Assembly (NCBI GenBank): GCA_947626945.1 | Contig: CANQUC010000001.1 | Coordinates: 33,365-97,364, forward strand | Length of the DNA stretch: 64,000 bases | DNA from: an uncultured Lachnospiraceae bacterium | GTDB taxonomy: Bacteria; Bacillota; Clostridia; Lachnospirales; Lachnospiraceae | Reading direction: 5' to 3' | In this document: one piece after another, positions 1 to 64,000 of the stretch | Numbering within the stretch: position 1 is the stretch's first letter | Layout: each line of letters starts with the position of its first letter | Position numbers and translations under genes: made by a program | Notes under the pieces: generated by a model | Seen by the model: only the letters and a program-made list of their open reading frames with translations | Told to the model about the DNA's origin: nothing | The model's database searches: none

Positions 1-1
1 C

Positions 2-1366
2 AAGACGATCACCTTAAAGGTGCTTGCGGAATCATTCAGTGACTGCGGCGTGCCGGTGTTTCTGGCGGATGCCAAAGGAGACCTGGCCAGTATGTGCCAG
101 CCGGGCGCGGACACGGAAGACATGCAGAAACGGATTCAAAAATACGGTCTGGAGGGATTTGATTACAAGGCGTATCCCACCTGCCTGTGGGATATTTACG
201 GACAGGGCGGACATCCTTTGCGGACCACTGTCAGCGAGATGGGACCGGAGCTGCTGGCCCGCCTTTTGAACCTGAACGATACCCAGACGGATGTGCTGTC
301 CATTGCGTTCCGCATTGCGGACGATCATCAGATGCTGTTGCTGGATCTGAAAGATCTGCGGGCTATGCTGGAATACATCGGAACCGATCCCGGACAGTTT
401 TCCACTACATACGGAAATATTACCAAACAAAGCGTCGGCGCCATTTCCAGAAGCCTGGTGCGCCTGGAGGATGAGGGAGGTCAGCAGTTTTTTGGAGAGC
501 CTGCCCTGGATCTGAAAGACTGGATGCGGCTGTCCGAATCCGGCAGCGGATACATCAACGTGCTGGACTGTACAAAGCTGATCCATTCGCCGGTGCTGTA
601 TTCTACGTTTCTGCTGTGGCTTCTCTCCGAACTGTTTGAGATGCTGCCGGAGGCGGGAGACCTGGAAAAGCCCAGGATGGTGTTCTTCTTTGACGAAGCG
701 CATATGCTGTTCAGCGACGCGCCCAAGGCGCTGCTTGATAAAGTGGAGCAGACGGTAAAGCTGATCCGCTCCAAGGGCGTGGGTATCTACTTTATTACCC
801 AAAGCCCCTCCGACATCCCCGACGGGGTACTGTCCCAGCTGGGCAACCGGGTGCAGCATGCTCTGCGGGCCTATACGCCTGCGGATCAGAAAGCGGTGAA
901 AGCCGCGGCCCAGTCTTTCCGGGTGAATCCGGACTTTGACACGCAGCAGGTGATCACGGAACTGGGAGTGGGAGAAGCGCTGATTTCTTTTCTGGATGGA
1001 GAAGGCGTGCCGGGCATTGTGCAGCGGTGTCATGTGCTGCCGCCTCAGAGCCGCATGGGCGCCGTTACGGAAGAAGAGCGCCGGACCTGCATGATGAAAG
1101 ATCCCTGCGGTCCGAAGTACGATACCATGGTAGACCGGGAATCCGCGTTTGAGCTTTTGCAGAAGCGGTTCCGGGAAGAAGAGGAAAAACAGCAGGCGGA
1201 AAAAGAAGCAAAGGAACAGGCCGCAAAGGAAGCGCAGGAAGAAAAGCAGCGGGAAAAAGTTCTTGCGCCATTTACCAAAACCCTTTCCAGCATGTTCAGC
1301 ACAGTGGGCAGAGAGGTAGGCCGGGATCTTGTGCGGGGCCTTTTTGGAAATCTGAAGAAAAAATAA
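2..1366 (+). CDS. DUF853/HerA-like P-loop NTPase (YjgR family), 5' end cut by window edge
   Basis: Frame is open from nt 2, with no stop before the listed ATG at 20. '[14 protein letters not shown]' (Walker-B-like) and '[13 protein letters not shown]' are typical of DUF853 ATPases. Lys/Glu-rich tail; a hairpin terminator follows. Confidence 0.75.
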
Positions 1367-1370
1367 AAAA

Positions 1371-1422
1371 AGAAAGTATCCCTCCGGTCAGCTCAAATGA
1401 CTTTTGGGATACTTTCTTTTTT
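1371..1422 (+). terminator. Rho-independent terminator
   Basis: 12-bp perfect stem agaaagtatccc (1371-1382) / gggatactttct (1406-1417), followed by a T-run, 5 nt after the stop codon. Confidence 0.8.
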
Positions 1423-1576
1423 ATGATCTGTCAGTCTTTAAAGATCCATACCTGTGACAGAGCCTCTCCGCCTGCGAAATGTCATTTTCTAAAAAAACAC
1501 AACGGATCTTCCATTGATTATTCAGAAGAATATCTGATCTGGGAAAAAATGTTAAGTGAAAGGCAGTAAGGAATTG

Positions 1577-1605
1577 TTGCAGTTCTCTCAATTTGCTGAT
1601 ATACT
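1577..1605 (+). promoter_or_regulatory. Sigma-A type promoter (extended -10)
   Basis: TTGCAG (1577-1582), 17-nt spacer, TGaTATACT (-10 at 1600-1605). Its position argues that the downstream ATG at 1636, not 1609, is the real start. Confidence 0.5.
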
Positions 1606-1635
1606 GAAATGGCAAAACCAGAAAGGAAACCGGAA

Positions 1636-4545
1636 ATGCAAGAAAAGCGGAAACGAAAAAAATACATATGGCTATTTTTCCTGTGTATGGGAACAGCGCT
1701 TATGCTGTGCGCTCATTTTGCCGTCAAAACAGCCGCGTCAGATTCTGAAAAGAGCAGGACTGTGCGAGTGGCTTTCTTTCCCATGGAAGGCTACCATGAA
1801 CGCGCCCTGGACGGCAGCTATTCCGGTATGGACGCGGAATATCTGGAAGCATTGTCCGCCTATACCCAGTGGAATATCCAGTATGTGGAATGCCAGAGCT
1901 GGGATCATGCGCTGGAGATGCTGCTGGAGAAACAGGTGGATCTGGTGGGCTCCGCCCAGTATTCCCAAAGCCGCGCGGAGATCTACGCCTATTCTGATCT
2001 TCCGGCAGGCTACACTTTCGGGGCTATTGCCGTAAATGATCAAAGTCCCATTGCCTACGAGGATTTCCGGGCTATGAAAGACTGCACCTTTGGCGTGGTA
2101 AAAACCTATGTGCGGAAAGCGGAATTCCTGGAATATCTGGCAGACAACGGGGTGACAGATCCTCATATCAAAGAATACGAAGATACCGCCCGGCTGCATG
2201 AGGCGCTGGATAACGGCCAGGTGGACGCCATTGTACATACGTTTATGGAAATCAGGGACGGACAGCGGATCATCGGCCGCTTTTCTCCGGCGCCCTATTA
2301 TTATATTTCCTACCGGGACAATCAGGGACTGATTAAGGAACTGAACAGAGCCCTTTCTGACCTGAAAATGTCCGATCCCGGTCTGGAAAACAGTCTGATG
2401 AGCAAATACTACAGTGACCGGCTCAGTCAGAAAGAAGTGCTTTCCCTGGATGAAAAGGAGTACGCGCAAAACAAACAGGTGCTGCGGGTACTGTATCCGG
2501 GCGACTGCTATCCTTTCTGCTATGAGGAGGACGGCCGGCTGCTGGGAATGTCCAGAACTTTGCTGGAAGAAGTAAAGATGCTTACCGGCATGAACCTGGA
2601 TTTTGAAAAGGTTGAAAGCCTGCAGCAGGCAGAAAAAATGCTTCAGGAGGGGGACGGGGATCTTCTTGCCTATTGCACGGAGGATGAAGACCGGCTGGAG
2701 AGCGCAGGTCTTACGGCAGCCAAAATTTACGGCACGGTGCCGCTTGCCCTTGTTGTGCCTGAGGGAAAACTGTCCGGGAATATCCGTACTATGGTCACCT
2801 CCGTGGAAGTGGCGGATCCCAAGAGCCTGATCGACGGCGCGGAAGATTTAAAGATCATAAGCCGGGAAGACGACAGGGCATGTATGGACGCGCTGATAAA
2901 AAAGGAAGCGGACGTTGCCCTCTGCAGCAGTTATCTTTCCGAGTACCTGATCAGCCGGGAACCGGGATTTGAAAAACTGGAACTGCAGAGGATCCTTCAG
3001 GAGGAACTGCAGGTGAGCGTGGTGGTTTCCAAATACGCGGATCCGGCTCTTGCCGGAATCCTGGAAAAATCTCTGGGAACCATCAGCGATAAGGAAGTAA
3101 ACGGATACATTCTGCAAAATTCAGGGAGCAGACAGTTTACCCTGTCCCAGTGGATTCATGACAACAGCCTGGCCATCGTGGCAGTCATTGCCGTCACGCT
3201 GCTGATCCTGCTTTTGGTTCTGATGAAAATGCTGGTTGACAGCAGAAAGATCCGCAATCTCATGTATCGGGATCCGGAAATGGACATCTGGAACCTGAAC
3301 TATTTTACCTATTGGGGCGAACGGTATCTGGCATCGGAGAAAAGCAGGTTTGGGATCGTCTACATGAACATTGTGCAGTTTAAGCTTTACAATACCATTT
3401 ACGGATGGGTGGCGGGCAATAAGCTTCTGCATGCCATGGCCCATGTTCTGGAGGCACAGCTTCAGGGAAAGCGGGAGCTTTACGCCAGAAGCCAGGGCGA
3501 CCGTTTTGTGATGATGCTGTCAGCGGAACTGCCGGAGATCTTTGAGACCCGGCTGCAGGAGCTGCGCCGGAAACTGGAGGAAAGCCTGTGCCGGGAATCC
3601 GGTCTGCATATGGAGATCCGGTTTGGCGTATATTATCCGGAGCTGGAAAACAGGGATATCAAGCATGCGCTCAGTATGGCCAACTATGCCCTGGAATCCG
3701 CCCATGACAAAGCCGGCGGCTACATTCAGATCTACGACGGCCAGATGCAGCAGAAAGAAAAAGAGCGTCACCAGCGGGAAGAACTTTTAAAGTCCGCCGA
3801 TATTCAGAAAGACTTTCTTGTGTACTACCAGGCAAAGACCGATATTCGCACGGGCAAAATCGTAGGGGCGGAGGCCCTTGTGCGGTTTGTGGATCCAAAT
3901 GACGGCACGGTGCGGTCACCGGGATTTTTCATTTCCTATTACGAAGAGACAGACCAGATTACCAAGATCGACTTTTTTGTACTGGAAACCGTTTGCAAAA
4001 TGCTTCGAAAAAGGCTGGACGAAGGCCGGCCGGTGGTTCCGGTTTCCTGTAACTTCTCCAGAAAGCATTTTGGTTCCACGGGCTTCGCCGACAAAATGGA
4101 AGACATGCTGAACGCCTATGGCATCCCCAGGGAACTGGTTGAGGCGGAGATTACGGAGACAGTCATTATGGAGCAGCTGCAGCAAAATCATCTTCAGGAG
4201 AATATTGAAAGCCTGCGCCAGAAAAACATCCGGCTGTCCATTGACGACTTTGGTTCCGGCTATTCCTCTCTTGGAGTGTTTGAGCAGGTGCCTGCCTCCG
4301 CCATCAAAATGGACCGTTCGTTTTTGTTGAATCATACGGACAGAGAGCGCCAGGTGACCATTATGAAAAGCATTGTAAACCTGGCAGGCGCCCTGGACGC
4401 CCAGGTGATCTGCGAGGGCGTGGAGACAGAGCAGGACGTGGAGCTGATGAAAGAAGTGGGCGCGTACATTGCCCAGGGATTCTATTTCGCAAGACCCATA
4501 CCGGAAAATCAGTTTGAGGACCGGCTGGATGGGGAGCAGCAGTAA
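1636..4545 (+). CDS. Membrane sensor c-di-GMP phosphodiesterase: 2x periplasmic solute-binding (SBP_bac_3-like) domains, TM, degenerate GGDEF, EAL
   Basis: EAL-domain motifs are all present: 'EALVRF', 'EITE', 'DDFGSGYSSL', 'KMDRSF', 'EGVETE', 'AQGFYFARP'. The GGDEF site reads 'SQGDRF'. N-terminal TM plus a second TM ('LAIVAVIAVTLLILLLVLM'). AAAGGA RBS lies 7 nt before ATG 1636; the in-frame ATG at 1609 has no RBS. Confidence 0.85.
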   Translation: MQEKRKRKKYIWLFFLCMGTALMLCAHFAVKTAASDSEKSRTVRVAFFPMEGYHERALDGSYSGMDAEYLEALSAYTQWNIQYVECQSWDHALEMLLEKQVDLVGSAQYSQSRAEIYAYSDLPAGYTFGAIAVNDQSPIAYEDFRAMKDCTFGVVKTYVRKAEFLEYLADNGVTDPHIKEYEDTARLHEALDNGQVDAIVHTFMEIRDGQRIIGRFSPAPYYYISYRDNQGLIKELNRALSDLKMSDPGLENSLMSKYYSDRLSQKEVLSLDEKEYAQNKQVLRVLYPGDCYPFCYEEDGRLLGMSRTLLEEVKMLTGMNLDFEKVESLQQAEKMLQEGDGDLLAYCTEDEDRLESAGLTAAKIYGTVPLALVVPEGKLSGNIRTMVTSVEVADPKSLIDGAEDLKIISREDDRACMDALIKKEADVALCSSYLSEYLISREPGFEKLELQRILQEELQVSVVVSKYADPALAGILEKSLGTISDKEVNGYILQNSGSRQFTLSQWIHDNSLAIVAVIAVTLLILLLVLMKMLVDSRKIRNLMYRDPEMDIWNLNYFTYWGERYLASEKSRFGIVYMNIVQFKLYNTIYGWVAGNKLLHAMAHVLEAQLQGKRELYARSQGDRFVMMLSAELPEIFETRLQELRRKLEESLCRESGLHMEIRFGVYYPELENRDIKHALSMANYALESAHDKAGGYIQIYDGQMQQKEKERHQREELLKSADIQKDFLVYYQAKTDIRTGKIVGAEALVRFVDPNDGTVRSPGFFISYYEETDQITKIDFFVLETVCKMLRKRLDEGRPVVPVSCNFSRKHFGSTGFADKMEDMLNAYGIPRELVEAEITETVIMEQLQQNHLQENIESLRQKNIRLSIDDFGSGYSSLGVFEQVPASAIKMDRSFLLNHTDRERQVTIMKSIVNLAGALDAQVICEGVETEQDVELMKEVGAYIAQGFYFARPIPENQFEDRLDGEQQ

Positions 4546-4591
4546 GACAGTTGAGACCGGCAGAAAAAAGAAAGGAAAGGTGTAAGAAACC

Positions 4592-7150
4592 ATGCGAGGA
4601 AACATGAAAAAAATGACCGCGTTTATTGCGGCGGCGGTCATGATCCTGCTGGGTTGTCTGCAGGGAAACCTGGACGCGCTGACGAAAGGCGTGACGGCAA
4701 AAGCTGCCGGATCTGACTTAAACGGTCTGCTGGACAGGAATGAGCTGGCCGGATGGGCTGCCACAGACGGCAACAAGCTGCAGTGGCTGGAAGGCGGCGT
4801 TGTGGGCGGCGGAGACGCCGCGCCGGTTACCGTGACTAATCGGGATGATTTTATAAAGGCGGTCAGCGACGACACACCCCGGGTTGTAATCGTTTCGGGA
4901 CAGATCCAGGCCATGACCAGCGGCGGATCCGCCATTGACATCGGCAGCAACAAGACCATAGTGGGCGCCGATGAAAACGCGGCCTTAAACGGCGGCATCA
5001 ACATCAAAAACAAAAGCAACATCATCGTCAGCAATCTGGTGATGAAAGGGTGCCTGAAAGAGCCCAGGACCCCTGACGACGTGATCAATGTGGAGGGCAG
5101 GAACGCTCATCACATCTGGTTCAATCACCTGGATATTTCCGACGGCGGCGACGGCAATCTGGATATTAAGTCGGAGGCCAGCTATATTACCGTGTCCTGG
5201 TGTAAATTTTCCTATTCTACCAGCAGCCATGATCACCGGCTTTCCTGCCTGATCAGCTCCGGCGCGGGAGACCATGACGAGGACTACGGACATCTGAAAG
5301 TGACCTACCACCACAACTGGTTCGCGGACAACGTAAGAGAGCGGATGCCCCGGGTTATGTACGGCAGAGCTCATATATACAACAATTATTACACCTGCAA
5401 AAATGACCTGTACTGTATCGGCGTGGACTGCTACGCGGCGGTGCTTATTGAAAACAATTACTTCCAGAATGTGAACAATCCCCATGAATTTTCGTATCCT
5501 TATCCGGAGAATAAGGGCAATTCTCAGCCGGCCCATATTACTGCAAGGGGAAATCAGTATGACAATACTTCCGGAAAGAAAGAAACCGGAGACAAGCCCA
5601 ATGTGCCCGGCGCGGTGCAGCCCTTTGACCAGGCGCCCTATGAGTACTGGCTGGATGAGGCGGAAGATGTGCCCGCGCTGGTAACAGCAAACGCCGGACC
5701 CAGAAACGCGGATCCGGACAGATCTCCTGTACCCACGGCAACGCCCATGCCCAGCACGGAGCCTGGGGACAAGCCTGAGCCAAAACCCACTTTGGATCCC
5801 AGCCCTACGCCCAAGCCCGCGGCCACAAACGCCGCGCCCAAGCAGGTGACGGACAGCCAGCGGGGAACGGTATGGGAGTTCCAGGGACAAAATTCCGATA
5901 AGACCAACGGGCAGGTGACAGTGGAAAATCCCTTTGCCGGAATGGATCTTTCGGAGACGCCCTCTTATTCCGGCCGGTATCCTTCCTGGAAAAAAGGCGT
6001 GACCCTGACTTTCTGGGAATATGTGCCCTCCGACGTCAGCGCCGAGGGTGTGGCGCTTTCCTTCTCCGGTACTCACCAGGCGGTCAAGTCTCTGGACTGG
6101 ACTCTTCACTACGAGGGAGAGGAAGGATATGAAAACCGCTTTGAGGACAACGGCGGAACCTACAGCCTGATGCGGGAAGGCAACGTGCGCAGCGGACTGC
6201 AGATCAGCACCTTTGGCAGCATCGGATTTTCTGAGGACGACTGCGTATCCGGCTGGAACATCAATCCCTACTCAGGCGAATACGGCCTGCAGATGGATTT
6301 CCAGCAGAAAAATTATTATTATATTTTTGGAAACAAATCCGGCACAAAACATCCCCTTTACTCCGGCAGAGGAAAATGGCATTTTGTGGCCATGGTGATC
6401 CAGAACGACGGGATCGACACCTATGTGGACGGCACGAAGACAGAAAATACCCAGTACAACGTCTGGGGCGACACAAAGTTTACCATTGCGAAAAACGGCA
6501 TATATGTAGGCGGCCAGTCCTTTAACCGGGGTTACGGCTGGAAAGGGGCCTACCGGGAAAGCAATCCCTCCGCTGTCTACAGCCATGGCATGGATCTTCT
6601 GGATTTTCTGTCCCTGGACAATACGCAGCTGACCATTGGCGGCAAAGCGGGCCTGTGGGATACGCTGGCGATGAATGACTTTACCACGCCAAAGGGCGTC
6701 CGCATCGGTCAGGTAAGCGGTTATGGACGGATGCTTTCCCAGCAGGAGATCAAAAATCTGATGAACGGGACGGAGCCGGAGCCCTCCGAGGATGTAAAGC
6801 CCTCAGAGGATGTGAAACCCTCTGAAGACGTAAAACCCTCCGAGGACGTGAAACCCTCCGAGGACGTAAAGCCCTCCGAGGACGTGAAACCCTCCGAGGA
6901 CGTAAAGCCCTCCGAGGACGTGAAACCCTCCGAGGACGTGAGAGTTGCCGGCGACGCCGATCTGAACGGCAAGGTGGAAGTGGGAGACGCCATCGCGGTG
7001 CTGAAACATCTTGTGAAGCTGCAGGAGTTTACTTCCCGGCAGCTGAAAAACGCAAATGTACATCCTGACGTCCAGCCCGACCAGATCACGGTTCAGGACG
7101 CCATTGATATCCTGAAATATGTGGTAAAACTCATCGGTCAGCTTCCCTGA
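4592..7150 (+). CDS. Secreted PL1-family pectate lyase with LamG-like module, (PSEDVK)9 linker and C-terminal dockerin
   Basis: PL1 signatures 'HIWFNHLDISDGGDGNLD' and 'RMPRVMYGRAHIYNNYY'. Signal peptide with lipobox-like 'LLGC'. Pro/Thr linker. Dockerin repeats 'DADLNGKVEVGDAIAVLKHLVKL' and '...ITVQDAIDILKYVVKL'. Confidence 0.85.
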   Translation: MRGNMKKMTAFIAAAVMILLGCLQGNLDALTKGVTAKAAGSDLNGLLDRNELAGWAATDGNKLQWLEGGVVGGGDAAPVTVTNRDDFIKAVSDDTPRVVIVSGQIQAMTSGGSAIDIGSNKTIVGADENAALNGGINIKNKSNIIVSNLVMKGCLKEPRTPDDVINVEGRNAHHIWFNHLDISDGGDGNLDIKSEASYITVSWCKFSYSTSSHDHRLSCLISSGAGDHDEDYGHLKVTYHHNWFADNVRERMPRVMYGRAHIYNNYYTCKNDLYCIGVDCYAAVLIENNYFQNVNNPHEFSYPYPENKGNSQPAHITARGNQYDNTSGKKETGDKPNVPGAVQPFDQAPYEYWLDEAEDVPALVTANAGPRNADPDRSPVPTATPMPSTEPGDKPEPKPTLDPSPTPKPAATNAAPKQVTDSQRGTVWEFQGQNSDKTNGQVTVENPFAGMDLSETPSYSGRYPSWKKGVTLTFWEYVPSDVSAEGVALSFSGTHQAVKSLDWTLHYEGEEGYENRFEDNGGTYSLMREGNVRSGLQISTFGSIGFSEDDCVSGWNINPYSGEYGLQMDFQQKNYYYIFGNKSGTKHPLYSGRGKWHFVAMVIQNDGIDTYVDGTKTENTQYNVWGDTKFTIAKNGIYVGGQSFNRGYGWKGAYRESNPSAVYSHGMDLLDFLSLDNTQLTIGGKAGLWDTLAMNDFTTPKGVRIGQVSGYGRMLSQQEIKNLMNGTEPEPSEDVKPSEDVKPSEDVKPSEDVKPSEDVKPSEDVKPSEDVKPSEDVKPSEDVRVAGDADLNGKVEVGDAIAVLKHLVKLQEFTSRQLKNANVHPDVQPDQITVQDAIDILKYVVKLIGQLP
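6782..6943 (+). repeat. In-frame 18-bp tandem repeat x9 encoding PSEDVK
   Basis: ccc tcN gaR gaY gtR aaR repeated 9 times with only synonymous wobble variation (the last unit is PSEDVR). It lies between the LamG-like module and the dockerin. Confidence 0.95.
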
Positions 7151-7224
7151 TCACAAAAAATCTGAAAAAACCGGGAAAAAAACCGGAAAATAACCAAAAC
7201 AGCGAAAAGAACAAAGAAAAAGAC

Positions 7225-7254
7225 TTGACTGAATCCGCCCACTTATGCTATATT
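7225..7254 (+). promoter_or_regulatory. Sigma-A type promoter upstream of rpmG-secE-nusG
   Basis: TTGACT (7225-7230), 18-nt spacer, TGcTATATT (-10 at 7249-7254). Confidence 0.5.
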
Positions 7255-7359
7255 AGATGGGCGATGAAGTTAGGTCTTTTTTTTATGCCTAAAATTTCTG
7301 AAAAGGTAATCATCCCAACTTGCCTTTTGGAAAGATGAATCAAAGTGGAGGTGGCAATT

Positions 7360-7509
7360 GTGCGTGTAAAAATCACATTGGCGTGTACGGAATGTAAACA
7401 GCGTAATTACAATATGACCAAAGAAAAGAAAAATCATCCGGACAGAATGGAAACAAAAAAGTACTGTAAATTCTGCAAAGCACACACATTACACAAAGAA
7501 ACCAAGTAA
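7360..7509 (+). CDS. rpmG: 50S ribosomal protein L33
   Basis: Not in the ORF track (49 aa). GTG start 6 nt after GGAGGTGG. Translates to [49 protein letters not shown], with CxxC...CxxC zinc-ribbon spacing and the canonical position before secE. Confidence 0.9.
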
Positions 7510-7537
7510 GGCTGTGTGAGATCGTGAGGAGAAAGAT

Positions 7538-7741
7538 ATGGGAGATAACAGTCAGGAAGTTCAGAAAAAGAGCTTTTTCAAAGGTCTGAAATCCGAGTTC
7601 AGGAAGATCATCTGGCCGGACAGAAAGGATATTGTGAAGCAGACGGCAGTCGTTGTGGCGGTATCCATTATCCTGGGAGTGGTGATCGTGGTGGTGGATC
7701 TGCTGATCAACCGCGGCATCGGCATCCTGGTAAACCTTTAA
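7538..7741 (+). CDS. secE: Preprotein translocase subunit SecE
   Basis: 67 aa. 'EFRKIIWPDRKDIVKQT' followed by a single C-terminal TM helix. Conserved rpmG-secE-nusG order. Confidence 0.9.
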   Translation: MGDNSQEVQKKSFFKGLKSEFRKIIWPDRKDIVKQTAVVVAVSIILGVVIVVVDLLINRGIGILVNL

Positions 7742-7763
7742 GTTCAAAGGGAAAGGTGAAAAA

Positions 7764-8276
7764 ATGGAAGCAAAATGGTTTGTGGTTCACACATATTCCG
7801 GATATGAAAAAAAGGTAAAAGCCAACATCGACAAGACCATTGAAAACAGACACCTGGAAGATCAGATCCTGGAAGTCCGGGTACCCACCCTGGACGTAGT
7901 GGAGGAAAAGAACGGCGTCCGCCGGCAGGTGGAAAAGAAAATGTTTCCCGGTTATGTGCTGGTGCATATGGTCATGAATGACGATACCTGGTTCATTGTC
8001 CGCAACACCAGAGGCGTCACAGGATTTGTAGGACCCGGCTCCAAGCCCATTCCGCTTACCGACGATGAGATCCGTACCCTGGGCATCAAAGTGGCCAATC
8101 TGAAGGTCAACTTTGGGGTGGGCGATACGGTGGCTGTCATCGGCGGCGTATGGAAAGACACCGTAGGGGTCATTCAGTCCATGAATGACGCAAAACAGAC
8201 ATTGATCATCAACGTGGATCTTTTCGGGCGGGAGACGCCGGTGGAGATCAACTATGCAGAAGTGAAAAAAATGTAA
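7764..8276 (+). CDS. nusG: Transcription termination/antitermination factor NusG
   Basis: 'KWFVVHTYSGYEKKV' NGN domain and 'GDTVAVIGGVWKDTVGVI' KOW motif; synteny. Confidence 0.95.
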   Translation: MEAKWFVVHTYSGYEKKVKANIDKTIENRHLEDQILEVRVPTLDVVEEKNGVRRQVEKKMFPGYVLVHMVMNDDTWFIVRNTRGVTGFVGPGSKPIPLTDDEIRTLGIKVANLKVNFGVGDTVAVIGGVWKDTVGVIQSMNDAKQTLIINVDLFGRETPVEINYAEVKKM

Positions 8277-8291
8277 GGAGGCGCGCCTACT

Positions 8292-8717
8292 ATGGCAAAG
8301 AAAGTAACAGGCTATATCAAATTACAGATCCCTGCCGGAAAAGCAACACCGGCACCCCCTGTTGGCCCCGCTCTCGGCCAGCACGGTGTAAACATCGTAC
8401 AGTTTACGAAAGAATTCAACGCGAGAACAGCAGATCAGGGAGATATGATCATTCCGGTAGTCATTACCGTATATTCAGACAGAAGCTTCAGCTTCATCAC
8501 AAAGACTCCCCCCGCTGCAGTGCTGCTGAAAAAGGCATGCAATCTGAAATCCGGTTCGGCGGTTCCCAATAAGAACAAAGTCGCGACCATTTCCAGAGAA
8601 GAGCTGCAGAAGATCGCTGAAATCAAAATGCCGGATCTGAACGCCGCGTCCATAGACGCAGCCATCAGCATGATCGCAGGCACCGCAAGAAGCATGGGGA
8701 TTCAGGTAGCGGACTGA
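8292..8717 (+). CDS. rplK: 50S ribosomal protein L11
   Basis: '[26 protein letters not shown]' is the canonical L11 N-terminus. Confidence 0.97.
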
Positions 8718-8775
8718 TCCCGATTACAGATTCGTGGAAGGGGTGCTCTCCCCGGAGACCACAAGGAGGTTTATA

Positions 8776-9468
8776 ATGAAAAGAGGAAAAAAATATTCAG
8801 AAGCTGCCAAATTGGTAGACCGCGCAGTTCAGTATGAAACAGCTGAGGCCATTGCGCTGGCCAAAAAAGTTTCCGTTGCGAAATTTGACGAGACCATTGA
8901 AGTGCATATCCGTACAGGCTGTGACGGACGTCACGCGGAACAGCAGATCAGGGGCGCTGTGGTACTGCCCCACGGAACCGGCAAAAGCGTGCGGGTTCTG
9001 GTATTCGCAAAGGGTGAAAAGGTGGACGAGGCCACTGCTGCAGGCGCGGATTTCGTAGGCGGCGAGGAGCTGATCCCCAAAATCCAGAACGAAGGATGGC
9101 TGGACTTTGACGTTGTAGTGGCAACTCCCGATATGATGGGCGTGGTAGGCCGTCTGGGCCGGGTGCTGGGACCGAAAGGCCTTATGCCAAACCCCAAGGC
9201 CGGTACTGTGACCATGGATGTGACAAAAGCCATCAAGGATATCAAAGCCGGTAAGATCGAATACCGTCTGGACAAATCAAACATCATTCATGTGCCCATT
9301 GGCAAGGCTTCCTTTACGGAAGAGCAGCTGCAGGACAACTTCCGGACACTGATGGACGCAATCACAAAGGCAAGGCCCAGCGCGCTGAAGGGGCAGTTCT
9401 TAAAGAGCATCACCCTGACGCCGACAATGGGACCCGGCGTAAAAGTCAGCGTGGCGAGATTTTCCTGA
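8776..9468 (+). CDS. rplA: 50S ribosomal protein L1
   Basis: Start moved to the ATG at 8776 (AAGGAGG 6 nt upstream). '[15 protein letters not shown]...' and '[22 protein letters not shown]' are typical of L1. Confidence 0.95.
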
Positions 9469-9473
9469 AATTG

Positions 9474-9502
9474 TTGACAACCCTGACAGATTGTGTTATT
9501 TT
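9474..9502 (+). promoter_or_regulatory. Sigma-A type promoter for the rplJL unit
   Basis: TTGACA (9474-9479), 17-nt spacer, TGtTATTTT (-10 at 9497-9502). Confidence 0.5.
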
Positions 9503-9677
9503 AATACAGCAAACACTGCCGAAGACAGCAGGTGCCGTCCTAAGACGCGCGTAAGTCCTGCCCAGGTAAAGTTCATGAATTATGATCTTACACCCTCTTT
9601 GTCTTTTGGCAAAGAGGGTTTTTTTGTGCAGTGTCTCTGTGCCGCGGCACAGGAATATGAACAAGGAGGTAAGCGTT
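9503..9677 (+). promoter_or_regulatory. rplJ (L10) leader with intrinsic attenuator hairpin
   Basis: About 175-nt untranslated leader before rplJ. Stem ccctctttg (9593-9601) / caaagaggg (9610-9618) plus T7 run (9619-9625) forms a terminator inside the leader, as expected for L10(L12)4 autoregulatory leaders in Firmicutes. Confidence 0.6.
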
Positions 9678-10196
9678 TTGGCAAAGATCGAACTGAAGCA
9701 ACCGATCATCGACGAGATCGCAGAAAACATCAAGGATGCAAAATCAGTGGTTCTGGTAGATTACCGCGGCCTGACAGTGGAAGAAGACACCAATCTGCGT
9801 AAGCAGCTGCGGGAAGCAAACGTAATCTACAAAGTATACAAAAACACCATGATGAACTTTGCATTCAAGGGAACCGACTGCGAGCAGCTTTGCGGCCAGC
9901 TGGCCGGACCCAGCGCCATTGCCATTTCCAAGGATGACGCCACCGCGCCGGCAAGAGTGCTTGCGAAGTTTGCGAAGAAAGCAAAGGCCCTTGAACTGAA
10001 GAGCGGTATCGTAGAAGGCGTGTTTTACGACACAGAAGGCATCATGCAGATTGCGAAGGTGCCGTCCAGAGAAGAATTGCTCTCCAAGCTGCTTGGAAGC
10101 ATTCAGTCTCCTGTGGCAAACTTTGCCCGTGTGATCAGACAGATCGCGGAAAAAGACGGCGAGGGAGCAGAAGCCGCCCAGACCGCGGAAGCGTAG
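9678..10196 (+). CDS. rplJ: 50S ribosomal protein L10
   Basis: TTG start 8 nt after AAGGAGG. '(M)AKIELKQPIIDEIAENIKDAKSVVLVDYRGLTVEE' is a canonical L10 N-terminus. The longer listed ORF (9582) runs through the attenuator. Confidence 0.9.
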   Translation: MAKIELKQPIIDEIAENIKDAKSVVLVDYRGLTVEEDTNLRKQLREANVIYKVYKNTMMNFAFKGTDCEQLCGQLAGPSAIAISKDDATAPARVLAKFAKKAKALELKSGIVEGVFYDTEGIMQIAKVPSREELLSKLLGSIQSPVANFARVIRQIAEKDGEGAEAAQTAEA

Positions 10197-10278
10197 AGAT
10201 TCAAAGCTTTGCGCCATGCCGCAGGATATGCCTGCGGCGGATTGAAATGAAAACGAAATGAAAATGGAGGAAACAAAA

Positions 10279-10656
10279 ATGGCAAAACTGACAACAGCTG
10301 AAATGATCGAAGCGATCAAGGAAATGTCCGTACTGGAACTGAACGAACTGGTAAAAGCATGTGAGGAAGAGTTTGGCGTATCTGCGGCAGCAGGCGTTGT
10401 AGTTGCGGCAGGTGCCGGAGAGGGCGCGGCAGCCGCTGAGGAGAAGACAGAATTCAACGTAGAGCTGACAGAAGTAGGTCCCAACAAGGTAAAGGTCATC
10501 AAGGTTGTCCGTGAGATCACAGGCCTTGGTCTGAAAGAGGCCAAGGAAGTTGTTGACGGCGCTCCCAAGATGGTAAAAGAGGGCGTTGAAAAGGCTGAGG
10601 CCGAGGACATCAAGGCAAAGATCGAGGCGGAAGGCGCCAAGGTAACGCTGAAATAA
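10279..10656 (+). CDS. rplL: 50S ribosomal protein L7/L12
   Basis: ATG at 10279 after GGAGGAAAC. '[25 protein letters not shown]', Ala/Gly hinge, '[25 protein letters not shown]'. Confidence 0.95.
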
Positions 10657-10680
10657 TAAAGAACTGGTTTTGTAAAGGGG

Positions 10681-10747
10681 CGTCTCAGGGCACCGGATTT
10701 CTTTATGCTGCGGCAGGAGAGAAACGGGTGCTTTGAGACGTCTTTTT
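10681..10747 (+). terminator. Rho-independent terminator after rplL
   Basis: Long interrupted hairpin cgtctca..gcacc (10681-) / ggtgc..tgagacg (-10740), followed by tcttttt. Confidence 0.6.
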
Positions 10748-10793
10748 CTGTAATGGCAAAGTGAACAAAAATGAAAAATAAACAGAAAATCAA

Positions 10794-10822
10794 TTGCTTT
10801 TTAAGGTCAGAAGTGATAAAAT
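10794..10822 (+). promoter_or_regulatory. Sigma-A type promoter (extended -10)
   Basis: TTGCTT (10794-10799), 17-nt spacer, TGaTAAAAT (-10 at 10817-10822); AAAGGA RBS before ATG 10871. Confidence 0.5.
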
Positions 10823-10870
10823 TTACACAGGCCTATAAACAAAGGTACTAATAAGAAAGGATGATGTAAG

Positions 10871-12706
10871 ATGAAAAAGTTCCAGTTTGCACAGTCAATG
10901 GCCAAAAAAGCCCTTGCAGTGGGGCTGTCTGTTGCCATGACCGTGCCGATGTCCTTGACGTCTATTGGGGGTACAATCGTGCAGGCTGCTGATGATGACT
11001 TGCCTGTTCCGTTTTCGACCATTCAGGCCGGTATTACAGAAGGCAAGGCAGATAACGAAGCAAACGCGCCTGCTGTGGATGCTCTTACGGACGCTCCGTG
11101 GGCCGGCGGTGAAAAAAACGCCTGGACTCTGAAGGACACAGTGACCAACGAGCCTGTGACCGCCAACAACAGAACCACTCTGCAGGAGACAGACTCCGCG
11201 TTTGTTGTTGCCAATCCCTTTAAGGGCAAAACACAGCTCAGCGAAGACATAAGGGATGTTCTGACTGACGTGACGGATCCCGCAACCGGTAGTAAGATCG
11301 GACAAAAGCCCGTATGGACCCAGGGCGTGACCCTGACCTACTGGGTAAAGGCAAAGGATGCCAAGAACTCAGCAGTTCTCTCCTTTGTAGGAAATGATAT
11401 CCGTACATATCACAAGGATCAGCTTCAGTACTACCGCATCTGCTCTGAGTATGAAAAGGGCATGGAAAACGATCCCGACAGTCGTTTTTACATCCAGAAA
11501 GTAAAGGACGCCACTTTTGAAGGCAAGACGGTATATACCTTTGACGCCTGGTGGGAGAAGAACGGATACACCTCAAATACTCAGAAAAAGAATCATGTGC
11601 CTGAGTGGTGCTACTATGTTCCCGGTATAGAATGCAACGAGAGCGACGCCATCGACGCTTATATGTATATTGGCAAGATGAACGAGGACGGCACAGCCGC
11701 TGAAGCTCTGACTACCAGAAATACCGTTAAGGTGCCCAACGGTTTCTGCAAGGACGCAACCTACTACGGCGAACTGGACGTTGCCAAAGGCAGCCAGCTG
11801 AAGCAGGCCGACGTGGACGGATTCCTGCAGATTTCCGCGGACAACGAGCTGAAGTTCATGGAAGATACCGGCACCGAGTACAGCGTCAACAACAACCGGA
11901 AAGATTACGGCACAGACAAGACGCCCGGTATGCAGGTGTCCAACAATCTGAGCGTAATCGGCAACTTTACAAAACGTGACGCAGAGGATCCTGTTCTCAG
12001 CAACAGCGACTGGCACTTTGTTGCATATGTGATCACCAATGACAGCGTGACCGCTTATGTAGACGGAGAGGACATGGACGTAATGGATTACGATGTTAAA
12101 AATGCGGACGGTTCTCAGGGTCCTATGACATGGGCAGGAAAGTCCTTCAACGCAAGCGTTGCGCTGAATTCTCCTACAGGAGCCGCTCACAGCGCTGGCT
12201 CTGCCACCTATCCGGGTTACTATGATTCCAACTGCAACGGCAAGCTTCTGATGGATTGGCTGATCCAGGATCAGGTTGAATTAAAGATCGGCGGCGCCAG
12301 CGTGAAGATGGATCTGAACGCGGTAAACAATGGCGCGGCAACAAAAGAGCTTGGTTACTGGCCCAACGATACAGTGGCAGGCACTCAGATCGCCAAGATC
12401 AATGTGTATGACACGCCGCTGTCCGCTGCAAAGGTTCAGGATATCTACGCGGCCAAGGATCCCAAGGTTGCAGAAGAAAAGGTCGATGTGCAGTATGGCA
12501 ATGTGGACGGAGACGAAGAGGTAACGACAAACGACGCCATCGCAGTTCTGAGATCTCTTGTAAAGCTGACCACATTTGACGATGCCCAGACCACAGCTGC
12601 CGATGTAAACCAGGATGGAACCGTGGACGTAAACGACGCCATCACCATTCTGAAACATCTGGTGAAACTGATTCCGGAACTTCCTGTTCCGAAGCCTGCC
12701 GCTTAA
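10871..12706 (+). CDS. Secreted dockerin-containing protein with LamG/concanavalin-like module (no recognisable catalytic domain)
   Basis: Signal peptide ('...TIVQA/ADDD'). The module is collinear with the C-terminal half of the pectate lyase ('WTQGVTLTYWVK', 'DWHFVAYVITNDSVTAYVDGE'). Clear dockerin pair 'GNVDGDEEVTTNDAIAVLRSLVKL' and 'ADVNQDGTVDVNDAITILKHLVKL'. Confidence 0.8.
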   Translation: MKKFQFAQSMAKKALAVGLSVAMTVPMSLTSIGGTIVQAADDDLPVPFSTIQAGITEGKADNEANAPAVDALTDAPWAGGEKNAWTLKDTVTNEPVTANNRTTLQETDSAFVVANPFKGKTQLSEDIRDVLTDVTDPATGSKIGQKPVWTQGVTLTYWVKAKDAKNSAVLSFVGNDIRTYHKDQLQYYRICSEYEKGMENDPDSRFYIQKVKDATFEGKTVYTFDAWWEKNGYTSNTQKKNHVPEWCYYVPGIECNESDAIDAYMYIGKMNEDGTAAEALTTRNTVKVPNGFCKDATYYGELDVAKGSQLKQADVDGFLQISADNELKFMEDTGTEYSVNNNRKDYGTDKTPGMQVSNNLSVIGNFTKRDAEDPVLSNSDWHFVAYVITNDSVTAYVDGEDMDVMDYDVKNADGSQGPMTWAGKSFNASVALNSPTGAAHSAGSATYPGYYDSNCNGKLLMDWLIQDQVELKIGGASVKMDLNAVNNGAATKELGYWPNDTVAGTQIAKINVYDTPLSAAKVQDIYAAKDPKVAEEKVDVQYGNVDGDEEVTTNDAIAVLRSLVKLTTFDDAQTTAADVNQDGTVDVNDAITILKHLVKLIPELPVPKPAA

Positions 12707-12753
12707 GGCAGAACCCGTTTTTTTGGGAAAAAAATGAATTCAGCAAAAATAGC

Positions 12754-12782
12754 TTGACAAGCAGAAAAGAAAATGATAAATT
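12754..12782 (+). promoter_or_regulatory. Sigma-A type promoter (extended -10)
   Basis: TTGACA (12754-12759), 17-nt spacer, TGaTAAATT (-10 at 12777-12782). Confidence 0.55.
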
Positions 12783-12830
12783 TATGCTTGTAAACGTATT
12801 GCACAATACAATAGAAAGGAAGAGATTGAA

Positions 12831-13673
12831 ATGAAAAAGTTACTTGCAGTACTTTTGTCTGCTGCAATGGTACTTGGCATGACATCTATGACATTCGCGG
12901 CAGGCGAAGGAAATGTTGCAGCTGAGCTTGCTCTGTCCGTAGATGGCAATGCTGTTGTGATCAGTGCAGTTGGCGATGTATCATGGAATGCGATTCCTGA
13001 GACAACTATCACTTACAAGGCTGCAAAAGAAGGCGGCTCCGTTACCAAGGCTGATATCGTAGCTACAGCTACAAACTATGGTATTCAAAAAGCCTCCGCA
13101 CCTGTACTGCATTACCTGAACGAGGGTTATACCCTTGCAATCGAAGGCAATGCAACAGACGCTACAATGGAAGACGGTAAGTTTATGATCGCTGCCGGCG
13201 CTGCTGCTCCCACTTCTACAGTTTACAAAGGTGAGATTGTAAGAGTTGAGTTCAAGGATACCGTAAACGCTGACAATCCTGTTATTGTAACATTGGGAGA
13301 TCAGTCTGTGACAATTCCTGAGGCTACTAAGAGCGAAGAAGTTGTTAAGAGTGAAGAAGTTGTTAAGAGTGAAGAGGTTGTTAAGAGTGAAGAAGTAACC
13401 AACACTGAGGTTGCTCAGACCGAAGCTGCTCAGACCGAGGCTGCTCAGACTGAAGCTGCTGGATCTCAGAAGCCTGCTACACTGACTTCTCAGAAGCCTG
13501 CTGGTGGTACCACAACTACCACAACATCCCAGAAGCCTTCTACTACTACCACAAGCGGTGGAAAGAACACAGCTGCTAAGACTGCTGACGTAGCTCCTAT
13601 CGCTACCATGGCTGTTCTGGCACTTGCTGCTGGCGTTGTAGTTGTTAGCATGAAGAAGAAAGTTACAGAATAA
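12831..13673 (+). CDS. Cell-surface protein: signal peptide, ~150-aa beta-rich ectodomain, repetitive acidic/Thr-rich stalk, C-terminal TM anchor with KKK tail
   Basis: 'MKKLLAVLLSAAMVLGMTSMTFA/AGEG' signal. Repeats (KSEEVV)x4, (AQTEA)x3, SQKP(A/S)x3, poly-Thr. C-terminus 'APIATMAVLALAAGVVVVSMKKKVTE'. Strong terminator downstream. Confidence 0.75.
   Translation: MKKLLAVLLSAAMVLGMTSMTFAAGEGNVAAELALSVDGNAVVISAVGDVSWNAIPETTITYKAAKEGGSVTKADIVATATNYGIQKASAPVLHYLNEGYTLAIEGNATDATMEDGKFMIAAGAAAPTSTVYKGEIVRVEFKDTVNADNPVIVTLGDQSVTIPEATKSEEVVKSEEVVKSEEVVKSEEVTNTEVAQTEAAQTEAAQTEAAGSQKPATLTSQKPAGGTTTTTTSQKPSTTTTSGGKNTAAKTADVAPIATMAVLALAAGVVVVSMKKKVTE
13329..13456 (+). repeat. In-frame tandem repeats (18-bp KSEEVV x4, then 15-bp AQTEA x3)
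   Basis: aag agY gaa gaR gtt gtt x4 starting at 13329, then gct cag acY gaR gct x3. Confidence 0.9.
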
Positions 13674-13708
13674 TCTGACTGATTCTTTCAAAAACAACCA
13701 TAACAAAA

Positions 13709-13739
13709 AGAGCGTTGCATAATGCAGCGCTCTTTTTTT
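13709..13739 (+). terminator. Rho-independent terminator
   Basis: agagcgttgca / tgcagcgctct stem (one G-U pair) with a short loop, followed by T7. Confidence 0.85.
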
Positions 13740-13867
13740 GCCCAGAGAAGCAAACAGTTTGGCAGATAAAAAGAATGACATTCTTCCGGGAAAATGGTAT
13801 AATGAACACAATGAGCCAGGCGCTGAAAAAAACAGGGCAATTGGCATCAAAAGGATGGCTGAGCATT

Positions 13868-14623
13868 ATGAAAATCAAAAAAAAATTCAGAACAGTCTGC
13901 TGTGCGCTGGGGATGCTGCTGGCATTGGAACAGTCCGCTGTAGCCGTACCGGCAGCAAATGATCCGGGAACAGCGCTGCCGGCAAAGACAGAGGAGGTTT
14001 CTCAGACGGCAAAGACGGAGGAATCGGACAGCGGAAAAGCCGTTTTGTCTTTAAGCGCTGAGGGCAATACGGTTTATGTGGACACAGAGGGGACGTGGAG
14101 TTCTCTGGAGGGTCAGCTTGTATTTGATGGGGCCAATCAGACGGCAAAATACGGAGCAACCCAGGAACTGACAGACGCGGCCCTGGATCAGCAGGTGATG
14201 AGCCTGCCTGTTTTTAATATGCAGGAGGGGAATTTTATATTCGTGGCAGTCTATTCGGCTCTTTCCGGTCAGGGGATCGACTATACCGGTCATGCGCTGT
14301 ATGTGACTTTTAAGGAGATCAACGATCCGATTACAGTTACCCTGCAGGATCTGGACGGCAACGTGCTGGAGACAGTTGTGGCGGATGGGGCCGCGACCTC
14401 TTTGGAGAAAGAGGAAGAGACGAAAGCCTCTGCGTCTCCTGCCGGAAAGGAACAGAACCGCCTGTGGATCTGGACGGCAGCTGTCCTGGCCGCCATTGTG
14501 ATCGTGGCGGCGGTTTTGCTGCTGATATTAAGGAGCTGTTCCAAAAAGAAAAAGGACCCGCGGGAGAACTCAGAGAACCCGGAGAAAACACAGGATTCTG
14601 ACGGACAGGAGATGAATCAATGA
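13868..14623 (+). CDS. Membrane-anchored surface protein related to the preceding gene (signal peptide, ectodomain, TM, cytoplasmic tail)
   Basis: Start placed at ATG 13868 ('MKIKKKFRTVCCALGMLLALEQSAVA'). Ectodomain 'AVLSLSAEGNTVYVDTEG...ITVTLQDLDGNVLE' parallels 'ELALSVDGNAVVISAVG...VIVTLGDQSVTI' of the neighbour. TM 'LWIWTAAVLAAIVIVAAVLLLIL'. Its stop overlaps the next start (ATGA). Confidence 0.7.
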   Translation: MKIKKKFRTVCCALGMLLALEQSAVAVPAANDPGTALPAKTEEVSQTAKTEESDSGKAVLSLSAEGNTVYVDTEGTWSSLEGQLVFDGANQTAKYGATQELTDAALDQQVMSLPVFNMQEGNFIFVAVYSALSGQGIDYTGHALYVTFKEINDPITVTLQDLDGNVLETVVADGAATSLEKEEETKASASPAGKEQNRLWIWTAAVLAAIVIVAAVLLLILRSCSKKKKDPRENSENPEKTQDSDGQEMNQ

Positions 14624-15420
14624 CGGTATTAGACAGTTTTTCACTGAAAGGAAAAACCGCCCTTGTAACAGGAGGATGCTATGGCATCGGATATGCCATT
14701 GGCAAGGCGCTTGGGCAGGCGGGAGCCACTGTGGTGTTCAATGCCAGAAATCCGGGGCGGATCCAAAAGGCCCTGTCTGATTATGAGGCTGACGGGATCC
14801 GGGCATACGGTTATGTCTGTGACGTTACGGATGAGGCAGCCGTGCAGGATCTGATTGAAACTATCCGGAAAGAGCACGGGGCGGCAGACATTCTGGTCAA
14901 CAACGCGGGCATCATCAGGCGGATCCCCATGTGTGAGATGTCGGCCAAAGACTTTCGGGAAGTGATCGACATTGACCTGAACGGTCCTTTCATCATGGCA
15001 AAGGCAGTGCTTCCGGATATGATCAAAAAGGGCCATGGAAAGATCATCAACATTTGTTCCATGATGAGCGAGCTGGGCAGAGAGACCGTATCTGCCTATG
15101 CGGCGGCAAAAGGCGGACTGAAGATGCTTACGCGGAATATCGCGTCCGAATATGGCGGCTATGGCATTCAGTGCAACGGCATTGGCCCCGGCTATATTGC
15201 CACGCCGCAGACGGCGCCTTTGCGGGAGCCCCAGGCTGACGGCAACCCCCATCCCTTTGACTCCTTTATCATTGGCAAAACTCCGGCAAAACGCTGGGGC
15301 ACGCCGGAGGATCTGATGGGCGCCGCGGTGTTTCTGGCGTCAGACGCTTCGAATTTTGTAAACGGTCAAATCTTGTATGTGGACGGCGGCATTCTGGCCT
15401 ATATTGGAAAGCAGCCGTGA
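14620..15420 (+). CDS. SDR oxidoreductase, gluconate 5-dehydrogenase / DhuD/KduD-like (2-keto-3-deoxy-D-gluconate forming)
   Basis: 'FSLKGKTALVTGGCYGIGYAIG' Rossmann motif, 'NNAG', 'YAAAKGG' (YxxxK), 'RWGTPEDLMGAAVFLASDASNFVNGQILYVDGG'. Collinear with Gno/KduD-type SDRs. Confidence 0.75.
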   Translation: MTVLDSFSLKGKTALVTGGCYGIGYAIGKALGQAGATVVFNARNPGRIQKALSDYEADGIRAYGYVCDVTDEAAVQDLIETIRKEHGAADILVNNAGIIRRIPMCEMSAKDFREVIDIDLNGPFIMAKAVLPDMIKKGHGKIINICSMMSELGRETVSAYAAAKGGLKMLTRNIASEYGGYGIQCNGIGPGYIATPQTAPLREPQADGNPHPFDSFIIGKTPAKRWGTPEDLMGAAVFLASDASNFVNGQILYVDGGILAYIGKQP

Positions 15421-15435
15421 CGGAAAGGAGATCGC

Positions 15436-16071
15436 ATGAAGATCGCATTGATCAATGAAAACAGCCAGGCGGCTAAAAACGCCCAGATTGAGGCGGTTCT
15501 GAAAAAAGTGGCGGAGCCCCTGGGACATCAGGTGATGAATTACGGAATGTACAGTCCGGAGGATCCGGCTCAGCTGACCTATGTGCAGATCGGAATCCTG
15601 GCGGCGGTGCTGCTGAATTCCAAAGCGGCGGATTATGTGGTGACCGGATGCGGCACCGGAGAGGGCGCCATGCTTGCATGCAACGCGTTCCCGGGGGTGC
15701 TTTGCGGACATATCGTTGATCCGTCGGACGCTTATCTGTTTGCCCAGATCAACGACGGCAACGCAATTGCACTTCCCTTTGCCAAAGGATTTGGATGGGG
15801 TGCGGAGCTGAATCTGGAATATATTTTTGAAAAGCTTTTTTCCTGTGAGGGCGGCCAGGGCTATCCCAGAGAGCGGGCTGTGCCGGAGCAGAGGAATAAA
15901 AAGATCCTGGATCAGGTAAAGCAGGTGACCTGCAGAAAGCTGACGGATATTTTGCGGGAGCTTCCGGCGGAGCTTGTACAGGGCGCTTTGGCGGGAGAAC
16001 GGTTCCGAACCCTGTTTTTTGAAAACTGCAAGGATCCGGAAATTGCGGAAACCGTAAACGGACTGCTGTAA
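15436..16071 (+). CDS. RpiB/LacA/LacB-family isomerase, DhuI-like (4-deoxy-L-threo-5-hexosulose-uronate isomerase candidate)
   Basis: 211 aa. '[21 protein letters not shown]' RpiB-type active-site region. The ~210-aa size class is the one found next to DhuD-type SDRs in Firmicutes. Confidence 0.65.
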
Positions 16072-16080
16072 GGGGGCTTA

Positions 16081-16235
16081 GTGTGAAAAATCACACAGAT
16101 GTGCTGATTGTTTCACAAAACGAAGTCCCTTCGTTTGGCTATTTGTGCCGGAGCGTCACAAATAGCACTGATGGCAGACGCGAACTGGAGGTTCGCGTCG
16201 CCCCGTCGCGTAAACGCTCCGGAATGGGGATTATT
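16081..16235 (+). repeat. Structured intergenic repeat, copy A (hairpin module + core), abutting the udp start codon
   Basis: Near-identical to the reverse complement of 27191-27326 and 27327-27410. Hairpins at 16082-16117, 16118-16136, 16138-16166 and 16177-16199. The 9-nt loop CCGGAGCGT (16148-16156) is complementary to ACGCTCCGG (16214-16222). Confidence 0.9.
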
Positions 16236-16994
16236 ATGAAACAGTATCATATTCAGTGCGATACAGGCGATGTGGGAAACTATGTGATTCTGCCGGGAGA
16301 TCCGGGACGGTGCCGTCAGATCGCAGAATATTTTGAACGGCCGGAAAAGATCTGTGAGAACCGGGAGTTTACCACATACACCGGCCGGCTGCTTGGAGAA
16401 CCGGTATCGGTTACTTCCACAGGCATTGGCGGACCCTCGGCGGTCATTGCCATGGAGGAGTTGAAAGCCATTGGCGCCCATACCTTTATTCGGGTAGGCA
16501 CCTGCGGCGGTATTGATATGAAAGTGAAAAGCGGTGACTGTGTCATTGCCATGAGCGCGGTGCGCCATGAGGGCACCAGCCGGGAATACGCGCCTATAGA
16601 ATATCCTGCCACCTCTGACTACCAAGTGCTCACGGCGCTTACGGCGGCGGCTGAGGATCTGGGGATTCCCTGGCACGCAGGCGTGGTGCAGTGCAAAGAT
16701 TCCTTTTACGGACAGCATGATCCGGAAAGAATGCCGGTCTTTCGGGAACTGCTGGATCGGTGGGAGGCCTGGAAACGGCTTCATGTGCTTGCCAGCGAAA
16801 TGGAGTCGGCGGCGCTCTTTACAGCGGCGGCGGCCCTTGGGGCGCGGAGCGGAGCGGTGTTTAACGTGGTCTGGAATCAGGAGCGAAAAGCGGCCGGATT
16901 TACGGAGCCGGACAATCACTCCACAGACAGAGGGATCCGGATCGCGGTAGAGGCCATCAAAAGGCTGATCCAAAAAGACAGACAGAATGGATAA
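16236..16994 (+). CDS. udp: Uridine phosphorylase (PNP/UDP-1 family)
   Basis: '[17 protein letters not shown]...[34 protein letters not shown]...EMESAALF' is collinear with Udp. Start set at ATG 16236; the listed ORF start 16083 translates the repeat element. Confidence 0.85.
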
Positions 16995-17006
16995 GGAAGT
17001 GACGGC

Positions 17007-17717
17007 ATGAATTTTGTTTTGGACGCGCATACTCATACCCTGGCCAGCGGCCACGGCTACAGCACCATCCGGGAGATGGCGTATGCCGCCGCGGGAAAGG
17101 GACTGAAGCTTTTAGGGATCACTGAGCATGGGCCGGCTATGCCCGGCAGCTGTACGGAATTTTATTTTCTCAATCTTCGGGTAGTTCCAAGAGTCATGTG
17201 CGGCGTGGAGCTGCTTTTGGGGGCGGAGCTGAATATTCTGGATGACCGGGGCAGGGTGGATCTGCCGGAAACTATTTTAAAAAGGCTGGATCTTTGCGTG
17301 GCAAGCCTGCATCTGCCCTGTATCAGGCCGGGAACAAGAGAGCAGAACACCAGCGCGTATCTTCATGCAATGGAAAATCCCCATGTAAACATCATCGGAC
17401 ATCCGGATGATCCCAGATATCCGGTGGATTACCGGACGCTTGTGCGGGAGGCAAAAGCCCATCATGTGCTGCTGGAGTTCAACAACGGTTCCCTTGTGCC
17501 GGGAGGCGCCCGTTCTGATGCCTGGAAGCAGGATCAGGAAATGCTGCGGTACTGTATGGAATATCAGGTTCCCGTAATCGTCAACACAGACGCTCACATA
17601 GATCATCTGGTAGGAAATTTTGATCTCGCAAAGAAAAAACTGGCGGAGATCGAATTTCCCGATTCCCTTGTGGTAAACCGGTCTGTGGACGAATTTCGGA
17701 AATATTTGCGGAAATAG
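17007..17717 (+). CDS. PHP-domain phosphatase (YcdX family)
   Basis: 'DAHTHTLASGHGYSTI', 'ITEHGP', 'NIIGHPDD' and 'NTDAH' metal-binding motifs. Confidence 0.85.
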   Translation: MNFVLDAHTHTLASGHGYSTIREMAYAAAGKGLKLLGITEHGPAMPGSCTEFYFLNLRVVPRVMCGVELLLGAELNILDDRGRVDLPETILKRLDLCVASLHLPCIRPGTREQNTSAYLHAMENPHVNIIGHPDDPRYPVDYRTLVREAKAHHVLLEFNNGSLVPGGARSDAWKQDQEMLRYCMEYQVPVIVNTDAHIDHLVGNFDLAKKKLAEIEFPDSLVVNRSVDEFRKYLRK

Positions 17718-17770
17718 CCTTTACGTTCGGACTTTAATATGATAAACTTTAAAAGCAGGAGGTGGAGTGC

Positions 17771-18070
17771 ATGAACAGCAAGATCAAAACGGAAGCGGTA
17801 GACCATTTATTTGACGCCATACTCAGCCTGGAGAGCCGGGAGGACTGTTATCTCTTTTTTGAAGACGTCTGCACCATCAATGAACTGCTTTCTCTGTCTC
17901 AGCGTTTTGAAGTGGCAAAGATGCTGCGGGAGAATAAGCGGTATCTGGAGATCGCGGAAGAAACAGGCGCTTCCACAGCGACCATCAGCCGCGTGAACCG
18001 TTCTCTGAATTATGGAAATGACGGATATGATATGGTATTTGAGCGGATGAAACAAAAGAAACAGAAATAA
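17771..18070 (+). CDS. YerC/YecD-family TrpR-like DNA-binding protein
   Basis: 'CTINELLSLSQRFEVAKML...YLEIAEETGASTATISRVNRSLNYG' HTH. ATG 17771 lies 9 nt after AGGAGG. Confidence 0.85.
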   Translation: MNSKIKTEAVDHLFDAILSLESREDCYLFFEDVCTINELLSLSQRFEVAKMLRENKRYLEIAEETGASTATISRVNRSLNYGNDGYDMVFERMKQKKQK

Positions 18071-18072
18071 AA

Positions 18073-18110
18073 AAGGAAGGCAGTGGAGATCACTTGCCTT
18101 CCTTGCTTTT
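18073..18110. terminator. Bidirectional hairpin terminator between convergent genes
   Basis: aaggaaggcagtg / cacttgccttcctt stem (1-nt bulge), flanked by an A-run upstream and gctttt downstream. Confidence 0.7.
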
Positions 18111-18737
18111 CTGGGATTCCTTTTCTTCTTTGTTTTTGGGGCTGATCACCTGGTCGATGAGTTTTTCGATCAGTTGTTTTTTGACATATACATCGTAGCC
18201 CAGAGTACAGATCAGCATAAAAAGCTGCAGAAATTCCTGCTCGGATTCCGGCACCTGCTCAAAGCTGTGACAGGCCAGATCCAATCTGGCCCGCAGATCC
18301 TTTTCCATAGTGGGAACCTGGGAAAGCTGAGCCTCCAGAATCTCCTTATAAATGTCTGACAGAGAAATGCTGCCCGCGATCTGTCCGTCTTTGGAAAAGT
18401 AGCCGTCTGTGAGAGGCTTCAGCAGGTTCTGGATGTCGCCGATAGACAACAGATTTTTGAAATAATAAATAAAAGTCAGAAGCAGCATATGCTCCCTGGA
18501 ATATTTTTTCTTCACGGGAGGGGGCAGCATGTTGTTCTTGGCATAATTGTTGATCATGGTCTTGGTGAGCACCTTGTCGTCATCATAGCGCCTGTGGGGG
18601 CTTAGCCGGGCATCCATAAAGGTGGTTACCTGATCCATATACAGATCGATGTTGGGCAGCTCGTCAGGCCTGATATAGTTTCTGTGGGCAAGGGTTTTCA
18701 GCAGATCCTCCACCACTTCATTTGTATGTTTATCCAT
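18090..18737 (-). CDS. DUF1836 domain protein
   Basis: 'IDLYMDQVTTFMD...LTKTMINNYAKNNMLPPPVKKKYSREHMLLLTFIYYFKNLLSI' is characteristic of DUF1836. Confidence 0.75.
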   Translation of the reverse strand: MDKHTNEVVEDLLKTLAHRNYIRPDELPNIDLYMDQVTTFMDARLSPHRRYDDDKVLTKTMINNYAKNNMLPPPVKKKYSREHMLLLTFIYYFKNLLSIGDIQNLLKPLTDGYFSKDGQIAGSISLSDIYKEILEAQLSQVPTMEKDLRARLDLACHSFEQVPESEQEFLQLFMLICTLGYDVYVKKQLIEKLIDQVISPKNKEEKESQKSKEGK

Positions 18738-18918
18738 ATGTGGGAGTCCTTTCTAAACAACATCTTCAAACTACATTATATAGTTTTTAAAACCTTATGT
18801 AAAGTGTTTTTTTGAGCCGTTTTCATCTGGCCGGAGATTGACAGAAAAGGGGAATTCCATTATACTAAATGACAGTCGGAAAAAGACAGGCAATACAAGC
18901 AGAAAGGTAACCCGGTTT

Positions 18919-21282
18919 ATGAATTTACAGGGCATTTTAAACAAAGAACAGGAAGAAGCGGTGCTCCATGGAGAAGGGCCGCTTTTGATTTTGGCGGGCG
19001 CGGGCTCCGGAAAAACCCGGGTGCTTACATACCGGATCGCACATTTGATCGCGGATCGGGGCGTGTCCCCATGGAATATCCTTGCCATTACCTTTACCAA
19101 CAAAGCGGCCGGGGAAATGCGGGAGCGGGTAGATCAGCTGGCAGGCTTCGGCGCGGAGCAGGTGTGGGTCAGCACCTTTCACGCCACCTGCGTGCGGATC
19201 CTTCGGCGGCACATCGACTGCATTGGCTATCAGACCAATTTTACCATTTATGATACAGATGATTCCAAGTCTCTGATCAGGGACGTGTGCAGGCAGGTGG
19301 GGGTAGACACAAAGGTCTACAAAGAGCGAAGCCTTTTATCTGCCATTTCTGCCGCAAAAAATGAAATGATCACACCGGAGCAGTTTGCCCGGGACGCGGC
19401 AGGCGACTACGGACAGGAGCAGGTGGCAAAGGTTTATCAGGCTTATCAGCAGCAGCTTTATCGGAACAATGCGCTGGATTTTGATGATCTGCTGCAAAAA
19501 ACGGTGGAGCTGTTTTCACGGACGCCGGAGGTTCTTGCCTATTATCAGGAACGGTTCCGGTATATTCTGGTGGATGAATATCAGGACACCAATACCGTGC
19601 AGTTTGAATTTGTGCGTCTGCTGGCAGACCGGTACCGCAATCTGTGCGTGGTGGGGGATGACGATCAGTCCATTTACAAGTTCAGGGGAGCCAACATTGA
19701 AAACATATTGAGCTTTGAACGGCATTATCCTGACGCAAAGGTGATCAAGCTGGAGCAAAATTACCGGTCCACCGGCAATATTCTGAAGGCTGCCAACGGG
19801 GTGATTTCCAATAACAGAGGCCGGAAAGAAAAGCGTCTGTGGACAGAAGCGGAGGAGGGAAAAAAAATTCCGCTGCTGCAGTTTGATTCCGCGTACCAGG
19901 AGGCGGAATATATTGTAGGAGATATCCGAAGCAAAGTGCGGAGCGGGTTTTATGAATACAGGGATTTTGCCATCCTGTACCGCACCAACGCTCAGTCCCG
20001 CCTGTTTGAGGAAAAGCTTCTGCTGTCCGGCACGCCTTACAAGATCATTGGCGGCGTAAACTTTTACGCGAGAAAAGAGATCAAGGATCTGCTGGCCTAT
20101 TTAAAGACCGTTGACAACGGTCAGGACGATCTGGCGGTAAAGCGGATCATCAACGTGCCCCGGCGGGGGATCGGCAATACCACCATCGCCCGGATAGAGG
20201 AATATGCCGGAGAAAGGGGAATCAGTTTTTATGAGGGACTTTTGCAGGCAGAGAACATTCCCGGGATCTCCAGAGCGCAAAACAGTATCCGGTCTTTTGT
20301 AAAGCCCATTCAGGACGCCCGCGCCAAAGCGGACAGCTGTTCCGTAAAGGAGCTTTTGGAGAAGCTGATTGAGGATTCCGGTTATGTGCGGGAGCTGGAG
20401 GAAGCGGACACCGATGAGGCGAAAAACCGCATGGAAAATATCGACGAACTGTTCAGTAAGATCGCAGGTTATGAGGAAAGCGCCCAGGAACCCTCTCTGA
20501 GCGGATTTTTGCAGGAGGTGGCTCTGGTAGCCGATGTGGACAGCCTGGAAAATGATCAGAATTATGTGGTGCTGATGACCCTGCACAGCGCAAAGGGCCT
20601 GGAGTTTCCAAACGTCTATCTTACCGGTATGGAAGAAGGCGTTTTCCCAAGCTATCTGTCCTTTGCCATGGAAGATCCGGCGGATCTGGAGGAAGAACGG
20701 CGGCTTTGCTATGTAGGCATTACCAGAGCGAAAAGGGAGCTGACTCTGACCTGGGCAAAAATGCGGATGCAGCGGGGCGAGACCCAGTACAGCATGCCCT
20801 CCCGGTTTTTGCGGGAGGTGCCAAAAGAAGTGCTGGACGGCGCCGCTGGAGAGCGGGGAGACCAAAAGCGTTTGGAGGGATTCCTGGCGGCCGGAGGTTT
20901 TGGCCAGCCGGCAGTGTTTGGACAGACGGGCAGAACCGGCCAGTCGGGAGCTGCCGGGCAGACAGGAAGAACCGGTTTTTCGGGTGTTTCCGGGCAGACG
21001 GGCAGAACCGGCCAGTCGGGAGCTGCCGGGCAGACAGGCAGGAACAGCCGGTTCCAGGGAAAGTATCAGTCTGCCATTATGACAGGAAAGCAGATGCAGG
21101 TCAACAAGGCGGAGGGCCTGTCCTACGGCGTAGGAGACCGGGTGAGCCATGTGAAATTCGGACAGGGAACGGTAATGAACATTGCCGACGGCGGAAAAGA
21201 CTATGAGGTTCAGGTAAACTTTGACAGCTGCGGCGTTAAAAAAATGTTTGCCTCTTTTGCGAAACTGAAAAAATGTCCGTGA
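18919..21282 (+). CDS. pcrA: ATP-dependent DNA helicase PcrA (UvrD family)
   Basis: Start at ATG 18919 ('MNLQGILNKEQEEAV...LAGAGSGKT'). 'VDEYQDTN', 'TLHSAKGLEFP', 'YVGITRAK'. C-terminal Tudor-like 'GDRVSHVKFGQGTV'. Confidence 0.93.
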   Translation: MNLQGILNKEQEEAVLHGEGPLLILAGAGSGKTRVLTYRIAHLIADRGVSPWNILAITFTNKAAGEMRERVDQLAGFGAEQVWVSTFHATCVRILRRHIDCIGYQTNFTIYDTDDSKSLIRDVCRQVGVDTKVYKERSLLSAISAAKNEMITPEQFARDAAGDYGQEQVAKVYQAYQQQLYRNNALDFDDLLQKTVELFSRTPEVLAYYQERFRYILVDEYQDTNTVQFEFVRLLADRYRNLCVVGDDDQSIYKFRGANIENILSFERHYPDAKVIKLEQNYRSTGNILKAANGVISNNRGRKEKRLWTEAEEGKKIPLLQFDSAYQEAEYIVGDIRSKVRSGFYEYRDFAILYRTNAQSRLFEEKLLLSGTPYKIIGGVNFYARKEIKDLLAYLKTVDNGQDDLAVKRIINVPRRGIGNTTIARIEEYAGERGISFYEGLLQAENIPGISRAQNSIRSFVKPIQDARAKADSCSVKELLEKLIEDSGYVRELEEADTDEAKNRMENIDELFSKIAGYEESAQEPSLSGFLQEVALVADVDSLENDQNYVVLMTLHSAKGLEFPNVYLTGMEEGVFPSYLSFAMEDPADLEEERRLCYVGITRAKRELTLTWAKMRMQRGETQYSMPSRFLREVPKEVLDGAAGERGDQKRLEGFLAAGGFGQPAVFGQTGRTGQSGAAGQTGRTGFSGVSGQTGRTGQSGAAGQTGRNSRFQGKYQSAIMTGKQMQVNKAEGLSYGVGDRVSHVKFGQGTVMNIADGGKDYEVQVNFDSCGVKKMFASFAKLKKCP
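20920..21038 (+). repeat. In-frame 72-bp (2 x 36-bp) tandem duplication encoding Gly-rich GQTGRTGQSGAA units in the PcrA linker
   Basis: ggRcagacgggcagaaccggccagtcgggagctgccgggcagacagg occurs at 20920 and again at 20992. Confidence 0.9.
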
Positions 21283-21435
21283 CCTGACGAGAGCAGATAA
21301 ATGTTGGAAAAAATAAAAAGATTGGTTGAAAAAAATAGGAATTGGATATAGTAAATTTAGAAAAGGTGTGTTAAAATAAAAGAAAAGTACAGGAAAAAAT
21401 AACCACGATGCAAATACAGGAAAGGAGGGCTTGTC

Positions 21436-21774
21436 ATGGGCCGCATGGAGGAATTTGTAAATAACACAAAGATTGCCGAGCTTCTGCACCGCAAACAGAA
21501 AGAGGAGGATTGCAAACATACGATTATGGTTGTTCTCGCCATCCTCGGAGCGATTGCCGCGGTGGCCGCCATCGCTTACGCCGTGTACCGTCATTTTACG
21601 CCTGATTATCTGGAAGACTTTGAAGAGGATTATGACGACGATTTTGACGATATGTTCTTTGCGGACGATGAGGCAGAAGACAGCGCCAAGGATACCGTGA
21701 AAGAGACCGTAAAAGAAACCGTAAAGGATGCTGTCGAAGAAGGTAAGGAAGCTGTTGAGGAAGCTGTTGAATAA
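21436..21774 (+). CDS. Small single-pass membrane protein with highly acidic C-terminal tail (hypothetical)
   Basis: AGGAGGG RBS. TM 'IMVVLAILGAIAAVAAIAYAVY'. Tail 'EDFEEDYDDDFDDMFFADDEAED...KETVKETVK'. Confidence 0.6.
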   Translation: MGRMEEFVNNTKIAELLHRKQKEEDCKHTIMVVLAILGAIAAVAAIAYAVYRHFTPDYLEDFEEDYDDDFDDMFFADDEAEDSAKDTVKETVKETVKDAVEEGKEAVEEAVE

Positions 21775-21922
21775 TCAACAGGCTGATTGGAACAGAATTT
21801 TGATTGCAGGGGAGTTTCCCGTTTCCGGCAATGGCCGGATGGGAAACTCTTTTCTGCTATAACAGGATTTTTTTGGTCAGCCGGTTTTCAACAGAAATCT
21901 GGTCTGAGGAAAGGGAGTCAGT

Positions 21923-23296
21923 ATGCCGGTTAAAAAGGGACAGGTTTATGAAGGCGTTGTAGAGGGGATCGATTTCCCCAATCAGGGGAAAGTCATGGCA
22001 GACGGGCAGCAGGTTACGGTGAAAAACGCCCTGCCGGGCCAGCGGATCCGCTTTTCGATCAAGAAGGCGCGAAAGGAAAAAGCAGAAGGGCGGCTTCTCC
22101 AGGTGACGGAGCGGGCGCCGGAGGAACAAATCCCCGCCTGCGGCGTGTTTGGACAATGCGGCGGGTGCCTGTATCTGTCGCTGCCCTATGAGACCCAGCT
22201 TGCCCTGAAAGAAAAACAGATCCGAAAGATCCTGAACAGGGCCGCGGCAGAGAAATTTGTCTTTGAGGGGATCCTGCCCAGCCCGGCGCCCTGGGAATAC
22301 CGCAACAAAATGGAGTTTACGTTTGGGGACGCCTGCAAGGACGGGCCTCTTTCCCTTGGCATGCACAGGCGGGACGGGTTCTATGACATCATTACCGCGG
22401 ACCGCTGCCAGATTGTAGATGAAGACTACAGAAAGATCCTGCAGGCGGTGCTTGGCTTTTTCCGGGAACGGCATACCCCTCATTTTCACAGACTGCGCCA
22501 TGACGGATTTTTGCGTCACCTGCTGGTGCGGAAAGGGGCAAAGAGCGGTCAGATACTGATCGACCTGATCACCACTTCTGAAAAGGAAACCTATTTCCCC
22601 CAAAATGAAGCCAAAGCTTTTGTGGACAAGCTTCTGGCTTTGGATCTGGAGGGAACCGTTGCCGGGATTTTGCATACGGTGAACGACAGCCCGGCGGACG
22701 CGGTGCGAAATGACGGAACCGTGATCCTGTATGGAAAAGATTATTTTTATGAGGAGATTCTGGGACTTCAATTTCGGATCACGCCTTTTTCTTTCTTTCA
22801 GACTAATTCCCTTGGGGCGGAGGTTCTTTACGAAAAGGCGCGGGAGTATGTGGGAGAGACAAAGGACAGGATCCTTTTTGACCTGTACAGCGGCACCGGC
22901 ACCATTGCCCAGCTGCTGGCGCCTGTGGCGAAAAAAGTGGTAGGTGTGGAGATCGTAGAAGAAGCTGTGGAGGCCGCCAGGGAAAATGCCGCCAGAAATG
23001 GTCTGACCAACTGTGAATTTCTGGCGGGAGACGTGCTGAAAGTTATGGAAGAGCTTGCGGACAAGCCGGATCTGATCGTGCTGGATCCCCCAAGAGACGG
23101 GGTTCATCCCAAAGCGCTGCGGAAGATCATGGATTTTGGCGTGGAACGGATGGTGTACATTTCCTGTAAGCCCACCAGCCTGGCAAGAGATCTGGAGGCG
23201 CTGCAGGCAGGGGGATACCGGCTGGAAAAAGCCGTTGCCGTGGACATGTTCCCCTGGGCCGGATCTATTGAAACTGTTGTCTTATTGCGCTACTAA
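21923..23296 (+). CDS. rlmD: 23S rRNA (uracil-5-)-methyltransferase RlmD/RumA family
   Basis: TRAM domain at the N-terminus. Cys cluster 'CGVFGQCGGCLY'. 'FDLYSGTGTI' SAM motif, 'LDPPRDG', 'YISCKP', C-terminal '...ETVVLL'. Confidence 0.9.
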   Translation: MPVKKGQVYEGVVEGIDFPNQGKVMADGQQVTVKNALPGQRIRFSIKKARKEKAEGRLLQVTERAPEEQIPACGVFGQCGGCLYLSLPYETQLALKEKQIRKILNRAAAEKFVFEGILPSPAPWEYRNKMEFTFGDACKDGPLSLGMHRRDGFYDIITADRCQIVDEDYRKILQAVLGFFRERHTPHFHRLRHDGFLRHLLVRKGAKSGQILIDLITTSEKETYFPQNEAKAFVDKLLALDLEGTVAGILHTVNDSPADAVRNDGTVILYGKDYFYEEILGLQFRITPFSFFQTNSLGAEVLYEKAREYVGETKDRILFDLYSGTGTIAQLLAPVAKKVVGVEIVEEAVEAARENAARNGLTNCEFLAGDVLKVMEELADKPDLIVLDPPRDGVHPKALRKIMDFGVERMVYISCKPTSLARDLEALQAGGYRLEKAVAVDMFPWAGSIETVVLLRY

Positions 23297-23519
23297 AACG
23301 CAAAGTGATATATTCAGGTGAAATACGAGCCAGATGATAGTTATATGAATGATCCGAGCATTCTAATCCAAGAGAAATTGAAGAATGGTATCAACTTCAT
23401 AGCCGCCGTTATTATAATAGAGGCGTGGGAGTCTTAAAAGAATAGAAAAATCATATAGAAAGCTTTTTTAGATTTTATAAAAGAAAAGAGTAAAAGTTGA
23501 TTATTACTGGAGGTGGGGT

Positions 23520-25025
23520 ATGACCAGAGAGGAAATTTTGGCTGGTGAATCCAAAAACATAGAATTTAAGGTAAGGCGTCCGGAAAAAAGTATTCATTAT
23601 ACGAAATCCGTTGTGGCGTTTGCTAATGGAAAAGGCGGCAGTATTATTTTCGGAATTGACGACAAAACCAGAGATATTGTTGGTGTTCCGGAGGAGAGTG
23701 TTTTCCGTGAAATGGATGCCATTACAAATGCGATTTCCGACAGCTGTGAGCCGGTAATTGTTCCTGATATTTATCCACAGACAATAGATGGGAAAACGAT
23801 TATTGTTGTTGAAATTGGCGCAGGGAAACAAAAGCCATATTATATTAGGCAAGAGGGCATCACTGATGGCGTTTATATGCGGGTTTCAGGAACGACCAGA
23901 AAGGCTGACCGAGCGATGACTCAGGAAATGTATTATGAATCTGAAGGCCGGTCTTATGATATGGTGATTCGGAAAGATTTGAATTTATCGGATCAGGACA
24001 TCGAAAAGCTTTGTGCTGATATGAAAAAAGTTGCGCTTTCTAACTGTAAGAATAATGCCTCAAAAGAGAAGATTAAGGATGTGACAAAAAATGTTCTGTT
24101 GAACTGGGGCATTTTGGCAGAAGATGAAAATGGAGATATTCATCCGACAAACGCTTATGTTTTCCTGACCGGGCAAGATACATTTCTGTCTAAAATTCAG
24201 TGCGGTATGTTTAAGGGAACGACGCGGACAGTGTTTGTAGATAAACGTGATTATGAAGGCCCGTTGTGGGAGCAGGCAGAGGAAGCGTATCAGTTTGTGC
24301 TTCGCAATATCCGTCTTGGAGCCAGGATAGAGGGACTTTATCGTAAGGATATTTACGAACTGCCGCCGGACAGTATTCGCGAACTTATTATGAATGCTGT
24401 CATGAACTGCAGCTTTTTGCAGCCCTCACATATTCAGGTAGCTGTCTATGATGATCGTGTGGAAATCACCTCGCCGGGCGGATTGATGCCGAGAGTGACT
24501 ATTGAAAGAATGAAAGAGGGTTACTCTCAGATCAGAAACCGTGCGTTGGCTCACGCATTTTCCTATATGAATCTGATTGAAGGCTGGGGAACCGGAATTC
24601 CGCGACTTCTTCGGGAGATGAAAGAATACGGACTTGCAGAACCGGAATTTATTGATATGGAGATCGCGCTTCGAATCAATCTGTACAGATCAGCAGGTAT
24701 TGTACAGGACAATGCGCAAAACGTTTTGAAAGATAGTTCGAAAACGCAGTATGATGCGCATAAAATGCGCGAAAATAAAAAAGTGCGCGATAAGTGCGCG
24801 ATAAGTGCGCTTAAACAAGAACTGAATACACAAGAAAAAATGATCTTGGAGTTTATTATTGAGAATGGCAATATTACATCAAGCCGGACTATGGAATTGC
24901 TAAATCTGAAAAAGAGAAGAGCGCAGGTGATTCTTGGGCAAATGATAAAAGACGGACTTATCTGTAAAGTAGGAGCAGCCAGAAGCACACGTTATATTTT
25001 AAATAAATCATTGATAAATAATTGA
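23520..25025 (+). CDS. Schlafen/AlbA_2 domain + HATPase_c_4 + C-terminal wHTH protein (COG2865-type)
   Basis: 'ESKNIEFK...AFANGKGGSIIFGIDD' AlbA_2 signature. 'NAVMNCSF...VAVYDDRVEITSPGGL' ATPase-like region. C-terminal 'ILEFIIENGNITSSRTMELLNLKKRRAQVILGQMIKDGLI' wHTH. The gene is visibly AT-richer than its surroundings. Confidence 0.8.
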   Translation: MTREEILAGESKNIEFKVRRPEKSIHYTKSVVAFANGKGGSIIFGIDDKTRDIVGVPEESVFREMDAITNAISDSCEPVIVPDIYPQTIDGKTIIVVEIGAGKQKPYYIRQEGITDGVYMRVSGTTRKADRAMTQEMYYESEGRSYDMVIRKDLNLSDQDIEKLCADMKKVALSNCKNNASKEKIKDVTKNVLLNWGILAEDENGDIHPTNAYVFLTGQDTFLSKIQCGMFKGTTRTVFVDKRDYEGPLWEQAEEAYQFVLRNIRLGARIEGLYRKDIYELPPDSIRELIMNAVMNCSFLQPSHIQVAVYDDRVEITSPGGLMPRVTIERMKEGYSQIRNRALAHAFSYMNLIEGWGTGIPRLLREMKEYGLAEPEFIDMEIALRINLYRSAGIVQDNAQNVLKDSSKTQYDAHKMRENKKVRDKCAISALKQELNTQEKMILEFIIENGNITSSRTMELLNLKKRRAQVILGQMIKDGLICKVGAARSTRYILNKSLINN

Positions 25026-25167
25026 GATAAGAATAAACAGATTCTATTTGGATAAAAATGGAATAAGCTTTCTCCGGAAATTGGTTTATCATGGGATCCT
25101 CTATTGCAATAAAAAGGAACATTTGATAAAATTATGTCATAATGTAACTGAGAATGGGGGATACAGG

Positions 25168-26274
25168 ATGACAGCTTTTCCAAAATCAATTGAACTTGTG
25201 AAACAGTATGTTGAGAGCAAACGGATCCCGTCGGCGGCGCTTGCCATTGGGGTAGGGGACAGGCTCTATGTAAAGCAAACCTTTGGCGTAACGTCCTATA
25301 CGGAAAGCGCCACCGCCGTCAACAGCCGGACGCTGTATGACGTAGCCTCCCTGACAAAGGTAATGGCTACCACAATGCTTGCCCTGAAGCTGATTGAAAA
25401 CAATCAGATCGCGTTGAATGAAAAGCTTCCCAGAATGCTGAATCAGACAGTGCCGGAGGATAAAAGAAACATCACCCTGTTTCAGCTGCTGACGCATACG
25501 GCCGGATTTAAGGCGGTAGTGGAACTGGAGCTTTATTTAAGGCCGGGAACCGATCCCACAGAGTTTCTGCTGAATCTTCCTCTGGCATATGAGCCGGGAA
25601 CCAATATGATCTACAGTGATCTGGGATTTATCCTGCTGGGAAAAATACTGGAGAAACGAACGGGCCGGCCGCTGGATGTGCTTGCGCGGGAAATGGTGTT
25701 TCAGCCCCTGCATATGACGCATACGTCCTATCACCGTCTTGACCGTCCCATTGATCCCAGAAACACCGCTTACACAGAGCGGAACCATTTGACGGGAGAA
25801 TGGCTTGTGGGACAGGTGGATGATCCAAACGCCTATTTTCTAGACGGCGTGTCGGGAAACGCCGGGGTCTTTTCCAATATTGACGATATGATCCTTTATA
25901 CATCCATGCTGGCAGGGCATGGCACGTCAAAGGGGAAGCTGTTCCTGCCAAGAAAGCTGTTTGACCAGGCGATTCAAAATGATACGCCTGGGGCAAGGCA
26001 GAACCGCGGCCTTGGATTTGAGCTGGCAGGCGGGCCCCAGAGCTTTTCGGGAATGTTTTTTGATCCGGGCGCTTTTGGACATACCGGATTCACAGGCCCT
26101 CATTTTCTTGTTTCTCCCAGGACAGGGCTGTATGTTGTCCTGTTAAACAACCGGGTTCACCCCACCCGAAGAAACAAATCTCATCTGGTGCTGAGGAGAG
26201 AACTGGACACGCTGGTTTCTCAGGAATTCTGCCAGATGTTCCCCAACGCCTGCAAAGAAGGAGACTGCTGGTAA
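25168..26274 (+). CDS. Serine hydrolase, class C beta-lactamase/PBP4*-like family
   Basis: 'YDVASLTKVM' (SxxK), 'YSDLGF' (YxN-like region), 'HTGFTG'. Start at ATG 25168. Confidence 0.8.
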   Translation: MTAFPKSIELVKQYVESKRIPSAALAIGVGDRLYVKQTFGVTSYTESATAVNSRTLYDVASLTKVMATTMLALKLIENNQIALNEKLPRMLNQTVPEDKRNITLFQLLTHTAGFKAVVELELYLRPGTDPTEFLLNLPLAYEPGTNMIYSDLGFILLGKILEKRTGRPLDVLAREMVFQPLHMTHTSYHRLDRPIDPRNTAYTERNHLTGEWLVGQVDDPNAYFLDGVSGNAGVFSNIDDMILYTSMLAGHGTSKGKLFLPRKLFDQAIQNDTPGARQNRGLGFELAGGPQSFSGMFFDPGAFGHTGFTGPHFLVSPRTGLYVVLLNNRVHPTRRNKSHLVLRRELDTLVSQEFCQMFPNACKEGDCW

Positions 26275-26314
26275 CCGGAAAGCTTCCCCATGAGGGCAGC
26301 ACCGCGCGGAACTG

Positions 26315-27190
26315 TCAGGAAAAGTCCTCTTTCAGACGCTCCAGCATCCGCCGGGCCATTGGCGTAAAGGTCTGGTATTTTTTCCAGACCAGGTAGATCC
26401 TGGTTTCCAGCCTTGGGGACAGGGGCCGGAATACCAGCCCGCTGCCGGGTTCTGTGTTGATCAGCCGGTCAAAGGTCAGAAGATATCCCAGTCCCTCCTT
26501 TACAAAAAGAGAACCGTTGTATGGCAGCCTGAAAGAGCCCTCCAGGCGAAGCCGGGACATAAGGCTGCCGCACCAGCGGGGCAGGTCTTTGCGCCAGGCC
26601 TGTTCCGAGCAAAACAGCGGAAGCCCGGTCAGATCCTCGGCACAGACGGCCTCTTTTTTTGCAAGCCCACAGTGGGCAGGCATGACCACGCCCCAGGTGT
26701 CGGCTTCCGGAAAACAGAGGCATTCATATCTGGAGGTGTCGGGATCTTCCGCCAATACCGCAAAGTCCAGAATGCCTCTGTCAAGTTTTTCAAGAACCTG
26801 CTCGGTGTCTCCGCTGGTAATGTGATACCGCAGTCCCGGACAGGACTGTTTCAGGTCGCTGACCGCCTGGGCCAGGAAGCGGATCTGATAGGACTCCGCA
26901 AGCCCGAAATAGAGTTCTCCCTCTGTGATATCATCCAGAGAGATAAATTCTCCCATGATCTTATCTGCCATTGCCACCAGGTCTTCCGCCCGTTTGCGCA
27001 GCAGCACGCCCTCCTCTGTCAGAGTGATGCTGAAGCTGTGACGGACAAACAGCTTTTTCCCAAGCTCATTTTCCAGCGCCTGCATTTGTTTGGAAAGAGC
27101 CGGCTGGGTAATATGCAGGTTTTCCGCTGCCCGGGTGATATTTTCCTCTCCGGCAACAGCCAGAAAATTGCGAAGTGTTCTGAGTTCCAT
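26315..27190 (-). CDS. LysR-family transcriptional regulator
   Basis: 'MELRTLRNFLAVAGEENITRAAENLHITQPALSKQMQALENELGKKLFVR' HTH. Start set at 27190; the listed 5' extension to 27283 translates the repeat element. Confidence 0.9.
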   Translation of the reverse strand: MELRTLRNFLAVAGEENITRAAENLHITQPALSKQMQALENELGKKLFVRHSFSITLTEEGVLLRKRAEDLVAMADKIMGEFISLDDITEGELYFGLAESYQIRFLAQAVSDLKQSCPGLRYHITSGDTEQVLEKLDRGILDFAVLAEDPDTSRYECLCFPEADTWGVVMPAHCGLAKKEAVCAEDLTGLPLFCSEQAWRKDLPRWCGSLMSRLRLEGSFRLPYNGSLFVKEGLGYLLTFDRLINTEPGSGLVFRPLSPRLETRIYLVWKKYQTFTPMARRMLERLKEDFS

Positions 27191-27326
27191 AATAATCCCT
27201 ATTCCGGAGCGTTTACGCGACGGGGCGACGCGAACCTCCAGTTCGCGTCTGCCATCAGTGCTATTTGTGACGCTCCGGCACAAATAGCCATGTGAAAAAT
27301 CAGCACATCGGTGTGATTTTTCACAC
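27191..27326 (-). repeat. Structured intergenic repeat, copy B (hairpin module + core), abutting the LysR start codon
   Basis: The reverse complement matches 16081-16235 almost base for base, minus the 19-nt extra hairpin of copy A. Perfect 12-bp inverted repeat tgtgaaaaatca/tgatttttcaca at 27291-27325. Confidence 0.9.
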
Positions 27327-27410
27327 TAATCCCCATTCCGGAGCGTTTACGCGACGGGGCGACGCGAACCTCCAGTTCGCGTCTGCCATCAGTGCTATTT
27401 GTGACATTCC
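27327..27410 (-). repeat. Structured intergenic repeat, copy C (core only), in tandem with copy B
   Basis: taatccccattccggagcgtttacgcgacggggcgacgcgaacctccagttcgcgtctgccatcagtgctatttgtgac repeats the core of copy B head-to-tail. Confidence 0.9.
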
Positions 27411-27513
27411 AAAAATGAATATCATGATATAAATTATAACTATTTGCAAGAAAAAAAGCAAGTTTCTATAATGAAGAGAGAATAGAAAAATCACAGAAAG
27501 GATGGTTTTGAAA

Positions 27514-28521
27514 ATGACAGAGACAGGTGAACTGAAGCTGACAAAGGAATGGGATAAGACTTTTCCCAGAAGTGAAAAAACAGAACATGAAAAGGTGACT
27601 TTTTCCAACCGTTATGGTATGATATTGGCGGCGGATTTGTATATGCCCAGGAAAAGATCAGGAAAGCTGGCGGCAATCGCGGTCTGCGGACCCTTTGGGG
27701 CCGTAAAGGAGCAGGCTTCCGGACTGTATGCCCAGACTATGGCAGAGCGGGGATTTCTCACCATTGCCTTTGATCCGTCCTATACGGGAGAAAGCAGCGG
27801 GCAGCCCCGCTATATGGCTTCTCCGGACATCAACACAGAGGATTTCCAGGCGGCGGTGGATTATCTGTCCCTGCGTGACGATGTGGACCCGGAAAAAATC
27901 GGGATCATCGGGATCTGCGGCTGGGGCGGCATGGCGCTGAACGCGGCGGCGCTTGACACCCGCGTTCGGGCAACGGTTGCCTCCACCATGTATGATATGA
28001 GCCGGGTCAACGCAAAAGGCTATTTTGATTCCGAGGATTCCGCAGACGCCCGTTACGCCAAAAAAGTGGCCCTGAACGCCCAGCGGCTGGAGGATTATAA
28101 AAATGGCGGCTATCAGCTTGGAGGCGGCGTAGTGGATCCTCTTCCGGAGGACGCGCCGTTTTTTGTAAAGGATTACTATGATTATTACAAAACCGGGCGT
28201 GGATATCATGTCAGAAGCCTCAACTCCAACGGCGGCTGGAACGTGACCGGCTGCATGAGCTTCCTGAATCAGCCTATCCTGCAGTACAGCAATGAGATCC
28301 GCAGCGCTGTGCTGGTCATTCACGGGGAAAAGGCGCATTCCTGCTATTTCAGCCGGGATGCCTATGCGGCAATGGTGAAAGACAATCCTTACGCGGATAA
28401 TAAGGAACTGTATCTTATTCCCGGAGCCGTGCACACCGATCTGTATGACGGCGGCGGAAAAAACGCCATTCCCTTTGATAAGATGGAAGGGTTTTTCAAA
28501 CATGCTTTTGAAATTCAATAA
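27514..28521 (+). CDS. Alpha/beta-fold hydrolase
   Basis: 'IGICGWGG' nucleophile elbow (GxCxG/GxSxG-like), 'VLVIHGEKA', 'GAVHTDLY'. ATG 27514 sits ~8 nt after AAAGGA; alternative ATG at 27502. Confidence 0.7.
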   Translation: MTETGELKLTKEWDKTFPRSEKTEHEKVTFSNRYGMILAADLYMPRKRSGKLAAIAVCGPFGAVKEQASGLYAQTMAERGFLTIAFDPSYTGESSGQPRYMASPDINTEDFQAAVDYLSLRDDVDPEKIGIIGICGWGGMALNAAALDTRVRATVASTMYDMSRVNAKGYFDSEDSADARYAKKVALNAQRLEDYKNGGYQLGGGVVDPLPEDAPFFVKDYYDYYKTGRGYHVRSLNSNGGWNVTGCMSFLNQPILQYSNEIRSAVLVIHGEKAHSCYFSRDAYAAMVKDNPYADNKELYLIPGAVHTDLYDGGGKNAIPFDKMEGFFKHAFEIQ

Positions 28522-28535
28522 GGAGGGATTCAAGG

Positions 28536-29105
28536 TTGAAGAAGAATCTTGGTGTTGTGCCGGCAGTTTATCCGATGCCTGTGCTGATGGTGGCTGCCTA
28601 CAATGAAGACGGAACGGTAAATGTGATGAATGCCGCCTGGGGAATGATCTGCGGCTCTGATCGGATCGCGCTTTTTATTGACGAAGATCACAAGACCACC
28701 CAGGACATCCTGCGGCAAAAAGCGTTTACGGTCAGTATTGCGGACAAAGAACACATGGAAGCGGCAGATTTCTTTGGCATTGCCACCGGCAATAAAATGC
28801 CTGACAAGTTTGCCCGCACCGGTTATCACGCGGTTAAGAGCCAGTTTGTCAACGCGCCTGTGGTGGAGGAATTTCCCGTGGCAATGGAATGTGAGCTGGC
28901 TGAGGTGGTGCACACGGACAATCTGTATGCCATTGTGGGCAAGATTCTCAACGTGGCGGCAGAGGAAGCAGTCCTTTCCGAAAAAGGAAAGGTGGATCCC
29001 GGAAAGCTCAACGCGCTGATCTTTGACCAGTTTCAGTCCGGGTATTATGTCACCGGTGAGAAAGTCGGCAGGGCATGGAATGCCGGAGCCGGTCTGATGA
29101 AATAA
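28536..29105 (+). CDS. Flavin reductase-like (flavoredoxin) domain protein
   Basis: TTG start 7 nt after AGGAGGG. 'PMPVLMVAAYNEDGTVNVMNAAWG' is typical of Flavin_Reduct family proteins. Confidence 0.75.
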   Translation: MKKNLGVVPAVYPMPVLMVAAYNEDGTVNVMNAAWGMICGSDRIALFIDEDHKTTQDILRQKAFTVSIADKEHMEAADFFGIATGNKMPDKFARTGYHAVKSQFVNAPVVEEFPVAMECELAEVVHTDNLYAIVGKILNVAAEEAVLSEKGKVDPGKLNALIFDQFQSGYYVTGEKVGRAWNAGAGLMK

Positions 29106-29120
29106 GAATCTTTGAAAAAA

Positions 29121-29165
29121 GGCAGCTTCCCAAAAGTACAGGCTTTTGGGAGGGGCCTTTTTTTC
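29121..29165 (+). terminator. Rho-independent terminator
   Basis: cttcccaaaag (29126-29136) / cttttgggag (29143-29152) stem, then gggcc + T7. Confidence 0.7.
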
Positions 29166-29201
29166 TTGCCAGGGAATCTCGGTTCTGGGAGAACTTCTCT
29201 C

Positions 29202-29230
29202 TTGAATTTCTCTGTGGCACCATATATAAT
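29202..29230 (+). promoter_or_regulatory. Near-consensus sigma-A promoter of the mdh-hdr-flx-frd-fum-hyd operon
   Basis: TTGAAT (29202-29207), exactly 17-nt spacer, TATAAT (29225-29230), 45 nt upstream of the GTG start. Confidence 0.6.
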
Positions 29231-29274
29231 AGGAAACTGCAAGAGTATGCACTTAGATTGAAAGGAGCGGCAGT

Positions 29275-30222
29275 GTGAGCGCGAAAATAACCATTATCGG
29301 AGCAGGCAGCGTGGGATCCACCATCGCATTCAGCCTGTCCCAGAATAATATGGCGTCGGAGATTGTGCTGATTGACGTCAACAAAGAAAAAGTAGACGGC
29401 GAGGTGATGGATATTGAGCAGGGCACCTGCTTCAGGGACCCTGTATCCATTATCGCGGGAGATTATGAGGATGCCAGGAATTCGGATATTGTGATCATCA
29501 CATCCGGCATTGCCCGCAAGCCGGGTCAGACAAGAATCGAGCTGACCCAGACCAATGTAGATATTTTAAAGAGCATCACGCCGCTGATTGTAAAAGAGGC
29601 GCCGGACGCTCTGTACATAGTGGTCAGCAATCCGGTGGATATTATGACCTATGTGTTCACAAAGATTTCCGGATTGGGAGAAAATCAGGTCATCGGATCG
29701 GGAACCCTGTTGGATACCGCCCGGCTGCGCTGCGGGCTTTCCGAACGGCTGCAGATCGCCCAGCGGAACATCCATGCCTATGTATTTGGCGAGCATGGAG
29801 ACACCTCGTTCATTCCCTGGAGCGACGCCTACATTTCCGGCGTCAGCCTCAATGAATATATCCGGCAGAGGCGGGCCATGGGAATGAAGATAGAGGAGAT
29901 CGACAAGAAAGAGATGCTGGATTATGTGCGCAATTCCGGCGGAAAGATCATTGCCAACAAGGGCGCCACGTTTTACGCCATTGCCTCGGCTGTCTGCAAG
30001 CTGTGTTCAATCCTCCTGGCTTCCTCAGACTCCATGGCGGTGCTATCTTCCATGATGCACGGCGAGTACGGCATTGAGGACGTGTGCCTCAGCACGCTGA
30101 CCCTTGTGGGCCCCAACGGGATCCGCGGAAAGATTCAGATGCGCATGAACGAGGAGGAGATCGCGCAGCTGCGAAAAAGCGCGGATACCTTGAAAGCAGT
30201 CATCAGACAGATCCATCTTTAA
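29275..30222 (+). CDS. mdh: LDH-like NAD-dependent malate dehydrogenase (L-2-hydroxyacid dehydrogenase family)
   Basis: 'ITIIGAGSVGST' Rossmann motif, 'GEHGDT' catalytic His. The specificity loop reads 'SGIARKPGQTR', with Arg where LDHs have Gln102. Context includes fumarase and a fumarate-reductase-like pair. Confidence 0.65.
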   Translation: MSAKITIIGAGSVGSTIAFSLSQNNMASEIVLIDVNKEKVDGEVMDIEQGTCFRDPVSIIAGDYEDARNSDIVIITSGIARKPGQTRIELTQTNVDILKSITPLIVKEAPDALYIVVSNPVDIMTYVFTKISGLGENQVIGSGTLLDTARLRCGLSERLQIAQRNIHAYVFGEHGDTSFIPWSDAYISGVSLNEYIRQRRAMGMKIEEIDKKEMLDYVRNSGGKIIANKGATFYAIASAVCKLCSILLASSDSMAVLSSMMHGEYGIEDVCLSTLTLVGPNGIRGKIQMRMNEEEIAQLRKSADTLKAVIRQIHL

Positions 30223-30242
30223 GGGAGTGCAAAGGAGGAGCC

Positions 30243-31043
30243 ATGAAATACAGTTACTATCCGGGATGTACAGTAAAGAACCAGGCAAAGGAACTGGATC
30301 TCTATGCGAGAGCCTGCGGGGAAAAGCTGGGCTTTGAACTGGAGGAGCTCTCCCAATGGCAGTGCTGCGGGGGCGTATACCCCCTGGGCAGCGACGAGAT
30401 TGCCACCAAGCTGTCTTCTGTTCGCGCCCTTGCAGAGGCAAAGGAAAAGAAACAGGATCTGGTCACCCTTTGCTCCGCCTGCCATCATGTGCTGAAACGG
30501 GTTAATGACGATATGCGGTGTGTGGAAGACATTCGCGTCCGGGCAAACAATTATCTGCAGCCGGAGTCGCCCTATCAGGGAGAGACAACGGTGATCCATT
30601 ATCTGGAGGTGCTCCGGGATCGGGTGGGGTTTGACGTCCTGAAAGAAAAGGTCACCCATCCCCTTAACGGCAGAAAGATCGGCGCCTATTACGGCTGTCT
30701 GCTTTTGCGGCCCGGAAAGATCATGGGGTTTGACGATCCGGAGAATCCGGTGATCCTGGAGGATCTGATCCGCGCCCTGGGCGGAGAGCCGGTTGTCTAT
30801 CCTTACCGCAACGAGTGCTGCGGAGGATATCTTTCCCTGAAAGAAAAAGAGCTGTCCAAAAGTATGACGGACAGGATCATGGACAGCGCGGAGGGCTTTG
30901 GGGCTCAAATGCTGATCACCGCCTGTCCCCTGTGTCTGTATAACCTGAATCAGAGCACATCCGGCGCAAAGCTGCCGGTCCGTTATTTTACGGAGCTGCT
31001 GGCAGAGGCCCTTGGGGTAAAAGAGGAGGTGTCCGGAGAATGA
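30243..31043 (+). CDS. hdrB: Heterodisulfide reductase subunit B-like protein (two CCG domains)
   Basis: Start at ATG 30243 after AAAGGAGGAG. Two Cx(n)CCGx(m)CxxC units: 'YYPGC...WQCCGG...CSACHH' and 'YYGC...NECCGG...CPLCLY'. Confidence 0.85.
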   Translation: MKYSYYPGCTVKNQAKELDLYARACGEKLGFELEELSQWQCCGGVYPLGSDEIATKLSSVRALAEAKEKKQDLVTLCSACHHVLKRVNDDMRCVEDIRVRANNYLQPESPYQGETTVIHYLEVLRDRVGFDVLKEKVTHPLNGRKIGAYYGCLLLRPGKIMGFDDPENPVILEDLIRALGGEPVVYPYRNECCGGYLSLKEKELSKSMTDRIMDSAEGFGAQMLITACPLCLYNLNQSTSGAKLPVRYFTELLAEALGVKEEVSGE

Positions 31044-31429
31044 CAAAAGCGGAAAAACAGGCAGAACTGATCCGCCAGATCGGCGGAACCGATCCCTACA
31101 AATGTATGAAATGCGGCAAATGCTCCGCAACCTGTCCGTCTTTTGACCAGATGGACATCAAACCCCATCAGTTTGTCTCCTGTGTGCTTCATGACCAGAT
31201 CGGGAGACTGGTTCAGTCCAAGTCCCTGTGGAAATGCCTTTCCTGCTTTGCCTGTGTGGAACGGTGTCCCAGAGACGTAAAGCCGGGCAAGCTCATTGAC
31301 GCCGCAAGGCAGCTTGTGATCCGCCAGAGAGGGCAGGATTACCTGAATCCGGATCAGATTCCGGAGCTTTTGGATCCGGAACTGCCCCAGCAGCTGCTGG
31401 TCAGCGCGTTCCGCAGATACAGGAGGTAG
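31040..31429 (+). CDS. hdrC: Heterodisulfide reductase subunit C-like 4Fe-4S protein
   Basis: 'CMKCGKCSATCP' and 'CLSCFACVERCP'. Start overlaps the hdrB stop (ATGA). Confidence 0.8.
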   Translation: MTKAEKQAELIRQIGGTDPYKCMKCGKCSATCPSFDQMDIKPHQFVSCVLHDQIGRLVQSKSLWKCLSCFACVERCPRDVKPGKLIDAARQLVIRQRGQDYLNPDQIPELLDPELPQQLLVSAFRRYRR

Positions 31430-31434
31430 GAGCA

Positions 31435-33423
31435 ATGCAGAGAATCGGAGTATTTGTCTGCCATTGCGGAAGCAACATTGCCGCATCGGTGGATGTGAAA
31501 AAAGTGGCTGAGGCGGCTTTGCTGGAGCCGGGCGTAGTTCACGGGGAAGACTATCAGTATATGTGTTCCGAGACCGGACAGGCAAAGATCGTGGAGGCCA
31601 TTCGGGAAAAAAATCTGACGGGCATCGTTGTCTGTTCCTGTTCTCCCCGGATGCACGAGGCTACTTTCCGCAAATGCGCGGAGCGGGCAGGACTGAATCC
31701 CTATATGGTGGAGATCGCCAATATCCGGGAGCACTGTTCCTGGATTCACCGGGATATGCAGGAGGCCACCAAAAAAGCGGTGATCCTTATGAGAGCCGCC
31801 GTGGCCAAGGTAAATCTGAATACGCCTCTGAAAGCAGGAGAGAGCCGGGTGACAAAACGGGCGCTGGTCATTGGCGGCGGCATTGCCGGCATCCAGACGG
31901 CGCTGGACATTGCGGAGGCCGGGTATGAGGTAGATATCGTAGAGAAGTCTCCCAGCATCGGCGGCAGGATGGCACAGCTTGACAAGACCTTTCCCACACT
32001 GGACTGTTCGGCCTGCATTCTTACGCCAAAGATGGTGGAAGCTTCCGCCCATGAAAAGATTACTCTCTATACATACAGTGAAGTAGAACATGTGACAGGC
32101 TATGTGGGAGATTTTACGGTGGATATCCGCAAAAAAGCCCGCAGCGTCAATATGGAAAAATGTACCGGCTGCGGCCTCTGTCAGGAGAAATGTCCCTCCA
32201 GAAAGACGCCCAGCGAGTTTAACAGAGGACTGAGTACAAGAAGCGCCATTTACACGCCCTTTGCCCAGGCCATTCCAAATGTGCCGGTGATCGACCGGGA
32301 GCACTGCATAAAGTTTCAGACGGGAAAATGCGGGCTGTGCGCCAAGGTGTGCCAGGCAGACGCCATAGACTATCAGCAGCAGGATCAGATCATTACGGAG
32401 AAATACGGCGCCATTGTGGTGGCTACCGGATTTGATACCATCAGTCTGGATCAGTACGGCGAATATGCTTACAGCCAGAGCCCCGATGTGATCACTTCCC
32501 TGGAGCTGGAGCGGATCATGAACGCGGCGGGGCCTACCGGAGGCCATCTGGAGCGGCTGTCGGATCACAGGCAGCCAAAAAATATGGTGTTTGTCCAGTG
32601 CGTGGGCAGCCGGTGCGCCGACAGCAGGGGAAAGAGTTACTGCTCCAAGATCTGCTGCATGTACACGGCAAAGCATGCCATGCTGATCCGGGACAAATAT
32701 CCGGATGTAAACGTAACGGTGTTCTACATTGATGTGCGGACGCCGGGCAAAAATTTTGATGAGTTTTACCGCAGAGCGGTGGAAGAATACCATGTGAATT
32801 ATATCAAAGGCCAGGTTGGCAAGGTGGCTCCCCAGCCGGACGGCAGCCTGCTGGTGCAGGGCGTCGATCTGCTGGATAACAGGCAGGTTTTGATCAATGC
32901 GGATATGGTGGTGCTGGCCACCGCCATTGAACCTGGTCCGGACGCCCGCAGGATCGCCGCCATGCTTACCGCAAGCATTGATACAAACAATTTCCTGACG
33001 GAAGCCCATCCAAAGCTGCGCCCTGTGGAATCGCCCACGGCAGGCATTTTCCTTTCCGGCGTTTGCCAGGGCCCCAAGGATATTCCGGAAACGGTATCTC
33101 AGGCAGGGGCCGCGGCGGTAAAGGTCATCGGACTGCTGGCCAAGGATAAGCTTCTGACCAATCCCTGTACGGCAAAGGCCGACGAACTGATGTGCAACGG
33201 CTGTTCCGCATGCGCAAACGTATGCCCTTATGGGGCGATCTCCTATGAGGATCACGAGGTCAGGGGGCCGGGCGTTCGGGAAGTACGCCGTGTGGCAGTG
33301 GTGAACGACGCTCTCTGTCAGGGCTGCGGCGCCTGTACGGTGGCATGTCCCTCCGGCGCCATGGACCTGCAGGGATTTTCAAACAGACAGATCATTGCGG
33401 AGGTAGATGCCATATGCAGGTAG
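31435..33423 (+). CDS. hdrA: Heterodisulfide reductase subunit A-like FAD/FeS flavoprotein
   Basis: N-terminal MvhD-like Cys domain 'VFVCHCGSNI...VVCSCSPR...REHCSW'. 'VIGGGIAGIQTALDIAEAG' FAD fold. Inserted and C-terminal ferredoxin motifs 'CTGCGLCQEKCP', 'CGLCAKVC', 'CNGCSACANVCP', 'CQGCGACTVACP'. Confidence 0.9.
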   Translation: MQRIGVFVCHCGSNIAASVDVKKVAEAALLEPGVVHGEDYQYMCSETGQAKIVEAIREKNLTGIVVCSCSPRMHEATFRKCAERAGLNPYMVEIANIREHCSWIHRDMQEATKKAVILMRAAVAKVNLNTPLKAGESRVTKRALVIGGGIAGIQTALDIAEAGYEVDIVEKSPSIGGRMAQLDKTFPTLDCSACILTPKMVEASAHEKITLYTYSEVEHVTGYVGDFTVDIRKKARSVNMEKCTGCGLCQEKCPSRKTPSEFNRGLSTRSAIYTPFAQAIPNVPVIDREHCIKFQTGKCGLCAKVCQADAIDYQQQDQIITEKYGAIVVATGFDTISLDQYGEYAYSQSPDVITSLELERIMNAAGPTGGHLERLSDHRQPKNMVFVQCVGSRCADSRGKSYCSKICCMYTAKHAMLIRDKYPDVNVTVFYIDVRTPGKNFDEFYRRAVEEYHVNYIKGQVGKVAPQPDGSLLVQGVDLLDNRQVLINADMVVLATAIEPGPDARRIAAMLTASIDTNNFLTEAHPKLRPVESPTAGIFLSGVCQGPKDIPETVSQAGAAAVKVIGLLAKDKLLTNPCTAKADELMCNGCSACANVCPYGAISYEDHEVRGPGVREVRRVAVVNDALCQGCGACTVACPSGAMDLQGFSNRQIIAEVDAICR

Positions 33424-33857
33424 AAGACAAGAAAGAATTCCGGCCAAAGATCGTCGCCTTTTGCTGCAACTGGTGCAGCTACGCCGGGGCGGATCTTGCG
33501 GGAAGCAGCCGTCTTTCCTATCCGGCGGATGTGAAGATCATCCGTGTCCCCTGTTCCTGCAGGGTAAATCCCATGTTCATTCTGCGGGCCTTTGAGCGGG
33601 GCGCGGACGGGGTGATCCTCTGCGGATGCCATCCGGGAGACTGTCATTACAGCACCGGCAATTTTTACACAAGAAGACGTATGACGCTGCTGTTCTCCAT
33701 GCTGGATTTTATCGGAATCGAAAAGGGGCGTGTGAGAGTGGAGTGGGTTTCCGCCGCGGAGGGGGCCAAATTCTCCGCCACCATGAATGAATTCGCGGAA
33801 AAGATCCGTTCCCTTGGGGAAAACGTCAGATTGGGGGATATCAGATGCAGGAGCTGA
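33414..33857 (+). CDS. mvhD: MvhD/FlxD-like [2Fe-2S] hydrogenase delta-subunit-type protein
   Basis: 'KIVAFCCNWCSYAGADLAG...IRVPCSCRVNP...ILCGCHPGDCHY' is the MvhD signature. ATG 33414 overlaps the hdrA 3' end. Confidence 0.85.
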   Translation: MQVEDKKEFRPKIVAFCCNWCSYAGADLAGSSRLSYPADVKIIRVPCSCRVNPMFILRAFERGADGVILCGCHPGDCHYSTGNFYTRRRMTLLFSMLDFIGIEKGRVRVEWVSAAEGAKFSATMNEFAEKIRSLGENVRLGDIRCRS

Positions 33858-34816
33858 TCAAAAGAGCAAAAGAACTGCTGGCAGACGGCACGGCAGCCCG
33901 TGTGCTGGGCTGGCGCCGGGGCGATCTGCCCTACAATCCCGAGCCGGCGTTTTTTGAAAAAGAGGAAGACCTGGACCGGTTTGTTTACGACGGGTTCTGC
34001 GGCGCCAATTTAAGCAAGATGATGATCGAGGCTTCCCGGCTGGAGGGAAAGACTCTGGTCTTTTTGAAGCCCTGCGATACATACAGCTTCAACCAGCTTT
34101 TGAAAGAGCATCGGGTAGACCGGGAGAAAGCCTATATCATAGGCGTGGGATGCCGTGGCAAGCTGGATATTGAAAAGATCCGTGCCCAGGGCATCAGCGG
34201 CATCACAGCCATATCCGGCGCGGAAAATGACGGCCCGGATACCCTGAAGGTCAGGACCATTTACGGGGACAGAACCGTAAACTACGGATCCGCTCTGCTT
34301 GGGCGCTGTCATGTGTGCAAGGGCAAGGAGCACAAAATCTGTGACGAACAGATCGGCCGGTCCCGGGACACAAAGGACGCCGATCCCTATGAGGAAGTGC
34401 GCGCCGTGGAGGCTATGACGCCGGAAGCGCGGTTTGCCTTTTTTCAGAAAGAACTTGGAAAATGTATCCGCTGCAACGCGTGCCGCAACGTGTGTCCCGC
34501 GTGCAGCTGCCGGAAATGTGTCTTTGACAGTACCAGCTTTGACAGCGCCCAGAAAGCAAATGTGGACTCCTTTGAAGAAAAAATGTTCCACATCATCCGT
34601 TCCTTTCATGTGGCCGGGCGCTGCACAGACTGCGGCGAGTGCAGCAGAGTGTGTCCCCAGGGGATTCCGCTCCATCTGTTCAACCGCAGGTATATAAAAG
34701 AGATCAATGAACTGTACGGACAGTTTCAGGCCGGTGAGGATCCGGAAGCGACCAGTCCCCTTACGGATTATCTGGCTGAGGATCCGGAGCCGGGCATCAT
34801 AGAAGAAAGGGGATAA
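33845..34816 (+). CDS. FlxC-like / sulfhydrogenase-beta-like 4Fe-4S protein
   Basis: 'CIRCNACRNVCPACSC' and 'CTDCGECSRVCP', the same motif layout as the next gene. Start overlaps the mvhD stop. Confidence 0.6.
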   Translation: MQELIKRAKELLADGTAARVLGWRRGDLPYNPEPAFFEKEEDLDRFVYDGFCGANLSKMMIEASRLEGKTLVFLKPCDTYSFNQLLKEHRVDREKAYIIGVGCRGKLDIEKIRAQGISGITAISGAENDGPDTLKVRTIYGDRTVNYGSALLGRCHVCKGKEHKICDEQIGRSRDTKDADPYEEVRAVEAMTPEARFAFFQKELGKCIRCNACRNVCPACSCRKCVFDSTSFDSAQKANVDSFEEKMFHIIRSFHVAGRCTDCGECSRVCPQGIPLHLFNRRYIKEINELYGQFQAGEDPEATSPLTDYLAEDPEPGIIEERG

Positions 34817-34820
34817 TGTC

Positions 34821-35864
34821 ATGTATAAGATAACAAAAGAGAATCTGCGGGCATTATTCCGTGAGATTGCCGGCAGCCGGGAGCTTTATCTGCCGGTGGA
34901 GATGGGCGGTCAGGTGAACTTCGGCGTATGGGATGAGGACGCGAAGGTGCGCCTGGATGTGTTAAAGACCGTAAAGTCTCCAAAGGACATTTTTTTCCCT
35001 CAGGCCGAAACATTATATACCTGCACGGGGTCAGGAAAAAACATCCGGATCAAGCCTCAGGAGCTGAAAGACCGGGATTTTGTGGTGTTTGGAATGCGCG
35101 CCTGCGACGTGCGGGGAGTTAAGGTGCTGGATCAGGTATTTTTAAGCGATCCCCAGGACACCTATTACGCTGCCCGCCGGGCCCATGGGATTCTGGTGTC
35201 CATGGCCTGCGGCCGGCCGGAAGAATCCTGTTTCTGCAGTACCTTTGGCATAGACGCGGCCGCTCCCGAGGGAGACGTGGCCGCATGGATGACAGAGAAG
35301 GATCTTTTCCTGAAGCCTCTTACCGAAAAAGGAGAACAGTTCATAACCTCTGTGGAGTCGCTTTTGACAAAGGCGGAGGATGAAGCGGAGACTGTGGAAG
35401 CGGAGCAGAAGCGGATCCGGGAGATTCTGGAAAAACTGCCCTACAGGAATCTTTCCTTAGACGGCTGGGACGGCGGAGCCACAGAAGAAAAATTTGATTC
35501 TCCCATCTGGGAGACGCTGTATCGTCCCTGTCTGGCATGCGGCACCTGCACGTTTGTGTGCCCTACCTGCCAGTGTTACGATATTAAGGATTACCGGACG
35601 GCGGAGGGCGTTCAGCGTTACCGCTGCTGGGATTCCTGCATGTATTCGGATTTTACGCTGATGGCCGGGGGCAACAACAGGACGACCCAGCTGCAGCGGT
35701 TTCGCCAGAGATTTATGCACAAACTGATTTACTTCCCCGCCAACAATCAGGGAATGTATTCCTGCGTAGGCTGCGGGCGGTGCGTGGAAAAATGCCCGTC
35801 GTCCCTGAATATCGTGAAAGTGATCAAAGCATTTGAAAAACAGGGAGGTGGCGCGAATGTGTAA
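34821..35864 (+). CDS. FlxB-like / AsrA (anaerobic sulfite reductase A) / sulfhydrogenase-beta-like 4Fe-4S protein
   Basis: 'CLACGTCTFVCPTCQC' and 'CVGCGRCVEKCP', with the N-terminal AsrA-like region. Confidence 0.65.
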   Translation: MYKITKENLRALFREIAGSRELYLPVEMGGQVNFGVWDEDAKVRLDVLKTVKSPKDIFFPQAETLYTCTGSGKNIRIKPQELKDRDFVVFGMRACDVRGVKVLDQVFLSDPQDTYYAARRAHGILVSMACGRPEESCFCSTFGIDAAAPEGDVAAWMTEKDLFLKPLTEKGEQFITSVESLLTKAEDEAETVEAEQKRIREILEKLPYRNLSLDGWDGGATEEKFDSPIWETLYRPCLACGTCTFVCPTCQCYDIKDYRTAEGVQRYRCWDSCMYSDFTLMAGGNNRTTQLQRFRQRFMHKLIYFPANNQGMYSCVGCGRCVEKCPSSLNIVKVIKAFEKQGGGANV

Positions 35865-36690
35865 CCGCAGGGATCCCCTGATCCCCCAGATCGGCGTGAT
35901 CACCCATGTGGAGACCGAGACGCCTGACGTAAAAACCTTTCGGATCGTCAGGCCGGAGGGGGGTAAGTTATTTGACCATATGCCCGGCCAGTGCGCCATG
36001 ATCTGCGTGCCGGGGGTCAGCGAGGGAATGTTTTCCATTACCTCTTCCCCAACCAATCGGGAATATCAGGAGTTCAGCATCAAACGGTGCGGAATGCTCA
36101 CGGAGCAGCTTCACAGCCTGGAACCGGGAGACCAGGTGACTGTCCGGGGCCCTTACGGGAATCATTTTCCCGTGGAAACTGAGCTGAAAGGAAAAGACCT
36201 GCTGTTTATCGCAGGCGGGATCGGACTGGCCCCCCTGCGCTCGGTGATCAATTATGTGCTGGACAACCGGCAGGATTACGGCAAGATAGACATTCTTTAC
36301 GGAGCCCGATCCGCAGACGATCTGGTGCGGCGAAAAGAAATGGAAGAGGTGTGGATGAAAGCTCCCGGCGTAAACGGATATCTGACCATAGATGTGGCTC
36401 AGGAGGGCTGGAACGGCCATGTGGGCTTTGTGCCGGACTACCTGAAAGAAATCGGCTTTGCCGCTGACAAGACTGCCCTGGTATGCGGGCCTCCCATTAT
36501 GATCAAATTTGTGCTTGCCGCCCTGGAGGGAATGGGCTACACAAAGGAACAGGTATATACGACCCTGGAGCTTCGGATGAAATGCGGAATCGGCAAATGC
36601 GGGCGCTGCAACATCGGCTCCAAGTATGTGTGCAAGGACGGCCCCGTTTTCCGGCTGGATCAGATCGAAGAGCTGCCGGACGAGTATTAG
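35857..36690 (+). CDS. FlxA-like / AsrB / sulfhydrogenase-gamma-like FAD-NAD(P)H oxidoreductase with C-terminal [2Fe-2S]
   Basis: 'FSITSSP' (RxYS-like FAD motif region), 'LFIAGGIGLAPL' NAD(P) fold, 'CGIGKCGRCNIG...CKDGPVF' cluster motif. ATG 35857 lies 8 nt after AGGGAGG and overlaps the upstream stop. Confidence 0.75.
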   Translation: MCNRRDPLIPQIGVITHVETETPDVKTFRIVRPEGGKLFDHMPGQCAMICVPGVSEGMFSITSSPTNREYQEFSIKRCGMLTEQLHSLEPGDQVTVRGPYGNHFPVETELKGKDLLFIAGGIGLAPLRSVINYVLDNRQDYGKIDILYGARSADDLVRRKEMEEVWMKAPGVNGYLTIDVAQEGWNGHVGFVPDYLKEIGFAADKTALVCGPPIMIKFVLAALEGMGYTKEQVYTTLELRMKCGIGKCGRCNIGSKYVCKDGPVFRLDQIEELPDEY

Positions 36691-36742
36691 GGCATTGATT
36701 TCCTGCAAAGGGGTACAATACGGAAAGGAATGGTATGGATCA

Positions 36743-37417
36743 ATGGAAGAAATGGTAAACGTATATTTTTTCGGTAAGAAATACAGTGTGCCTGCATCCC
36801 TCACCATCATGACGGCTATGGAATACGCAGGATATACCTTAAAGCGGGGCTGCGGCTGCCGCCACGGCTTTTGCGGCGCCTGCGCCACCATATACCGGAT
36901 TAAGGGAAAGAATGAGCTGAAGACCTGTCTGGCCTGTCAGACCCAGGTGGAGGAAAGCATGTATGTGGCCAGTATTCCTTTCTTTCCCACGGACAAGCGC
37001 ACATATGAGATCGAGGATATCCGGCCAGACCAGCGGGTTATGATGGAACTGTATCCGGAGATCTACAGCTGTATCGGGTGTAATGCCTGTACGAAAGCCT
37101 GCACCCAGGATCTGAATGTGATGCAGTATATTGCCTACGCCCAGCGGGGTGAATTTGAAAAATGCGCGGAGGAATCTTTTGACTGTGTGGGCTGCGGGTG
37201 CTGTTCCGTTCGCTGTCCCGCGGGCATTTCCCATCCCATGGTAGGCCTGCTGGCAAGAAGGCTTACCGGCAAATACATAGCGCCTCAGGCGGAGCACCTG
37301 AACAGGCGGGTGGAAGAGATCCATTCAGGTCAGTATGACCGGCTGATTGAGCAGATTATGGAAAAGCCCATTGAGGAAATGCAGGAACTGTACAATCACA
37401 GAGAGATTGAAAAGTAA
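36743..37417 (+). CDS. SdhB/FrdB-like iron-sulfur subunit (2Fe-2S-like N-domain + 2x Cys clusters)
   Basis: 'CGCRHGFCGACAT', 'CIGCNACTKAC', 'CVGCGCCSVRCP'. Sits immediately upstream of the flavoprotein. Confidence 0.65.
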   Translation: MEEMVNVYFFGKKYSVPASLTIMTAMEYAGYTLKRGCGCRHGFCGACATIYRIKGKNELKTCLACQTQVEESMYVASIPFFPTDKRTYEIEDIRPDQRVMMELYPEIYSCIGCNACTKACTQDLNVMQYIAYAQRGEFEKCAEESFDCVGCGCCSVRCPAGISHPMVGLLARRLTGKYIAPQAEHLNRRVEEIHSGQYDRLIEQIMEKPIEEMQELYNHREIEK

Positions 37418-37429
37418 GGAGGGAACATC

Positions 37430-39031
37430 ATGTTTACAACGGAAATGCTGGAATCCGTCAAAAAGGTGGAAGCCACCAGGGCAGCGCGTATGGGCACCGA
37501 GCCTGAGCGTATGTCGGCAGAGGAAAAGGATGCTCTCCTGAAACAATATCATCCGGATTACCGGGAGGAAGGCTTTGACCGGATTCAGGTGGGTCCCAAC
37601 GCGGGACAAAAGGCCCCCAGGGAGCTGACGGCGCTTCTTCATTCCAACAGCCGCCTGCTTCACCGGAATCTGGATCTGACCAAAATAGATTATGACGTGG
37701 ATGTGCTGGTGATCGGCGGCGGCGGCGCGGGAGCTTCCGCGGCCATCGAGGCGAAAGCGGCCGGCGCGGATGTGATGATCGTCACCAAACTCCGCATTGG
37801 AGACGCCAACACCATGATGGCGGAAGGTGGCATCCAGGCGGCAGACAAGGAAAATGATTCTCCGGTGCAGCATTATCTGGACGCGTTTGGAGGCGGACAT
37901 TTTGCCGCCAGGCCGGAGCTTTTAAGAAGACTGGTCATGGAGGCGCCCGACGCCATTCAGTGGCTGAACGGGCTGGGCGTCATGTTTGACAAAGATGAAA
38001 GCGGCCGTATGGTCACCACCCACGGCGGCGGCACATCCAGAAAGCGGATGCACGCCTGCAAGGATTATACCGGGGCGGAGATCATGCGGACTTTGCGGGA
38101 CGAGGTGCTGAACCGGAAGATTCCCGTGGCGGAATTTACCTCCGCCGTTGAACTGCTGAAAGATGAGAAAGGGCAGGTAGCCGGTGCGGTTCTTCTGAAC
38201 ATGGAGACAGACGACTATCTGGTGGCAAGGGCAAAGACGGTGATCATTGCCACAGGCGGCGCGGGACGGCTTCATTATCAGAATTTCCCCACCTCCAATC
38301 ATTACGGCGCGACCGCGGACGGCCTTGTGCTGGGATATCGGGCGGGCGTGCCCCTGCTGTATCAGGACACCATCCAGTACCATCCTACGGGAGTGGCCTA
38401 TCCCTCCCAGATCTTTGGCGCGCTGGTAACGGAGAAAGTCCGTTCGCTGGGCGCCATGCTGGTGAACAGGGAAGGGGAAGCGTTTATGCACCCTCTTGAG
38501 ACAAGAGATGTTGCCGCGGCCGCCATTATCCGGGAATGTACCCAAAGAGGCATGGGCGTCACAACGCCTCTTGGCAGCGGGGTATGGCTGGACACGCCCA
38601 TGATCGAACTGATGGGCGGAGAGGGCACCATTGAAAAACGCATTCCGGCAATGCTGCGGATGTATCTGAATTATGACATTGATATGCGCAGACAGCCGAT
38701 CCTGGTATATCCCACCCTGCATTATCAGAACGGCGGGCTGGAGATCGGCGGAGACGGGTTTACGAAGACTGTTCCGAACCTGCTTGTGGCCGGGGAGGCA
38801 GTAGGCGGCATTCACGGAAGAAACCGGCTGATGGGCAACTCGCTTCTGGATATTATCGTGTTTGGGCGCAACGCGGGCAAGATGGCGGCGGCCCGGGCAA
38901 AGGAAACCGTACTGGGCAGGCCCGGCCTGGATCATATTACAGAGTATGCCAGACAGCTGCAGGCGGCCGGAGTGGAGACAGAGGGGGTATCTCCTCTGCT
39001 GCTGCCGGATTACGCAAGACATGAGAGATAA
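37430..39031 (+). CDS. Fumarate reductase/succinate dehydrogenase/L-aspartate oxidase-family FAD flavoprotein (soluble type)
   Basis: 'VDVLVIGGGGAGASAAIEA', 'TMMAEGGIQA', 'IIATGG', 'QYHPTG', 'GEAVGGIHGRNRLMGNSLLD'. ~85-aa N-terminal extension. No TM or signal sequence. Confidence 0.75.
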   Translation: MFTTEMLESVKKVEATRAARMGTEPERMSAEEKDALLKQYHPDYREEGFDRIQVGPNAGQKAPRELTALLHSNSRLLHRNLDLTKIDYDVDVLVIGGGGAGASAAIEAKAAGADVMIVTKLRIGDANTMMAEGGIQAADKENDSPVQHYLDAFGGGHFAARPELLRRLVMEAPDAIQWLNGLGVMFDKDESGRMVTTHGGGTSRKRMHACKDYTGAEIMRTLRDEVLNRKIPVAEFTSAVELLKDEKGQVAGAVLLNMETDDYLVARAKTVIIATGGAGRLHYQNFPTSNHYGATADGLVLGYRAGVPLLYQDTIQYHPTGVAYPSQIFGALVTEKVRSLGAMLVNREGEAFMHPLETRDVAAAAIIRECTQRGMGVTTPLGSGVWLDTPMIELMGGEGTIEKRIPAMLRMYLNYDIDMRRQPILVYPTLHYQNGGLEIGGDGFTKTVPNLLVAGEAVGGIHGRNRLMGNSLLDIIVFGRNAGKMAAARAKETVLGRPGLDHITEYARQLQAAGVETEGVSPLLLPDYARHER

Positions 39032-39054
39032 CCCATAATGGCAAGGAGAACAAA

Positions 39055-40215
39055 ATGAATATATTGAAATGGTTTCAGGAAAATATCATGTCAAATACCA
39101 TGATGCTGGTGTTTTTGATTGCCGTGATCGGCTATCTGGTAGGCAGCATCCGGATTCGGGGCATCGAACTTGGCACGGCGGGAATTCTGCTGGTGGCTCT
39201 GGTGTTTGGCCATTTTGGCTTTGAGATCCCCGATCTTGTGCGGGAAATGGGACTGATCTGCTTTGTCACATCCGTAGGCTTCATTGCGGGCCCCAATTTC
39301 TTCCGGAATTTTAAACAGAACGCCACTTCCTATATTTTGCTTGGAGTGATCATCATTGTCTCCGGCGCCCTGGTGTGCGTTGGAATCATCAAGCTTTTTG
39401 GGATCCCCACCGACATCAGCGTGGGCATGATGGCGGGAGCTTTGACAAGCACTCCCGGACTGGCGGCGGCTTTAGAGTCTACCGGTTCCAATGCGGCGTC
39501 TGTGGGCTATGGGATCGCCTATCCCTTTGGGGTAGTGGGGGTGGTTCTGTTTGTGCAGCTGATCCCCAAGATCCTGAAGACGGACATGGCCGCGGAGCGG
39601 GCGCAGTTTCAGGCAGCGGCATCGCAGACAGAGGACTACCGCAAGAAACAGAAGCAAAAGCTGTTTTACGCGGACAGCATGGGATTTTTCCCTTTTTCCC
39701 TGGCAATTGTGCTGGGAATTATCCTGGCAAAAATTGAGATCCGTCTTCCGGGAGGGGGCGTGTTCTCTCTTGGAACTTCCGGCGGCCCGCTGATCGCGGG
39801 TCTGATCCTGGGCCATTTCGGCCATATCGGAAAAATGAGCGTCAAAGTGGAAAAAAGCGTGCTTCAGTGCCTGCGGGAATTTGGACTGGCCCTGTTTCTT
39901 CTTGGGGCAGGCGCCCAGGCGGGGGCAGGCTTTGTGGACATTTTAAAGGAGCATGGCGTGCTGCTGTTTGTTTACGGAGCGCTGATGACCCTGGTTCCCA
40001 TGCTTCTGGGATATCTGTTTGCCGCAAAGGTGCTGAAGCTCAGCGTATTTAACAGTCTGGGCTCTATCTGCGGCGGAATGACCAGCACGCCGGCTTTAGG
40101 CACCCTGATCCGGGTAACGGAAACCGACGATGTGGCCTCCGCCTACGCGGCCACCTATCCGGTGGCTCTGGTGCTGGTAGTGCTGGCCTGTCAGTTTATC
40201 GGCGTGTTCCTGTAG
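39055..40215 (+). CDS. AAE-family (aspartate:alanine exchanger / YidE-YbjL / SucE-like) transporter lacking the central TrkA-C domains
   Basis: Two internal repeats: 'GYLVGSIRIRGIELGTAGILLVALVFGH...GLICFVTSVGFIAGP' and 'GGVFSLGTSGGPLIAGLILGH...GLALFLLGAGAQAG'. About 10 TM helices. Confidence 0.7.
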   Translation: MNILKWFQENIMSNTMMLVFLIAVIGYLVGSIRIRGIELGTAGILLVALVFGHFGFEIPDLVREMGLICFVTSVGFIAGPNFFRNFKQNATSYILLGVIIIVSGALVCVGIIKLFGIPTDISVGMMAGALTSTPGLAAALESTGSNAASVGYGIAYPFGVVGVVLFVQLIPKILKTDMAAERAQFQAAASQTEDYRKKQKQKLFYADSMGFFPFSLAIVLGIILAKIEIRLPGGGVFSLGTSGGPLIAGLILGHFGHIGKMSVKVEKSVLQCLREFGLALFLLGAGAQAGAGFVDILKEHGVLLFVYGALMTLVPMLLGYLFAAKVLKLSVFNSLGSICGGMTSTPALGTLIRVTETDDVASAYAATYPVALVLVVLACQFIGVFL

Positions 40216-40262
40216 CCAAAGGGCCGGCAGGATCAAGTGTGGAACAGGAAAGGAGAATCATC

Positions 40263-41105
40263 ATGCGCGAGATCAGCGGAGGACAGATTACAGATGCGGT
40301 AGAGCGCCTTTGTATCCAGGCAAATCAGTTTCTGCCGGAAGACGTGCGAAAGGCCGTCAGAAACTGCCGTGACTGTGAGGACTGGGAAACCGCCAGGGGA
40401 GTACTGGACAAGATCATTGATAATTTTGAGATCGCGGAGAAAGAGCAGGTTCCCATCTGCCAGGACACAGGCATGGCATGTGTGTTTCTGGAGATCGGAC
40501 AGGATGTGCATATTACCGGGGGAGACCTGACGGAGGCGGTAAACGAGGGCGTCCGCCGGGGCTATGAAAAAGGCTATCTCCGCAAATCCGTAGTAAAGGA
40601 TCCGGTGCGCCGGGGAAATACCGGCGACAACACTCCGGCCATGATCTACACGGAGATTGTTCCCGGGGAGCAGATCCGGATCACGGTGGCCCCAAAGGGG
40701 TTTGGCAGCGAAAATATGAGCGCCATTCGGATGTTTAAGCCCTCCGCGGGACTGGAGGGGATCAAGGATTTCATTTTGGAGACGGTGGAAAACGCGGGCC
40801 CCAATCCGTGCCCTCCTATGGTAGTGGGCGTTGGGATCGGCGGAACCTTTGACAAGGCGGCGCTTCTGGCCAAAAAAGCCCTGATCCGTCCCATTGACTC
40901 GGAAAACCCGGATCCCTTTTACGCAGACCTGGAAAAAGAAATGCTGGAAAAGATCAACCGCCTTGGTATTGGCCCCCAGGGCTTTGGAGGAAAGACCACG
41001 GCCATCGGCCTCAACATTGAGACCATGCCTACCCACATTGCGGGAATGCCATGTGCCATCAACATCAGCTGTCATGTGACCAGACATCAGACGGAGGTGA
41101 TCTAG
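40263..41105 (+). CDS. Class I (Fe-S) fumarate hydratase alpha subunit / L(+)-tartrate dehydratase alpha-type
   Basis: 'PICQDTGMACVFLEIGQDV', 'GDNTPAMI', 'PKGFGSENMS', 'CPPMVVGVGIGGT', 'INISCHVTRH'. ATG 40263 lies 6 nt after GGAAAGGAGA. Confidence 0.85.
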   Translation: MREISGGQITDAVERLCIQANQFLPEDVRKAVRNCRDCEDWETARGVLDKIIDNFEIAEKEQVPICQDTGMACVFLEIGQDVHITGGDLTEAVNEGVRRGYEKGYLRKSVVKDPVRRGNTGDNTPAMIYTEIVPGEQIRITVAPKGFGSENMSAIRMFKPSAGLEGIKDFILETVENAGPNPCPPMVVGVGIGGTFDKAALLAKKALIRPIDSENPDPFYADLEKEMLEKINRLGIGPQGFGGKTTAIGLNIETMPTHIAGMPCAINISCHVTRHQTEVI

Positions 41106-41669
41106 TTGGAAAAACATATTACGCTGCCTCTTACGGAGGAACTGGCCAGATCCCTTCACTGCGGGGAGACGGTGTATCTGACCGGTACCGTTTATACATC
41201 CAGAGACGCCGGACACAAGAGAATGTGCGAGACGCTTGCCAGGGGAGAAGCCCTTCCCTTTGACCCGTCCGACGCTACGATATATTATGTGGGCCCTACT
41301 CCCGCGAAGCCGGGGCAGGTCATTGGATCTGCAGGCCCTACAACCAGCGGCCGGATGGACGCCTACGCGCCTGCAATGATGAAGGCAGGCGCCCGGGGAA
41401 TGATCGGAAAAGGCGCGCGTCTGCCGGAAGTGGTGGACGCCATGAAAAAATACGCCGGCGTTTATTTTGGAGCCATTGGCGGCGCAGGGGCCCTTTTGGC
41501 AAAATGTATCAAAAAAAGCGAACTGATCGCGTACGAAGATCTGGGGGCGGAGGCGCTCAGAAAGCTGTATGTGGAAGAGTTTCCCGTGGTGGTGATCATT
41601 GACAGCCGGGGGAACAACCTGTACGAAAACGGCAGGGCGGCATATCTGGCCGCGAAGAAAACAGACTGA
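41106..41669 (+). CDS. Class I fumarate hydratase beta subunit
   Basis: TTG start abutting the alpha-subunit stop. 'LTGTVYTSRDAGHKRM', 'IYYVGPTPAKPG', 'GPTTSGRMD', 'MIGKG'. Confidence 0.85.
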   Translation: MEKHITLPLTEELARSLHCGETVYLTGTVYTSRDAGHKRMCETLARGEALPFDPSDATIYYVGPTPAKPGQVIGSAGPTTSGRMDAYAPAMMKAGARGMIGKGARLPEVVDAMKKYAGVYFGAIGGAGALLAKCIKKSELIAYEDLGAEALRKLYVEEFPVVVIIDSRGNNLYENGRAAYLAAKKTD

Positions 41670-41704
41670 CGAACAAAAACGGGGACGATTGGGAGGATAA
41701 CGGG

Positions 41705-43162
41705 ATGAAATCAAATGAGACTGCCGTCAACGGCATCAGACATCAGGTATTGCGGGAGGTTGCCAGGCTTGCCTGGGCAGGCGAGCTGGAGGAAAAACGG
41801 GACCAGATCCCCTACTGGATCATTCCGGGGCCTCAGGCCAAGTTCCGGTGCTGTATTTACAAAGAAAGGGAGATCATCCGCCAGCGGGTTCGTCTGGCCG
41901 AGGGAAAATGTCCCACGGACAAGCAGTCCTCCAATGTGATCCAGGTGATCAACGCAGCCTGCGAGGAATGTCCCATCGCATCCTATCTGGTAACGGACAA
42001 CTGCCGGAAATGTATTGGAAAGGCCTGTCAGAGCGCCTGTCAGTTTGATGCCATCTCCATGGGTGACCATCGGGCCTATATCGATCCCGTAAAATGCAGA
42101 GAGTGCGGCAAATGCGCCCAGGCATGTCCCTACAGCGCCATTGCCCATTTGGAACGGCCATGCAAGAAAGCGTGTCCCGTAGATGCCATTGCCTATGATG
42201 AGTATGGAATCTGCGTGATCGATGAAAAAAAGTGCATTGCATGCGGAAATTGTTTCCACAACTGTCCCTTTGGCGCCATTGCGCCCAAAATCTCTCTTGT
42301 GGATGTGATCAAGGAGATCCGGGCTGGAAAACGGGTGGTGGCTATGGTGGCCCCCTCTACGGAGGGCCAGTTTGGCCCCGGCATTACCATGGCCAGCTGG
42401 AAGACCGCCTTGAAAAAGGTGGGGTTTGCGGATATGGTGGAAGTAGGACTGGGAGGAGATATGACCGCGGCGGCAGAAGCCGAGGAGTGGGCGCAGGCCT
42501 ATCAGGAAGGCCGGAAAATGACCACCTCCTGTTGTCCGGCGTTTGTCAATATGATCCGGATGCACTTCCCCAAGCTGATGAAATACATGTCTGACACCGT
42601 ATCGCCTATGTGCGCCGTGTCCCGGTTCTTAAAACAGCAGGATCCGGAAACCGTCACGGTGTTTATCGGTCCCTGTGTGGCCAAGAAGAGCGAGGCGCAG
42701 GATCACGGGATCCAGGGCAACGCGGATTATGTGATGACCTACGGCGAAGTCCGGTCTATGATGTATGCGAAAAACGTGGAGCTGGAGCCGGAGGATCCGG
42801 TTTATCAGGAAAGCTCCGTTTACGGAAAGCGCTTTGGCAACAGCGGCGGGGTAGCTTCCGCGGTGCTGCGGTGTTTTGAGGAAATGGGTGAGGAGAAAGC
42901 TCCCAATGTGCTTCGGTGCAACGGAGCCGCGGAGTGCAAAAAAGCGCTGTTTTTGCTGCGCGCGGGACGCCTCAAGGAGGACTTTATTGAGGGAATGGCC
43001 TGTGTGGGCGGCTGCGTAGGCGGCCCCAGCAAAAATATGAGTGAGGCGGAGGCGAAAAAAACCAGAGACGAGATGATCGGCCAGGCAGACAGCCGGGGCG
43101 TTCATGAGAATCTGAAGCTTGTGGGGGCAGATCAGGTGCCGATGCACCGGACCACATCCTGA
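41705..43162 (+). CDS. [FeFe]-hydrogenase catalytic subunit with N-terminal multi-[4Fe-4S] domain
   Basis: H-cluster motifs L1 'TSCCPAF', L2 'GPCVAKKSE', L3 'EGMACVGGCVGGP'. Ferredoxin motifs 'CRECGKCAQACP' and 'CIACGNCFHNCP', plus further Cys clusters. Confidence 0.85.
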   Translation: MKSNETAVNGIRHQVLREVARLAWAGELEEKRDQIPYWIIPGPQAKFRCCIYKEREIIRQRVRLAEGKCPTDKQSSNVIQVINAACEECPIASYLVTDNCRKCIGKACQSACQFDAISMGDHRAYIDPVKCRECGKCAQACPYSAIAHLERPCKKACPVDAIAYDEYGICVIDEKKCIACGNCFHNCPFGAIAPKISLVDVIKEIRAGKRVVAMVAPSTEGQFGPGITMASWKTALKKVGFADMVEVGLGGDMTAAAEAEEWAQAYQEGRKMTTSCCPAFVNMIRMHFPKLMKYMSDTVSPMCAVSRFLKQQDPETVTVFIGPCVAKKSEAQDHGIQGNADYVMTYGEVRSMMYAKNVELEPEDPVYQESSVYGKRFGNSGGVASAVLRCFEEMGEEKAPNVLRCNGAAECKKALFLLRAGRLKEDFIEGMACVGGCVGGPSKNMSEAEAKKTRDEMIGQADSRGVHENLKLVGADQVPMHRTTS

Positions 43163-43232
43163 CAGGTGAGACGGAAAGACAGAACCGACAAAGGCCTGTG
43201 GTCTTTGTTCAATGAAATATTTTAGCGGATTT

Positions 43233-44978
43233 TTAGAACTGCTGACTCTGACAGAGCTTTGCGTAAGATTTGTTCAGGGCCAGCAGTTCTTCATGTGTGC
43301 CTTCCTCCGCAATGTGATTGTCGTCAATGACAATGATGCGGTGGGCGTTTTTGATGGTGGAAAGCCGGTGGGCAATGATCAGGGTGGTCCGCCCCTCCGC
43401 AAGCCGGTCAAAGGACGACTGGATCCGGGCTTCCGTAACGGAATCCAGCGCGGAAGTGGCTTCGTCCAGAATGAGAATGGGCGGATTCTTCAAAAAGACC
43501 CGGGCAATGGAGATCCGCTGCTTCTGGCCTCCGGACAGCATGACGCCCCGTTCTCCTACATAAGTCTGAAAGCCGTCGGGCATGGCAATGATATCCTGAT
43601 AGATTTCCGCTTTTTTTGCGGCTTCAATGACTTCCGCCTCTGTGGCGTCGGGACGGCCGTAACGGATATTTTCCAGAACAGTATCCGCAAACAGAAAGAT
43701 ATCCTGCTGTACGATGCCGATATTCTGCCGCAGGGACCGCTGAGTCACCGTCCGGATATCGGCGCCGTCCAAAAGGATGCGGCCGCCGGTCACATCGTAG
43801 AAACGGGGGATCAGCTGGCACAGGGTAGACTTTCCGCCGCCGGAAGGCCCCACTACCGCAACCGTCTCTCCGGGGGAAATATGGATGGACACATGATCCA
43901 GCACCTGATCGGCGCCGTCGTAGGAAAAGGACACGTCATCCAGGAAAATGTCGCCCTTTGCGGCGCCCATAACAGCGGCGCCGGGAATGTCCCGGACAGA
44001 GGGCTCTGTCCGCATCAGCTCCACAAACCGATGAAAACCTGCCATGCCGTTTAAAAACTGCTCTACAAAGGCGGCCAGCTTCCGCACAGGCGTGAGAAAA
44101 GTAGAGATATACAGGGAAAAGGTAATCAGATCCACAAAGTCCATCTGCCCTTTCATGATGAATATGCCGCCAACCGCGATCACCAGTACGTTCATCACCG
44201 GCAGGGCAAACTCAAGCCCGGCGTTGTAAACGGCCATGGCCTTGTAATAGTCCCGCTTTGCCTCTTTGAACAGCTCATTGGAGCGGAGAAATTTCAGATC
44301 CTCCTGTTTCTCGTTGTTAAACGCCTTGGCAGTGCGCATGCCGGAGATGGCAGACTCCAGCTCGTTATTGATGCCCGCCATATTCTGCTTTACCTGCAGA
44401 GAAGCCTTTACCATGCGCCTCCGCAGAATCACTGTAAAGAGTACAAAAACAGGCACAATGGAAAAGACGGTCAGAGCCAGCTTCCATTGAATGGAAAACA
44501 TCAGCCCAAAAGCGCCGCACAAAGTCACCAGAGAGATAAACAGATCCTCCGGGCCATGATGGGCCAGCTCCGTGATCTCAAACAGATCGTTGGTCACCCG
44601 GCTCATCAGCTGACCGGTGCGGTTCTGATCAAAAAAGGAAAAAGAAAGATCCTGCATATGGTGAAACAGATCCTGCCGGATGTCCGCCTCGATCCGCACG
44701 CCCATCATATGGCCCAGGTAGGTGACGATATACTGCATGACAGCCCGAAGTCCGTATGCGGCAAGCAGGATGGCCATCACGCAGAAGAATGCGCCAAACA
44801 GGCTGGCAGGCAGCAGCTGCTGCAATGCCAGCCTGGATGTATACGGAAAGATCAGATCCACAACGGCAATGCCCAGGGCGCAGATCATATCCAGAAGAAA
44901 CAGTCCAAGATGAGGTTTGTAGTAGGACAGAAAAAGGGAAATCTGCCTTTTTTGAAACCGCTGTTCATCCATATCCAT
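43233..44978 (-). CDS. ABC exporter, fused permease/ATPase (MsbA/ABCB type)
   Basis: Six N-terminal TM helices. 'GPSGGGKST' Walker A, 'LSGGQKQRISIAR' signature, 'ILILDEATSALD' Walker B. Confidence 0.9.
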   Translation of the reverse strand: MDMDEQRFQKRQISLFLSYYKPHLGLFLLDMICALGIAVVDLIFPYTSRLALQQLLPASLFGAFFCVMAILLAAYGLRAVMQYIVTYLGHMMGVRIEADIRQDLFHHMQDLSFSFFDQNRTGQLMSRVTNDLFEITELAHHGPEDLFISLVTLCGAFGLMFSIQWKLALTVFSIVPVFVLFTVILRRRMVKASLQVKQNMAGINNELESAISGMRTAKAFNNEKQEDLKFLRSNELFKEAKRDYYKAMAVYNAGLEFALPVMNVLVIAVGGIFIMKGQMDFVDLITFSLYISTFLTPVRKLAAFVEQFLNGMAGFHRFVELMRTEPSVRDIPGAAVMGAAKGDIFLDDVSFSYDGADQVLDHVSIHISPGETVAVVGPSGGGKSTLCQLIPRFYDVTGGRILLDGADIRTVTQRSLRQNIGIVQQDIFLFADTVLENIRYGRPDATEAEVIEAAKKAEIYQDIIAMPDGFQTYVGERGVMLSGGQKQRISIARVFLKNPPILILDEATSALDSVTEARIQSSFDRLAEGRTTLIIAHRLSTIKNAHRIIVIDDNHIAEEGTHEELLALNKSYAKLCQSQQF

Positions 44979-44989
44979 GCTCCTTTACG

Positions 44990-46393
44990 CTATTCTTTGC
45001 CGTTGAAGCAGTAGGTACAGAGCTTGCAGGGAGAAATGCCGATGGATTTTTCCATATCGTCCAGACGCTGGTAGCGCAGGCTGGTAAAATTCTGCTGCCG
45101 GCGGATCTCCTCTATCATCTCTTTATAATTGGTGCTGTTGGGATCGGTGTAATCGTCCAGCATTTCTTCCGCCCGGTCCCCTTCCCGCTCTGAGATCACC
45201 CGTCTGGTGATCAGGTCCAGATCGGATTTGGAACGGGAGAAATTCAGATATTTGCAGCCAAACACCAGGGGAGGGCAGGCAGGACGCACATGAACCTCCT
45301 TTGCGCCGCTCTGGTACAGAAATTCGGTCGTTTCCCGCAGCTGGGTGCCCCGGACGATGGAGTCGTCTATGAGTACCAGGCTTTTGCCCCGGATCAGCTG
45401 ATGAACCGGGATCAGCTTCATGCGGGCGATCAGATTCCGCTGTCTCTGATGAGCCGGCATAAAGGATCTGGGCCAGGTAGGCGTATATTTGATGAAAGGC
45501 CTGGAAAAGGGAATGCCGGAGGCGTTTGCGTAGCCGATGGCATGGGCGGTGCCCGAATCCGGCACGCCGGCCACATAATCCGGCATCACATTATCCCGAT
45601 TGGCAAGCATACTGCCGCAGCGGTAGCGCATTTCCTCCACATTGATCCCCTCATAGGAAGAGTTGGGGTAACCGTAGTAAACCCAGAGAAAGCTGCAGAT
45701 TTGCATATCCTCTCCGGGAGGGCTGACAGTCTGGGCCCCATCCGGCGTAAGGAACACGATCTCTCCGGGGCCAAGCTCCCGATAGTCTTGATATCCCAGA
45801 TTATAGTAGGCAAAGTTTTCAAAGGAGGCGCACATGGAGCCTTCTTTTTTTCCAAGAACCACCGGCATTCTGCCAAGCCGGTCTCTGGCGGCATACAGGC
45901 CGTCTTTGGTCAGCAGCAGGATGTTCATGCTGCCCTGGATCATCTGCTGGGCGTAGCGGATGCCTTCCACGATGGAAGACTGCTGGTTGATCAGGGAAGC
46001 CACCAGCTCGGTGGCGTTGATGCCGCCGCCGCTCATTTCCAGAAAATGCGTGGAGCCATTTTGATAGGAAAGCTCTACCAGCTGGTCCGCGTTGTTGATT
46101 CGCCCCACGGTAGTAAGGGCAAAGCTGCCCAGATGAGACTGAACCAGCAGAGGCTGAGGCTCGCTGTCGGAAATACAGCCGATGCCCATGTTGCCTTCCA
46201 GTTCCGTCACATCCCGTTCAAATTTCGTGCGGAACGGGGAATTTTCAATATTATGAATCGCCCGGTCAAAGCCTTTGGGCCCGTAAACGGCCATGCCGCC
46301 CCGGCGGGTGCCCAGGTGTGAATGATAGTCTGTGCCGAAGAACAGGTTCATCACACAGTCCTCTTTTGATACGACGCCAAAAATACCACCCAT
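44990..46393 (-). CDS. Amidophosphoribosyltransferase (PurF)-like protein lacking the N-terminal Cys nucleophile
   Basis: Ntn-GATase fold plus PRT motif 'LVLIDDSIVRGTQL'. The N-terminus is 'MGGIFGV' (ATG GGT GGT) instead of 'MCGI(F/V)G'. AAGGAG RBS 7 nt upstream fixes the start. Confidence 0.7.
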   Translation of the reverse strand: MGGIFGVVSKEDCVMNLFFGTDYHSHLGTRRGGMAVYGPKGFDRAIHNIENSPFRTKFERDVTELEGNMGIGCISDSEPQPLLVQSHLGSFALTTVGRINNADQLVELSYQNGSTHFLEMSGGGINATELVASLINQQSSIVEGIRYAQQMIQGSMNILLLTKDGLYAARDRLGRMPVVLGKKEGSMCASFENFAYYNLGYQDYRELGPGEIVFLTPDGAQTVSPPGEDMQICSFLWVYYGYPNSSYEGINVEEMRYRCGSMLANRDNVMPDYVAGVPDSGTAHAIGYANASGIPFSRPFIKYTPTWPRSFMPAHQRQRNLIARMKLIPVHQLIRGKSLVLIDDSIVRGTQLRETTEFLYQSGAKEVHVRPACPPLVFGCKYLNFSRSKSDLDLITRRVISEREGDRAEEMLDDYTDPNSTNYKEMIEEIRRQQNFTSLRYQRLDDMEKSIGISPCKLCTYCFNGKE

Positions 46394-46557
46394 AATGCCG
46401 CTCCTTTCTTCTGCTGTAAGGGATCTGTTCTGTGTTTGTCAGTCCCATTATATCGGAAGATCCTGCCATTTACAATGAGAAATTTCTGTTATTTGAAAAG
46501 CAGTTGCATTCCCGGAAAAAAATAGTAAAATAGTGGTAAAAAGCAATCCGGCGCGTC

Positions 46558-47166
46558 TTACGGGGAGGGCAGGAATTCCACTCTGCCGTCTTCCAGATGA
46601 TAAACGGCTCCCATGACGCGCAGGCCCTGCTCCTCCTCCCGGCGGATGCCAAGGCTGCTTTCAATGACCGAGACGCTGTGGCGCACGTTCAGGCAGCAGG
46701 CCCTGAAGTCGTCGGTTTCGCCGCCGATGGCCCGGCGGATCTCATCGGTGATGAATTTGATGTAGCCTGCCGGATCGTGATGGATGGCGGCGTCCACGGC
46801 TCCGCAGTGGTCGTGTCCCAGAACCACGATAAGACGGCAGTGGAGATGTTCTGCCGCGTACTCGATGCTGCCCAGCTGATGGTCGTCGATCACATTGCCG
46901 GCTACCCGGATCACAAACAGATCTCCGATGCCGGCAGCAAAAATGCTTTCGGGAATCACTCTGGAGTCGGAACAGGTGACCACAACGGCATAGGGCCGCT
47001 GTCCCTCACGGCAGGTCCGCTGCCGGATTTCAGGGGAAATGTCCCCGCTGTTTGTCAGGGATTCCAGGTAGGTCAGATTGCCTGCCTGCAGTTTCAGAAG
47101 AGCCGCCCGGGCAGAGAGGACATCGCCCTCAGGCGCGGGATACCGGTTATTCATGGATTCATCCAT
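46558..47166 (-). CDS. Beta-class carbonic anhydrase
   Basis: 'VVTCSDSRV' and 'VLGHDHCGAV' zinc-ligand motifs. Confidence 0.85.
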   Translation of the reverse strand: MDESMNNRYPAPEGDVLSARAALLKLQAGNLTYLESLTNSGDISPEIRQRTCREGQRPYAVVVTCSDSRVIPESIFAAGIGDLFVIRVAGNVIDDHQLGSIEYAAEHLHCRLIVVLGHDHCGAVDAAIHHDPAGYIKFITDEIRRAIGGETDDFRACCLNVRHSVSVIESSLGIRREEEQGLRVMGAVYHLEDGRVEFLPSP

Positions 47167-47288
47167 AGGATCGCCGCCTTTCTTTTGTAGGAAGAGTTTT
47201 TCTGCTTTTCAGTATAGAGGATGGACAAGGTTCTTGCAAGCGGAACAAGGAGTTTCGGCATAAAATAAAAAACAGGAGGTAACATAGA

Positions 47289-48140
47289 TTGGTAAAGATT
47301 ATTTCAGACAGCACCTGCGACCTGTCAAAGGATTTATTGGAGCAGTATGACATCTCCATTCTTCCCCTGCATATCCTGCTGGGAGAAAAAGAGTATGAAG
47401 ACGGTGTGAACATTACGCCGGAAGAGATCTATCAGTGGGCGGAGGCCAATAAGACCACGCCGAAAACATCGGCTCCCGCCATGGAAGAGGCGGTAGAGCT
47501 GCTGCGTCCTTATGTGGAGGCAAATAATCCGGTGATCTGCTTTTCCATCTCCGGAGAGATGTCCGCGTCAGGAAACGTAATGCGCCTGGCGGCCCGGCAG
47601 CTGGAGGCGGAGTCCCTTGTGACGGTTATTGATTCGGAAAATCTGTCTACCGGGATCGGGCTTCTGGTGATCGCCGCCGCCGTGATGGCAAAGCAGGGAA
47701 TGGAACCCCGGGATATTGAGAAGCGGATCCGGGAGCGGATTCCAAAAGTGCGGGCAAGCTTTGTGGTAGATACTCTGACATACCTGCACCGCGGCGGCCG
47801 CTGCAGCGGACTGGCGGCTCTTGCCGGAAGCGCGCTGAAGCTCCATCCCCGGATTCAGGTGACAGAGGGCGTTATGCACGCCGGGAAAAAATACCGGGGC
47901 AGTCTGGAGCGGGTGATCCGCCAGTATGTTCAGGATCTGGAGCCGGAGCTTAAGGCGGCGGATCCCGCCAGGGTGTTTATTACTCATTCCGGCTGCAGCA
48001 GGGAGATTGTGGATCAGGTAAGGGCTTTTCTGGAAAGCCTTCATCAATTTGAGGAGATTCTGGAGACCAGGGCAGGCGGCGTGATTTCCAGCCACTGCGG
48101 GCCGGGTACTCTGGGCGTTTTGTTTGTGGCGGGAGAGTAG
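47289..48140 (+). CDS. DegV-family fatty-acid-binding protein
   Basis: TTG start after AGGAGG. '(M)VKIISDSTCDLSKDLLEQYDISILPL', 'TSAPA', 'LTYLHRGGR'. Confidence 0.85.
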   Translation: MVKIISDSTCDLSKDLLEQYDISILPLHILLGEKEYEDGVNITPEEIYQWAEANKTTPKTSAPAMEEAVELLRPYVEANNPVICFSISGEMSASGNVMRLAARQLEAESLVTVIDSENLSTGIGLLVIAAAVMAKQGMEPRDIEKRIRERIPKVRASFVVDTLTYLHRGGRCSGLAALAGSALKLHPRIQVTEGVMHAGKKYRGSLERVIRQYVQDLEPELKAADPARVFITHSGCSREIVDQVRAFLESLHQFEEILETRAGGVISSHCGPGTLGVLFVAGE

Positions 48141-48150
48141 CAGTTGGCAC

Positions 48151-48178
48151 TTGCATTTTTCGCGCCGAGTGGTATAAT
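48151..48178 (+). promoter_or_regulatory. Sigma-A promoter of the atp operon (extended -10)
   Basis: TTGCAT (48151-48156), 16-nt spacer, TGgTATAAT (-10 at 48173-48178). Confidence 0.55.
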
Positions 48179-48261
48179 GTACAGAATGAATTTTTTGCAT
48201 GGTCCCATGGAGGGTGTTACCCGGGGGTTTGCCCAATCCATCCGGACAGATAGGGGGCTCT

Positions 48262-49074
48262 ATGGAAAGACAGAAACGAAAGATCGCGATTTTGATTTTT
48301 GTATTGGCCGCCGCCGTGCTGATGATCGGCACCATCGTGGTCAAATCTCCGGGCAGCAGCGAGTCCATCGGAGAACTGATGAAAGACGCGGTGCTGCATG
48401 AATCCAATCAGGTAAGCCTGTTCGGGCTGAAAGACGTAAATCCCGGTCTGATCTCGGCAATGGTGATCACCGGCGTTTTTTTGGTATTTTGTCTGATCGT
48501 GCGGATCTTTGTGATTCCAAGGTTTCGCATCGTTCCCGGAAAATTCCAGCTGGCTCTGGAGACGGCGGTGGGATTTTTTGACAGGCTGGCGGTTTCAAAC
48601 AGTCCCCACCGGAACGGCTTTCTGGGCGCTTATGTGTTTGCCGCCGGGTCTTATATTTTTGTGGGCACCATCTTTGAACTGTTTGGGATCCAGGCGGTGA
48701 CCACCCAGGGTACCTCGATTTCCCTGTCCGCGCCGTTGTCGGATATTAACGGAGCGGTGATGATGGGATGCCTGTCCTATCTGGTGATCCTGTCCGGCGG
48801 GATCGCGGGCAACCGGCTGCGGGGCGTGGGGCGGACCCTGAAAGAGTTTTCTCTTCCCATCTCCATGAGCTTTCGTATTTTCGGCGCTCTTTTAAGCGGC
48901 GCCCTTGTAACGGAAATGGTATATTATTATATTTTCCTCAGTTACGGACTGCCGATCCTGATCGGCGTGCTGTTTACACTGATACACGCGCTGGTGCAGA
49001 CCTATGTGCTCACCATGCTGACGGCTTTGTTTTACGGCGAGGTTTCCGAGCCTGCACATAAAGAGAAATCATAA
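48262..49074 (+). CDS. atpB: F0F1 ATP synthase subunit a
   Basis: Polytopic. Conserved stator Arg in 'SMSFRIFGALLSG'. Start at ATG 48262. First gene of the atp operon. Confidence 0.85.
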   Translation: MERQKRKIAILIFVLAAAVLMIGTIVVKSPGSSESIGELMKDAVLHESNQVSLFGLKDVNPGLISAMVITGVFLVFCLIVRIFVIPRFRIVPGKFQLALETAVGFFDRLAVSNSPHRNGFLGAYVFAAGSYIFVGTIFELFGIQAVTTQGTSISLSAPLSDINGAVMMGCLSYLVILSGGIAGNRLRGVGRTLKEFSLPISMSFRIFGALLSGALVTEMVYYYIFLSYGLPILIGVLFTLIHALVQTYVLTMLTALFYGEVSEPAHKEKS

Positions 49075-49089
49075 CGGAGGTCTTAGATC

Positions 49090-49470
49090 ATGAAAAAAAC
49101 AATGAAAAGGTTGATTGCGGTTTTGCTGCTTACAATGATGACGCTTACGGTAGCGGTTCCGGCGTTTGCTTCCGGAGAGGAGACGGCTTCACGGGAAACA
49201 GCGGTCAGTGAACAGTCCGGCGCCCAGGAAGAGGACGCGCAGGCCGCGGGAGAGAATAAAGGAATCGCGGCGGCCATTGTAGTAGGTCTTGCGGCATTTG
49301 CAGGCGCAATCGGTATGGGTATTGCCATTGGAAAGTCTGTGGAGGGCATTTCCAGACAGCCTGAGGCGGAGGGCAAAATCCGTACAACGCTGATGCTGGG
49401 CCTGGTGTTTATCGAGACCGCCATTATTTATGCCCTTGTTGTGGCGATCCTGGTAATCTTCGTACTGTAA
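49090..49470 (+). CDS. atpE: F0F1 ATP synthase subunit c with ~50-aa N-terminal signal-peptide/acidic extension
   Basis: C-terminal 75 aa form a canonical c hairpin: '[26 protein letters not shown]...[15 protein letters not shown]'. N-terminus '[31 protein letters not shown]...' looks like a cleavable signal peptide. Confidence 0.85.
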
Positions 49471-49489
49471 GAAAGGCAGGTGGAATGTT

Positions 49490-49978
49490 ATGCCGCTGAA
49501 TATTGACTGGCAGCAGATCCTTCTGCACTTGCTGAATTTTACGGTGCTGTTTGCCATACTGTATTTTCTGCTCTACAAACCTGTAAAGAAATTTATGGAT
49601 CAGCGGGTGGAATATTTTAAAAAGATGGATGAGGAATCCAAAGAAAAACTGGCGGAGTCCGAAAAGGCAAAGGAAGCCTATGAGCAAAAGCTTGCCATGG
49701 CGGAAGAGGAGATCCGGGAAAAGAAAAAACAGGCCGAGGCAAAGATCCGGGAGGCAGGTGACGCCAAGCTTCGCCAGGCTCAGGATCAGGCGGAAAAGAT
49801 CATTGCGGACGCGCATAAGGATATAGAAGAGGATCGGGAAAGGATGCTGAGAGAAGCCAAGTCCCAGATTACCGATATGGTAGTGAACGCCGCGGAAAAG
49901 CTGGTGGATCAGTCTACCACTTCTCAGGCCTTTGACAGCTTCCTTGACGCGGCGGAAAGAGGCGAAGCAGATGAGTAA
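49490..49978 (+). CDS. atpF: F0F1 ATP synthase subunit b
   Basis: N-terminal TM '[19 protein letters not shown]', followed by a long charged coiled coil. Confidence 0.85.
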
Positions 49979-51689
49979 AGAGGCAGTCTTATATTCCAAT
50001 ACACCGCCAAGTGAAGCCCAGAAACAGAAATTTACGGAATTTTTGAACCGGCAATATGGGGATTGTACCTTTCAATGGCAAAAGCAGGATCTGCCGGAGG
50101 GCAGTTTCCGGCTGCAGGTGGATTCCCAGGTATATGACTGGAGCGCGGAGGGCCGTCTGCTGCAGTTAAAGGATCTGCTTGCGGGGCTGAAAGCGAAAGA
50201 GGGGGAGATCATCCCTCTTTTGAGAGATACGGTCAAAAACTGGACGCCCCAGGCCCTTGCCCATGAGGAGGGCATGGTGCTTACGGTGGGAGACGGGATC
50301 GCTACGGTCTCCGGCCTTGAAAACGCTACCTATGGGGAGATTCTGCTGTTTTCCTCCGGCATCAGAGGCATGGCTCAGGATCTCCGTCACGGTGAGATCG
50401 GCTGTATTCTTTTTGGGGACGATCAGGAGATCACTGCGGGAAGCCTTGTGCGCAGGACAGGAAAGACTGCCGGCATTCCCGTGGGGCCGGGGTTTTTAGG
50501 CAGAGTGGTGGATGCCCTGGGAAGTCCCATAGACGGAAAAGGGGACATTGATACGACAGAATACCGTCCCATAGAAAATCCCGCCCCCAGCATCATTGAC
50601 AGGCAGCCGGTGGATACCCCCCTGGATACGGGGATTCTGGCTATCGATTCCATGTTTCCAATTGGAAGAGGCCAGCGTGAGCTGATCATCGGCGACCGTC
50701 AGACAGGCAAGACCGCCATCGCGCTGGATACGATCCTGAACCAGAAAGGAAAGGATGTAATCTGCATTTATGTGGCCATCGGGCAAAAGGCCAGTTCTGT
50801 GGCGCAGCTGGTTCACAATCTGAAAATGAAAGGCGCAATGGATTACACCATTGTAGTCAACGCGCCTGCCAGCGATTCCGCGCCGCTGCAGTATATTGCC
50901 CCTTACGCGGGCTGCGCTCTGGGCGAGTACTTTATGGATCAGGGCAAAGATGTGCTGATCGTGTATGACGATCTGTCAAAGCATGCCATTGCCTACCGTT
51001 CCTTAAGTCTGCTTCTGGAGCGGGCGCCGGGCCGGGAAGCCTATCCGGGCGACGTGTTCTATCTGCACTCAAGGCTTCTGGAGCGCTCGGCTCATCTCAG
51101 CGAAGAACGGGGAGGCGGCAGCATGACTGCCCTGCCCATTGTGGAGACGCAGGCAGGAGACGTCTCCGCCTATATTCCCACAAATATCATTTCCATTACC
51201 GATGGACAGATCTTTCTGGAAAGCGACCTGTTTTTCGCGGGCCAGCGTCCCGCGGTAAACGTGGGTCTTTCTGTTTCCCGTGTGGGCGGCGACGCTCAGA
51301 CAAAGGCCATGAAAAAAGCCGCCGGCGCCATCCGGCTGGATCTTGCCCAGTACCGGGAAATGGAAGTGTTCACCCAGTTTGCCAGCGATCTGGACGACGC
51401 TACCAAAAGCCAGCTGTATTACGGGCAGGGGCTGATGGAGATGCTGAAGCAGGATCAGTATCATCCCTACCGGCAGTATGAGCAGGTGATCATTCTTGTG
51501 GTGGTGCTGAGCCATTTGTTCCAGACGGTTTCCATAGGGCAGACCAGACAGGTGATGGAGCAGCTGCTGGATCATTTTCATCAGGAATATCCGGAGCTGG
51601 AGGAGCGCATTGAGACCACGGGACTTCTTTCCGATGAAGACCGGGAACAGATTGTAACCATTGCGGAGCAGTATTTGCGGAAACGGTGA
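49971..51689 (+). CDS. atpA: F0F1 ATP synthase alpha subunit carrying an N-terminal delta(OSCP) C-terminal-domain-like extension
   Basis: Alpha core: 'GDRQTGKT' P-loop, 'DDLSKHA', '[20 protein letters not shown]'. The first ~75 aa end in '[25 protein letters not shown]', matching the delta C-terminus pattern 'V(R/K)(I/V)G..(I/V)(Y/I)D.S..G.L..L...L'. ATG overlaps the atpF stop. No separate atpH. Confidence 0.85.
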
Positions 51690-51693
51690 TCAT

Positions 51694-54010
<2,317 letters not shown>

Positions 54011-54424
54011 ATGAACGTATTTCAGATGGACATCCTTGCCGCGGAAAAGATCTTTTATTCCGGGGAATGTCAGTCCCTTGTGATCCCCACCATGGACGGA
54101 TCCTATGGGATCCAGGCAAACCACAGAAATATGATCGCGGCCATTGTGCCGGGAATGCTGAAATTTACAGACCCTCAGGGAAAAACAGGCATTGCCGCTG
54201 TTTCCGAGGGACTGATTAAAGTGGAAAACAATCGGGTTCTGCTGCTGGTGGATTCCATAGAAAGACCGGAGGAGATTGATGAAAACCGGGCAAGAAAGTC
54301 CGCGGAGCAGGCAAAGGAGATCATCCTCCAGAAGAAAAGCCTGCAGGTACATCATCTTGCTCAGGCTCAGATGGCAAGAGCCATCAACCGGCTTCGGGTG
54401 AAAAGGCAGGAGGACAATCAGTAA
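54011..54424 (+). CDS. atpC: F0F1 ATP synthase epsilon subunit
   Basis: 137 aa. Beta-sandwich N-domain ('G.YGI...H') plus a helical C-terminus. Last gene of the operon; a terminator follows. Confidence 0.85.
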   Translation: MNVFQMDILAAEKIFYSGECQSLVIPTMDGSYGIQANHRNMIAAIVPGMLKFTDPQGKTGIAAVSEGLIKVENNRVLLLVDSIERPEEIDENRARKSAEQAKEIILQKKSLQVHHLAQAQMARAINRLRVKRQEDNQ

Positions 54425-54432
54425 TCAAAAAA

Positions 54433-54470
54433 AACGAGACTGCTTCAGAAGTGAGACAGTCTCGTTTTCT
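54433..54470. terminator. Bidirectional hairpin terminator (atp operon / chrA convergent)
   Basis: aacgagactg (54433-54442) / cagtctcgtt (54457-54466), preceded by A7 and followed by ttctt. Confidence 0.75.
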
Positions 54471-55025
54471 TTATAACTGAAAGGCAATGCCGAGAATGGC
54501 GCCCGCCAGGAGAAAACAGATGGGATGCAGCTTATGCAGCTGTTTCAGGTTCATGATCACAAAGAAGACCGCGCACATGATCAGAGAAAAGACCGGGATC
54601 TGAAAGCTGCCGTCGGAGGCGGTAAACAGCGTTGTTTCAAAGATCCCCACTACCGCGGTGGCGATCAGGCCCGTAACCGCAGGGCGGATGGCCCAGAAAG
54701 CGGATTTCACATAGGGGTTTTTGGAAAAGTTTTCCAGAAGCTTGGCAATGATCACAATGACGATCAGGCTTGGCAGCACAAGAGAAAGGGTGGCCGCAAT
54801 GCCTCCGGGAATCCCTGCCGCGTGATAACCGGCGTAGGTGGCCATATTGATGCCGATGGGGCCCGGCGTGCTTTCGCTGACGGCCAGCATGCTTGCCACG
54901 TCCCCCTTGGTAAACCAGTCATAGCGGCCGGCCAGATTCATCAAAAACGGAATGGTGGCGGGGCCGCCGCCTACCGCGAACAGGCCGATCTGGAAAAATT
55001 CCATAAATAAGGTAAGATAGATCAT
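54471..55025 (-). CDS. chrA: Chromate transporter family protein (half-size, C-terminal type)
   Basis: 'FQIGLFAVGGGPATIPF' CHR motif. Paired with the preceding half-size gene (4-nt overlap). Confidence 0.8.
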   Translation of the reverse strand: MIYLTLFMEFFQIGLFAVGGGPATIPFLMNLAGRYDWFTKGDVASMLAVSESTPGPIGINMATYAGYHAAGIPGGIAATLSLVLPSLIVIVIIAKLLENFSKNPYVKSAFWAIRPAVTGLIATAVVGIFETTLFTASDGSFQIPVFSLIMCAVFFVIMNLKQLHKLHPICFLLAGAILGIAFQL

Positions 55026-55564
55026 AATTTCAACCTCCCAAGCTTCTGCATCACGATTCCAAAGACGCCGGCTACAATCACCAGGATTACCGCGGGGACG
55101 GGGGTAAACATGGCCAGCCCGAAAGCAAGGACCCCGATCACCACGCAGACGGGGCTTACAAAGCTTTTCTTTGCCAGGGTGATGACGGTATTTAAAAGCA
55201 GGGCGCAGACTACGATCTTGATGCCGGTCAGCGCGTGGGCCACAATGGGCGCGCTCATGTACCGCTCCAGGAACAGGGCAAGCAGGGTGATGATGATCAG
55301 AGACGGACTGACCATGCCCAGGGTAGAGCAGATGGCGCCGGGGATCCCTTTCTTTTTAAATCCCACAAAGGTGGAAGTGTTGACGGCAATGATGCCGGGG
55401 GTACACTGCCCGATGGCATAATAATCCAGCAGTTCGTCTTCCGTGACCCATTGCTTTTTTTCGCTGAGTTCATATTTCAGCATGGGCAGCATGGTCAGTC
55501 CGCCGCCAAAGGTCAGACCGCCGATGCGAAAGAAGACACAATACAGGTCTAACAGCATTTTCAT
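55022..55564 (-). CDS. chrA: Chromate transporter family protein (half-size, N-terminal type)
   Basis: 'FFRIGGLTFGGGLTMLPML' CHR motif. Confidence 0.8.
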   Translation of the reverse strand: MKMLLDLYCVFFRIGGLTFGGGLTMLPMLKYELSEKKQWVTEDELLDYYAIGQCTPGIIAVNTSTFVGFKKKGIPGAICSTLGMVSPSLIIITLLALFLERYMSAPIVAHALTGIKIVVCALLLNTVITLAKKSFVSPVCVVIGVLAFGLAMFTPVPAVILVIVAGVFGIVMQKLGRLKL

Positions 55565-55721
55565 GCAGATTCCTCCGTTTCCGTTTCAATAAACAAGAGC
55601 ATTATAACAGAATCAGAAAAAAGTGAAAAGGGAAAAATCGGGTTTCAAAGAGGAATTTTGGTGGACGGAACCGGAAAAATCCTGTATGATAAAGAAAAAT
55701 TTGAAAACAAGGAGGGATCCC

Positions 55722-56747
55722 ATGCTGTTTTTTGAAAGTGATTATACCGAGGGTGCCCATGAAAAGATTCTGCAGAGACTTGCGGAAACCAATCTGGAAT
55801 CCCTGCCGGGTTACGGCAGCGACCGCTACTGTGAGAGCGCAAAAAGCAAGATCCGGAATGCCTGCCGCTGTCCCCAGGCAGAGGTGTATTTTCTGGCAGG
55901 GGGTACCCAGACCAATCAGATCGTCATTGACGCCATGCTGTCATCCTGGGAGGGCGTGGCGGCTGCCGCCACAGGGCATGTGAACGTCCATGAAGCAGGC
56001 GCCATTGAACATTCCGGCCATAAGGTGCTGTCCCTGCCCCATCATGAGGGAAAGCTGGACGCCGGGGAGCTGGAAGCCTTTCTGGATGAATTCTGGCAGG
56101 ATGAAAACCGCGAGCATATGGTGTTTCCGGGAATGGTTTATATCTCCCATCCCACAGAGTACGGCACGCTGTATACAAAACAGGAGCTGGAACGGCTTTC
56201 ACAGGTCTGCGGCCGGTTTTCCATCCCTCTGTATCTGGACGGGGCAAGGCTTGGTTACGGGCTGATGAGCCGCGAAACAGACGTGACACTTCCGGTGATC
56301 GCCCGGTGCTGCGACGTGTTTTATATCGGAGGAACAAAAGTAGGGGCGTTGTGCGGAGAAGCGGTGGTCTTTACCAAAAAGAACACGCCGCCCCATTTCC
56401 TGACGATGATCAAGCAGAAAGGGGCTCTGCTGGCAAAAGGCCGTCTCCTGGGAATCCAGTTTGATACATTGTTTACCGATGATCTGTATTTTCAGATCAG
56501 CGATCACGCCATTGCCATGGCGGAGCTTTTAAAGGAGGGCCTGCGCAAAAAAGGCTGCCGCTTTCTTTTGGAATCTCCTACCAATCAGCAGTTTGTCATT
56601 TTGGAAAACAGCCGCCTGGAAACATTAAAAAAACATGTGGCCATGAGCTTCTGGGAAAAGGCCGGGCCGGATCATACGGTGATGCGCATTGCCACAAGCT
56701 GGGCCACAAGGGAGGAAGATGTGAAAAAACTCATCGACCTGATGTAA
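55722..56747 (+). CDS. ltaE: Low-specificity L-threonine aldolase / beta-eliminating lyase family (PLP)
   Basis: Start at ATG 55722, 6 nt after AAGGAGGG. 'FESDYTEGAHEKIL', 'LAGGTQTNQ', 'YIGGTKVG' (PLP Lys). Confidence 0.8.
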   Translation: MLFFESDYTEGAHEKILQRLAETNLESLPGYGSDRYCESAKSKIRNACRCPQAEVYFLAGGTQTNQIVIDAMLSSWEGVAAAATGHVNVHEAGAIEHSGHKVLSLPHHEGKLDAGELEAFLDEFWQDENREHMVFPGMVYISHPTEYGTLYTKQELERLSQVCGRFSIPLYLDGARLGYGLMSRETDVTLPVIARCCDVFYIGGTKVGALCGEAVVFTKKNTPPHFLTMIKQKGALLAKGRLLGIQFDTLFTDDLYFQISDHAIAMAELLKEGLRKKGCRFLLESPTNQQFVILENSRLETLKKHVAMSFWEKAGPDHTVMRIATSWATREEDVKKLIDLM

Positions 56748-56874
56748 CAGGATCCAATCCGATGATGACGCGTTTTCCGGCCAATAAAAACGTTGTAAAA
56801 AACAGTGGAAATTATGACGAATATACGTTATAATGAAAAACAGTCAGTTAAAGTGAGAAAGGAAAAGAAGTTTC

Positions 56875-58401
56875 ATGAAGATCAACGTTTTACAATATTT
56901 AGAAGATTGTACAGAACGTTTTCCGCAAAAGCCGGCGCTGGCAGATGAAACCAATGTTCTTACATATGACCAATATATGACTTCCGCGAAAAAAATCGGA
57001 ACCTGTCTGGCAACGGGCCCGGGAAAGGGAAAAACGGGAAAGCCGGTTGTGGTTTTGATCGACAGAAATGTGCAGACGATAGTGGCCTGCATGGGCTGCG
57101 TATACAGCGGAAATTTTTATGTGCCGATGGATCCGTCCATGCCTGCAGAGCGCAGAGATCTGATGCTCAAATCACTGGATCCCATTGCCGTTCTGGATGC
57201 CGGAAACAAAGAAAGCGGCATAGAGGGAACCCTGAATGTCAGCCGGATCATCCGTGAAGGCGCTGTAGATGATGAACTGCTGTCCGCCATCAGGCAGAAC
57301 GCAATCGATACGGATCCGCTGTACGCAATGTTTACATCCGGTTCCACCGGTGTTCCCAAGGGCGTGCTGGTATCCCACAGATCCGTCATTGATCTGGTGG
57401 AGGCCTTTGACCAGGTGTTTGATTTTCATGAGAACACGGTTTTCGGAAATCAGGCGCCTTTTGATTTTGACGTTTCCGTAAAAGATATCTATAACGGCTT
57501 AAAATGCGGCGGGAGAGTAGAGATCATACCGAAAAAGCTGTTTTTAATGCCAAAGCTTCTGCTGAATCACCTGAAAGAGCGTCAGATCAATACGCTGATC
57601 TGGGCGGTGTCCGCAATGCGTATTGTGGCGGATTTCAAGACGATGGACACTGTAGAGCCGCCTAAACTGGAGTATGTGATGTTTTCCGGAGAAGTCATGC
57701 CGGTGAAATCACTGAATTACTGGATGACCCATATTCCGGAGGCGGTTTATGTGAATCTGTACGGACCTACAGAAATCACATGCAACTGCACCTATTTTAT
57801 TGTGTCTGAAAAATACCCTTCCGATGCGGTGCTGCCGGCGGGCAGGCCTTTCCCAAACAGCCGGGTTCTTCTCCTGGATAAAGAAGGACAGGTGATCACG
57901 AAAGACCATGTGACAGGCGAGATCTGCGTGGCAGGGGCAGGCGTGGCTCTGGGTTACTGGAATGAAAAGCAGAAGACGGCGGAGGCCTTTGTGCAAAATC
58001 CCACGGTATCCGCTTATGAAAGTCTTGTATATAAAACAGGAGATCTGGCTTTTTACGATGAGACGGGAAACCTGATCTTTGTTTCCAGAAAAGATCATCA
58101 GGTGAAGCATATGGGTCATCGCATTGAGCTGGGAGAGATTGAAGCCGCCATAAATGCCATAAAGTTTCTGGACGTAGGCTGCTGCATTTACAGTGAGAAA
58201 CAAGAAAAGATCTTCTGCTATTACCAGGCAAAAGAGCCCTGTACCAAGGAAATCGTAAAAGAGCTGGAAAAAAAGCTGCCAAAGTATATGTGGCCCAACC
58301 GTTATGTCTGGATGGAAAAGCTGCCTTTGAATCAACATGGAAAAATTGACAGAGTGCTGCTGAAGCGGGAAAACGAAGCTTCGGGAAATCAAAAGGAATA
58401 A
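56875..58401 (+). CDS. DltA-like adenylation enzyme (carrier-protein ligase)
   Basis: 'MFTSGSTGVPKGV' (A3), 'YGPTE', 'YKTGDL' (A8), 'GRKDHQVKHMGHRIELGEIE', 'PLNQHGKIDR' (A10 Lys). ~500 aa stand-alone A domain. Confidence 0.85.
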   Translation: MKINVLQYLEDCTERFPQKPALADETNVLTYDQYMTSAKKIGTCLATGPGKGKTGKPVVVLIDRNVQTIVACMGCVYSGNFYVPMDPSMPAERRDLMLKSLDPIAVLDAGNKESGIEGTLNVSRIIREGAVDDELLSAIRQNAIDTDPLYAMFTSGSTGVPKGVLVSHRSVIDLVEAFDQVFDFHENTVFGNQAPFDFDVSVKDIYNGLKCGGRVEIIPKKLFLMPKLLLNHLKERQINTLIWAVSAMRIVADFKTMDTVEPPKLEYVMFSGEVMPVKSLNYWMTHIPEAVYVNLYGPTEITCNCTYFIVSEKYPSDAVLPAGRPFPNSRVLLLDKEGQVITKDHVTGEICVAGAGVALGYWNEKQKTAEAFVQNPTVSAYESLVYKTGDLAFYDETGNLIFVSRKDHQVKHMGHRIELGEIEAAINAIKFLDVGCCIYSEKQEKIFCYYQAKEPCTKEIVKELEKKLPKYMWPNRYVWMEKLPLNQHGKIDRVLLKRENEASGNQKE

Positions 58402-58417
58402 AAAAGGAGAATGACAA

Positions 58418-58651
58418 ATGAAAGAACAGATCATCAGTATATTGGAAGAGATCAGAGCGGACGTGGATTTTGAACGGGAAGGACAAAAGCTGATTGACGA
58501 TGGGATTCTGGATTCCTTCGATATCATTTCCATTGTCAGCGAGTTCAACGATGCGTTTCAGGTAGAGATCTCGGTAGAGGATCTGCTGCCGGAAAACTTT
58601 AACACGCCGGAGGCAATGGAAACGCTCATCAAAAAACTGCAGCAGGAGTAA
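58418..58651 (+). CDS. DltC-like acyl/aminoacyl carrier protein
   Basis: 77 aa. 'GILDSFDIISIV' contains the phosphopantetheine Ser (DS motif). Confidence 0.8.
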   Translation: MKEQIISILEEIRADVDFEREGQKLIDDGILDSFDIISIVSEFNDAFQVEISVEDLLPENFNTPEAMETLIKKLQQE

Positions 58652-58663
58652 GGAGAGAAACAG

Positions 58664-60262
58664 ATGGCAGTGATATCTGGTGTGTTCATGCTGTTTGTGG
58701 CAGTAACGGCTCTGCTCTATTTTCTTGTAAAAAAAGAGTGGAGATGGGTTGTGCTGCTGATTGCCAGCTATGTGTTCTTCTGGATGAACAGCAAGTGGCT
58801 TCTGTTTATTATGGCAGGCAGTTCCCTGTTCACATATTTCATAGGCCGCTGTATTCACAAGAATACAAGGACGGCCGCGTGGATCCTGAAAGAAAATGCG
58901 GCAGTTTTGCTGCCGGCAGACAAAAAATCCATTAAGGCGGAAAAGAAAAGCAAAAATAAAAAATTTCTGCTGCTGGGCCTGTTTGTCAATTTCGGGATCC
59001 TGTTGTTTTTAAAGTATTATAATTTCTTTGGCGGGAACTTTAATCATCTGATGCAGCTGCTGGGGATAGAAGCCAGAGCCCGAAGCCTGGATCTGCTTTT
59101 GCCCCTTGGCATCTCATTTTATACGCTGCAGGCGGCTGCGTATCTGATCGACCTGTACAGGGAGAAGTATGCGGCGGAAAAAAGCCCTTTCCGGTTCCTG
59201 CTTTTTATGTCCTATTTTCCTCTGATCACTCAGGGGCCTATTTCCCGGTATGATCAGCTGGCAAAGCAGCTGTACCGGGGACATGAGTTTTCCTATGAGC
59301 GCATGACCCGGGGAATGCAGCTGATCCTGTGGGGCCTGATGAAAAAGCTGATCATTGCGGACAGGATCGCCATTCCAGTAAATCTTATTTTTGATCACAG
59401 CAGCACTTACGGCGGAGTTCTGCTGCTTTTTGCCGCCATGGGATACGGTATTCAGGTATATACGGATTTTTCCGGCGGCATGGACATTGTGCGGGGCGTT
59501 TCCAGAATATTTGGAATAGAGCTTGCGGAGAATTTCCGCCAGCCTTATTTTTCCCGGTCCATTGAGGAATTCTGGCGCAGATGGCATATTACCCTGGGCG
59601 CCTGGATGAAGGATTATGTGTTTTATCCCCTTTCCCTGTCCAGATTCTCAAAAAAGATCGGAAAGGTATCCAGAAAACTTTTTGGCAGCCAGACAGGAAA
59701 GAAAATCCCCACCTTTCTGGCTATGTTTGTGGTGTATTTTTTCGTGGGATTCTGGCATGGAGCCCAGTGGAAATATATTGTCTACGGCCTGTGGAACGGC
59801 GTTTTCATCATGTCGGGCATTTTGCTGGAAGGACGGTATGTCTGGCTGTGTAAAAAGCTGAGGATTAACACAGAGACTTTCAGCTGGCGGCTGTTTCAGA
59901 TTGCCAGAACGTTTCTGATCTGTTCCGTGGGAAGACTCTTTTCCCGGGGAGAAAACCTGAAAACGGCTTTTTCCATGATCAAGGGCATGGTCTGGACCTC
60001 CGGCAGAAGCTCTTTTGCAAATGCGGTTAAGGGCGGACTGGGACTTACCCCGGCAAACTGGATTTTGCTGCTGCTTATGCTGCTCCTGCTTGTTGCCGTG
60101 GATATGATCCATGAAAAGGGAATCAGTATCAGCGGCTTTTTGGGAAAACAGAATCTGATCTTCCGCTGGGTAGTTTATTATCTGGCGATACTTTCTTTGC
60201 TGATCTTTGGAATATACGGAAATATACAGGGCGGTACCGGCTTTATTTATCAGCAATTCTGA
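58664..60262 (+). CDS. MBOAT-family membrane O-acyltransferase (DltB/AlgI-like)
   Basis: Polytopic. 'ISFYTLQ', 'EFWRRWHITLGAWMKDYVFYPL' with the invariant MBOAT His. Confidence 0.85.
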   Translation: MAVISGVFMLFVAVTALLYFLVKKEWRWVVLLIASYVFFWMNSKWLLFIMAGSSLFTYFIGRCIHKNTRTAAWILKENAAVLLPADKKSIKAEKKSKNKKFLLLGLFVNFGILLFLKYYNFFGGNFNHLMQLLGIEARARSLDLLLPLGISFYTLQAAAYLIDLYREKYAAEKSPFRFLLFMSYFPLITQGPISRYDQLAKQLYRGHEFSYERMTRGMQLILWGLMKKLIIADRIAIPVNLIFDHSSTYGGVLLLFAAMGYGIQVYTDFSGGMDIVRGVSRIFGIELAENFRQPYFSRSIEEFWRRWHITLGAWMKDYVFYPLSLSRFSKKIGKVSRKLFGSQTGKKIPTFLAMFVVYFFVGFWHGAQWKYIVYGLWNGVFIMSGILLEGRYVWLCKKLRINTETFSWRLFQIARTFLICSVGRLFSRGENLKTAFSMIKGMVWTSGRSSFANAVKGGLGLTPANWILLLLMLLLLVAVDMIHEKGISISGFLGKQNLIFRWVVYYLAILSLLIFGIYGNIQGGTGFIYQQF

Positions 60263-60293
60263 GAGGCAGGGCGTTGCGGTGGAAAAATGGAAG

Positions 60294-61118
60294 ATGGTGC
60301 GGTCGTTTCAGGAATATAAAGAGCTTCTTGGAAAATGGAGAGAACTTTACGACCATAATAACGGTCTTTATCCGTCGGAAATTCAGAGCTATATTAAAAA
60401 GGAAAAATGTTTTTACCGGCAGTTTCACTGGGGGATCCTGCTGCTTTTTGATGAAGATGCCTATTATCAGGGCGCGGTTTACCTGAAAAAGAACTGGCAG
60501 GGAAGCCTGGACGGAGAGCGGCTGTCAGTCCCCGGGGACGTTCTCTGCAACCTGGTTGGAAAAGAGGAGGACGAAAACCGGCAAAGGCTTGGAAAGCACC
60601 TTTTGTCCATGGGATTTTCCTGCATATTGCGCAACCGGGAATACAGAATCGCGCCGCGAACAGGAGAACCGCTTTCACAGCAGGACAGCCGGGGAATCCG
60701 GATCTGCCGCGGACAGCCGGAGCATCTGCGGGAAATCATCCGGCTCTGGAAACGGAGCCTGCCCAGGTATGTGCTGGGAAATATAGACGAAGAACAGTGT
60801 CAGGCAATCTTAATGAACGGCCGTCTTCTTGTGGCGCTGACAGAACAGAATGAAATCTGCGGCGCCAGCTATTACGACCTGATTCTGGGCCAGAGCACAG
60901 AACATCATGTTACTGTGGACGAGCAGTACCGGGGCCGCGGAATTGGAAAGCTGCTTGTGGAAGGATGGCTTAGGGCAGCGGGAGAAGAAGGGGCATCCGG
61001 CTGCTGCTGTTGGGTTGAGGAAAAGAATCAGGCTTCTGTCCGGCTTCACGGGTATTTTGGCGCGGAGCCTACGGGAAAAGTTTCAGAACAGTTTTTGCTC
61101 AGAAAAGAAGGAGAATAG
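60294..61118 (+). CDS. GNAT-family N-acetyltransferase domain protein
   Basis: C-terminal 'VTVDEQYRGRGIGKLLVEGWL' (motif A, Q/RxxGxG/A). The N-terminal ~150 aa have no recognisable motif. Confidence 0.6.
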   Translation: MVRSFQEYKELLGKWRELYDHNNGLYPSEIQSYIKKEKCFYRQFHWGILLLFDEDAYYQGAVYLKKNWQGSLDGERLSVPGDVLCNLVGKEEDENRQRLGKHLLSMGFSCILRNREYRIAPRTGEPLSQQDSRGIRICRGQPEHLREIIRLWKRSLPRYVLGNIDEEQCQAILMNGRLLVALTEQNEICGASYYDLILGQSTEHHVTVDEQYRGRGIGKLLVEGWLRAAGEEGASGCCCWVEEKNQASVRLHGYFGAEPTGKVSEQFLLRKEGE

Positions 61119-61125
61119 GAATCTC

Positions 61126-62709
61126 ATGGAGAATGAGAACAAAAGAGCCATGAAGAATCGGATTAAAAACCTGATGAAAGCAGTGGTATTTACTGTGATC
61201 GGGGGTATTTTGCTGTACAATGCCGGGCAGGTGCTGGGCCGCGTGGACGGAACTTATATGTGTAAAACAGGGTCTCAGTATGTGCAGAAGCACAAAAATG
61301 ATTATGACGTGCTGTTTCTGGGGACAAGCGTTGCCGCCACCAACGTAAGCAATCAGGAGCTTTTTGAAAGGTACGGCATTGCCGGCGTCTCCATCGGAGG
61401 GCCGGTGCAGCCTATTTATCAGACCTATTATCTTTTGAAGGACGCTCTGCGTTTTCAGGATCCGAAAGTGGTTTTCTATGTGCCCAACAGCCTGTTTCAG
61501 ACAGAAGAGTATATCAAATATCATATGGGGCTGTCTGCGGATACCTTTATTCACTATACGGCGGATTCCATTGCAAGTCCCGGGATCAAATATGAAATGC
61601 TGAAGACCACGAAAACCTATCTCCCGGACATCGACATGAAAGAATACTTTTCAAAGATTTATCACAACCATGGAAAATGGGAGTCTGTCACACCGGATCT
61701 GCTGCTGGGAAAAGTGGAAGAAGACTATATCAACGGAAACATGGCCCTTTACACAACCGCGGAGGGATACGCGGGGCCGGAGGAGATTACGGATTACAGC
61801 GTTTATCAGCCGGCGGACATAGAGGAAGACAATATGGAGTTTCTGGATAAGATGATACGTCTGTGCGAAGAAAACAACACGGATTTTGTGCTGGTCAATA
61901 TGTGCGCCTATTTTACCCCTGAGGAGATACGCAGGCTGGAGCTTCTGTCGGAAGAATACCAGGTGCCTTTCCTGAATATCTCAGAAAAGGAGATCGGATT
62001 TTCCAGAAGTTATGATATGAATGACGGAGTCCACTATAACCTGTCAGGGGCGATAAAGGTTACCGGCTATATCGGGGACTGGCTGACGGATCATTATCAG
62101 CTCACAGATCACCGGGGACAAAAGGAATACGATTTTCTCCAGCGGCAGTCAGAGGTCTTTGGCCAGCAAAAGGATGCCATGGAGATGAAAGTCTCATTAT
62201 TGCAATCTGTCAGCCTCAGCGAATATCTTTACAGGCTGTCCCGGGCAGACTTAAAAGATTTTGCCGTTCTTGTGTCGGTTTGCGGAGAGGTCAACGGGTT
62301 TGGAGAGCAGATCCGAAGCAGTATGGAAGATCTGGGACTGGAACAGCTTGCCGGCCTGCAGCCGGGAGACAACTATTGCGCTCTCATTTGCGGACAGCAG
62401 GTGCAGGAGATGGCCCAAAAAGAAGAATGCCAGATTCAGGACAATGTAAACGGACACAGTTATCTGGTAAAGAGCGGGGGAACAGAGGATCAGGACCAGT
62501 GTTCCGCAAAAATAGACGGAAAGGAATTTTTGCAGAAAGGGAACGGGATCAATTTTGTGATCTATCATATTCCCACAGGAGTGCTGGCCAGCAGCGTGTA
62601 TTTTGATATGGGAACGCAGGAGAATCCGCCCCAGTCAAGAATTGTGCAGGAAAATGCGGAAAGCAGGCAGGCGGAAACGGACGCCAATATCTGGCAGGAG
62701 TTTCTGTAA
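61126..62709 (+). CDS. Membrane-anchored extracytoplasmic SGNH/DltD-like protein
   Basis: ATG 61126 after AGAAGGAG. N-terminal TM 'AVVFTVIGGILLY'. 'VLFLGTSVA' (block I-like Ser) and 'NDGVHYN' (block V DxxH). Confidence 0.6.
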   Translation: MENENKRAMKNRIKNLMKAVVFTVIGGILLYNAGQVLGRVDGTYMCKTGSQYVQKHKNDYDVLFLGTSVAATNVSNQELFERYGIAGVSIGGPVQPIYQTYYLLKDALRFQDPKVVFYVPNSLFQTEEYIKYHMGLSADTFIHYTADSIASPGIKYEMLKTTKTYLPDIDMKEYFSKIYHNHGKWESVTPDLLLGKVEEDYINGNMALYTTAEGYAGPEEITDYSVYQPADIEEDNMEFLDKMIRLCEENNTDFVLVNMCAYFTPEEIRRLELLSEEYQVPFLNISEKEIGFSRSYDMNDGVHYNLSGAIKVTGYIGDWLTDHYQLTDHRGQKEYDFLQRQSEVFGQQKDAMEMKVSLLQSVSLSEYLYRLSRADLKDFAVLVSVCGEVNGFGEQIRSSMEDLGLEQLAGLQPGDNYCALICGQQVQEMAQKEECQIQDNVNGHSYLVKSGGTEDQDQCSAKIDGKEFLQKGNGINFVIYHIPTGVLASSVYFDMGTQENPPQSRIVQENAESRQAETDANIWQEFL

Positions 62710-62917
62710 AAGCCAAAACCGTGACAGGCAGTTTTTTTGCCAGACGGTGCCGTCCGGTGAAAGGATGCCAAAGAGGGCAGTGAAAAGGAAAACGGTCCGG
62801 TTGAGAAGATTGGAAGCTTTTTCAGAAAGCGCTGGACGATTGTTCCTTTTTGCAGTATGATATTTCTATGAAAAAGCAATATGGATATCAGAAATCATTT
62901 TGAAGGAGGTACCAATT

Positions 62918-63076
62918 ATGAAATATGTATGTGGAGTATGCGGCTGGGAGTATGACGAGGAAGCCGGCTATCCCGAAGGAGGCATCGCGCCCGGTACAAA
63001 GTGGGAGGATGTTCCCGAAGATTTTGAGTGCCCGGTATGTTCTGTGGGCAAATCCGAATTTTCTGCCGGGGAATAA
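62918..63076 (+). CDS. Rubredoxin
   Basis: Not in the ORF track (52 aa). MKYVCGVCGWEYDEEAGYPEGGIAPGTKWEDVPEDFECPVCSVGKSEFSAGE, with CxxCG...CPxC. GAAGGAGG RBS 8 nt upstream. Confidence 0.92.
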   Translation: MKYVCGVCGWEYDEEAGYPEGGIAPGTKWEDVPEDFECPVCSVGKSEFSAGE

Positions 63077-63104
63077 TCCGGCCGGGAAATGAACGGAACA
63101 GACG

Positions 63105-63173
63105 CCGCAGAGCAGAGCCTGCCGATTCAGCCTGTCAGGACGCAGGCAAAGGGGCTTTGCTCTGCGGTTTTTT
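63105..63173 (+). terminator. Rho-independent terminator (extended hairpin)
   Basis: ccgcagagca (63105-63114) / tgctctgcgg (63158-63167) with an inner gcctgc/gcaggc stem, followed by T6. Confidence 0.65.
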
Positions 63174-63233
63174 GCGGTATTTGTTATTAGCTGAATTAAA
63201 AAGGAATATCTGGGATAAATTGGCGGTTGCCTA

Positions 63234-63262
63234 TTGCTATTTTGTTCGTAAAGTGTTATAAT
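63234..63262 (+). promoter_or_regulatory. Sigma-A promoter (consensus extended -10) for the alcohol dehydrogenase gene
   Basis: TTGCTA (63234-63239), 17-nt spacer, TGtTATAAT (-10 at 63257-63262). Confidence 0.55.
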
Positions 63263-63310
63263 ATCATTGACAAATAATTAACAATATTTCAATATCAAGG
63301 AGGAGAGAAA

Positions 63311-64000
63311 TATGGGCAGATTTACCTTACCCAGAGACGTATACCATGGCAAAGGCTCTCTGGAGGAACTGAAAAATCTGAAAGGAAAGAAAGCCATCCT
63401 TGTGGTGGGCGGCGGTTCCATGAAGCGTCAGGGATTTCTTGACAAGGCTGTAAACTACCTGAAAGAAGCAGGTATGGAAGTGGAACTGTTTGAAGGCGTT
63501 GAGCCGGATCCCTCTGTTGAGACGGTCATGAAAGGCGCGGAGGCAATGAGAAAGTTTGAGCCGGACTGGATCGTATCCATGGGCGGCGGTTCTCCCATTG
63601 ACGCCGCAAAGGCAATGTGGGCGTTTTATGAGTATCCCGACACCACCTTTGAGGATCTGTGTGTTCCTTTCAATTTCCCGGAACTGCGTACAAAGGCAAA
63701 ATTCGCAGCCATCCCTACCACTTCCGGTACCGCTACCGAAGTGACCGCGTTCTCTGTAATCACAGATTACGCAAAGGGCGTAAAGTATCCTCTGGCTGAT
63801 TTCAATATCACGCCGGATGTGGCAATCGTAGATCCCGACCTGGTAGCAGGCCTTCCCGTTAAGCAGGTGGCTTATACAGGTATGGACGCCCTGACCCACG
63901 CCATTGAGGCATATGTTTCCACATTGAACGGACCGTTTACCGATCCTCTGGCTCTGCAGGCGATTGAGATGGTTCTGGATTATCTTCCCGCGTCCTACAA
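63311..64000 (+). CDS. Iron-containing (group III) alcohol dehydrogenase, 3' end beyond window
   Basis: Open frame from ATG 63311 (AAGGAGGAG RBS) to the window end. 'ILVVGGGS', 'GGGSPIDAAKA', 'IPTTSGTATEVT', 'GMDALTHAIEAY'. Confidence 0.88.

Follow-up and report, generated by a model that had tools for sequence, protein, structure and literature searches.

On balance, we favor the view that a ~134-nt non-coding element, present at two loci of the window (the whole 64,000-nt stretch of Lachnospiraceae DNA that was analyzed), is a leader repeat that proliferates by replacing ribosome-binding sites and that represents an undescribed interspersed family of gut Lachnospiraceae. Such a repeat would spread duplicatively by recognizing Shine-Dalgarno (SD)–spacer–start sequences, either through recombination at a short common core or through a template-dependent copy, and it may be tolerated because the ribosome-binding site that it displaces is restored. 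As RNA, the element would form part of a 5′ leader or of an intercistronic region.

The original prediction held that the segment at 16081-16235 (+ strand, copy A) recurs on the other strand at 27191-27410 (copy B). The recurrence is confirmed by a repeat finder, which pairs 16136-16242 with 27184-27290 (107 nt, 98%), 16150-16241 with 27319-27410 (92 nt, 96%) and 16070-16112 with 27295-27337 (43 nt, 91%). Copy B was placed correctly, but it is not a single recurrence: it consists of a full unit joined head to tail to a 5′-truncated unit. The window thus contains two full copies and one 5′-truncated tandem copy, with copy A made up of the 134-nt unit and a 19-nt hairpin insert. A 30-mer spanning the loop-bearing hairpin (H2) is confined to the two loci in the window and a 23-mer of the next hairpin (H3) to the three units, with no matches to either in shuffled sequence. 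Scanning the window with a covariance model revealed no additional diverged copies (top remaining match 12.8 bits, E = 0.22), and the 1.6-unit array of copy B was not reported by Tandem Repeats Finder. The features of the two loci are as follows.

16072-16080, + strand: SD-like 5′ flank GGGGGCUUA, directly after the TAA of the upstream rpiB/lacAB-like gene
16081-16117, + strand: hairpin H1, GUGUGAAAAAUCA / UGAUUGUUUCACA, with compensatory pairs in helices 1 and 3
16118-16136, + strand: additional, optional hairpin AAACGAAG UCC CUUCGUUU; copy B lacks these 19 nt
16137-16166, + strand: hairpin H2, a stem of 10 bp that closes the 9-nt loop CCGGAGCGU (16148-16156); covariation is seen at three stem pairs, in 9 to 11 of 23 sequences
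16173-16202, + strand: hairpin H3, GGC-A-GACGCGAAC UGGAG GUUCGCGUC-GCC, with a bulged A and a lineage-specific stem sequence
16203-16222, + strand: hairpin H4, CCG-UC-GCG-UAAA-CGC-UC-CGG, -5.8 kcal/mol
16223-16235, + strand: 3′ end, AAUGGGGA (the sole SD for udp) and the spacer UUAUU; the udp ATG is next, at 16236
27193-27326, - strand: copy B2, a full 134-nt unit (covariance model, 160.6 bits)
27260-27289, - strand: H2 of copy B2, with its loop at 27270-27278
27227-27249, - strand: H3 core of copy B2
27204-27212, - strand: loop partner of copy B2
27190-27188, - strand: LysR ATG, served by the copy B2 SD, AAUAGGGA
27327 to ~27404, - strand: copy B1, a 5′-truncated tandem unit with the 3′ strand of H2, H3, H4 and the SD (81.7 bits; repeat-finder family D4, spacing 134)

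Copies of the element are co-oriented with the gene that follows them, and those in the window end 5 nt before its ATG (udp and LysR, respectively). The 3′ end shared by copies A and B reads ...ACGCTCCGGAAT(G/A)GGGATTATT, followed by ATG. The start codons at 16236 (udp, for a uridine phosphorylase) and 27190 (for a LysR regulator) give N-termini that match those of homologues, and exact-protein look-ups of the Udp and LysR encoded in the window returned no record. At its other end, copy B1 meets the native LysR promoter region at a GGAAT(A/G)TCAC microhomology.

The anatomy of the element was derived from an alignment of 23 full copies (A1) together with RNAalifold. All four hairpins listed in the original prediction are found, and H4 adds a fifth pairing that it did not contain. 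The consensus H1 is GUGUGAAAAAUCA...UGAUUUUUCACAC; it opens with GUGUGA, which looks like a start codon that overlaps a stop. The hairpin formerly described as specific to copy A is present there and absent from copy B, but it is not unique, since L001 carries the same 19-nt insert; L041 has a different extra hairpin at this position. A conserved linker, YUGAU, connects H2 to H3, for which the consensus is GGC-A-GACGC....GCGUC-GCC. The 3′ strand of H4, ACGCUCCGG (16214-16222), doubles as the partner of the H2 loop. The consensus 3′ end is composed of AAUGGRG (the SD), AUUA and two variable bases, and ATG follows.

The four hairpins are maintained by compensatory changes. Covariation had been proposed as a check on the element, and it proves to be strong: with the pseudoknot replacing H4, 97.8% of the cells are paired, 12 pairs are changed on both sides and 0/500 shuffles equal this result, while controls in which the partner is slid along the sequence reach only 30-50% pairing (maximum 50%). 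G-U combinations occur in 16 pairs versus A-C combinations in 5, which argues that selection for the structure acts on the sense strand, be it as RNA or as single-stranded DNA of that strand. The copies also fold better than their shuffles (z = -5.6 and -4.3). The opposite strand does so too (z = -6.3), however, and folding energy alone therefore cannot tell the strand. Note that the search pattern used for the metagenomes lies within H4, so that ascertainment accounts in part for the lack of variation in H4 and for the apparent excess of copies with a preserved 3′ end.

The element also contains a loop complementary to a segment near the SD (CCGGAGCGT in H2 and ACGCTCCGG near the 3′ end), which had been described earlier as either a pseudoknot or a mutually exclusive pairing. 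Both descriptions apply, in that the complementarity is a possible pseudoknot and is mutually exclusive with H4: a single 9-nt segment adjoining the SD can pair either with the H2 loop or with the 5′ strand of H4. Diverged units found with the covariance model retain both pairings with other sequences, and the loop, the H4 5′ strand and the partner covary in four sub-families.

Main type: H2 loop CCGGAGCGU, partner ACGCUCCGG, H4 CCG-UC-GCG-UAAA-CGC-UC-CGG
L007:2410-2543: H2 loop UCAGAGC, partner GCUCUGA, H4 UCA-UC-GCAG-UAAA-CUGC-UC-UGA
L022:5790-5882: H2 loop UCUGCGCGGC, partner GCCGCGCAGA, H4 UGCGC...GCGCA
L031:11914-12071: H2 loop CGGAAGCGU, partner ACGCUUCGG, H4 GCGUUC...GAACGC

Covariation among three strands is expected only if both pairings matter, and it indicates a putative pseudoknot/hairpin alternative. 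The computed energy of the loop/partner duplex is -16.9 kcal/mol for the main type, compared with -5.8 for H4, and the corresponding ranges over all classes are -10 to -20 and -5 to -8 kcal/mol. Because the duplex exceeds H4 in every class, H4 looks like a local, kinetically favored hairpin and the pseudoknot like the stable state in these predictions. The SD lies 3 nt outside both alternative helices and is unsequestered in either predicted state, so translational regulation is not evident from the structure. No trans or antisense partner carrying ACGCUCCGG was found elsewhere in the window. The GGA in the H2 loop suggested a CsrA site, an idea that does not survive the variant loops (e.g. 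UCUGCGCGGC), which lack GGA yet remain complementary; SD/anti-SD mimicry by the loop and partner is discarded on the same grounds. We also note that this three-way covariation is hard to account for by mobility alone and is a better fit to an RNA switch, which weighs against the leader-repeat reading.

The family extends well beyond the window. An exact 23-mer scan of species-representative genomes identified three loci in two rabbit-gut Lachnospiraceae metagenome-assembled genomes (MAGs), and a 21-mer scan of metagenomes identified 40 loci in rabbit, woodrat-caecum and human gut samples. The search for further copies that had been suggested thus yields ~38 sites, once identical and orthologous loci are merged, in genomes other than this one. 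It had also been claimed that the element runs up to a start codon and provides the SD, and this is borne out at 29/38 sites, where it directly adjoins the start codon of an ORF (of substantial length or cut off by the contig end) and where AAUGGRG is the sole Shine-Dalgarno sequence. In eight further cases, the element is located 20-80 nt upstream of a co-oriented gene and has ATG (5) or ATA (3) at the start-codon position; the one remaining site in this count is the tandem unit of the window. The SD of the element is positioned 5-8 nt before the ATG of the gene. The downstream genes fall into >20 unrelated Pfam families and encode Udp, LysR, flavodoxin, a DnaJ-domain protein, GH94, GH88, FtsX/MacB, AsnB (asparagine synthases), Def (deformylase), a PyrK-like protein, an aminotransferase, Alr, an ECF-S component, AddA, MutS2, BlaI, MATE, GT2 and RadA. 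Since these genes share no function, a metabolite-specific riboswitch is excluded. Several copies are intercistronic, beginning 0-13 nt after a co-oriented ORF. Tandem arrays, truncated copies and deletions between short internal repeats are common, and array units with differing interiors share a single junction, in which ..ATGGRKGATT is joined directly to GTGTGA.

The two boundaries of the element differ in character. In most full copies, the sequence just 5′ of the element is an SD-like word that ends in TA. GUGUGA then places its GUG at the start-codon position; the GUG is replaced by ATG in L010 and L045 and by UUG in four variants. The 5′ flank ends in TA in 17/22 copies, mostly as TTA, ATA or GTA. 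It is far more variable than the 3′ end, yet when joined to NN-ATG it forms a normal ribosome-binding site in every case. Flanks resemble the 3′ end of their own copy (7.1/12) more than those of other copies (6.0/12; permutation p = 0.00015), and an exact direct repeat flanks the element in L036 (14 nt) and L002 (8 nt) alone, the repeat being imperfect elsewhere. An upstream ORF stops on the UGA of GUGUGA in L020/L035 (one orthologous locus), L024, L038 and L045, which reproduces the geometry of an ATGA overlap. This junction pattern does not fit a simple staggered-cut duplication. It fits integration at a short core common to the element junction and to natural ribosome-binding sites, in which case the 5′ site would be derived from the target and the 3′ site from the element. 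The combination of an imperfect direct repeat and no terminal inverted repeats is matched by no known transposition chemistry, a point against the leader-repeat reading.

GC skew is positive over the entire window and the two loci are opposite in orientation, each co-oriented with its own gene; orientation therefore follows the gene rather than the replication fork, as far as two loci can show. No internal sigma-70-like promoter was found on the sense strand of the element, and there is no convincing terminator, the two scan matches (the optional hairpin at 16118-16136 and 16217-16229 at the SD) being outside the conserved core. For an intercistronic element with neither of these signals, the pseudoknot/H4 alternative next to the SD probably tunes initiation, if the predicted fold is correct, and such tuning may require ribosomes to load at the 5′ GUG-UGA or to terminate there.

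Comparison of filled and empty loci points clearly to copying of the element from place to place. The syntenic SDR–rpiB/lacAB–udp–PHP–TrpR locus is present without the element in L050 and L051, with spacers of 48 and 78 nt and native udp sites that read GGAGGTGCTTT-ATG and GAGGAGGTATTTT-ATG, respectively. These empty sites, and the SD-like word found 5′ of most full-length copies, suggest that the flank at 16072-16080 is probably the original ribosome-binding site of udp. In L045, the udp locus contains a diverged copy with a 5′ junction offset by 12 nt and an H3 of another sub-type. For LysR, the orthologues in L047 and L048 share the promoter TTATAATT.ATATCATGATATTC...GGAATATCA with the window and have a native SD and ATG with no element, and at the window locus the native SD is gone. 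Taking the metagenome sample as a proxy for the genome, H3 identity among non-orthologous copies is 92% within a sample versus 70% between samples. Each source has its own H3 sub-type, carried by 3/3 units in the window, 8/11 copies in ERZ808040 (the other three have single substitutions or a deletion junction) and 3/4 copies in ERZ779621. Two orthologous pairs, L005/L010 (flanks 92% identical) and window/L045, have retained the element, which shows that it can be stable over the long term, as a selected regulator would be. We could link no transposase, recombinase or reverse transcriptase to the element, and we saw no recent insertion between near-identical strains.

Database searches support the earlier statement that the element resembles no riboswitch or REP family that could be named. 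With Rfam 15 at gathering thresholds, the only match in the window is an L10 leader at 9501-9633. Scans of both loci by E-value gave chance matches only (E >= 3), and nine further loci gave only tRNAs. Searches of plasmid and phage collections with blastn, as well as scans of viral contigs, produced no match. No relation to tRNA or tmRNA, as in a SINE-like origin, was found, and the group II intron suggested by the GUGUG 5′ end is untenable because the element is far too small, has no domain V-like hairpin and has no Rfam match. An integron attC site is likewise rejected: the 3′ end GGAGATTA-NN lacks GTTRRRY, and the copies are dispersed in both orientations within conserved housekeeping synteny. 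Terminal inverted repeats are absent, as the 5′ end GTGTGAAAAATCAC bears no similarity to the reverse complement of the 3′ end, TAATCTCCATTCCGG. The original prediction offered a mobile REP/MITE-like element or a cis-regulatory RNA. Both are in keeping with the multiple copies, the covariation and the lack of known-family matches, but a strict MITE is contradicted by the missing terminal inverted repeats and a metabolite riboswitch does not fit either. With a classical MITE the element shares its small size, lack of coding capacity, multiple copies and an occupancy that differs between related genomes; with a metabolite riboswitch it shares a structured core with covariation, and it differs in having no coherent gene set, no SD sequestration and no core terminator.

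One tentative extension of the leader-repeat reading is a non-autonomous mobile element that homes to translation-initiation regions and inserts between the SD and the start codon, perhaps via an RNA intermediate or a short core, while carrying a replacement SD together with a switch; it would amount to a mobile riboregulator that rewires the translation of arbitrary genes. A different account, which we regard as possible though rather doubtful, is a dedicated cis-regulatory leader RNA to which a protein, a small RNA or a general signal binds, with the hairpin/pseudoknot as the functional core of one translational control and spread as a secondary matter. The compensatory structure with its conserved unpaired junctions, the covariation of loop, H4 5′ strand and partner in four sub-families, the G-U over A-C bias on the sense strand and the location of the partner segment 3 nt from the SD are all consistent with such an RNA, as are retention at the L005/L010 and window/L045 loci and the placement of optional hairpins at fixed junctions, as in riboswitch families. 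There is also precedent in the RepZ pseudoknot of IncI1 and IncB/O plasmids (PMC8053102). A dedicated regulator is, however, difficult to reconcile with downstream genes that have no common function, with orthologous loci that lack the element and with the many copies that are tandem, truncated or internally deleted. Its stems are near-identical within a sample and different between samples, the opposite of what riboswitch copies in one genome show. The SD is in neither alternative helix, the ORF that might provide coupling has no conserved length or stop, and Rfam contains no match.

We consider it improbable that the element derives from a larger mobile element, as its terminal part or by deletion, whether one of the IS200/IS605 type moved in trans as single-stranded DNA or the end of another IS or integrative element. 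The absence of terminal inverted repeats, the hairpins near both ends (H1 at the 5′ end and H4 11 nt from the 3′ end), the TA that ends the 5′ flank in 17/22 copies and the single junction shared by array units with differing interiors would suit such an origin, and G-T pairs are tolerated in single-stranded DNA too. On the other hand, ~400 kb of loci, in which flanking ORFs were viewed unsystematically, contained no longer element with these ends and no adjoining transposase, and there are no plasmid or phage matches. Orientation follows the gene rather than the fork at the two loci for which this can be judged, and these IS families are not characterized by insertion strictly at start codons. 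In the end structure of IS200/IS605 elements, no role is known for a third covarying strand, which also counts against this origin.

The least credible reading, to which we give hardly any weight, is that the element encodes a leader peptide or an N-terminal extension of the downstream proteins, as gene callers annotate it. A frame with a GTG, ATG or TTG start after an SD-like word does open at the 5′ end of nearly every copy, and it enters the gene in 4/25 copies; Udp is called as 303 aa (P0001), and a protein collection holds a 58-aa ORF from another copy. The length of the upstream ORF nevertheless ranges from 7 to >600 codons, and its stop falls anywhere from 114 nt before the ATG to >1700 nt after it, with no preferred position. 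Coding is excluded by this lack of a conserved stop together with the indels of 1, 8 and 19 nt between copies that shift the frame, as had been anticipated in the claim that translation of the element produces only spurious N-terminal extensions. Substitutions track base pairing rather than codons, Udp and LysR homologues begin at the downstream ATG, and a search with the 51-aa translation returned one protein only (a small ORF). Gene callers extend ORFs across the element (Udp is annotated with 303 aa rather than 252 aa), and start codons in many Lachnospiraceae MAGs would be corrected with a covariance model of the family.

The leader-repeat reading can be compared with several known systems. 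IS200/IS605 PATEs and REP/RAYT elements are similar in being non-autonomous, in having hairpins near their ends and no terminal inverted repeats, and in the importance of structure on one strand. They insert 3′ of a fixed 4-5-nt target with a replication-strand bias and are indifferent to genes, whereas the element is fixed at start codons and follows the orientation of the gene even against replication. Its layout is also like that of the engineered bicistronic designs reportedly described by Mutalik and colleagues in 2013, in which SD1, a short cistron and SD2 follow one another and the leader cistron stops on the start codon of the gene; in the element, the position of the stop is not conserved.

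For the two-state core, the RepZ pseudoknot of IncI1/IncB plasmids appears to be the nearest mechanistic analogue. In that system, as Asano and Mizobuchi in 1998 and Praszkier and Pittard in 2002 are said to have found, a hairpin loop pairs with a segment 5′ of the SD; without this pairing, the segment is part of a local hairpin, and further upstream lies a leader ORF that has its own SD. The repZ/repA leaders of IncI-alpha, IncB and IncL/M plasmids share with the element a loop complementary to sequence that lies immediately 5′ of the SD and that can instead fold into a local hairpin. They are found at a single locus per plasmid, with a leader ORF that has a fixed stop near the target start, a sequestered SD and an antisense RNA that targets the loop; the element, by comparison, has no conserved leader ORF, an SD outside the hairpin, no antisense partner in the window and many genes downstream. 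In IncI1 and IncB/O plasmids, RepZ cannot be translated without the pseudoknot (PMC8053102). If initiation is controlled by the loop/partner/H4 alternative of the element, dozens of unrelated genes of abundant gut commensals would share one translational input.

Among interspersed repeats of Firmicutes, bcr1 has 5-bp target duplications and MITE-like ends and BOX is modular (A-B-C). No member of the bcr1, BOX or RUP families is known to be positioned at start codons or to supply an SD. The element shares with these repeats its size class, a Firmicute host and variable occupancy, and with bcr1 a fold kept by compensatory change. The bcr1 repeats of the Bacillus cereus group and the pneumococcal BOX and RUP repeats are ~100-155 bp in length, are transcribed with their neighbors and vary in occupancy between strains, and compensatory changes preserve the RNA fold of bcr1 (PMC3184786).

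The closest precedent is Neisseria REP2, likened here by description rather than by sequence and found in a different phylum. REP2 repeats are 120-150 bp long, occur in ~25 copies per genome, have no terminal inverted repeats and contain internal inverted repeats predicted to fold in RNA (PMC3184786). [quoted passage not shown] The shared property is a ribosome-binding site and start placed directly before unrelated ORFs, as at 29/38 sites of the element, where ATG or ATA follows the SD even when no gene does. The spread of REP2-like repeats that carry ribosome-binding sites has never been explained. The present family provides orthologous sites with and without the element, derivatives that are tandem or deleted, and a covarying structure, so that the precise copying of a leader onto start codons becomes testable. 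The element differs from REP2 in its lack of a promoter, its frequent location inside operons, its four hairpins with a covariation-supported pseudoknot/hairpin alternative, its SD-plus-start-like 5′ junction and its tandem arrays.

As annotated by gene callers, Udp (P0001; 16083-16994) has 303 aa, beginning with a GTG at 16083 and reading through the element; translation really begins at the ATG at 16236, and the protein has 252 aa. The ORF of LysR is open to the same over-extension, from a TTG at 27283.

The two element loci in the window, 16136-16242 and 27184-27290, form an inverted repeat of 107 nt (98%) with its arms 11 kb apart. Homologous recombination between the arms would flip the stretch from 16.2 to 27.2 kb, exchanging the upstream regions of udp and the LysR gene and leaving all coding sequences intact. 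Shared synteny with three other udp loci, one carrying a diverged copy of the element (L045) and two lacking it (L050 and L051), shows that the window has the uninverted arrangement of this segment.

Several copies from the metagenome sample ERZ808040 carry a small GC hairpin, GCCGCC-(C/A)(A/T)AA-GGCGGC, immediately 5' of the ATGGAG junction. The sites concerned are:

L027:5959-6198, three units
L027:2400-2442
L032:12380-12400

The units of the three-unit array differ in their interiors and have a common junction, ...ATGGRKGATT|GTGTGA or GATTGA. At another locus, L022 (minus strand, near position 7281 of the reverse complement), the ribosome-binding site of an ordinary gene, AAGGAGGATTAGT-ATG, matches the element's consensus junction exactly; in these genomes, native sites thus already resemble the presumed target.

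Sequences that share only parts of the element also stand at gene starts. The start of a membrane-protein gene (L002:5920-5960; protein MKNHT...) reads ATGGAGGTTTAAT-GTG-AAAAATCACAC..., that is, the SD-like flank followed by the initial 14 nt of the element, the remainder of which is absent. Either this is a remnant of the element that has become a gene start, or gene starts of this kind are the origin of the element's 5' end. A short, diverged derivative precedes a U32-type peptidase gene at L015 (minus strand, approximately 10290-10400 of the reverse complement) and consists, in order, of ATGGAGAGTA-ATGTGAAAAATC..., a hairpin AAACGAAC..GTTCGTTT, an H2 remnant and ATGGAGGATTATT-ATG. Both element junctions are retained, and H3, H4 and the pseudoknot are missing.

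Other features of the window are:

9501-9633, ribosomal protein L10 leader (RF00557, 66.6 bits), the sole Rfam family in the window
6744-6974, 6982-7133 and 12529-12671, 18-nt and 41-nt repeats
20909-21041, 36-nt coding repeat, three copies, within an 814-aa ORF at 18838-21282

The 18-nt repeat is an in-frame tandem array of nine overlapping copies, GAGGA(C/T)GT(A/G)AA(A/G)CCCTC(C/A/T)-like, and is adjoined by the 41-nt repeats (GACGCCATCG...CTGAAACATCT...). The latter look like paired dockerin-type segments, which points to fibre-degrading proteins that are secreted or lie at the cell surface.

Follow-up and report, generated by a model that had tools for sequence, protein, structure and literature searches.

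A conserved operon of gut Clostridia joins Hdr/Flx-type subunits to a soluble fumarate reductase pair: a candidate bifurcating system for succinate fermentation

The window analyzed here, a stretch of 64,000 nucleotides from an uncultured Lachnospiraceae bacterium, carries a plus-strand cluster of 14 genes (29275–43162), which is laid out in Table 1. An earlier note, made from the letters alone, had called 14 same-strand genes; all are found as plus-strand open reading frames where it placed them, and their Pfam and NCBIfam domains agree with the calls. At its 5′ end the unit is bounded by a strong terminator-like hairpin, which is followed by the promoter-like site that had also been picked out, 45 nt ahead of the first start codon. 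The region holds no excess of promoter-like matches (13 seen against 10.0 ± 3.2 expected from shuffles), so the case for this site is made by its location and not by its score. The 13 junctions measure, in gene order, 20, −4, 5, −10, −13, 4, −8, 52, 12, 23, 23, 0, and 35 nt. The largest gap is therefore 52 nt, as claimed, but what had been counted as five overlaps are four overlaps and one abutting pair. The second 23-nt gap, before fumarase alpha, becomes 47 nt if translation starts not at the GTG that opens the frame (40239) but at the ATG at 40263, which has the better Shine-Dalgarno sequence; such a sequence is seen at nearly every start codon of the cluster. Internal terminators, which the note held would count against its reading, were sought on the plus strand within the cluster, and no convincing one was found. 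The hairpin at the 3′ end folds no more stably than shuffled sequence does and lacks a clean T run on the plus strand; it is a possible, weak bidirectional terminator.

Table 1. Features of the cluster and its flanks
Feature	Position	Strand	Evidence or remark
Terminator-like hairpin	29126..29153	+	12-bp stem and T run; ends upstream flavin-reductase-like gene
Sigma-70-type promoter-like site, TTGAAT-17-TATAAT	29202..29230	+	10/12 matches
LDH-family NAD-dependent dehydrogenase, read as malate dehydrogenase	29275..30222	+	Pfam Ldh_1_N/C; GIARKPGQTR
HdrB-like subunit, two CCG domains (non-cubane [4Fe-4S] sites)	30243..31043	+	Pfam CCG x2
HdrC-like 2x[4Fe-4S] subunit	31040..31429	+	Pfam, NCBIfam
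HdrA, full length, FAD and several FeS clusters	31435..33423	+	NCBIfam HdrA2, 799 bits
MvhD/FlxD-type [2Fe-2S] adaptor	33414..33857	+	Pfam FlpD, 185.9 bits
FeS protein, 2x[4Fe-4S] motif, FlxC-like by position	33845..34816	+	Generic Fer4 matches only (Pfam, NCBIfam)
AsrA/sulfhydrogenase-beta-like FeS protein, FlxB-like	34821..35864	+	Pfam Fer4_22; NCBIfam ShyB/HydB/AsrA
AsrB/sulfhydrogenase-gamma-like FAD-NAD(P)H-[2Fe-2S] protein, FlxA-like	35857..36690	+	Pfam FAD_binding_6, NAD_binding_1, DHODB_Fe-S_bind; NCBIfam
FrdB, [2Fe-2S] and two complete CxxCxxCxxxC motifs, distantly SdhB-like	36743..37417	+	Pfam, NCBIfam
FrdA, soluble fumarate-reductase-type flavoprotein	37430..39031	+	Pfam, NCBIfam, residue alignment
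Short AAE-family transporter, 386 aa, two Asp-Al_Ex domains	39055..40215	+	Pfam, NCBIfam, hydrophobicity
Class I fumarate hydratase, alpha subunit	40263..41105	+	Pfam, NCBIfam
Class I fumarate hydratase, beta subunit	41106..41669	+	Pfam, NCBIfam
Monomeric group B [FeFe]-hydrogenase, HydM type	41705..43162	+	TIGR04105, 591 bits (cut-off 450)
10-bp hairpin between convergent hydrogenase and ABC-exporter genes	43187..43209	.	Fold analysis

The neighborhood survey that the note had proposed covered 80 species-level genomes of Lachnospiraceae, Oscillospiraceae, and Acutalibacteraceae, with counts taken over informative loci and denominators varying from gene to gene. The order hdrB-hdrC-hdrA-mvhD-flxC-flxB-flxA-frdB-frdA, on one strand, is invariant in all informative loci (53/53 to 73/73). 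Linkage to frdA is seen in 53/53 loci for each of hdrB, hdrC, and hdrA, in 60/60 for mvhD, 62/62 for flxC, 66/66 for flxB, 67/67 for flxA, and 73/73 for frdB, and the core linkage was seen again at two loci (L081 and L083) with independent gene calls and Pfam matches. The hdr and flx genes and frdBA thus form one conserved unit across several Clostridia families, and its usual companions are fumarase (58 of 63 loci, about 92%), mdh (35 of 49, about 70%), and the AAE transporter (35 of 55, in varying positions and as two subtypes). This operon of gut Clostridia is real and strongly conserved. A further locus (L085), where FrdA is 56% identical, has the order hdrA-mvhD-hdrC-hdrB-frdB-frdA with hdrB directly abutting frdB, an adjoining 2-oxoacid:ferredoxin oxidoreductase, and no flx genes, which argues that the association of Hdr with Frd is independent of Flx. 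Farther out in the FrdBA clade there are members that lack linked Hdr genes: stand-alone pairs, a FrdB-FrdA fusion, and a pair beside a simple NuoF-like NADH module (L086). These relatives suggest that FrdBA is able to use other electron donors.

The hydrogenase is linked in 0 of the 51 informative loci and is missing also from the closest relative found. Its H-cluster motifs are intact (TSCCP, PCxxKxxE, and MACxGGCxxG align to CpI), and the group B [FeFe] family to which it belongs is reported to be ferredoxin-dependent and H2-producing (PMC12578642). The note had offered H2 as a donor, such that the hydrogenase would feed Hdr through MvhD in the manner of MvhAGD-HdrABC, with bifurcation from H2 to fumarate and ferredoxin. 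The gene does lie 35 nt 3′ of fumB in this window with no terminator between them, and the operon does encode an MvhD homologue. However, the missing linkage and the ferredoxin-type monomeric enzyme, which is not an MvhAG-type [NiFe] hydrogenase, leave H2 as a donor via MvhD unsupported, and mvhD has hdrA on one side and the flx genes on the other, the arrangement of Flx-Hdr systems. MvhD in this operon is a FlxD-type adaptor, and we consider the H2-fed scheme extremely improbable. By distribution and family, the hydrogenase reads as a lineage-specific passenger outside the conserved system, whose more likely role would be the venting of reduced ferredoxin as H2.

The first gene had been called mdh. 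In NCBIfam it scores as an L-lactate dehydrogenase, with those models above cut-off and the malate dehydrogenase models below, but the specificity site at position 102 holds Arg, the malate determinant, in 36/36 orthologues; the best PDB match (1y6j) likewise has Arg, whereas the true lactate dehydrogenase 4m1q has Gln. The AAE protein is shorter than solved AspT (386 aa versus 543–549 aa), and no Pfam domain was detected between its two Asp-Al_Ex domains. It is a candidate exporter or antiporter of C4-dicarboxylates (succinate). It has many hydrophobic segments of the transmembrane type, and none of the redox subunits has a typical one, in agreement with the note.

Among the Hdr subunits, HdrB does contain two complete CCG motifs, as had been read from the sequence: each of its 10 Cys lines up with one in solved HdrB (8rvv/5odc, E 2e-32). 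The best NCBIfam model, SdhE, and the HdrB model score about equally, both under cut-off; SdhE we take to be the CCG protein that accompanies the SdhAB-type pair in methylmenaquinol:fumarate reductase. HdrA, the candidate bifurcating flavoprotein, matches a structurally characterized bifurcating HdrA over its full length (residues 3–660 align to 5odc_A, E 2.9e-203), retains both ferredoxin-type domains, and is 79–89% identical across families. The claim of two AsrA/FlxBC-like FeS proteins holds clearly for the FlxB-like one (PDB 9nez_B, E 6e-47) but not for the FlxC-like one, which matches only generic models; the latter has weak similarity to the FlxB-like protein over the cluster motifs, and its orthologue in L083 has a weak FrhB_FdhB_C match. 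The FlxA-like protein is the candidate entry point for NAD(P)H.

In FrdA, the equivalents of E. coli SdhA H242, R286, H354, and R399, the catalytic His/Arg/His/Arg set, are kept and are invariant among orthologues, and the protein carries a conserved 88-aa N-terminal extension. An AlphaFold model was of too poor quality for use. The flavoprotein might instead act on L-aspartate, urocanate, or another enoate, with the fumarase linkage incidental: NCBI names it only "FAD-dependent oxidoreductase", all NCBIfam fumarate reductase and NadB models fall below their cut-offs, and the C-terminal (helical) domain of SdhA/FrdA/TfrA/NadB is lacking. The invariant catalytic set, the frequent linkage of fumarase and malate dehydrogenase, the SdhB-like FeS partner that is always there, and the fumarate reductase activity and succinate production of related organisms make this very unlikely.

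In place of the covalent-FAD His, 80/80 FrdA orthologues have Asn. Removal of the covalent FAD link from E. coli Frd abolishes succinate oxidation and keeps fumarate reduction, and members of this family whose FAD is bound non-covalently oxidize succinate poorly; the Asn therefore favors the reductive direction. Flavin-based bifurcation can in principle go either way and the gut is rich in succinate, so the system could be imagined to run in reverse for succinate utilization, with succinate oxidation and reduced ferredoxin confurcating to NADH. Against the Asn, the excretion of succinate by the relatives with physiological data (Blautia luti and Pseudoclostridium thermosuccinogenes), and linked malate dehydrogenase and fumarase that suit a reductive branch, we find reverse running barely credible.

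The start of FrdB is most likely at 36743 (224 aa) and not at 36626, matching the 224-aa orthologue in L083. FrdB resembles the N-terminal part of TfrB, and in the NCBIfam TfrB model (488) it matches positions 19–87 while HdrB matches 415–487. Since these two parts are one polypeptide in methanogen TfrB, a Rosetta-stone argument points to association of FrdB with HdrB. Gene linkage reads the same for one complex as for two enzymes sharing a carrier, and the TfrB halves, together with TfrA as the best NCBIfam model for FrdA, also accommodate a thiol/disulfide carrier: Flx-HdrABC would bifurcate to ferredoxin and a disulfide, and the thiol would then reduce fumarate as in methanogen TfrAB. To our knowledge HdrB is the disulfide reductase in every characterized Hdr, and a role as pure electron relay is without precedent there. 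Nevertheless, no CCG domain was found in FrdB with Pfam or NCBIfam, which leaves FrdBA without a known thiol-oxidizing site; HdrB, the operon's only CCG protein, would have to both reduce and re-oxidize the carrier; and none of the loci inspected has a linked gene for a DsrC-type carrier protein or for thiol biosynthesis. We also know of no CoM or CoB synthesis in Clostridia. A thiol carrier is therefore unlikely, although Flx-Hdr has been said to pass electrons to "ferredoxin (and thiols)" (PMC7282089).

We infer instead a physical complex in which electrons pass directly from HdrB to FrdB, with NADH as donor and bifurcation at HdrA. NAD(P)H would be oxidized at FlxA (FAD, [2Fe-2S]), and electrons would travel by way of the FeS proteins FlxB/FlxC and then MvhD/FlxD to the HdrA FAD, where the pair would be split. 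The downhill electron would move through HdrC and the HdrB CCG clusters to FrdB, the non-covalent FrdA FAD, and fumarate (E0′ about +30 mV), and the uphill electron would reach ferredoxin via HdrA's own ferredoxin-like domains. The net reaction would be 2 NADH + fumarate + Fd(ox) → 2 NAD+ + succinate + Fd(red), at about −43 kJ per reaction from standard potentials with Fd at −450 mV. Reduced ferredoxin would be reoxidized in this genome by the co-transcribed hydrogenase, with H2 as the product, and in others Rnf or further ferredoxin consumers could fill that role.

Flx and Hdr could also be a mere electron wire in a non-bifurcating soluble NAD(P)H:fumarate reductase that leaves ferredoxin unreduced. 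The L086 arrangement fits this, and in 2008 Miura et al. reportedly described a soluble five-subunit NADH-dependent fumarate reductase in Hydrogenobacter thermophilus. In the study of B. luti, that organism's enzyme is modeled as simply NADH-dependent (PMC12773636). Conversely, a mere wire would hardly account for a full-length HdrA so well conserved and equipped with both ferredoxin-type domains, and the waste of about 68 kJ for each fumarate would be unusual in fermenters without quinone-linked fumarate respiration. We regard the wire as quite improbable. The conserved Hdr/Flx-FrdBA unit, the FrdA catalytic residues, and the full-length HdrA make it reasonable to infer NADH-driven cytoplasmic reduction of fumarate and ferredoxin; this much of the bifurcating system proposed in the note is supported, and its H2 part is not.

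The note had implied that the idea was new, which it is not. The same bifurcation was proposed for the "succinate operon" of P. thermosuccinogenes in 2020 (PMC7282089), as well as in a 2019 preprint cited there; 2019 also saw it put forward for the rTCA clusters found in tubeworm symbionts and Thioflavicoccus (PMC6315080). Published physiology speaks for the bifurcating reading: the P. thermosuccinogenes operon has the same composition and is transcribed and CO2-responsive (PMC7282089), and B. luti is a succinate producer with high methyl-viologen:fumarate reductase and NADH-malate dehydrogenase activities and highly transcribed frdAB (PMC12773636). In agreement with the note, which knew of no biochemically characterized complex of this composition, no biochemical or structural proof of the complex or of bifurcation in any organism was found in the literature to 2026.

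The operon described here is thus a further case of a proposed system. It would constitute the reductive C4 branch of succinate fermentation, in which oxaloacetate would be converted to malate by the LDH-family malate dehydrogenase, malate to fumarate by class I fumarase, and fumarate to succinate by a soluble complex that is made up of nine gene products and needs no quinone, with succinate leaving the cell through the AAE transporter. NADH electrons are probably split between fumarate and ferredoxin, and on balance we lean toward a cytoplasmic bifurcating NADH:fumarate and ferredoxin reductase that would drive this fermentation.

The cluster consists of 14 consecutive open reading frames on the + strand, with junctions of 20, -4, 5, -10, -13, 4, -8, 52, 12, 23, 23 (or 47), 0 and 35 nt, and a Shine-Dalgarno-like motif lies 5′ of almost all of the starts. 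No convincing + strand terminator was found inside the cluster. The 14 genes likely form one transcript. Promoter-like matches in the region are not enriched (13, against 10.0 ± 3.2 expected from shuffled sequence), so that the case for the site immediately upstream of the operon lies wholly in its position. An Rfam scan returned nothing in or near the operon, the sole match in the window being a ribosomal protein L10 leader. The features discussed here are collected in the table.

Features in the window and in the comparison loci (positions without prefix refer to the window)
Feature	Position	Strand	Remark
Ribosomal protein L10 leader (RF00557)	9501-9633	+	66.6 bits; 5′ of the L10 gene
Predicted ORF, 611 aa	10871-12706	+	no Pfam match at E 1e-6 or better
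Predicted ORF, 280 aa	12831-13673	+	no Pfam match at E 1e-6 or better
Predicted ORF, 302 aa	13715-14623	+	no Pfam match at E 1e-6 or better
PcrA/UvrD-type helicase	18838-21282	+	weak collagen-repeat match, residues 686-735, 26.4 bits (cut-off 27.2)
LysR-family regulator	26315-27283	-	~2 kb upstream of operon
Flavin-reductase-like gene	28536-29105		directly precedes operon
Terminator-like hairpin, strong	29126-29153		at end of flavin-reductase-like gene
Promoter-like TTGAAT-17-TATAAT	29202-29230		45 nt 5′ of first start codon
14-gene operon	29275-43162	+
Weak hairpin	43187-43209		3′ of last gene, before convergent ABC-exporter gene; stability not above shuffled sequence
Beta-class carbonic anhydrase	46558-47166	-	~3.4 kb downstream of operon
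ATP synthase operon (a, alpha, gamma, beta subunits)	48199-54010	+	~5 kb downstream of operon
Alpha-like ORF, 585 aa with predicted start	49932-51689		long for an F-type alpha subunit
Predicted ORF, 600 aa	60907-62709	+	no Pfam match at E 1e-6 or better
LysR gene of the Blautia-like locus	L081:367-1275		directly divergent from mdh
DUF1275 membrane protein of the Blautia-like locus	L081:13205-13984		after fumB, in the place of the AAE gene
OFOR-hdr-frdBA cluster	L085:3761-9771		FrdA 56% identical
frdB-frdA-NuoF-like cluster	L086:9366-12891		L086/L087; FrdA 47% identical
FrdB-FrdA fusion, 727 aa	L088:5250-7433

Among the neighboring genes, an alpha/beta-hydrolase gene and the flavin-reductase-like gene lie between the LysR-family gene and the operon. 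On its placement here and in the Blautia-like locus, the LysR protein is a candidate regulator of the operon. The PEP-carboxylation route to succinate needs CO2/bicarbonate, and the nearby carbonic anhydrase gene could reflect a functional tie or a coincidence. The collagen-repeat match in the helicase falls in the stretch that connects its core to the tudor domain at the C-terminus and is probably a low-complexity Gly-rich linker.

Gene identities were assigned by Pfam and NCBIfam profile searches of all 14 products. HdrA is full length with its FAD and FeS domains (residues 3-660 align to 5odc_A, E 2.9e-203), HdrB has two complete CCG motifs in which all Cys residues align with those of solved HdrB proteins, and HdrC carries 2x[4Fe-4S]. 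Contiguous with the hdr genes is the Flx part, made up of an MvhD-like FlxD, two FeS proteins and a FlxA-type FAD/NAD(P)H/[2Fe-2S] protein. The product of gene 6 (flxC) is a 2x[4Fe-4S] protein matched by generic Fer4 models only, that of gene 7 (flxB) is AsrA / sulfhydrogenase-beta-like (P. furiosus sulfhydrogenase I beta 9nez_B, E 6e-47), and that of gene 8 (flxA) is an AsrB / sulfhydrogenase-gamma-like FAD-NAD(P)H-[2Fe-2S] protein. A hydropathy scan revealed no TM-type segments in any redox subunit, the AAE transporter being the only operon protein that has them, and no membrane anchor subunit is encoded with frdAB in the operon.

HdrA, HdrB, HdrC and MvhD are close full-length homologues of the subunits of methanogen MvhAGD-HdrABC and Fdh-Hdr (5odc, 7bkb, 8rvu), with conserved cluster ligands, and the bifurcating core should equal the methanogen core. 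The methanogen donor, however, is a [NiFe] hydrogenase or formate dehydrogenase and the acceptor the heterodisulfide, whereas here the donor module is Flx (NAD(P)H) and the proposed acceptor is fumarate via FrdBA. All seven component types of FlxABCD-HdrABC of Desulfovibrio vulgaris, reportedly described by Ramos et al. 2015, are present here contiguously, in a gene order (hdrBCA-flxDCBA) that differs from that of D. vulgaris. The acceptor proposed there is the DsrC disulfide, whereas the present operon contains a fumarate reductase pair and has no DsrC-type gene linked. NADH-dependent reduction of ferredoxin together with a high-potential acceptor is the Flx-Hdr trait that we would predict for the present operon.

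FrdB (gene 9) contains a [2Fe-2S] and 2x[4Fe-4S], is distantly SdhB-like (E about 1e-6) and resembles the N-terminus of TfrB. FrdA (gene 10) is an FAD_binding_2 flavoprotein whose best NCBIfam model is TfrA, at 329.8 bits against a cut-off of 718 and with model positions 6-425 of 546 covered. The helical domain found at the C-terminus of SdhA/FrdA/TfrA is missing from it (~120 residues at the end of the TfrA model have no counterpart), and it carries an extra N-terminal extension of 88 residues that is itself highly conserved. By alignment, the QYHPTG, ETRD, PTLHY and HGRNRL motifs supply the equivalents of E. coli SdhA H242, R286, H354 and R399, and DANTMMAEGG places an Asn at the position of the covalent-FAD His (E. 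coli SdhA H45); the four catalytic residues and this Asn are invariant in 80/80 FrdA orthologues (the best 80 of at least 591). The His/Arg/His/Arg residues of SdhA act in substrate binding and proton transfer, and in this superfamily enzymes with non-covalent FAD reduce fumarate rather than oxidize succinate, as known from E. coli FrdA His44 variants and from soluble flavocytochrome c3 enzymes. Operation in reverse, as a succinate oxidation, is disfavored by the predicted non-covalent FAD and by the excretion of succinate in relatives with known physiology, and the invariant catalytic residues together with the fumarase/MDH linkage disfavor another substrate for FrdA. Both hallmarks of quinol:fumarate / succinate:quinone reductases, the membrane anchor and the covalent-FAD His, are absent from the operon. 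An AlphaFold2 model of FrdA, computed from a too-shallow 31-sequence alignment (85-90% identity), has a mean pLDDT of 57 and a pTM of 0.60, with large stretches below 50.

TfrAB of Methanothermobacter, reportedly described by Heim et al. 1998, is likewise soluble and likewise combines a CCG module, an SdhB-like FeS module and a fumarate-reducing flavoprotein. TfrB, however, joins an SdhB-like N-terminal part and a C-terminal CCG part in one polypeptide, whereas here frdB and hdrB are separate; Pfam and NCBIfam find no CCG domain in FrdB, and the CCG domains of the operon are those of HdrB. The N-terminal part of the TfrB NCBIfam model is matched by FrdB and its C-terminal CCG part by HdrB, for which the top NCBIfam model is SdhE (144 bits, cut-off 500), the CCG subunit on the SdhAB-type pair of methylmenaquinol:fumarate reductase. 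The correspondence of the two halves of TfrB to FrdB and HdrB, with SdhE as the top model of HdrB, provides Rosetta-stone support for an association of Hdr with FrdBA. A CCG protein beside an SdhAB-type pair is also seen in type E succinate:quinone reductase / methylmenaquinol:fumarate reductase, but those enzymes are membrane-associated and quinone-linked with covalent FAD, whereas the present system shows no quinone-linked features and has Asn in place of the covalent His. A thiol carrier that delivers electrons following the logic of TfrAB is weakened as an explanation by the missing CCG domain of FrdB and by the lack of any linked carrier gene in the loci inspected; to our knowledge, CoM/CoB thiol substrates are not expected in Clostridia.

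Gene 1 passes the NCBIfam L-LDH models (349.8, cut-off 339; 332.1, cut-off 303.55) and fails the MDH models (274.8, cut-off 283; 216.5, cut-off 351.85). Despite these scores, its GIARKPGQTR motif has Arg at position 102 (classical numbering), where L-LDHs have Gln. Arg at this position is known to turn the specificity to oxaloacetate, as reportedly shown by Wilks et al. 1988. The best solved relative, 1y6j of C. thermocellum, has Arg there too, and the next match, the genuine LDH 4m1q, has Gln. Considering that Arg102 is present in 36/36 cluster-linked orthologues (from the best 80 loci) and that the context is one of malate and fumarate, the NCBIfam name was rejected, and gene 1 would be an LDH-derived MDH. 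Gene 11 encodes an AAE transporter of 386 aa that contains two Asp-Al_Ex / YidE-YbjL duplication domains (PF06826 x2, 266.8 bits; TIGR01625) and matches AspT structures at E 2e-22, and genes 12 and 13 encode the alpha and beta subunits of a class I fumarase. Gene 14 encodes a monomeric group B [FeFe]-hydrogenase (TIGR04105, 591.4 bits, cut-off 450) in which the TSCCP, PCxxKxxE and MACxGGCxxG H-cluster motifs are kept when it is aligned to CpI. Exact-sequence look-ups of FrdA and of the hydrogenase gave no recorded entry for either. The ORF, profile and hydropathy checks bear out, small corrections aside, the 14-gene same-strand operon of this composition described in an earlier note on this DNA, including an HdrB with both CCG motifs complete and redox subunits without TM helices, and our reading of gene 1 agrees with the malate dehydrogenase of that note; internal terminators, a point that it had raised, were not convincingly found on the + strand of the cluster.

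A scan for FrdA relatives with one genome per species, in which 600 pattern-matching stretches were examined, confirmed at least 591. The best 80 of these are 76-89% identical, and their hosts include Lachnospiraceae, Oscillospiraceae, Acutalibacteraceae, Faecousia, Lawsonibacter, Blautia schinkii, Fusicatenibacter, Dorea, Mediterraneibacter and others. All 14 window proteins were searched by tblastn against the best 80 loci; loci with enough flanking DNA were taken as informative, and a gene was counted if it lay on the same strand and in the same order. Among these best 80, every informative locus retains hdrB, hdrC and hdrA (53/53 each), mvhD (60/60), flxC (62/62), flxB (66/66), flxA (67/67) and frdB (73/73), while fumA is linked in 58 of 63, fumB in 56 of 61, mdh in 35 of 49, the AAE transporter in 35 of 55 and the hydrogenase in 0 of 51. 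Independent gene calls and Pfam confirmed the layout in L081, the Blautia-like contig with the divergent LysR gene upstream, and in L083 (GCA_947630735.1), the closest relative found (FrdA 90% identical), where fumAB are the last genes of the operon and the next gene belongs to the tRNA-synthetase family (Pfam tRNA-synt_1f). Since the nine-gene Hdr/Flx/Frd block is kept in all informative loci, with its layout confirmed in L081 and L083, it is a unit. Fumarase, MDH and the transporter are its frequent companions, and the hydrogenase is a local addition in the present genome.

The AAE transporter occurs as two subtypes, located either between frdA and fumA or after fumB, and the DUF1275 protein of L081 may serve as another exporter. 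Across families, protein identity is 76-90%; between Lachnospiraceae and Oscillospiraceae/Acutalibacteraceae, the values among the best 80 loci are unusually high for FrdA (76-89%), HdrA (79-89%) and MvhD (80-90%), whereas FlxB (59-73%) and the AAE subtypes (about 46% and about 80%) are conserved to a much lesser degree. The high cross-family identity suggests that the cluster either is under very strong constraint or has spread horizontally as a whole.

The gene-neighborhood survey that the earlier note had put forward thus finds the hdr and flx genes with frdBA throughout and fumarase in most loci, and it contradicts the note in its treatment of the hydrogenase as part of the system. The accompanying suggestion that H2 feeds electrons in through this enzyme fails, and was rejected, on the absent linkage among the best 80 loci and on the hydrogenase class, group B being ferredoxin-type. 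Group B HydM of gut bacteria is reported to reoxidize ferredoxin and evolve H2 (Welsh et al. 2025, PMC12578642), a role that would suit a position after a complex that reduces ferredoxin. The present enzyme resembles that protein and B. luti HydM (PMC12773636) in passing the family model and keeping the H-cluster motifs, and differs in its placement inside a frd operon, which is peculiar to the present genome among the informative loci of the best 80. In B. luti, frdA/frdB (GKZ57_RS08525/RS08530) are four tags from hydM (RS08550) and hydCBA (RS08555-65) (PMC12773636 supplement); judged from locus tags alone, a hydrogenase may lie near the frd genes in this second Lachnospiraceae as well. The tag spacing (RS08525-RS08565) is at odds with the nine-gene layout of the other loci.

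A search of 1.84 billion cluster representatives showed that the N-extended FrdA is a compact clade with few other full-length clusters, at 44-56% identity; for ordinary SdhA/NadB-type proteins the alignment begins only at residue ~88, and identity is 35-41%. The 56% relative at L085 lies in a cluster of the order four-gene 2-oxoacid:ferredoxin oxidoreductase (OFOR)-hdrA-mvhD-hdrC-hdrB-frdB-frdA, which has no flx genes. The 47% relative at L086/L087 is encoded in frdB-frdA followed by a NuoF-like NADH module, and cytochrome c and UbiA genes are present on the same contig. L088 encodes FrdB and FrdA as a fusion, and further distant members are stand-alone frdB-frdA pairs. These varied contexts suggest that FrdBA is a module fed by interchangeable electron partners, and the context of L085 indicates that the association of Hdr with FrdBA recurs without Flx, with hdrB beside frdB. 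The NuoF-linked relatives also make a plain NADH:fumarate reductase a possible reading, for which the soluble NADH-dependent fumarate reductase of Hydrogenobacter, reportedly described by Miura et al. 2008, is a precedent; such an enzyme, however, would leave the retention of a complete HdrA unexplained.

The idea that Flx-Hdr is coupled to fumarate reduction is already in print. A "succinate operon" of P. thermosuccinogenes with fumarate hydratase, Flx-Hdr, fumarate reductase and a putative succinate transporter was described by Koendjbiharie et al. 2020 (PMC7282089), and a preprint by Koendjbiharie and van Kranenburg 2019 (10.20944/preprints201912.0288.v1) reportedly proposes that fumarate reduction is coupled to ferredoxin reduction via Flx-Hdr. 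By the published description of CDQ83_RS03315-03365, that operon shares with ours the fumarate hydratase, seven Flx-Hdr genes, two fumarate-reductase genes and the transporter, the latter annotated only as hypothetical, as well as the hypothesis of Flx-Hdr coupling fumarate to ferredoxin reduction (PMC7282089). As described, it has fumarase first and no mdh or hydrogenase, whereas the present operon has both, and the host here, which its best hits place as Lachnospiraceae-like, is a mesophilic gut-type Clostridium relative. The same idea was proposed independently by Rubin-Blum et al. 2019 (PMC6315080) for tubeworm symbionts and Thioflavicoccus mobilis, in which tfrAB/korABCD are interspersed with flxABCD-hdrABC. 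These rTCA clusters share a soluble two-subunit fumarate reductase among Flx-Hdr genes and the proposed route from NADH to fumarate and ferredoxin, and the L085 layout (OFOR + hdr + frdBA) resembles theirs; they serve, however, autotrophic CO2 fixation in Gammaproteobacteria and include 2-oxoglutarate:ferredoxin oxidoreductase, whereas the present operon is fermentative, with MDH, fumarase and an exporter. A 2026 survey (PMC13147460) states that "it has been suggested" and adds co-expression data only. In a 2026 study of B. luti, methyl-viologen:fumarate reductase activity was high, NADH-MDH activity was measured and frdAB was strongly transcribed; the study modeled FrdAB as a plain NADH-dependent enzyme, with Hdr unmentioned (PMC12773636). 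The main inference of the earlier note, a fumarate-reducing Hdr/Flx system, is judged sound and already proposed; in keeping with its remark on a complex of this composition, no biochemically characterized bifurcating fumarate reductase turned up in full-text literature searches, and the enzymology is the missing part.

Given the established composition, motifs, residues, solubility and conservation, we infer a complex in which NAD(P)H would be oxidized at FlxA and the FlxB/C FeS proteins with MvhD/FlxD would carry the electrons on to the HdrA flavin. From there, one branch would run through HdrC and HdrB directly to FrdB, FrdA and fumarate, and the other would reduce ferredoxin. Oxaloacetate would be converted to fumarate via MDH and fumarase, the AAE protein would export or exchange succinate, and the hydrogenase would dispose of ferredoxin electrons as H2. 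With the hydrogenase as ferredoxin sink, the operon overall would carry out 2 NADH + fumarate -> succinate + H2. By our own calculation from standard potentials (NAD -320, fumarate +33, Fd about -450 mV), the reaction of 2 NADH with fumarate and Fd(ox) would release roughly 43 kJ. We are confident of a more modest claim, namely that these genes form the fumarate-reducing branch of a succinate fermentation and that Flx-Hdr is its electron input, and we lean slightly toward the bifurcating complex itself. More tentatively, just short of an even chance in our estimate, the observations may be read jointly as a nine-subunit cytoplasmic bifurcating complex with fumarate as the high-potential acceptor, in which the HdrB CCG clusters purely relay electrons to FrdB. 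The complex would, on this joint reading, be the main and so far overlooked route to succinate and extra energy conservation in quinone-free gut Clostridia, transcriptionally joined here to a ferredoxin-dependent hydrogenase such that fumarate reduction pulls H2 evolution from NADH.

The value of the finding is that gut Clostridia carry this cluster widely and with strict conservation, and that the hypothesis is directly testable. The system would also be a first test case for HdrB serving a non-disulfide acceptor. Were the joint reading true, this would be the first Hdr-type enzyme with a non-disulfide terminal acceptor, carried by Blautia, Dorea, Fusicatenibacter, Faecousia and many uncultured Lachnospiraceae and Oscillospiraceae. 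If the complex is bifurcating, succinate-producing gut Clostridia without quinone-linked fumarate respiration would gain reduced ferredoxin per fumarate, which could give ATP through Rnf or H2 through hydrogenase, and models of succinate and H2 metabolism in the gut would have to use different energy and redox balances.

Follow-up and report, generated by a model that had tools for sequence, protein, structure and literature searches.

A delta C-terminal domain fused to the alpha subunit in an F-type ATP synthase operon of an uncultured Lachnospiraceae bacterium

Introduction

The closest described counterpart of the locus reported here is man-made. Ueno et al. (Nat Commun 2025;16:5410, PMC12229609) engineered a deltaDeltaN-alpha fusion in the Bacillus PS3 enzyme (PDB 9JC1), and that paper reports that as many as three peripheral stalks, along with three a subunits, can bind to the fusion, with an H+/ATP of 5.8 versus 3.0. 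The preparation is described there as a mix of one-, two- and three-stalk particles from which some stalks were lost, and the fusion alone sufficed for about two functional a subunits on average. Natural fusions are named in the Discussion and Suppl. Fig. 9 of the same paper (Acidaminococcus fermentans D2RLW6 and UniProt G4Q3K6 and A0A1I2C5T3), and a multi-stalk structure is suggested for them by its authors. Delta-alpha fusions containing either the whole of delta or its C-terminal part only have also been surveyed phylogenomically in a 2026 preprint (bioRxiv 10.64898/2026.10.01.756066). An earlier note on the DNA considered here was aware of no described delta-alpha fusion, a statement that these two sources overturn. 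Within their available text, a native enzyme is characterised in neither PMC12229609 nor 10.64898/2026.10.01.756066, and neither describes a canonical Na+-type operon alongside the fusion.

A natural enzyme with two stalks and a pair of a subunits occurs in Chloroflexus aurantiacus, whose F1Fo has the composition alpha3 beta3 gamma epsilon delta2 a2 b4 c10 (Zhang et al., PNAS 2025, PMC12002316; PDB 9ITJ and related entries), an arrangement that is enabled by a reduced delta N-terminal domain (delta-N).

Results

All operon coordinates given here are positions within the window, the whole stretch of 64,000 nucleotides that was analysed. Open reading frames and Pfam matches establish the gene order a-c-b-[deltaCTD::alpha]-gamma-beta-epsilon, with CTD standing for the C-terminal domain. 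In agreement with the earlier note, there is no delta gene (atpH) between b and alpha, and none elsewhere in the operon:

48199..49074, plus strand: atpB, subunit a of Fo, 291 aa counted from its first ATG (PF00119, E 2.7e-13)
49090..49470, plus strand: atpE, subunit c, 126 aa (PF00137 at residues 59-121)
49490..49978, plus strand: atpF, subunit b, 162 aa (PF00430, E 2.8e-24)
49971..51689, plus strand: fused alpha, 572 aa (PF02874, PF00006, PF00306)
51694..52620, plus strand: atpG, gamma, 308 aa (PF00231, E 3.5e-87)
52607..54010, plus strand: atpD, beta, 467 aa (open reading frame containing GGAGVGKT)
54011..54424, plus strand: atpC, epsilon, 137 aa, C-terminal helical domain present (PF02823 and PF00401)

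The seven genes are all intact, with their catalytic motifs preserved, and the a and b genes are each present in a single copy. Subunit a has the essential Arg in a ..SFRIFGA.. motif, and a genes of 264-349 aa occupy the equivalent position in the best 80 of 366 loci; an alternative atpB start at M22 (position 48262) is possible. Subunit c opens with a signal-peptide-like extension that ends before SGEE.. and is followed by an acidic linker and then the hairpin, and both this extension and the ion-site motif are conserved across the fused family. Among 77 homologues of subunit b, the N-terminal anchor and a C-terminal ..EKLV..AFD.FLDAAE segment are conserved and the middle is variable. The beta subunit shares 72-77% identity with its counterparts in related fused operons.

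Two known arrangements were considered for this operon and rejected. A mycobacterial-type b-delta fusion does not fit, since b terminates at its own stop codon (49976-49978) and the ORF of the fusion opens with a separate ATG in another frame, and an N-ATPase (atpDCQRBEFAG) does not fit, since the order differs (beta-epsilon are not first) and there is no atpQ or atpR and no extra small membrane gene.

At 49971 the fused alpha has an ATG overlapping the stop of atpF (ATGAGTAA), as had been noted from the sequence, and an SD-like GGAAAGAGG ends 8 nt 5' of it; the fused alpha homologues start at the same place. The chain has a predicted mass of 63 kDa and divides into three parts:

49971..50186, plus strand: delta (OSCP) C-terminal domain, fused-protein residues 1-72 (Pfam OSCP, profile, AlphaFold)
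50187..50270, plus strand: linker (residues 73-79, low model confidence) and alpha N-terminal helix
50271..51689, plus strand: F1 alpha core with beta-barrel, nucleotide-binding domain (GDRQTGKT) and C-terminal domain (Pfam, Foldseek)

The three F1 alpha domains follow one another in order, PF02874 (E 1.4e-11), PF00006 (E 1.8e-82) and PF00306 (E 6.8e-40), with GDRQTGKT as the Walker A motif. Because the Pfam match to the beta-barrel begins at residue 101, and because alpha is 572 aa long in the fused form versus 505 aa in the genome's own canonical operon, the extension can be put at ~70-77 residues, which bears out the original estimate of ~75. The alpha N-terminal helix carries a family motif, IIPLL(K/R)(D/E)T..(N)WTP, in which P82 and L83 are invariant. 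For the delta CTD, the model predicts a beta-alpha-beta-beta-beta-alpha topology; its conserved residues are F46, L48, Y55, D56, W57, G61, R62 and Q65. The delta N-terminal helical domain is missing, with just 3 residues preceding the first CTD strand.

Pfam OSCP positions 104-171 of 172 correspond to fused alpha residues 4-69, and the HMMER alignment places the end of the extension against the delta C-terminal motif in the same register as the earlier note did. The OSCP score in hmmscan is 18.4-20.4 bits (20.4, E 6e-4, with the piece alone), below the 22.3-bit cut-off, and reaches 22.3 bits when the genome is searched in six frames. The homology to the delta CTD is more than chance, although borderline when judged from this single sequence. 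The extensions of relatives score up to 44.8 bits (E 1.4e-11) against OSCP, and the family profile matches delta chains of known structure (E 1.7e-6 to 1e-4), as well as the engineered delta-alpha chain 9jc1_I at residues 5-98. A single-sequence phmmer search returned zero canonical deltas and only N-terminal fragments of fusions; alpha cluster representatives conceal the full-length fusions.

When the N-terminal 100 residues were modelled with AlphaFold, the pLDDT was 85-91 across residues 1-50 and the PDB matches of the model were almost exclusively delta/OSCP C-terminal domains. The full-length model is mediocre because the alignment is shallow (mean pLDDT 68.8, falling to ~50 in the linker and alpha N-helix). 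Its top three Foldseek PDB matches are 9jc1 chains I, K and J, which align over 566-569 columns versus ~470-508 for natural alphas, and it also matches F1 alpha chains. Only the C-terminal third of PF00213, the full two-domain delta, is matched, and neither hmmscan nor the six-frame genome search matched any OSCP position before 84-104 in the fused alpha. By homology, the extension is a delta fragment and not a delta subunit; the earlier description of it as the delta C-terminal strand-helix segment with the N-terminal bundle missing is upheld by the OSCP range (104-171 only) and by the AlphaFold fold. Since the fusion is in frame with alpha, all three alpha copies would carry a delta CTD, as the note had supposed.

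A search of relatives found the fusion kept in 75 full-length homologues from independent assemblies, with the fused frame continuous in all of them. The order a-c-b-fusion-gamma-beta-epsilon recurs in 80 of the 80 loci retrieved, the best 80 of 366 matching species genomes, where 366 counts the matches to one search pattern; Acidaminococcus and the other published natural fusions are absent from these best 80 of 366 loci. N-terminal fragments make up 166 clusters among 1.84 billion representative proteins, ~12% of sampled genera in the family carry the fusion, and one or more of the carriers are cultured strains, Hominicoprocola fusiformis CLA-AA-H188 among them. At the positions most conserved in delta, the extension has residues that are invariant across 53 sequences, and in the fused gene dN is much lower than dS. 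Rough dN/dS values, from the 6-8 of 105 pairs that were computable (synonymous sites were saturated in most pairs), are ~0.15 for the delta CTD versus ~0.06 for alpha. No further OSCP match, and hence no free delta, was found in 36 of 40 other carrier genomes, an indication that the fused form functions without the delta N-terminal domain.

The alpha tree groups the fused forms in a supported clade (97/93), nested in a lineage that is distinct from that of the canonical operon (100/100). Within the fused lineage delta-N has been lost at least twice, and sister lineages carry full-length delta::alpha fusions. On this comparative evidence, the fusion is genuine and selected, belongs to a distinct F-type ATPase lineage and represents a widespread design.

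The earlier assertion that atpH is lacking holds for the fused operon but not for the genome, in which contig C21 encodes a normal, full-length delta of 185 aa (OSCP E 5.6e-49). This atpH belongs to a second, complete canonical operon, the alpha lineage of which is only ~56% identical to the fused alpha. A third OSCP match (C13:45516-45725), to N-domain positions 16-81, falls within a HAMP/histidine-kinase sensor and was rejected as chance. No V/A-type ATPase was found in the genome. Two F-ATP synthases are also said to occur in Pseudobutyrivibrio ruminis, reportedly described by Schoelmerich and co-workers in PNAS in 2020.

We take the Na+ site of subunit c to be of the Ilyobacter tartaricus type, formed by Q32, E65, S/T66, T67 and Y70. 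In a by-eye alignment to this motif, which is indicative only, the canonical-operon c has Q, E, T, T and Y, the full Na+ motif, and the fused-operon c has M, E, T, A and Y at the five positions, a pattern conserved in its family. With two of the five Na+ ligand positions lacking, the enzyme of the fused operon is predicted to be H+-coupled. Rnf is present in the genome and Ech was not found there, so no dedicated H+ pump is evident.

Discussion

We consider it very probable that the fusion is real and works as a stator anchor. In the mechanism we propose, the delta N-terminal bundle would have been lost and the b2-docking CTD tethered through a ~7-residue linker to the alpha N-helix, such that the covalent link would stand in for the contacts between delta-N and alpha by which delta is normally kept on F1, and a free delta would not be needed. 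The threefold axis would be empty and the symmetry unbroken, making each of the three alphas a docking site for b2; with an empty axis and three docking sites, more than one peripheral stalk could bind, each with its own a subunit. Extra stalks would mean more ions per ATP, and hence low-gear ATP synthesis at low ion-motive force or more ions pumped per ATP.

Here the stalk number, ion ratio and ion species are drawn by analogy from the engineered enzyme. The stoichiometry puzzle raised in the earlier note has likewise found its answer in that enzyme only, for which PMC12229609 reports up to three stalks. We put the chance that the native enzyme has more than one stalk at slightly short of even, and that of the explanation as a whole, namely a selected fusion that places a b2-docking delta CTD on each alpha and is capable of several stalks, at even.

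Several observations count against this mechanism. The genome has a free delta, unlike most carriers, and mixed assembly may occur. Furthermore, sister lineages carry full-length delta::alpha, in which the axis could not accommodate all three delta-N domains, and fusion alone is thus no proof of symmetric use. The engineered preparation was itself a mix of stalk numbers, the fused alpha has an in-frame TTG at L84, and the genome shows no dedicated H+ pump to accompany the predicted H+ enzyme.

A functional fusion serving one stalk only is a credible alternative to which we assign a sizeable minority chance. A single tethered CTD would engage b2 and a while the other two stayed idle, whether through limiting a and b or through packing at the c-ring, and the fusion would be a mere way to hold the anchor on F1. 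The operon has one a gene and one b gene, single-stalk particles and stalk loss are reported for the engineered enzyme, and the sister full-length fusions, with one delta-N per crown, suggest that idle copies are evidently tolerated. However, the engineered enzyme needed nothing but the fusion to acquire about two functional a subunits on average, the loss of delta-N on at least two occasions suggests a benefit of freeing the axis, and the sequence gives no sign of a limiting mechanism.

It is improbable that a plain alpha is produced by internal initiation or proteolysis, with the canonical free delta serving both enzymes and the extension a remnant. Although a normal atpH is present on contig C21, free delta is missing in 36 of the 40 carriers, and the alpha lineage to which it belongs is the one that is only ~56% identical. 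An in-frame TTG at codon 84 (L84) has GGAG 12 nt upstream, but initiation at that codon would cut the conserved N-terminal helix of alpha in half. In some relatives within the Oscillospiraceae, AGGAG precedes a GTG at +8; nevertheless, a scan of codons -12 to +28 around the alpha boundary in 53 loci found sporadic starts only and no conserved start codon or SD, contrary to the internal start near residue 75-80 that the earlier note had allowed for, and four loci (L006, L014, L020 and L064) have no start at all in that range. The invariance of the extension at delta's most conserved positions and the low dN relative to dS also speak against a remnant. Recurrent GTGs at +23/+26 after GAGGAG were rejected as candidates; they derive from the codons of the conserved EEVGxV, and starting at them would remove the N-helix entirely.

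A sequencing or assembly frameshift that merged two genes, as the note had also envisaged, or a decaying second operon (pseudogene) has nothing in its favour among the observations and can be dismissed, given the continuous frame shared by the 75 homologues in independent assemblies, the seven intact genes and strong purifying selection. Overall, the interpretation offered in the note is partly supported.

Returning to the multi-stalk mechanism, native enzymes of this clade that carried two or three stalks would be natural low-gear F-ATPases, with an ion/ATP ratio far above what c-ring size alone permits. This would bear on energy conservation near the thermodynamic limit in strict gut and rumen fermenters and on the evolution of rotary ATPase stator number. 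A further extension, which we regard as doubtful, would have two F-type enzymes in one cell that differ in ion and in gear ratio: a one-stalk Na+ enzyme matched to Rnf and a threefold H+ enzyme with as many as three b2 stalks and a subunits on one c-ring, the alpha tree tracing a path from free delta to full delta::alpha to delta-N loss. Such a multi-stalk enzyme would move 2-3 times more ions per ATP and could either draw on a very small proton gradient to make ATP or keep one up. The cultured carrier H. fusiformis CLA-AA-H188 makes the question open to experiment, and the canonical Na+-type operon with free delta in the same cell provides an internal control.

Comparison with known systems

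In PS3 9JC1, only part of delta (residues 105-178) is joined to the alpha N-terminus by a short linker with no free delta, as in the window, and the chains are near-identical in length (580 aa for the PS3 fusion versus 572 aa). The PS3 fusion was made from a canonical operon with the epsilon C-terminal domain removed, whereas the fusion in the window is natural and the epsilon CTD is kept. Unlike PS3, the window has the signal-peptide-like c extension and its own conserved alpha N-helix motif, and the two delta parts share only ~22-26% identity. Of the two, it is the engineered PS3 enzyme for which the number of stalks is known.

The Chloroflexus aurantiacus delta is the best PDB sequence match to the N-domain of the fused family. 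It is a free subunit of 157 aa, the short N-domains of which dimerise on the crown to give two stalks, whereas the window has no delta-N at all and bears its delta CTD covalently on alpha. The mycobacterial b-delta fusion (PDB 7JG5) is, like the window, a stator fusion involving delta, with a homologous delta CTD. In mycobacteria, however, each complex has a single delta, which is joined to b and retains the N-terminal domain, while in the window b is separate and the CTD is on alpha.

The published natural fusions, as far as their available descriptions extend, share with the window a delta CTD at the alpha N-terminus and the absence of delta-N, and come from other taxa (Acidaminococcus belongs to the Negativicutes) than the Clostridia clade of the window. 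The idea of the fusion is already in print, and the window is a good specimen of it, not a discovery.

An alpha subunit extended by a delta C-terminal domain

The window carries a single F-type operon, on the forward strand, in which neither the ORF calls nor the Pfam scan of the window reveal a delta gene between b and alpha.

F-type operon of the window (ORF calls and Pfam)
48199-49074, + strand, a
49090-49470, + strand, c
49490-49978, + strand, b
49971-51689, + strand, alpha, 572 aa
51694-52620, + strand, gamma
52607-54010, + strand, beta
54011-54424, + strand, epsilon

The ATG of the fused alpha ORF overlaps the atpF stop (ATGAGTAA), follows an SD-like GGAAAGAGG ending 8 nt upstream, and lies at a start position common to homologues. 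Since the beta-barrel domain begins at residue 101 and the other alpha of the same genome has 505 aa, the N-terminal extension amounts to about 70-77 residues, in line with the roughly 75 estimated in an earlier note on this DNA.

Residues 4-69 of the fused protein match positions 104-171 of the 172-position Pfam OSCP (delta) profile at 20.4 bits (E 6e-4), below the 22.3-bit cut-off, and a six-frame search scores the segment at 22.3 bits; judged from the window sequence alone, homology to the delta C-terminal domain (CTD) would be borderline. At the family level it is solid, with the same segment in relatives reaching 44.8 bits (E 1.4e-11). A family profile of the extension, built from 12 members and searched against solved chains, found Chloroflexus 9itj_S as its best delta chain (E 1.7e-6), followed by E. 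coli, Paracoccus, PS3 and mycobacterial b-delta chains; the engineered delta-alpha chain 9jc1_I is matched too, over its residues 5-98 (E 2.2e-5), and the profile's register is identical to that of the delta alignment first proposed. An AlphaFold model of residues 1-100 (pLDDT 85-91 across residues 1-50) has the topology beta-alpha-beta-beta-beta-alpha, and nearly all of its PDB matches are delta/OSCP C-terminal domains, the top one being PS3 6n2y_I (E 1.5e-4). For the full-length model (mean pLDDT 68.8, with moderate confidence in the linker), the top three ranks among 350,542 PDB chains go to the engineered fusion chains of 9JC1, aligned over 566-569 columns versus ~470-508 for natural alphas.

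Distribution and conservation

A phmmer search of 1.84 billion representatives with an 80-residue piece returned 166 clusters, and all those examined are fragments from the N-terminus of fusions of this kind, continuing into alpha. One degenerate pattern matched 366 species genomes; in the best 80 of these, all 80 loci have the order a-c-b-fusion-gamma-beta-epsilon, the fusion being 573-605 aa long. Full-length fusions number 75, and among the hosts are Oscillospiraceae, Lachnospiraceae, Anaerovoracaceae/Mogibacterium, Gallimonas and the cultured Hominicoprocola fusiformis. Residues P13, F46, L48, Y55, D56, W57, G61, P82 and L83, invariant in 53 sequences, sit on a strand-turn-helix that is also the most conserved part of delta. 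dN is far below dS (ratio ~0.15, a rough value as synonymous sites are saturated). In the b subunit conservation is confined to the C-terminal segment, with which the delta domain is expected to pair, as against the coiled-coil middle. The fusion is neither an artefact nor a remnant.

Translation of alpha from an internal start near residue 75-80, which the earlier note had allowed for, finds no support: from -12 to +28 codons around the alpha boundary, the 53 loci examined share neither a conserved start codon nor a conserved SD, and four of them have no start codon there at all. At 50197-50222 of the window, purine-rich linker codons (AAAGAGGGGGAG) include an in-frame TTG (codon 84) 12 nt after a GGAG. 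This TTG is absent from the nearest relatives, and a start there would halve the conserved N-helix.

The proposed lack of atpH holds for the window operon but not for the genome. Contig C21 (10022-16437, outside the window and spanned in part by locus L001) carries a complete canonical operon, a-c-b-delta-alpha-gamma-beta-epsilon, with a normal delta of 185 aa (OSCP E 5.6e-49) and an alpha of 505 aa. A further, weak OSCP N-domain match in this genome (C13:45516-45725, 19.5 bits) is a chance hit inside a HAMP/histidine-kinase sensor protein. Only 4 of 40 other carrier genomes have a free delta. Because the fused CTD is the sole OSCP match in the remaining 36 (mostly metagenome-assembled, of unknown completeness), a proportion far beyond the effect of assembly gaps, the fused family as a whole works without the N-terminal helical domain of delta (delta-N).

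Lineage and related fusions

In the alpha tree the canonical operon type (100/100) stands apart from a second lineage (100/100), which holds a clade of 28 CTD-alpha fusions including that of the window (97/93). Its sister group comprises free-delta forms, full-length delta-alpha fusions (669-687 aa), a larger 778-aa fusion and two CTD-only fusions, L115 (G047:C48) and L089 (G126:C5). Because these two branch with the full-length fusions, outside the main CTD-only clade, the tree points to more than one loss of delta-N; the likely order is free delta, then fusion, then repeated loss of delta-N. Among 121 genera sampled in the window's family, which its labelled relatives suggest is probably Lachnospiraceae, about 15 have a CTD-only fusion, 8 of them together with a free delta, and 11 have full-length fusions with both delta domains in frame, in some carriers as the only F-type operon. 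The full-length fusions have in common a YDWS..GR motif, a short c without signal peptide and a short a.

Full-length delta-alpha fusions (ORFs, 669-679 aa)
L084, 5998-8025
L085, 4543-6561, - strand
L086, 4451-6460, - strand
L087, 5979-8003
L090, 5980-8019
L091, 4461-6488, - strand

The 778-aa ORF (L088, 5656-7992; G131:C33) ends in alpha, preceded by a match to OSCP positions 54-171. Between it and the a gene, neither b nor c was recognised as an ORF of its own, and the 778-aa protein may be a b-like/delta/alpha triple fusion.

c subunits and coupling ion

The canonical c has the full Na+ signature (GQG...AETTGLY); in the fused-operon c, Met replaces the Gln and Ala the second Thr, a pattern conserved family-wide. 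On these c-subunit motifs only, the canonical enzyme is predicted to use Na+ and the fused enzyme H+. The genome encodes RnfD, and neither an Ech-type hydrogenase subunit nor a V/A-type ATPase was found in it.

The window c (49090-49470, +) and the c genes of the homologous fused operons (L004-L083) begin alike, with a conserved N-terminus that resembles a signal peptide in its basic n-region, its hydrophobic core and an AxA-like site. An acidic linker of low complexity precedes the hairpin in this operon type. Seven loci, most labelled Oscillospiraceae (L019, L028, L033, L034, L040, L047, L053), have two c genes, both with signal peptides, one downstream of a and an extra one about 600-1500 nt upstream, in which AEQPEA (AEQAEA in L040) replaces the usual (S/A)RQPEA loop. 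Such loci could give rise to a mixed c-ring.

Stalk number and comparison with known enzymes

The fusion is very probably a functional stator anchor. In Ueno et al. (Nat Commun 2025, PMC12229609), delta-N, on the pseudo-threefold axis, is reasoned to limit F1Fo to one stalk. Bacillus PS3 enzyme with delta-N deleted and delta 105-178 joined to alpha gave particles that bore between one and three b2 stalks, with one a subunit to each stalk; about two a subunits were functional on average, H+/ATP was 5.8 versus 3.0, and the minimum pmf fell by half. Chloroflexus aurantiacus has a natural F1Fo of solved structure with two stalks, two a subunits and a shortened, dimerising delta-N (PMC12002316). 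By analogy with engineered PS3, every alpha of the window enzyme would provide a place for b2 to dock, and both stalks and a subunits could be present more than once per complex; quite possibly the native enzyme usually does carry more than one stalk, a reading we hold tentatively. Only slightly less likely is the main rival, in which one stalk is engaged and the other two delta domains are idle. It is made more credible by the full-length relatives, where the axis cannot take all three delta N-domains of an F1 and idle copies must exist.

The delta-alpha fusion as such, of which the earlier note knew no description, is already published. PMC12229609 names natural cases (Acidaminococcus fermentans D2RLW6, G4Q3K6, A0A1I2C5T3) and, for A. 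fermentans, considers a multi-stalk structure 'highly likely'; a 2026 preprint (10.64898/2026.10.01.756066) describes alpha N-termini bearing the whole of delta or its C-terminal part only, and in neither text is a native fused enzyme characterised. With natural fusions in print, the window is therefore a further case of a known design. It contributes a fused operon sharing its genome with a canonical operon of Na+ type that has a free delta, family-level counts of carriers, and a tree joining free-delta, full-fusion and CTD-only forms. The window protein has the same architecture as the engineered PS3 enzyme of 9JC1.
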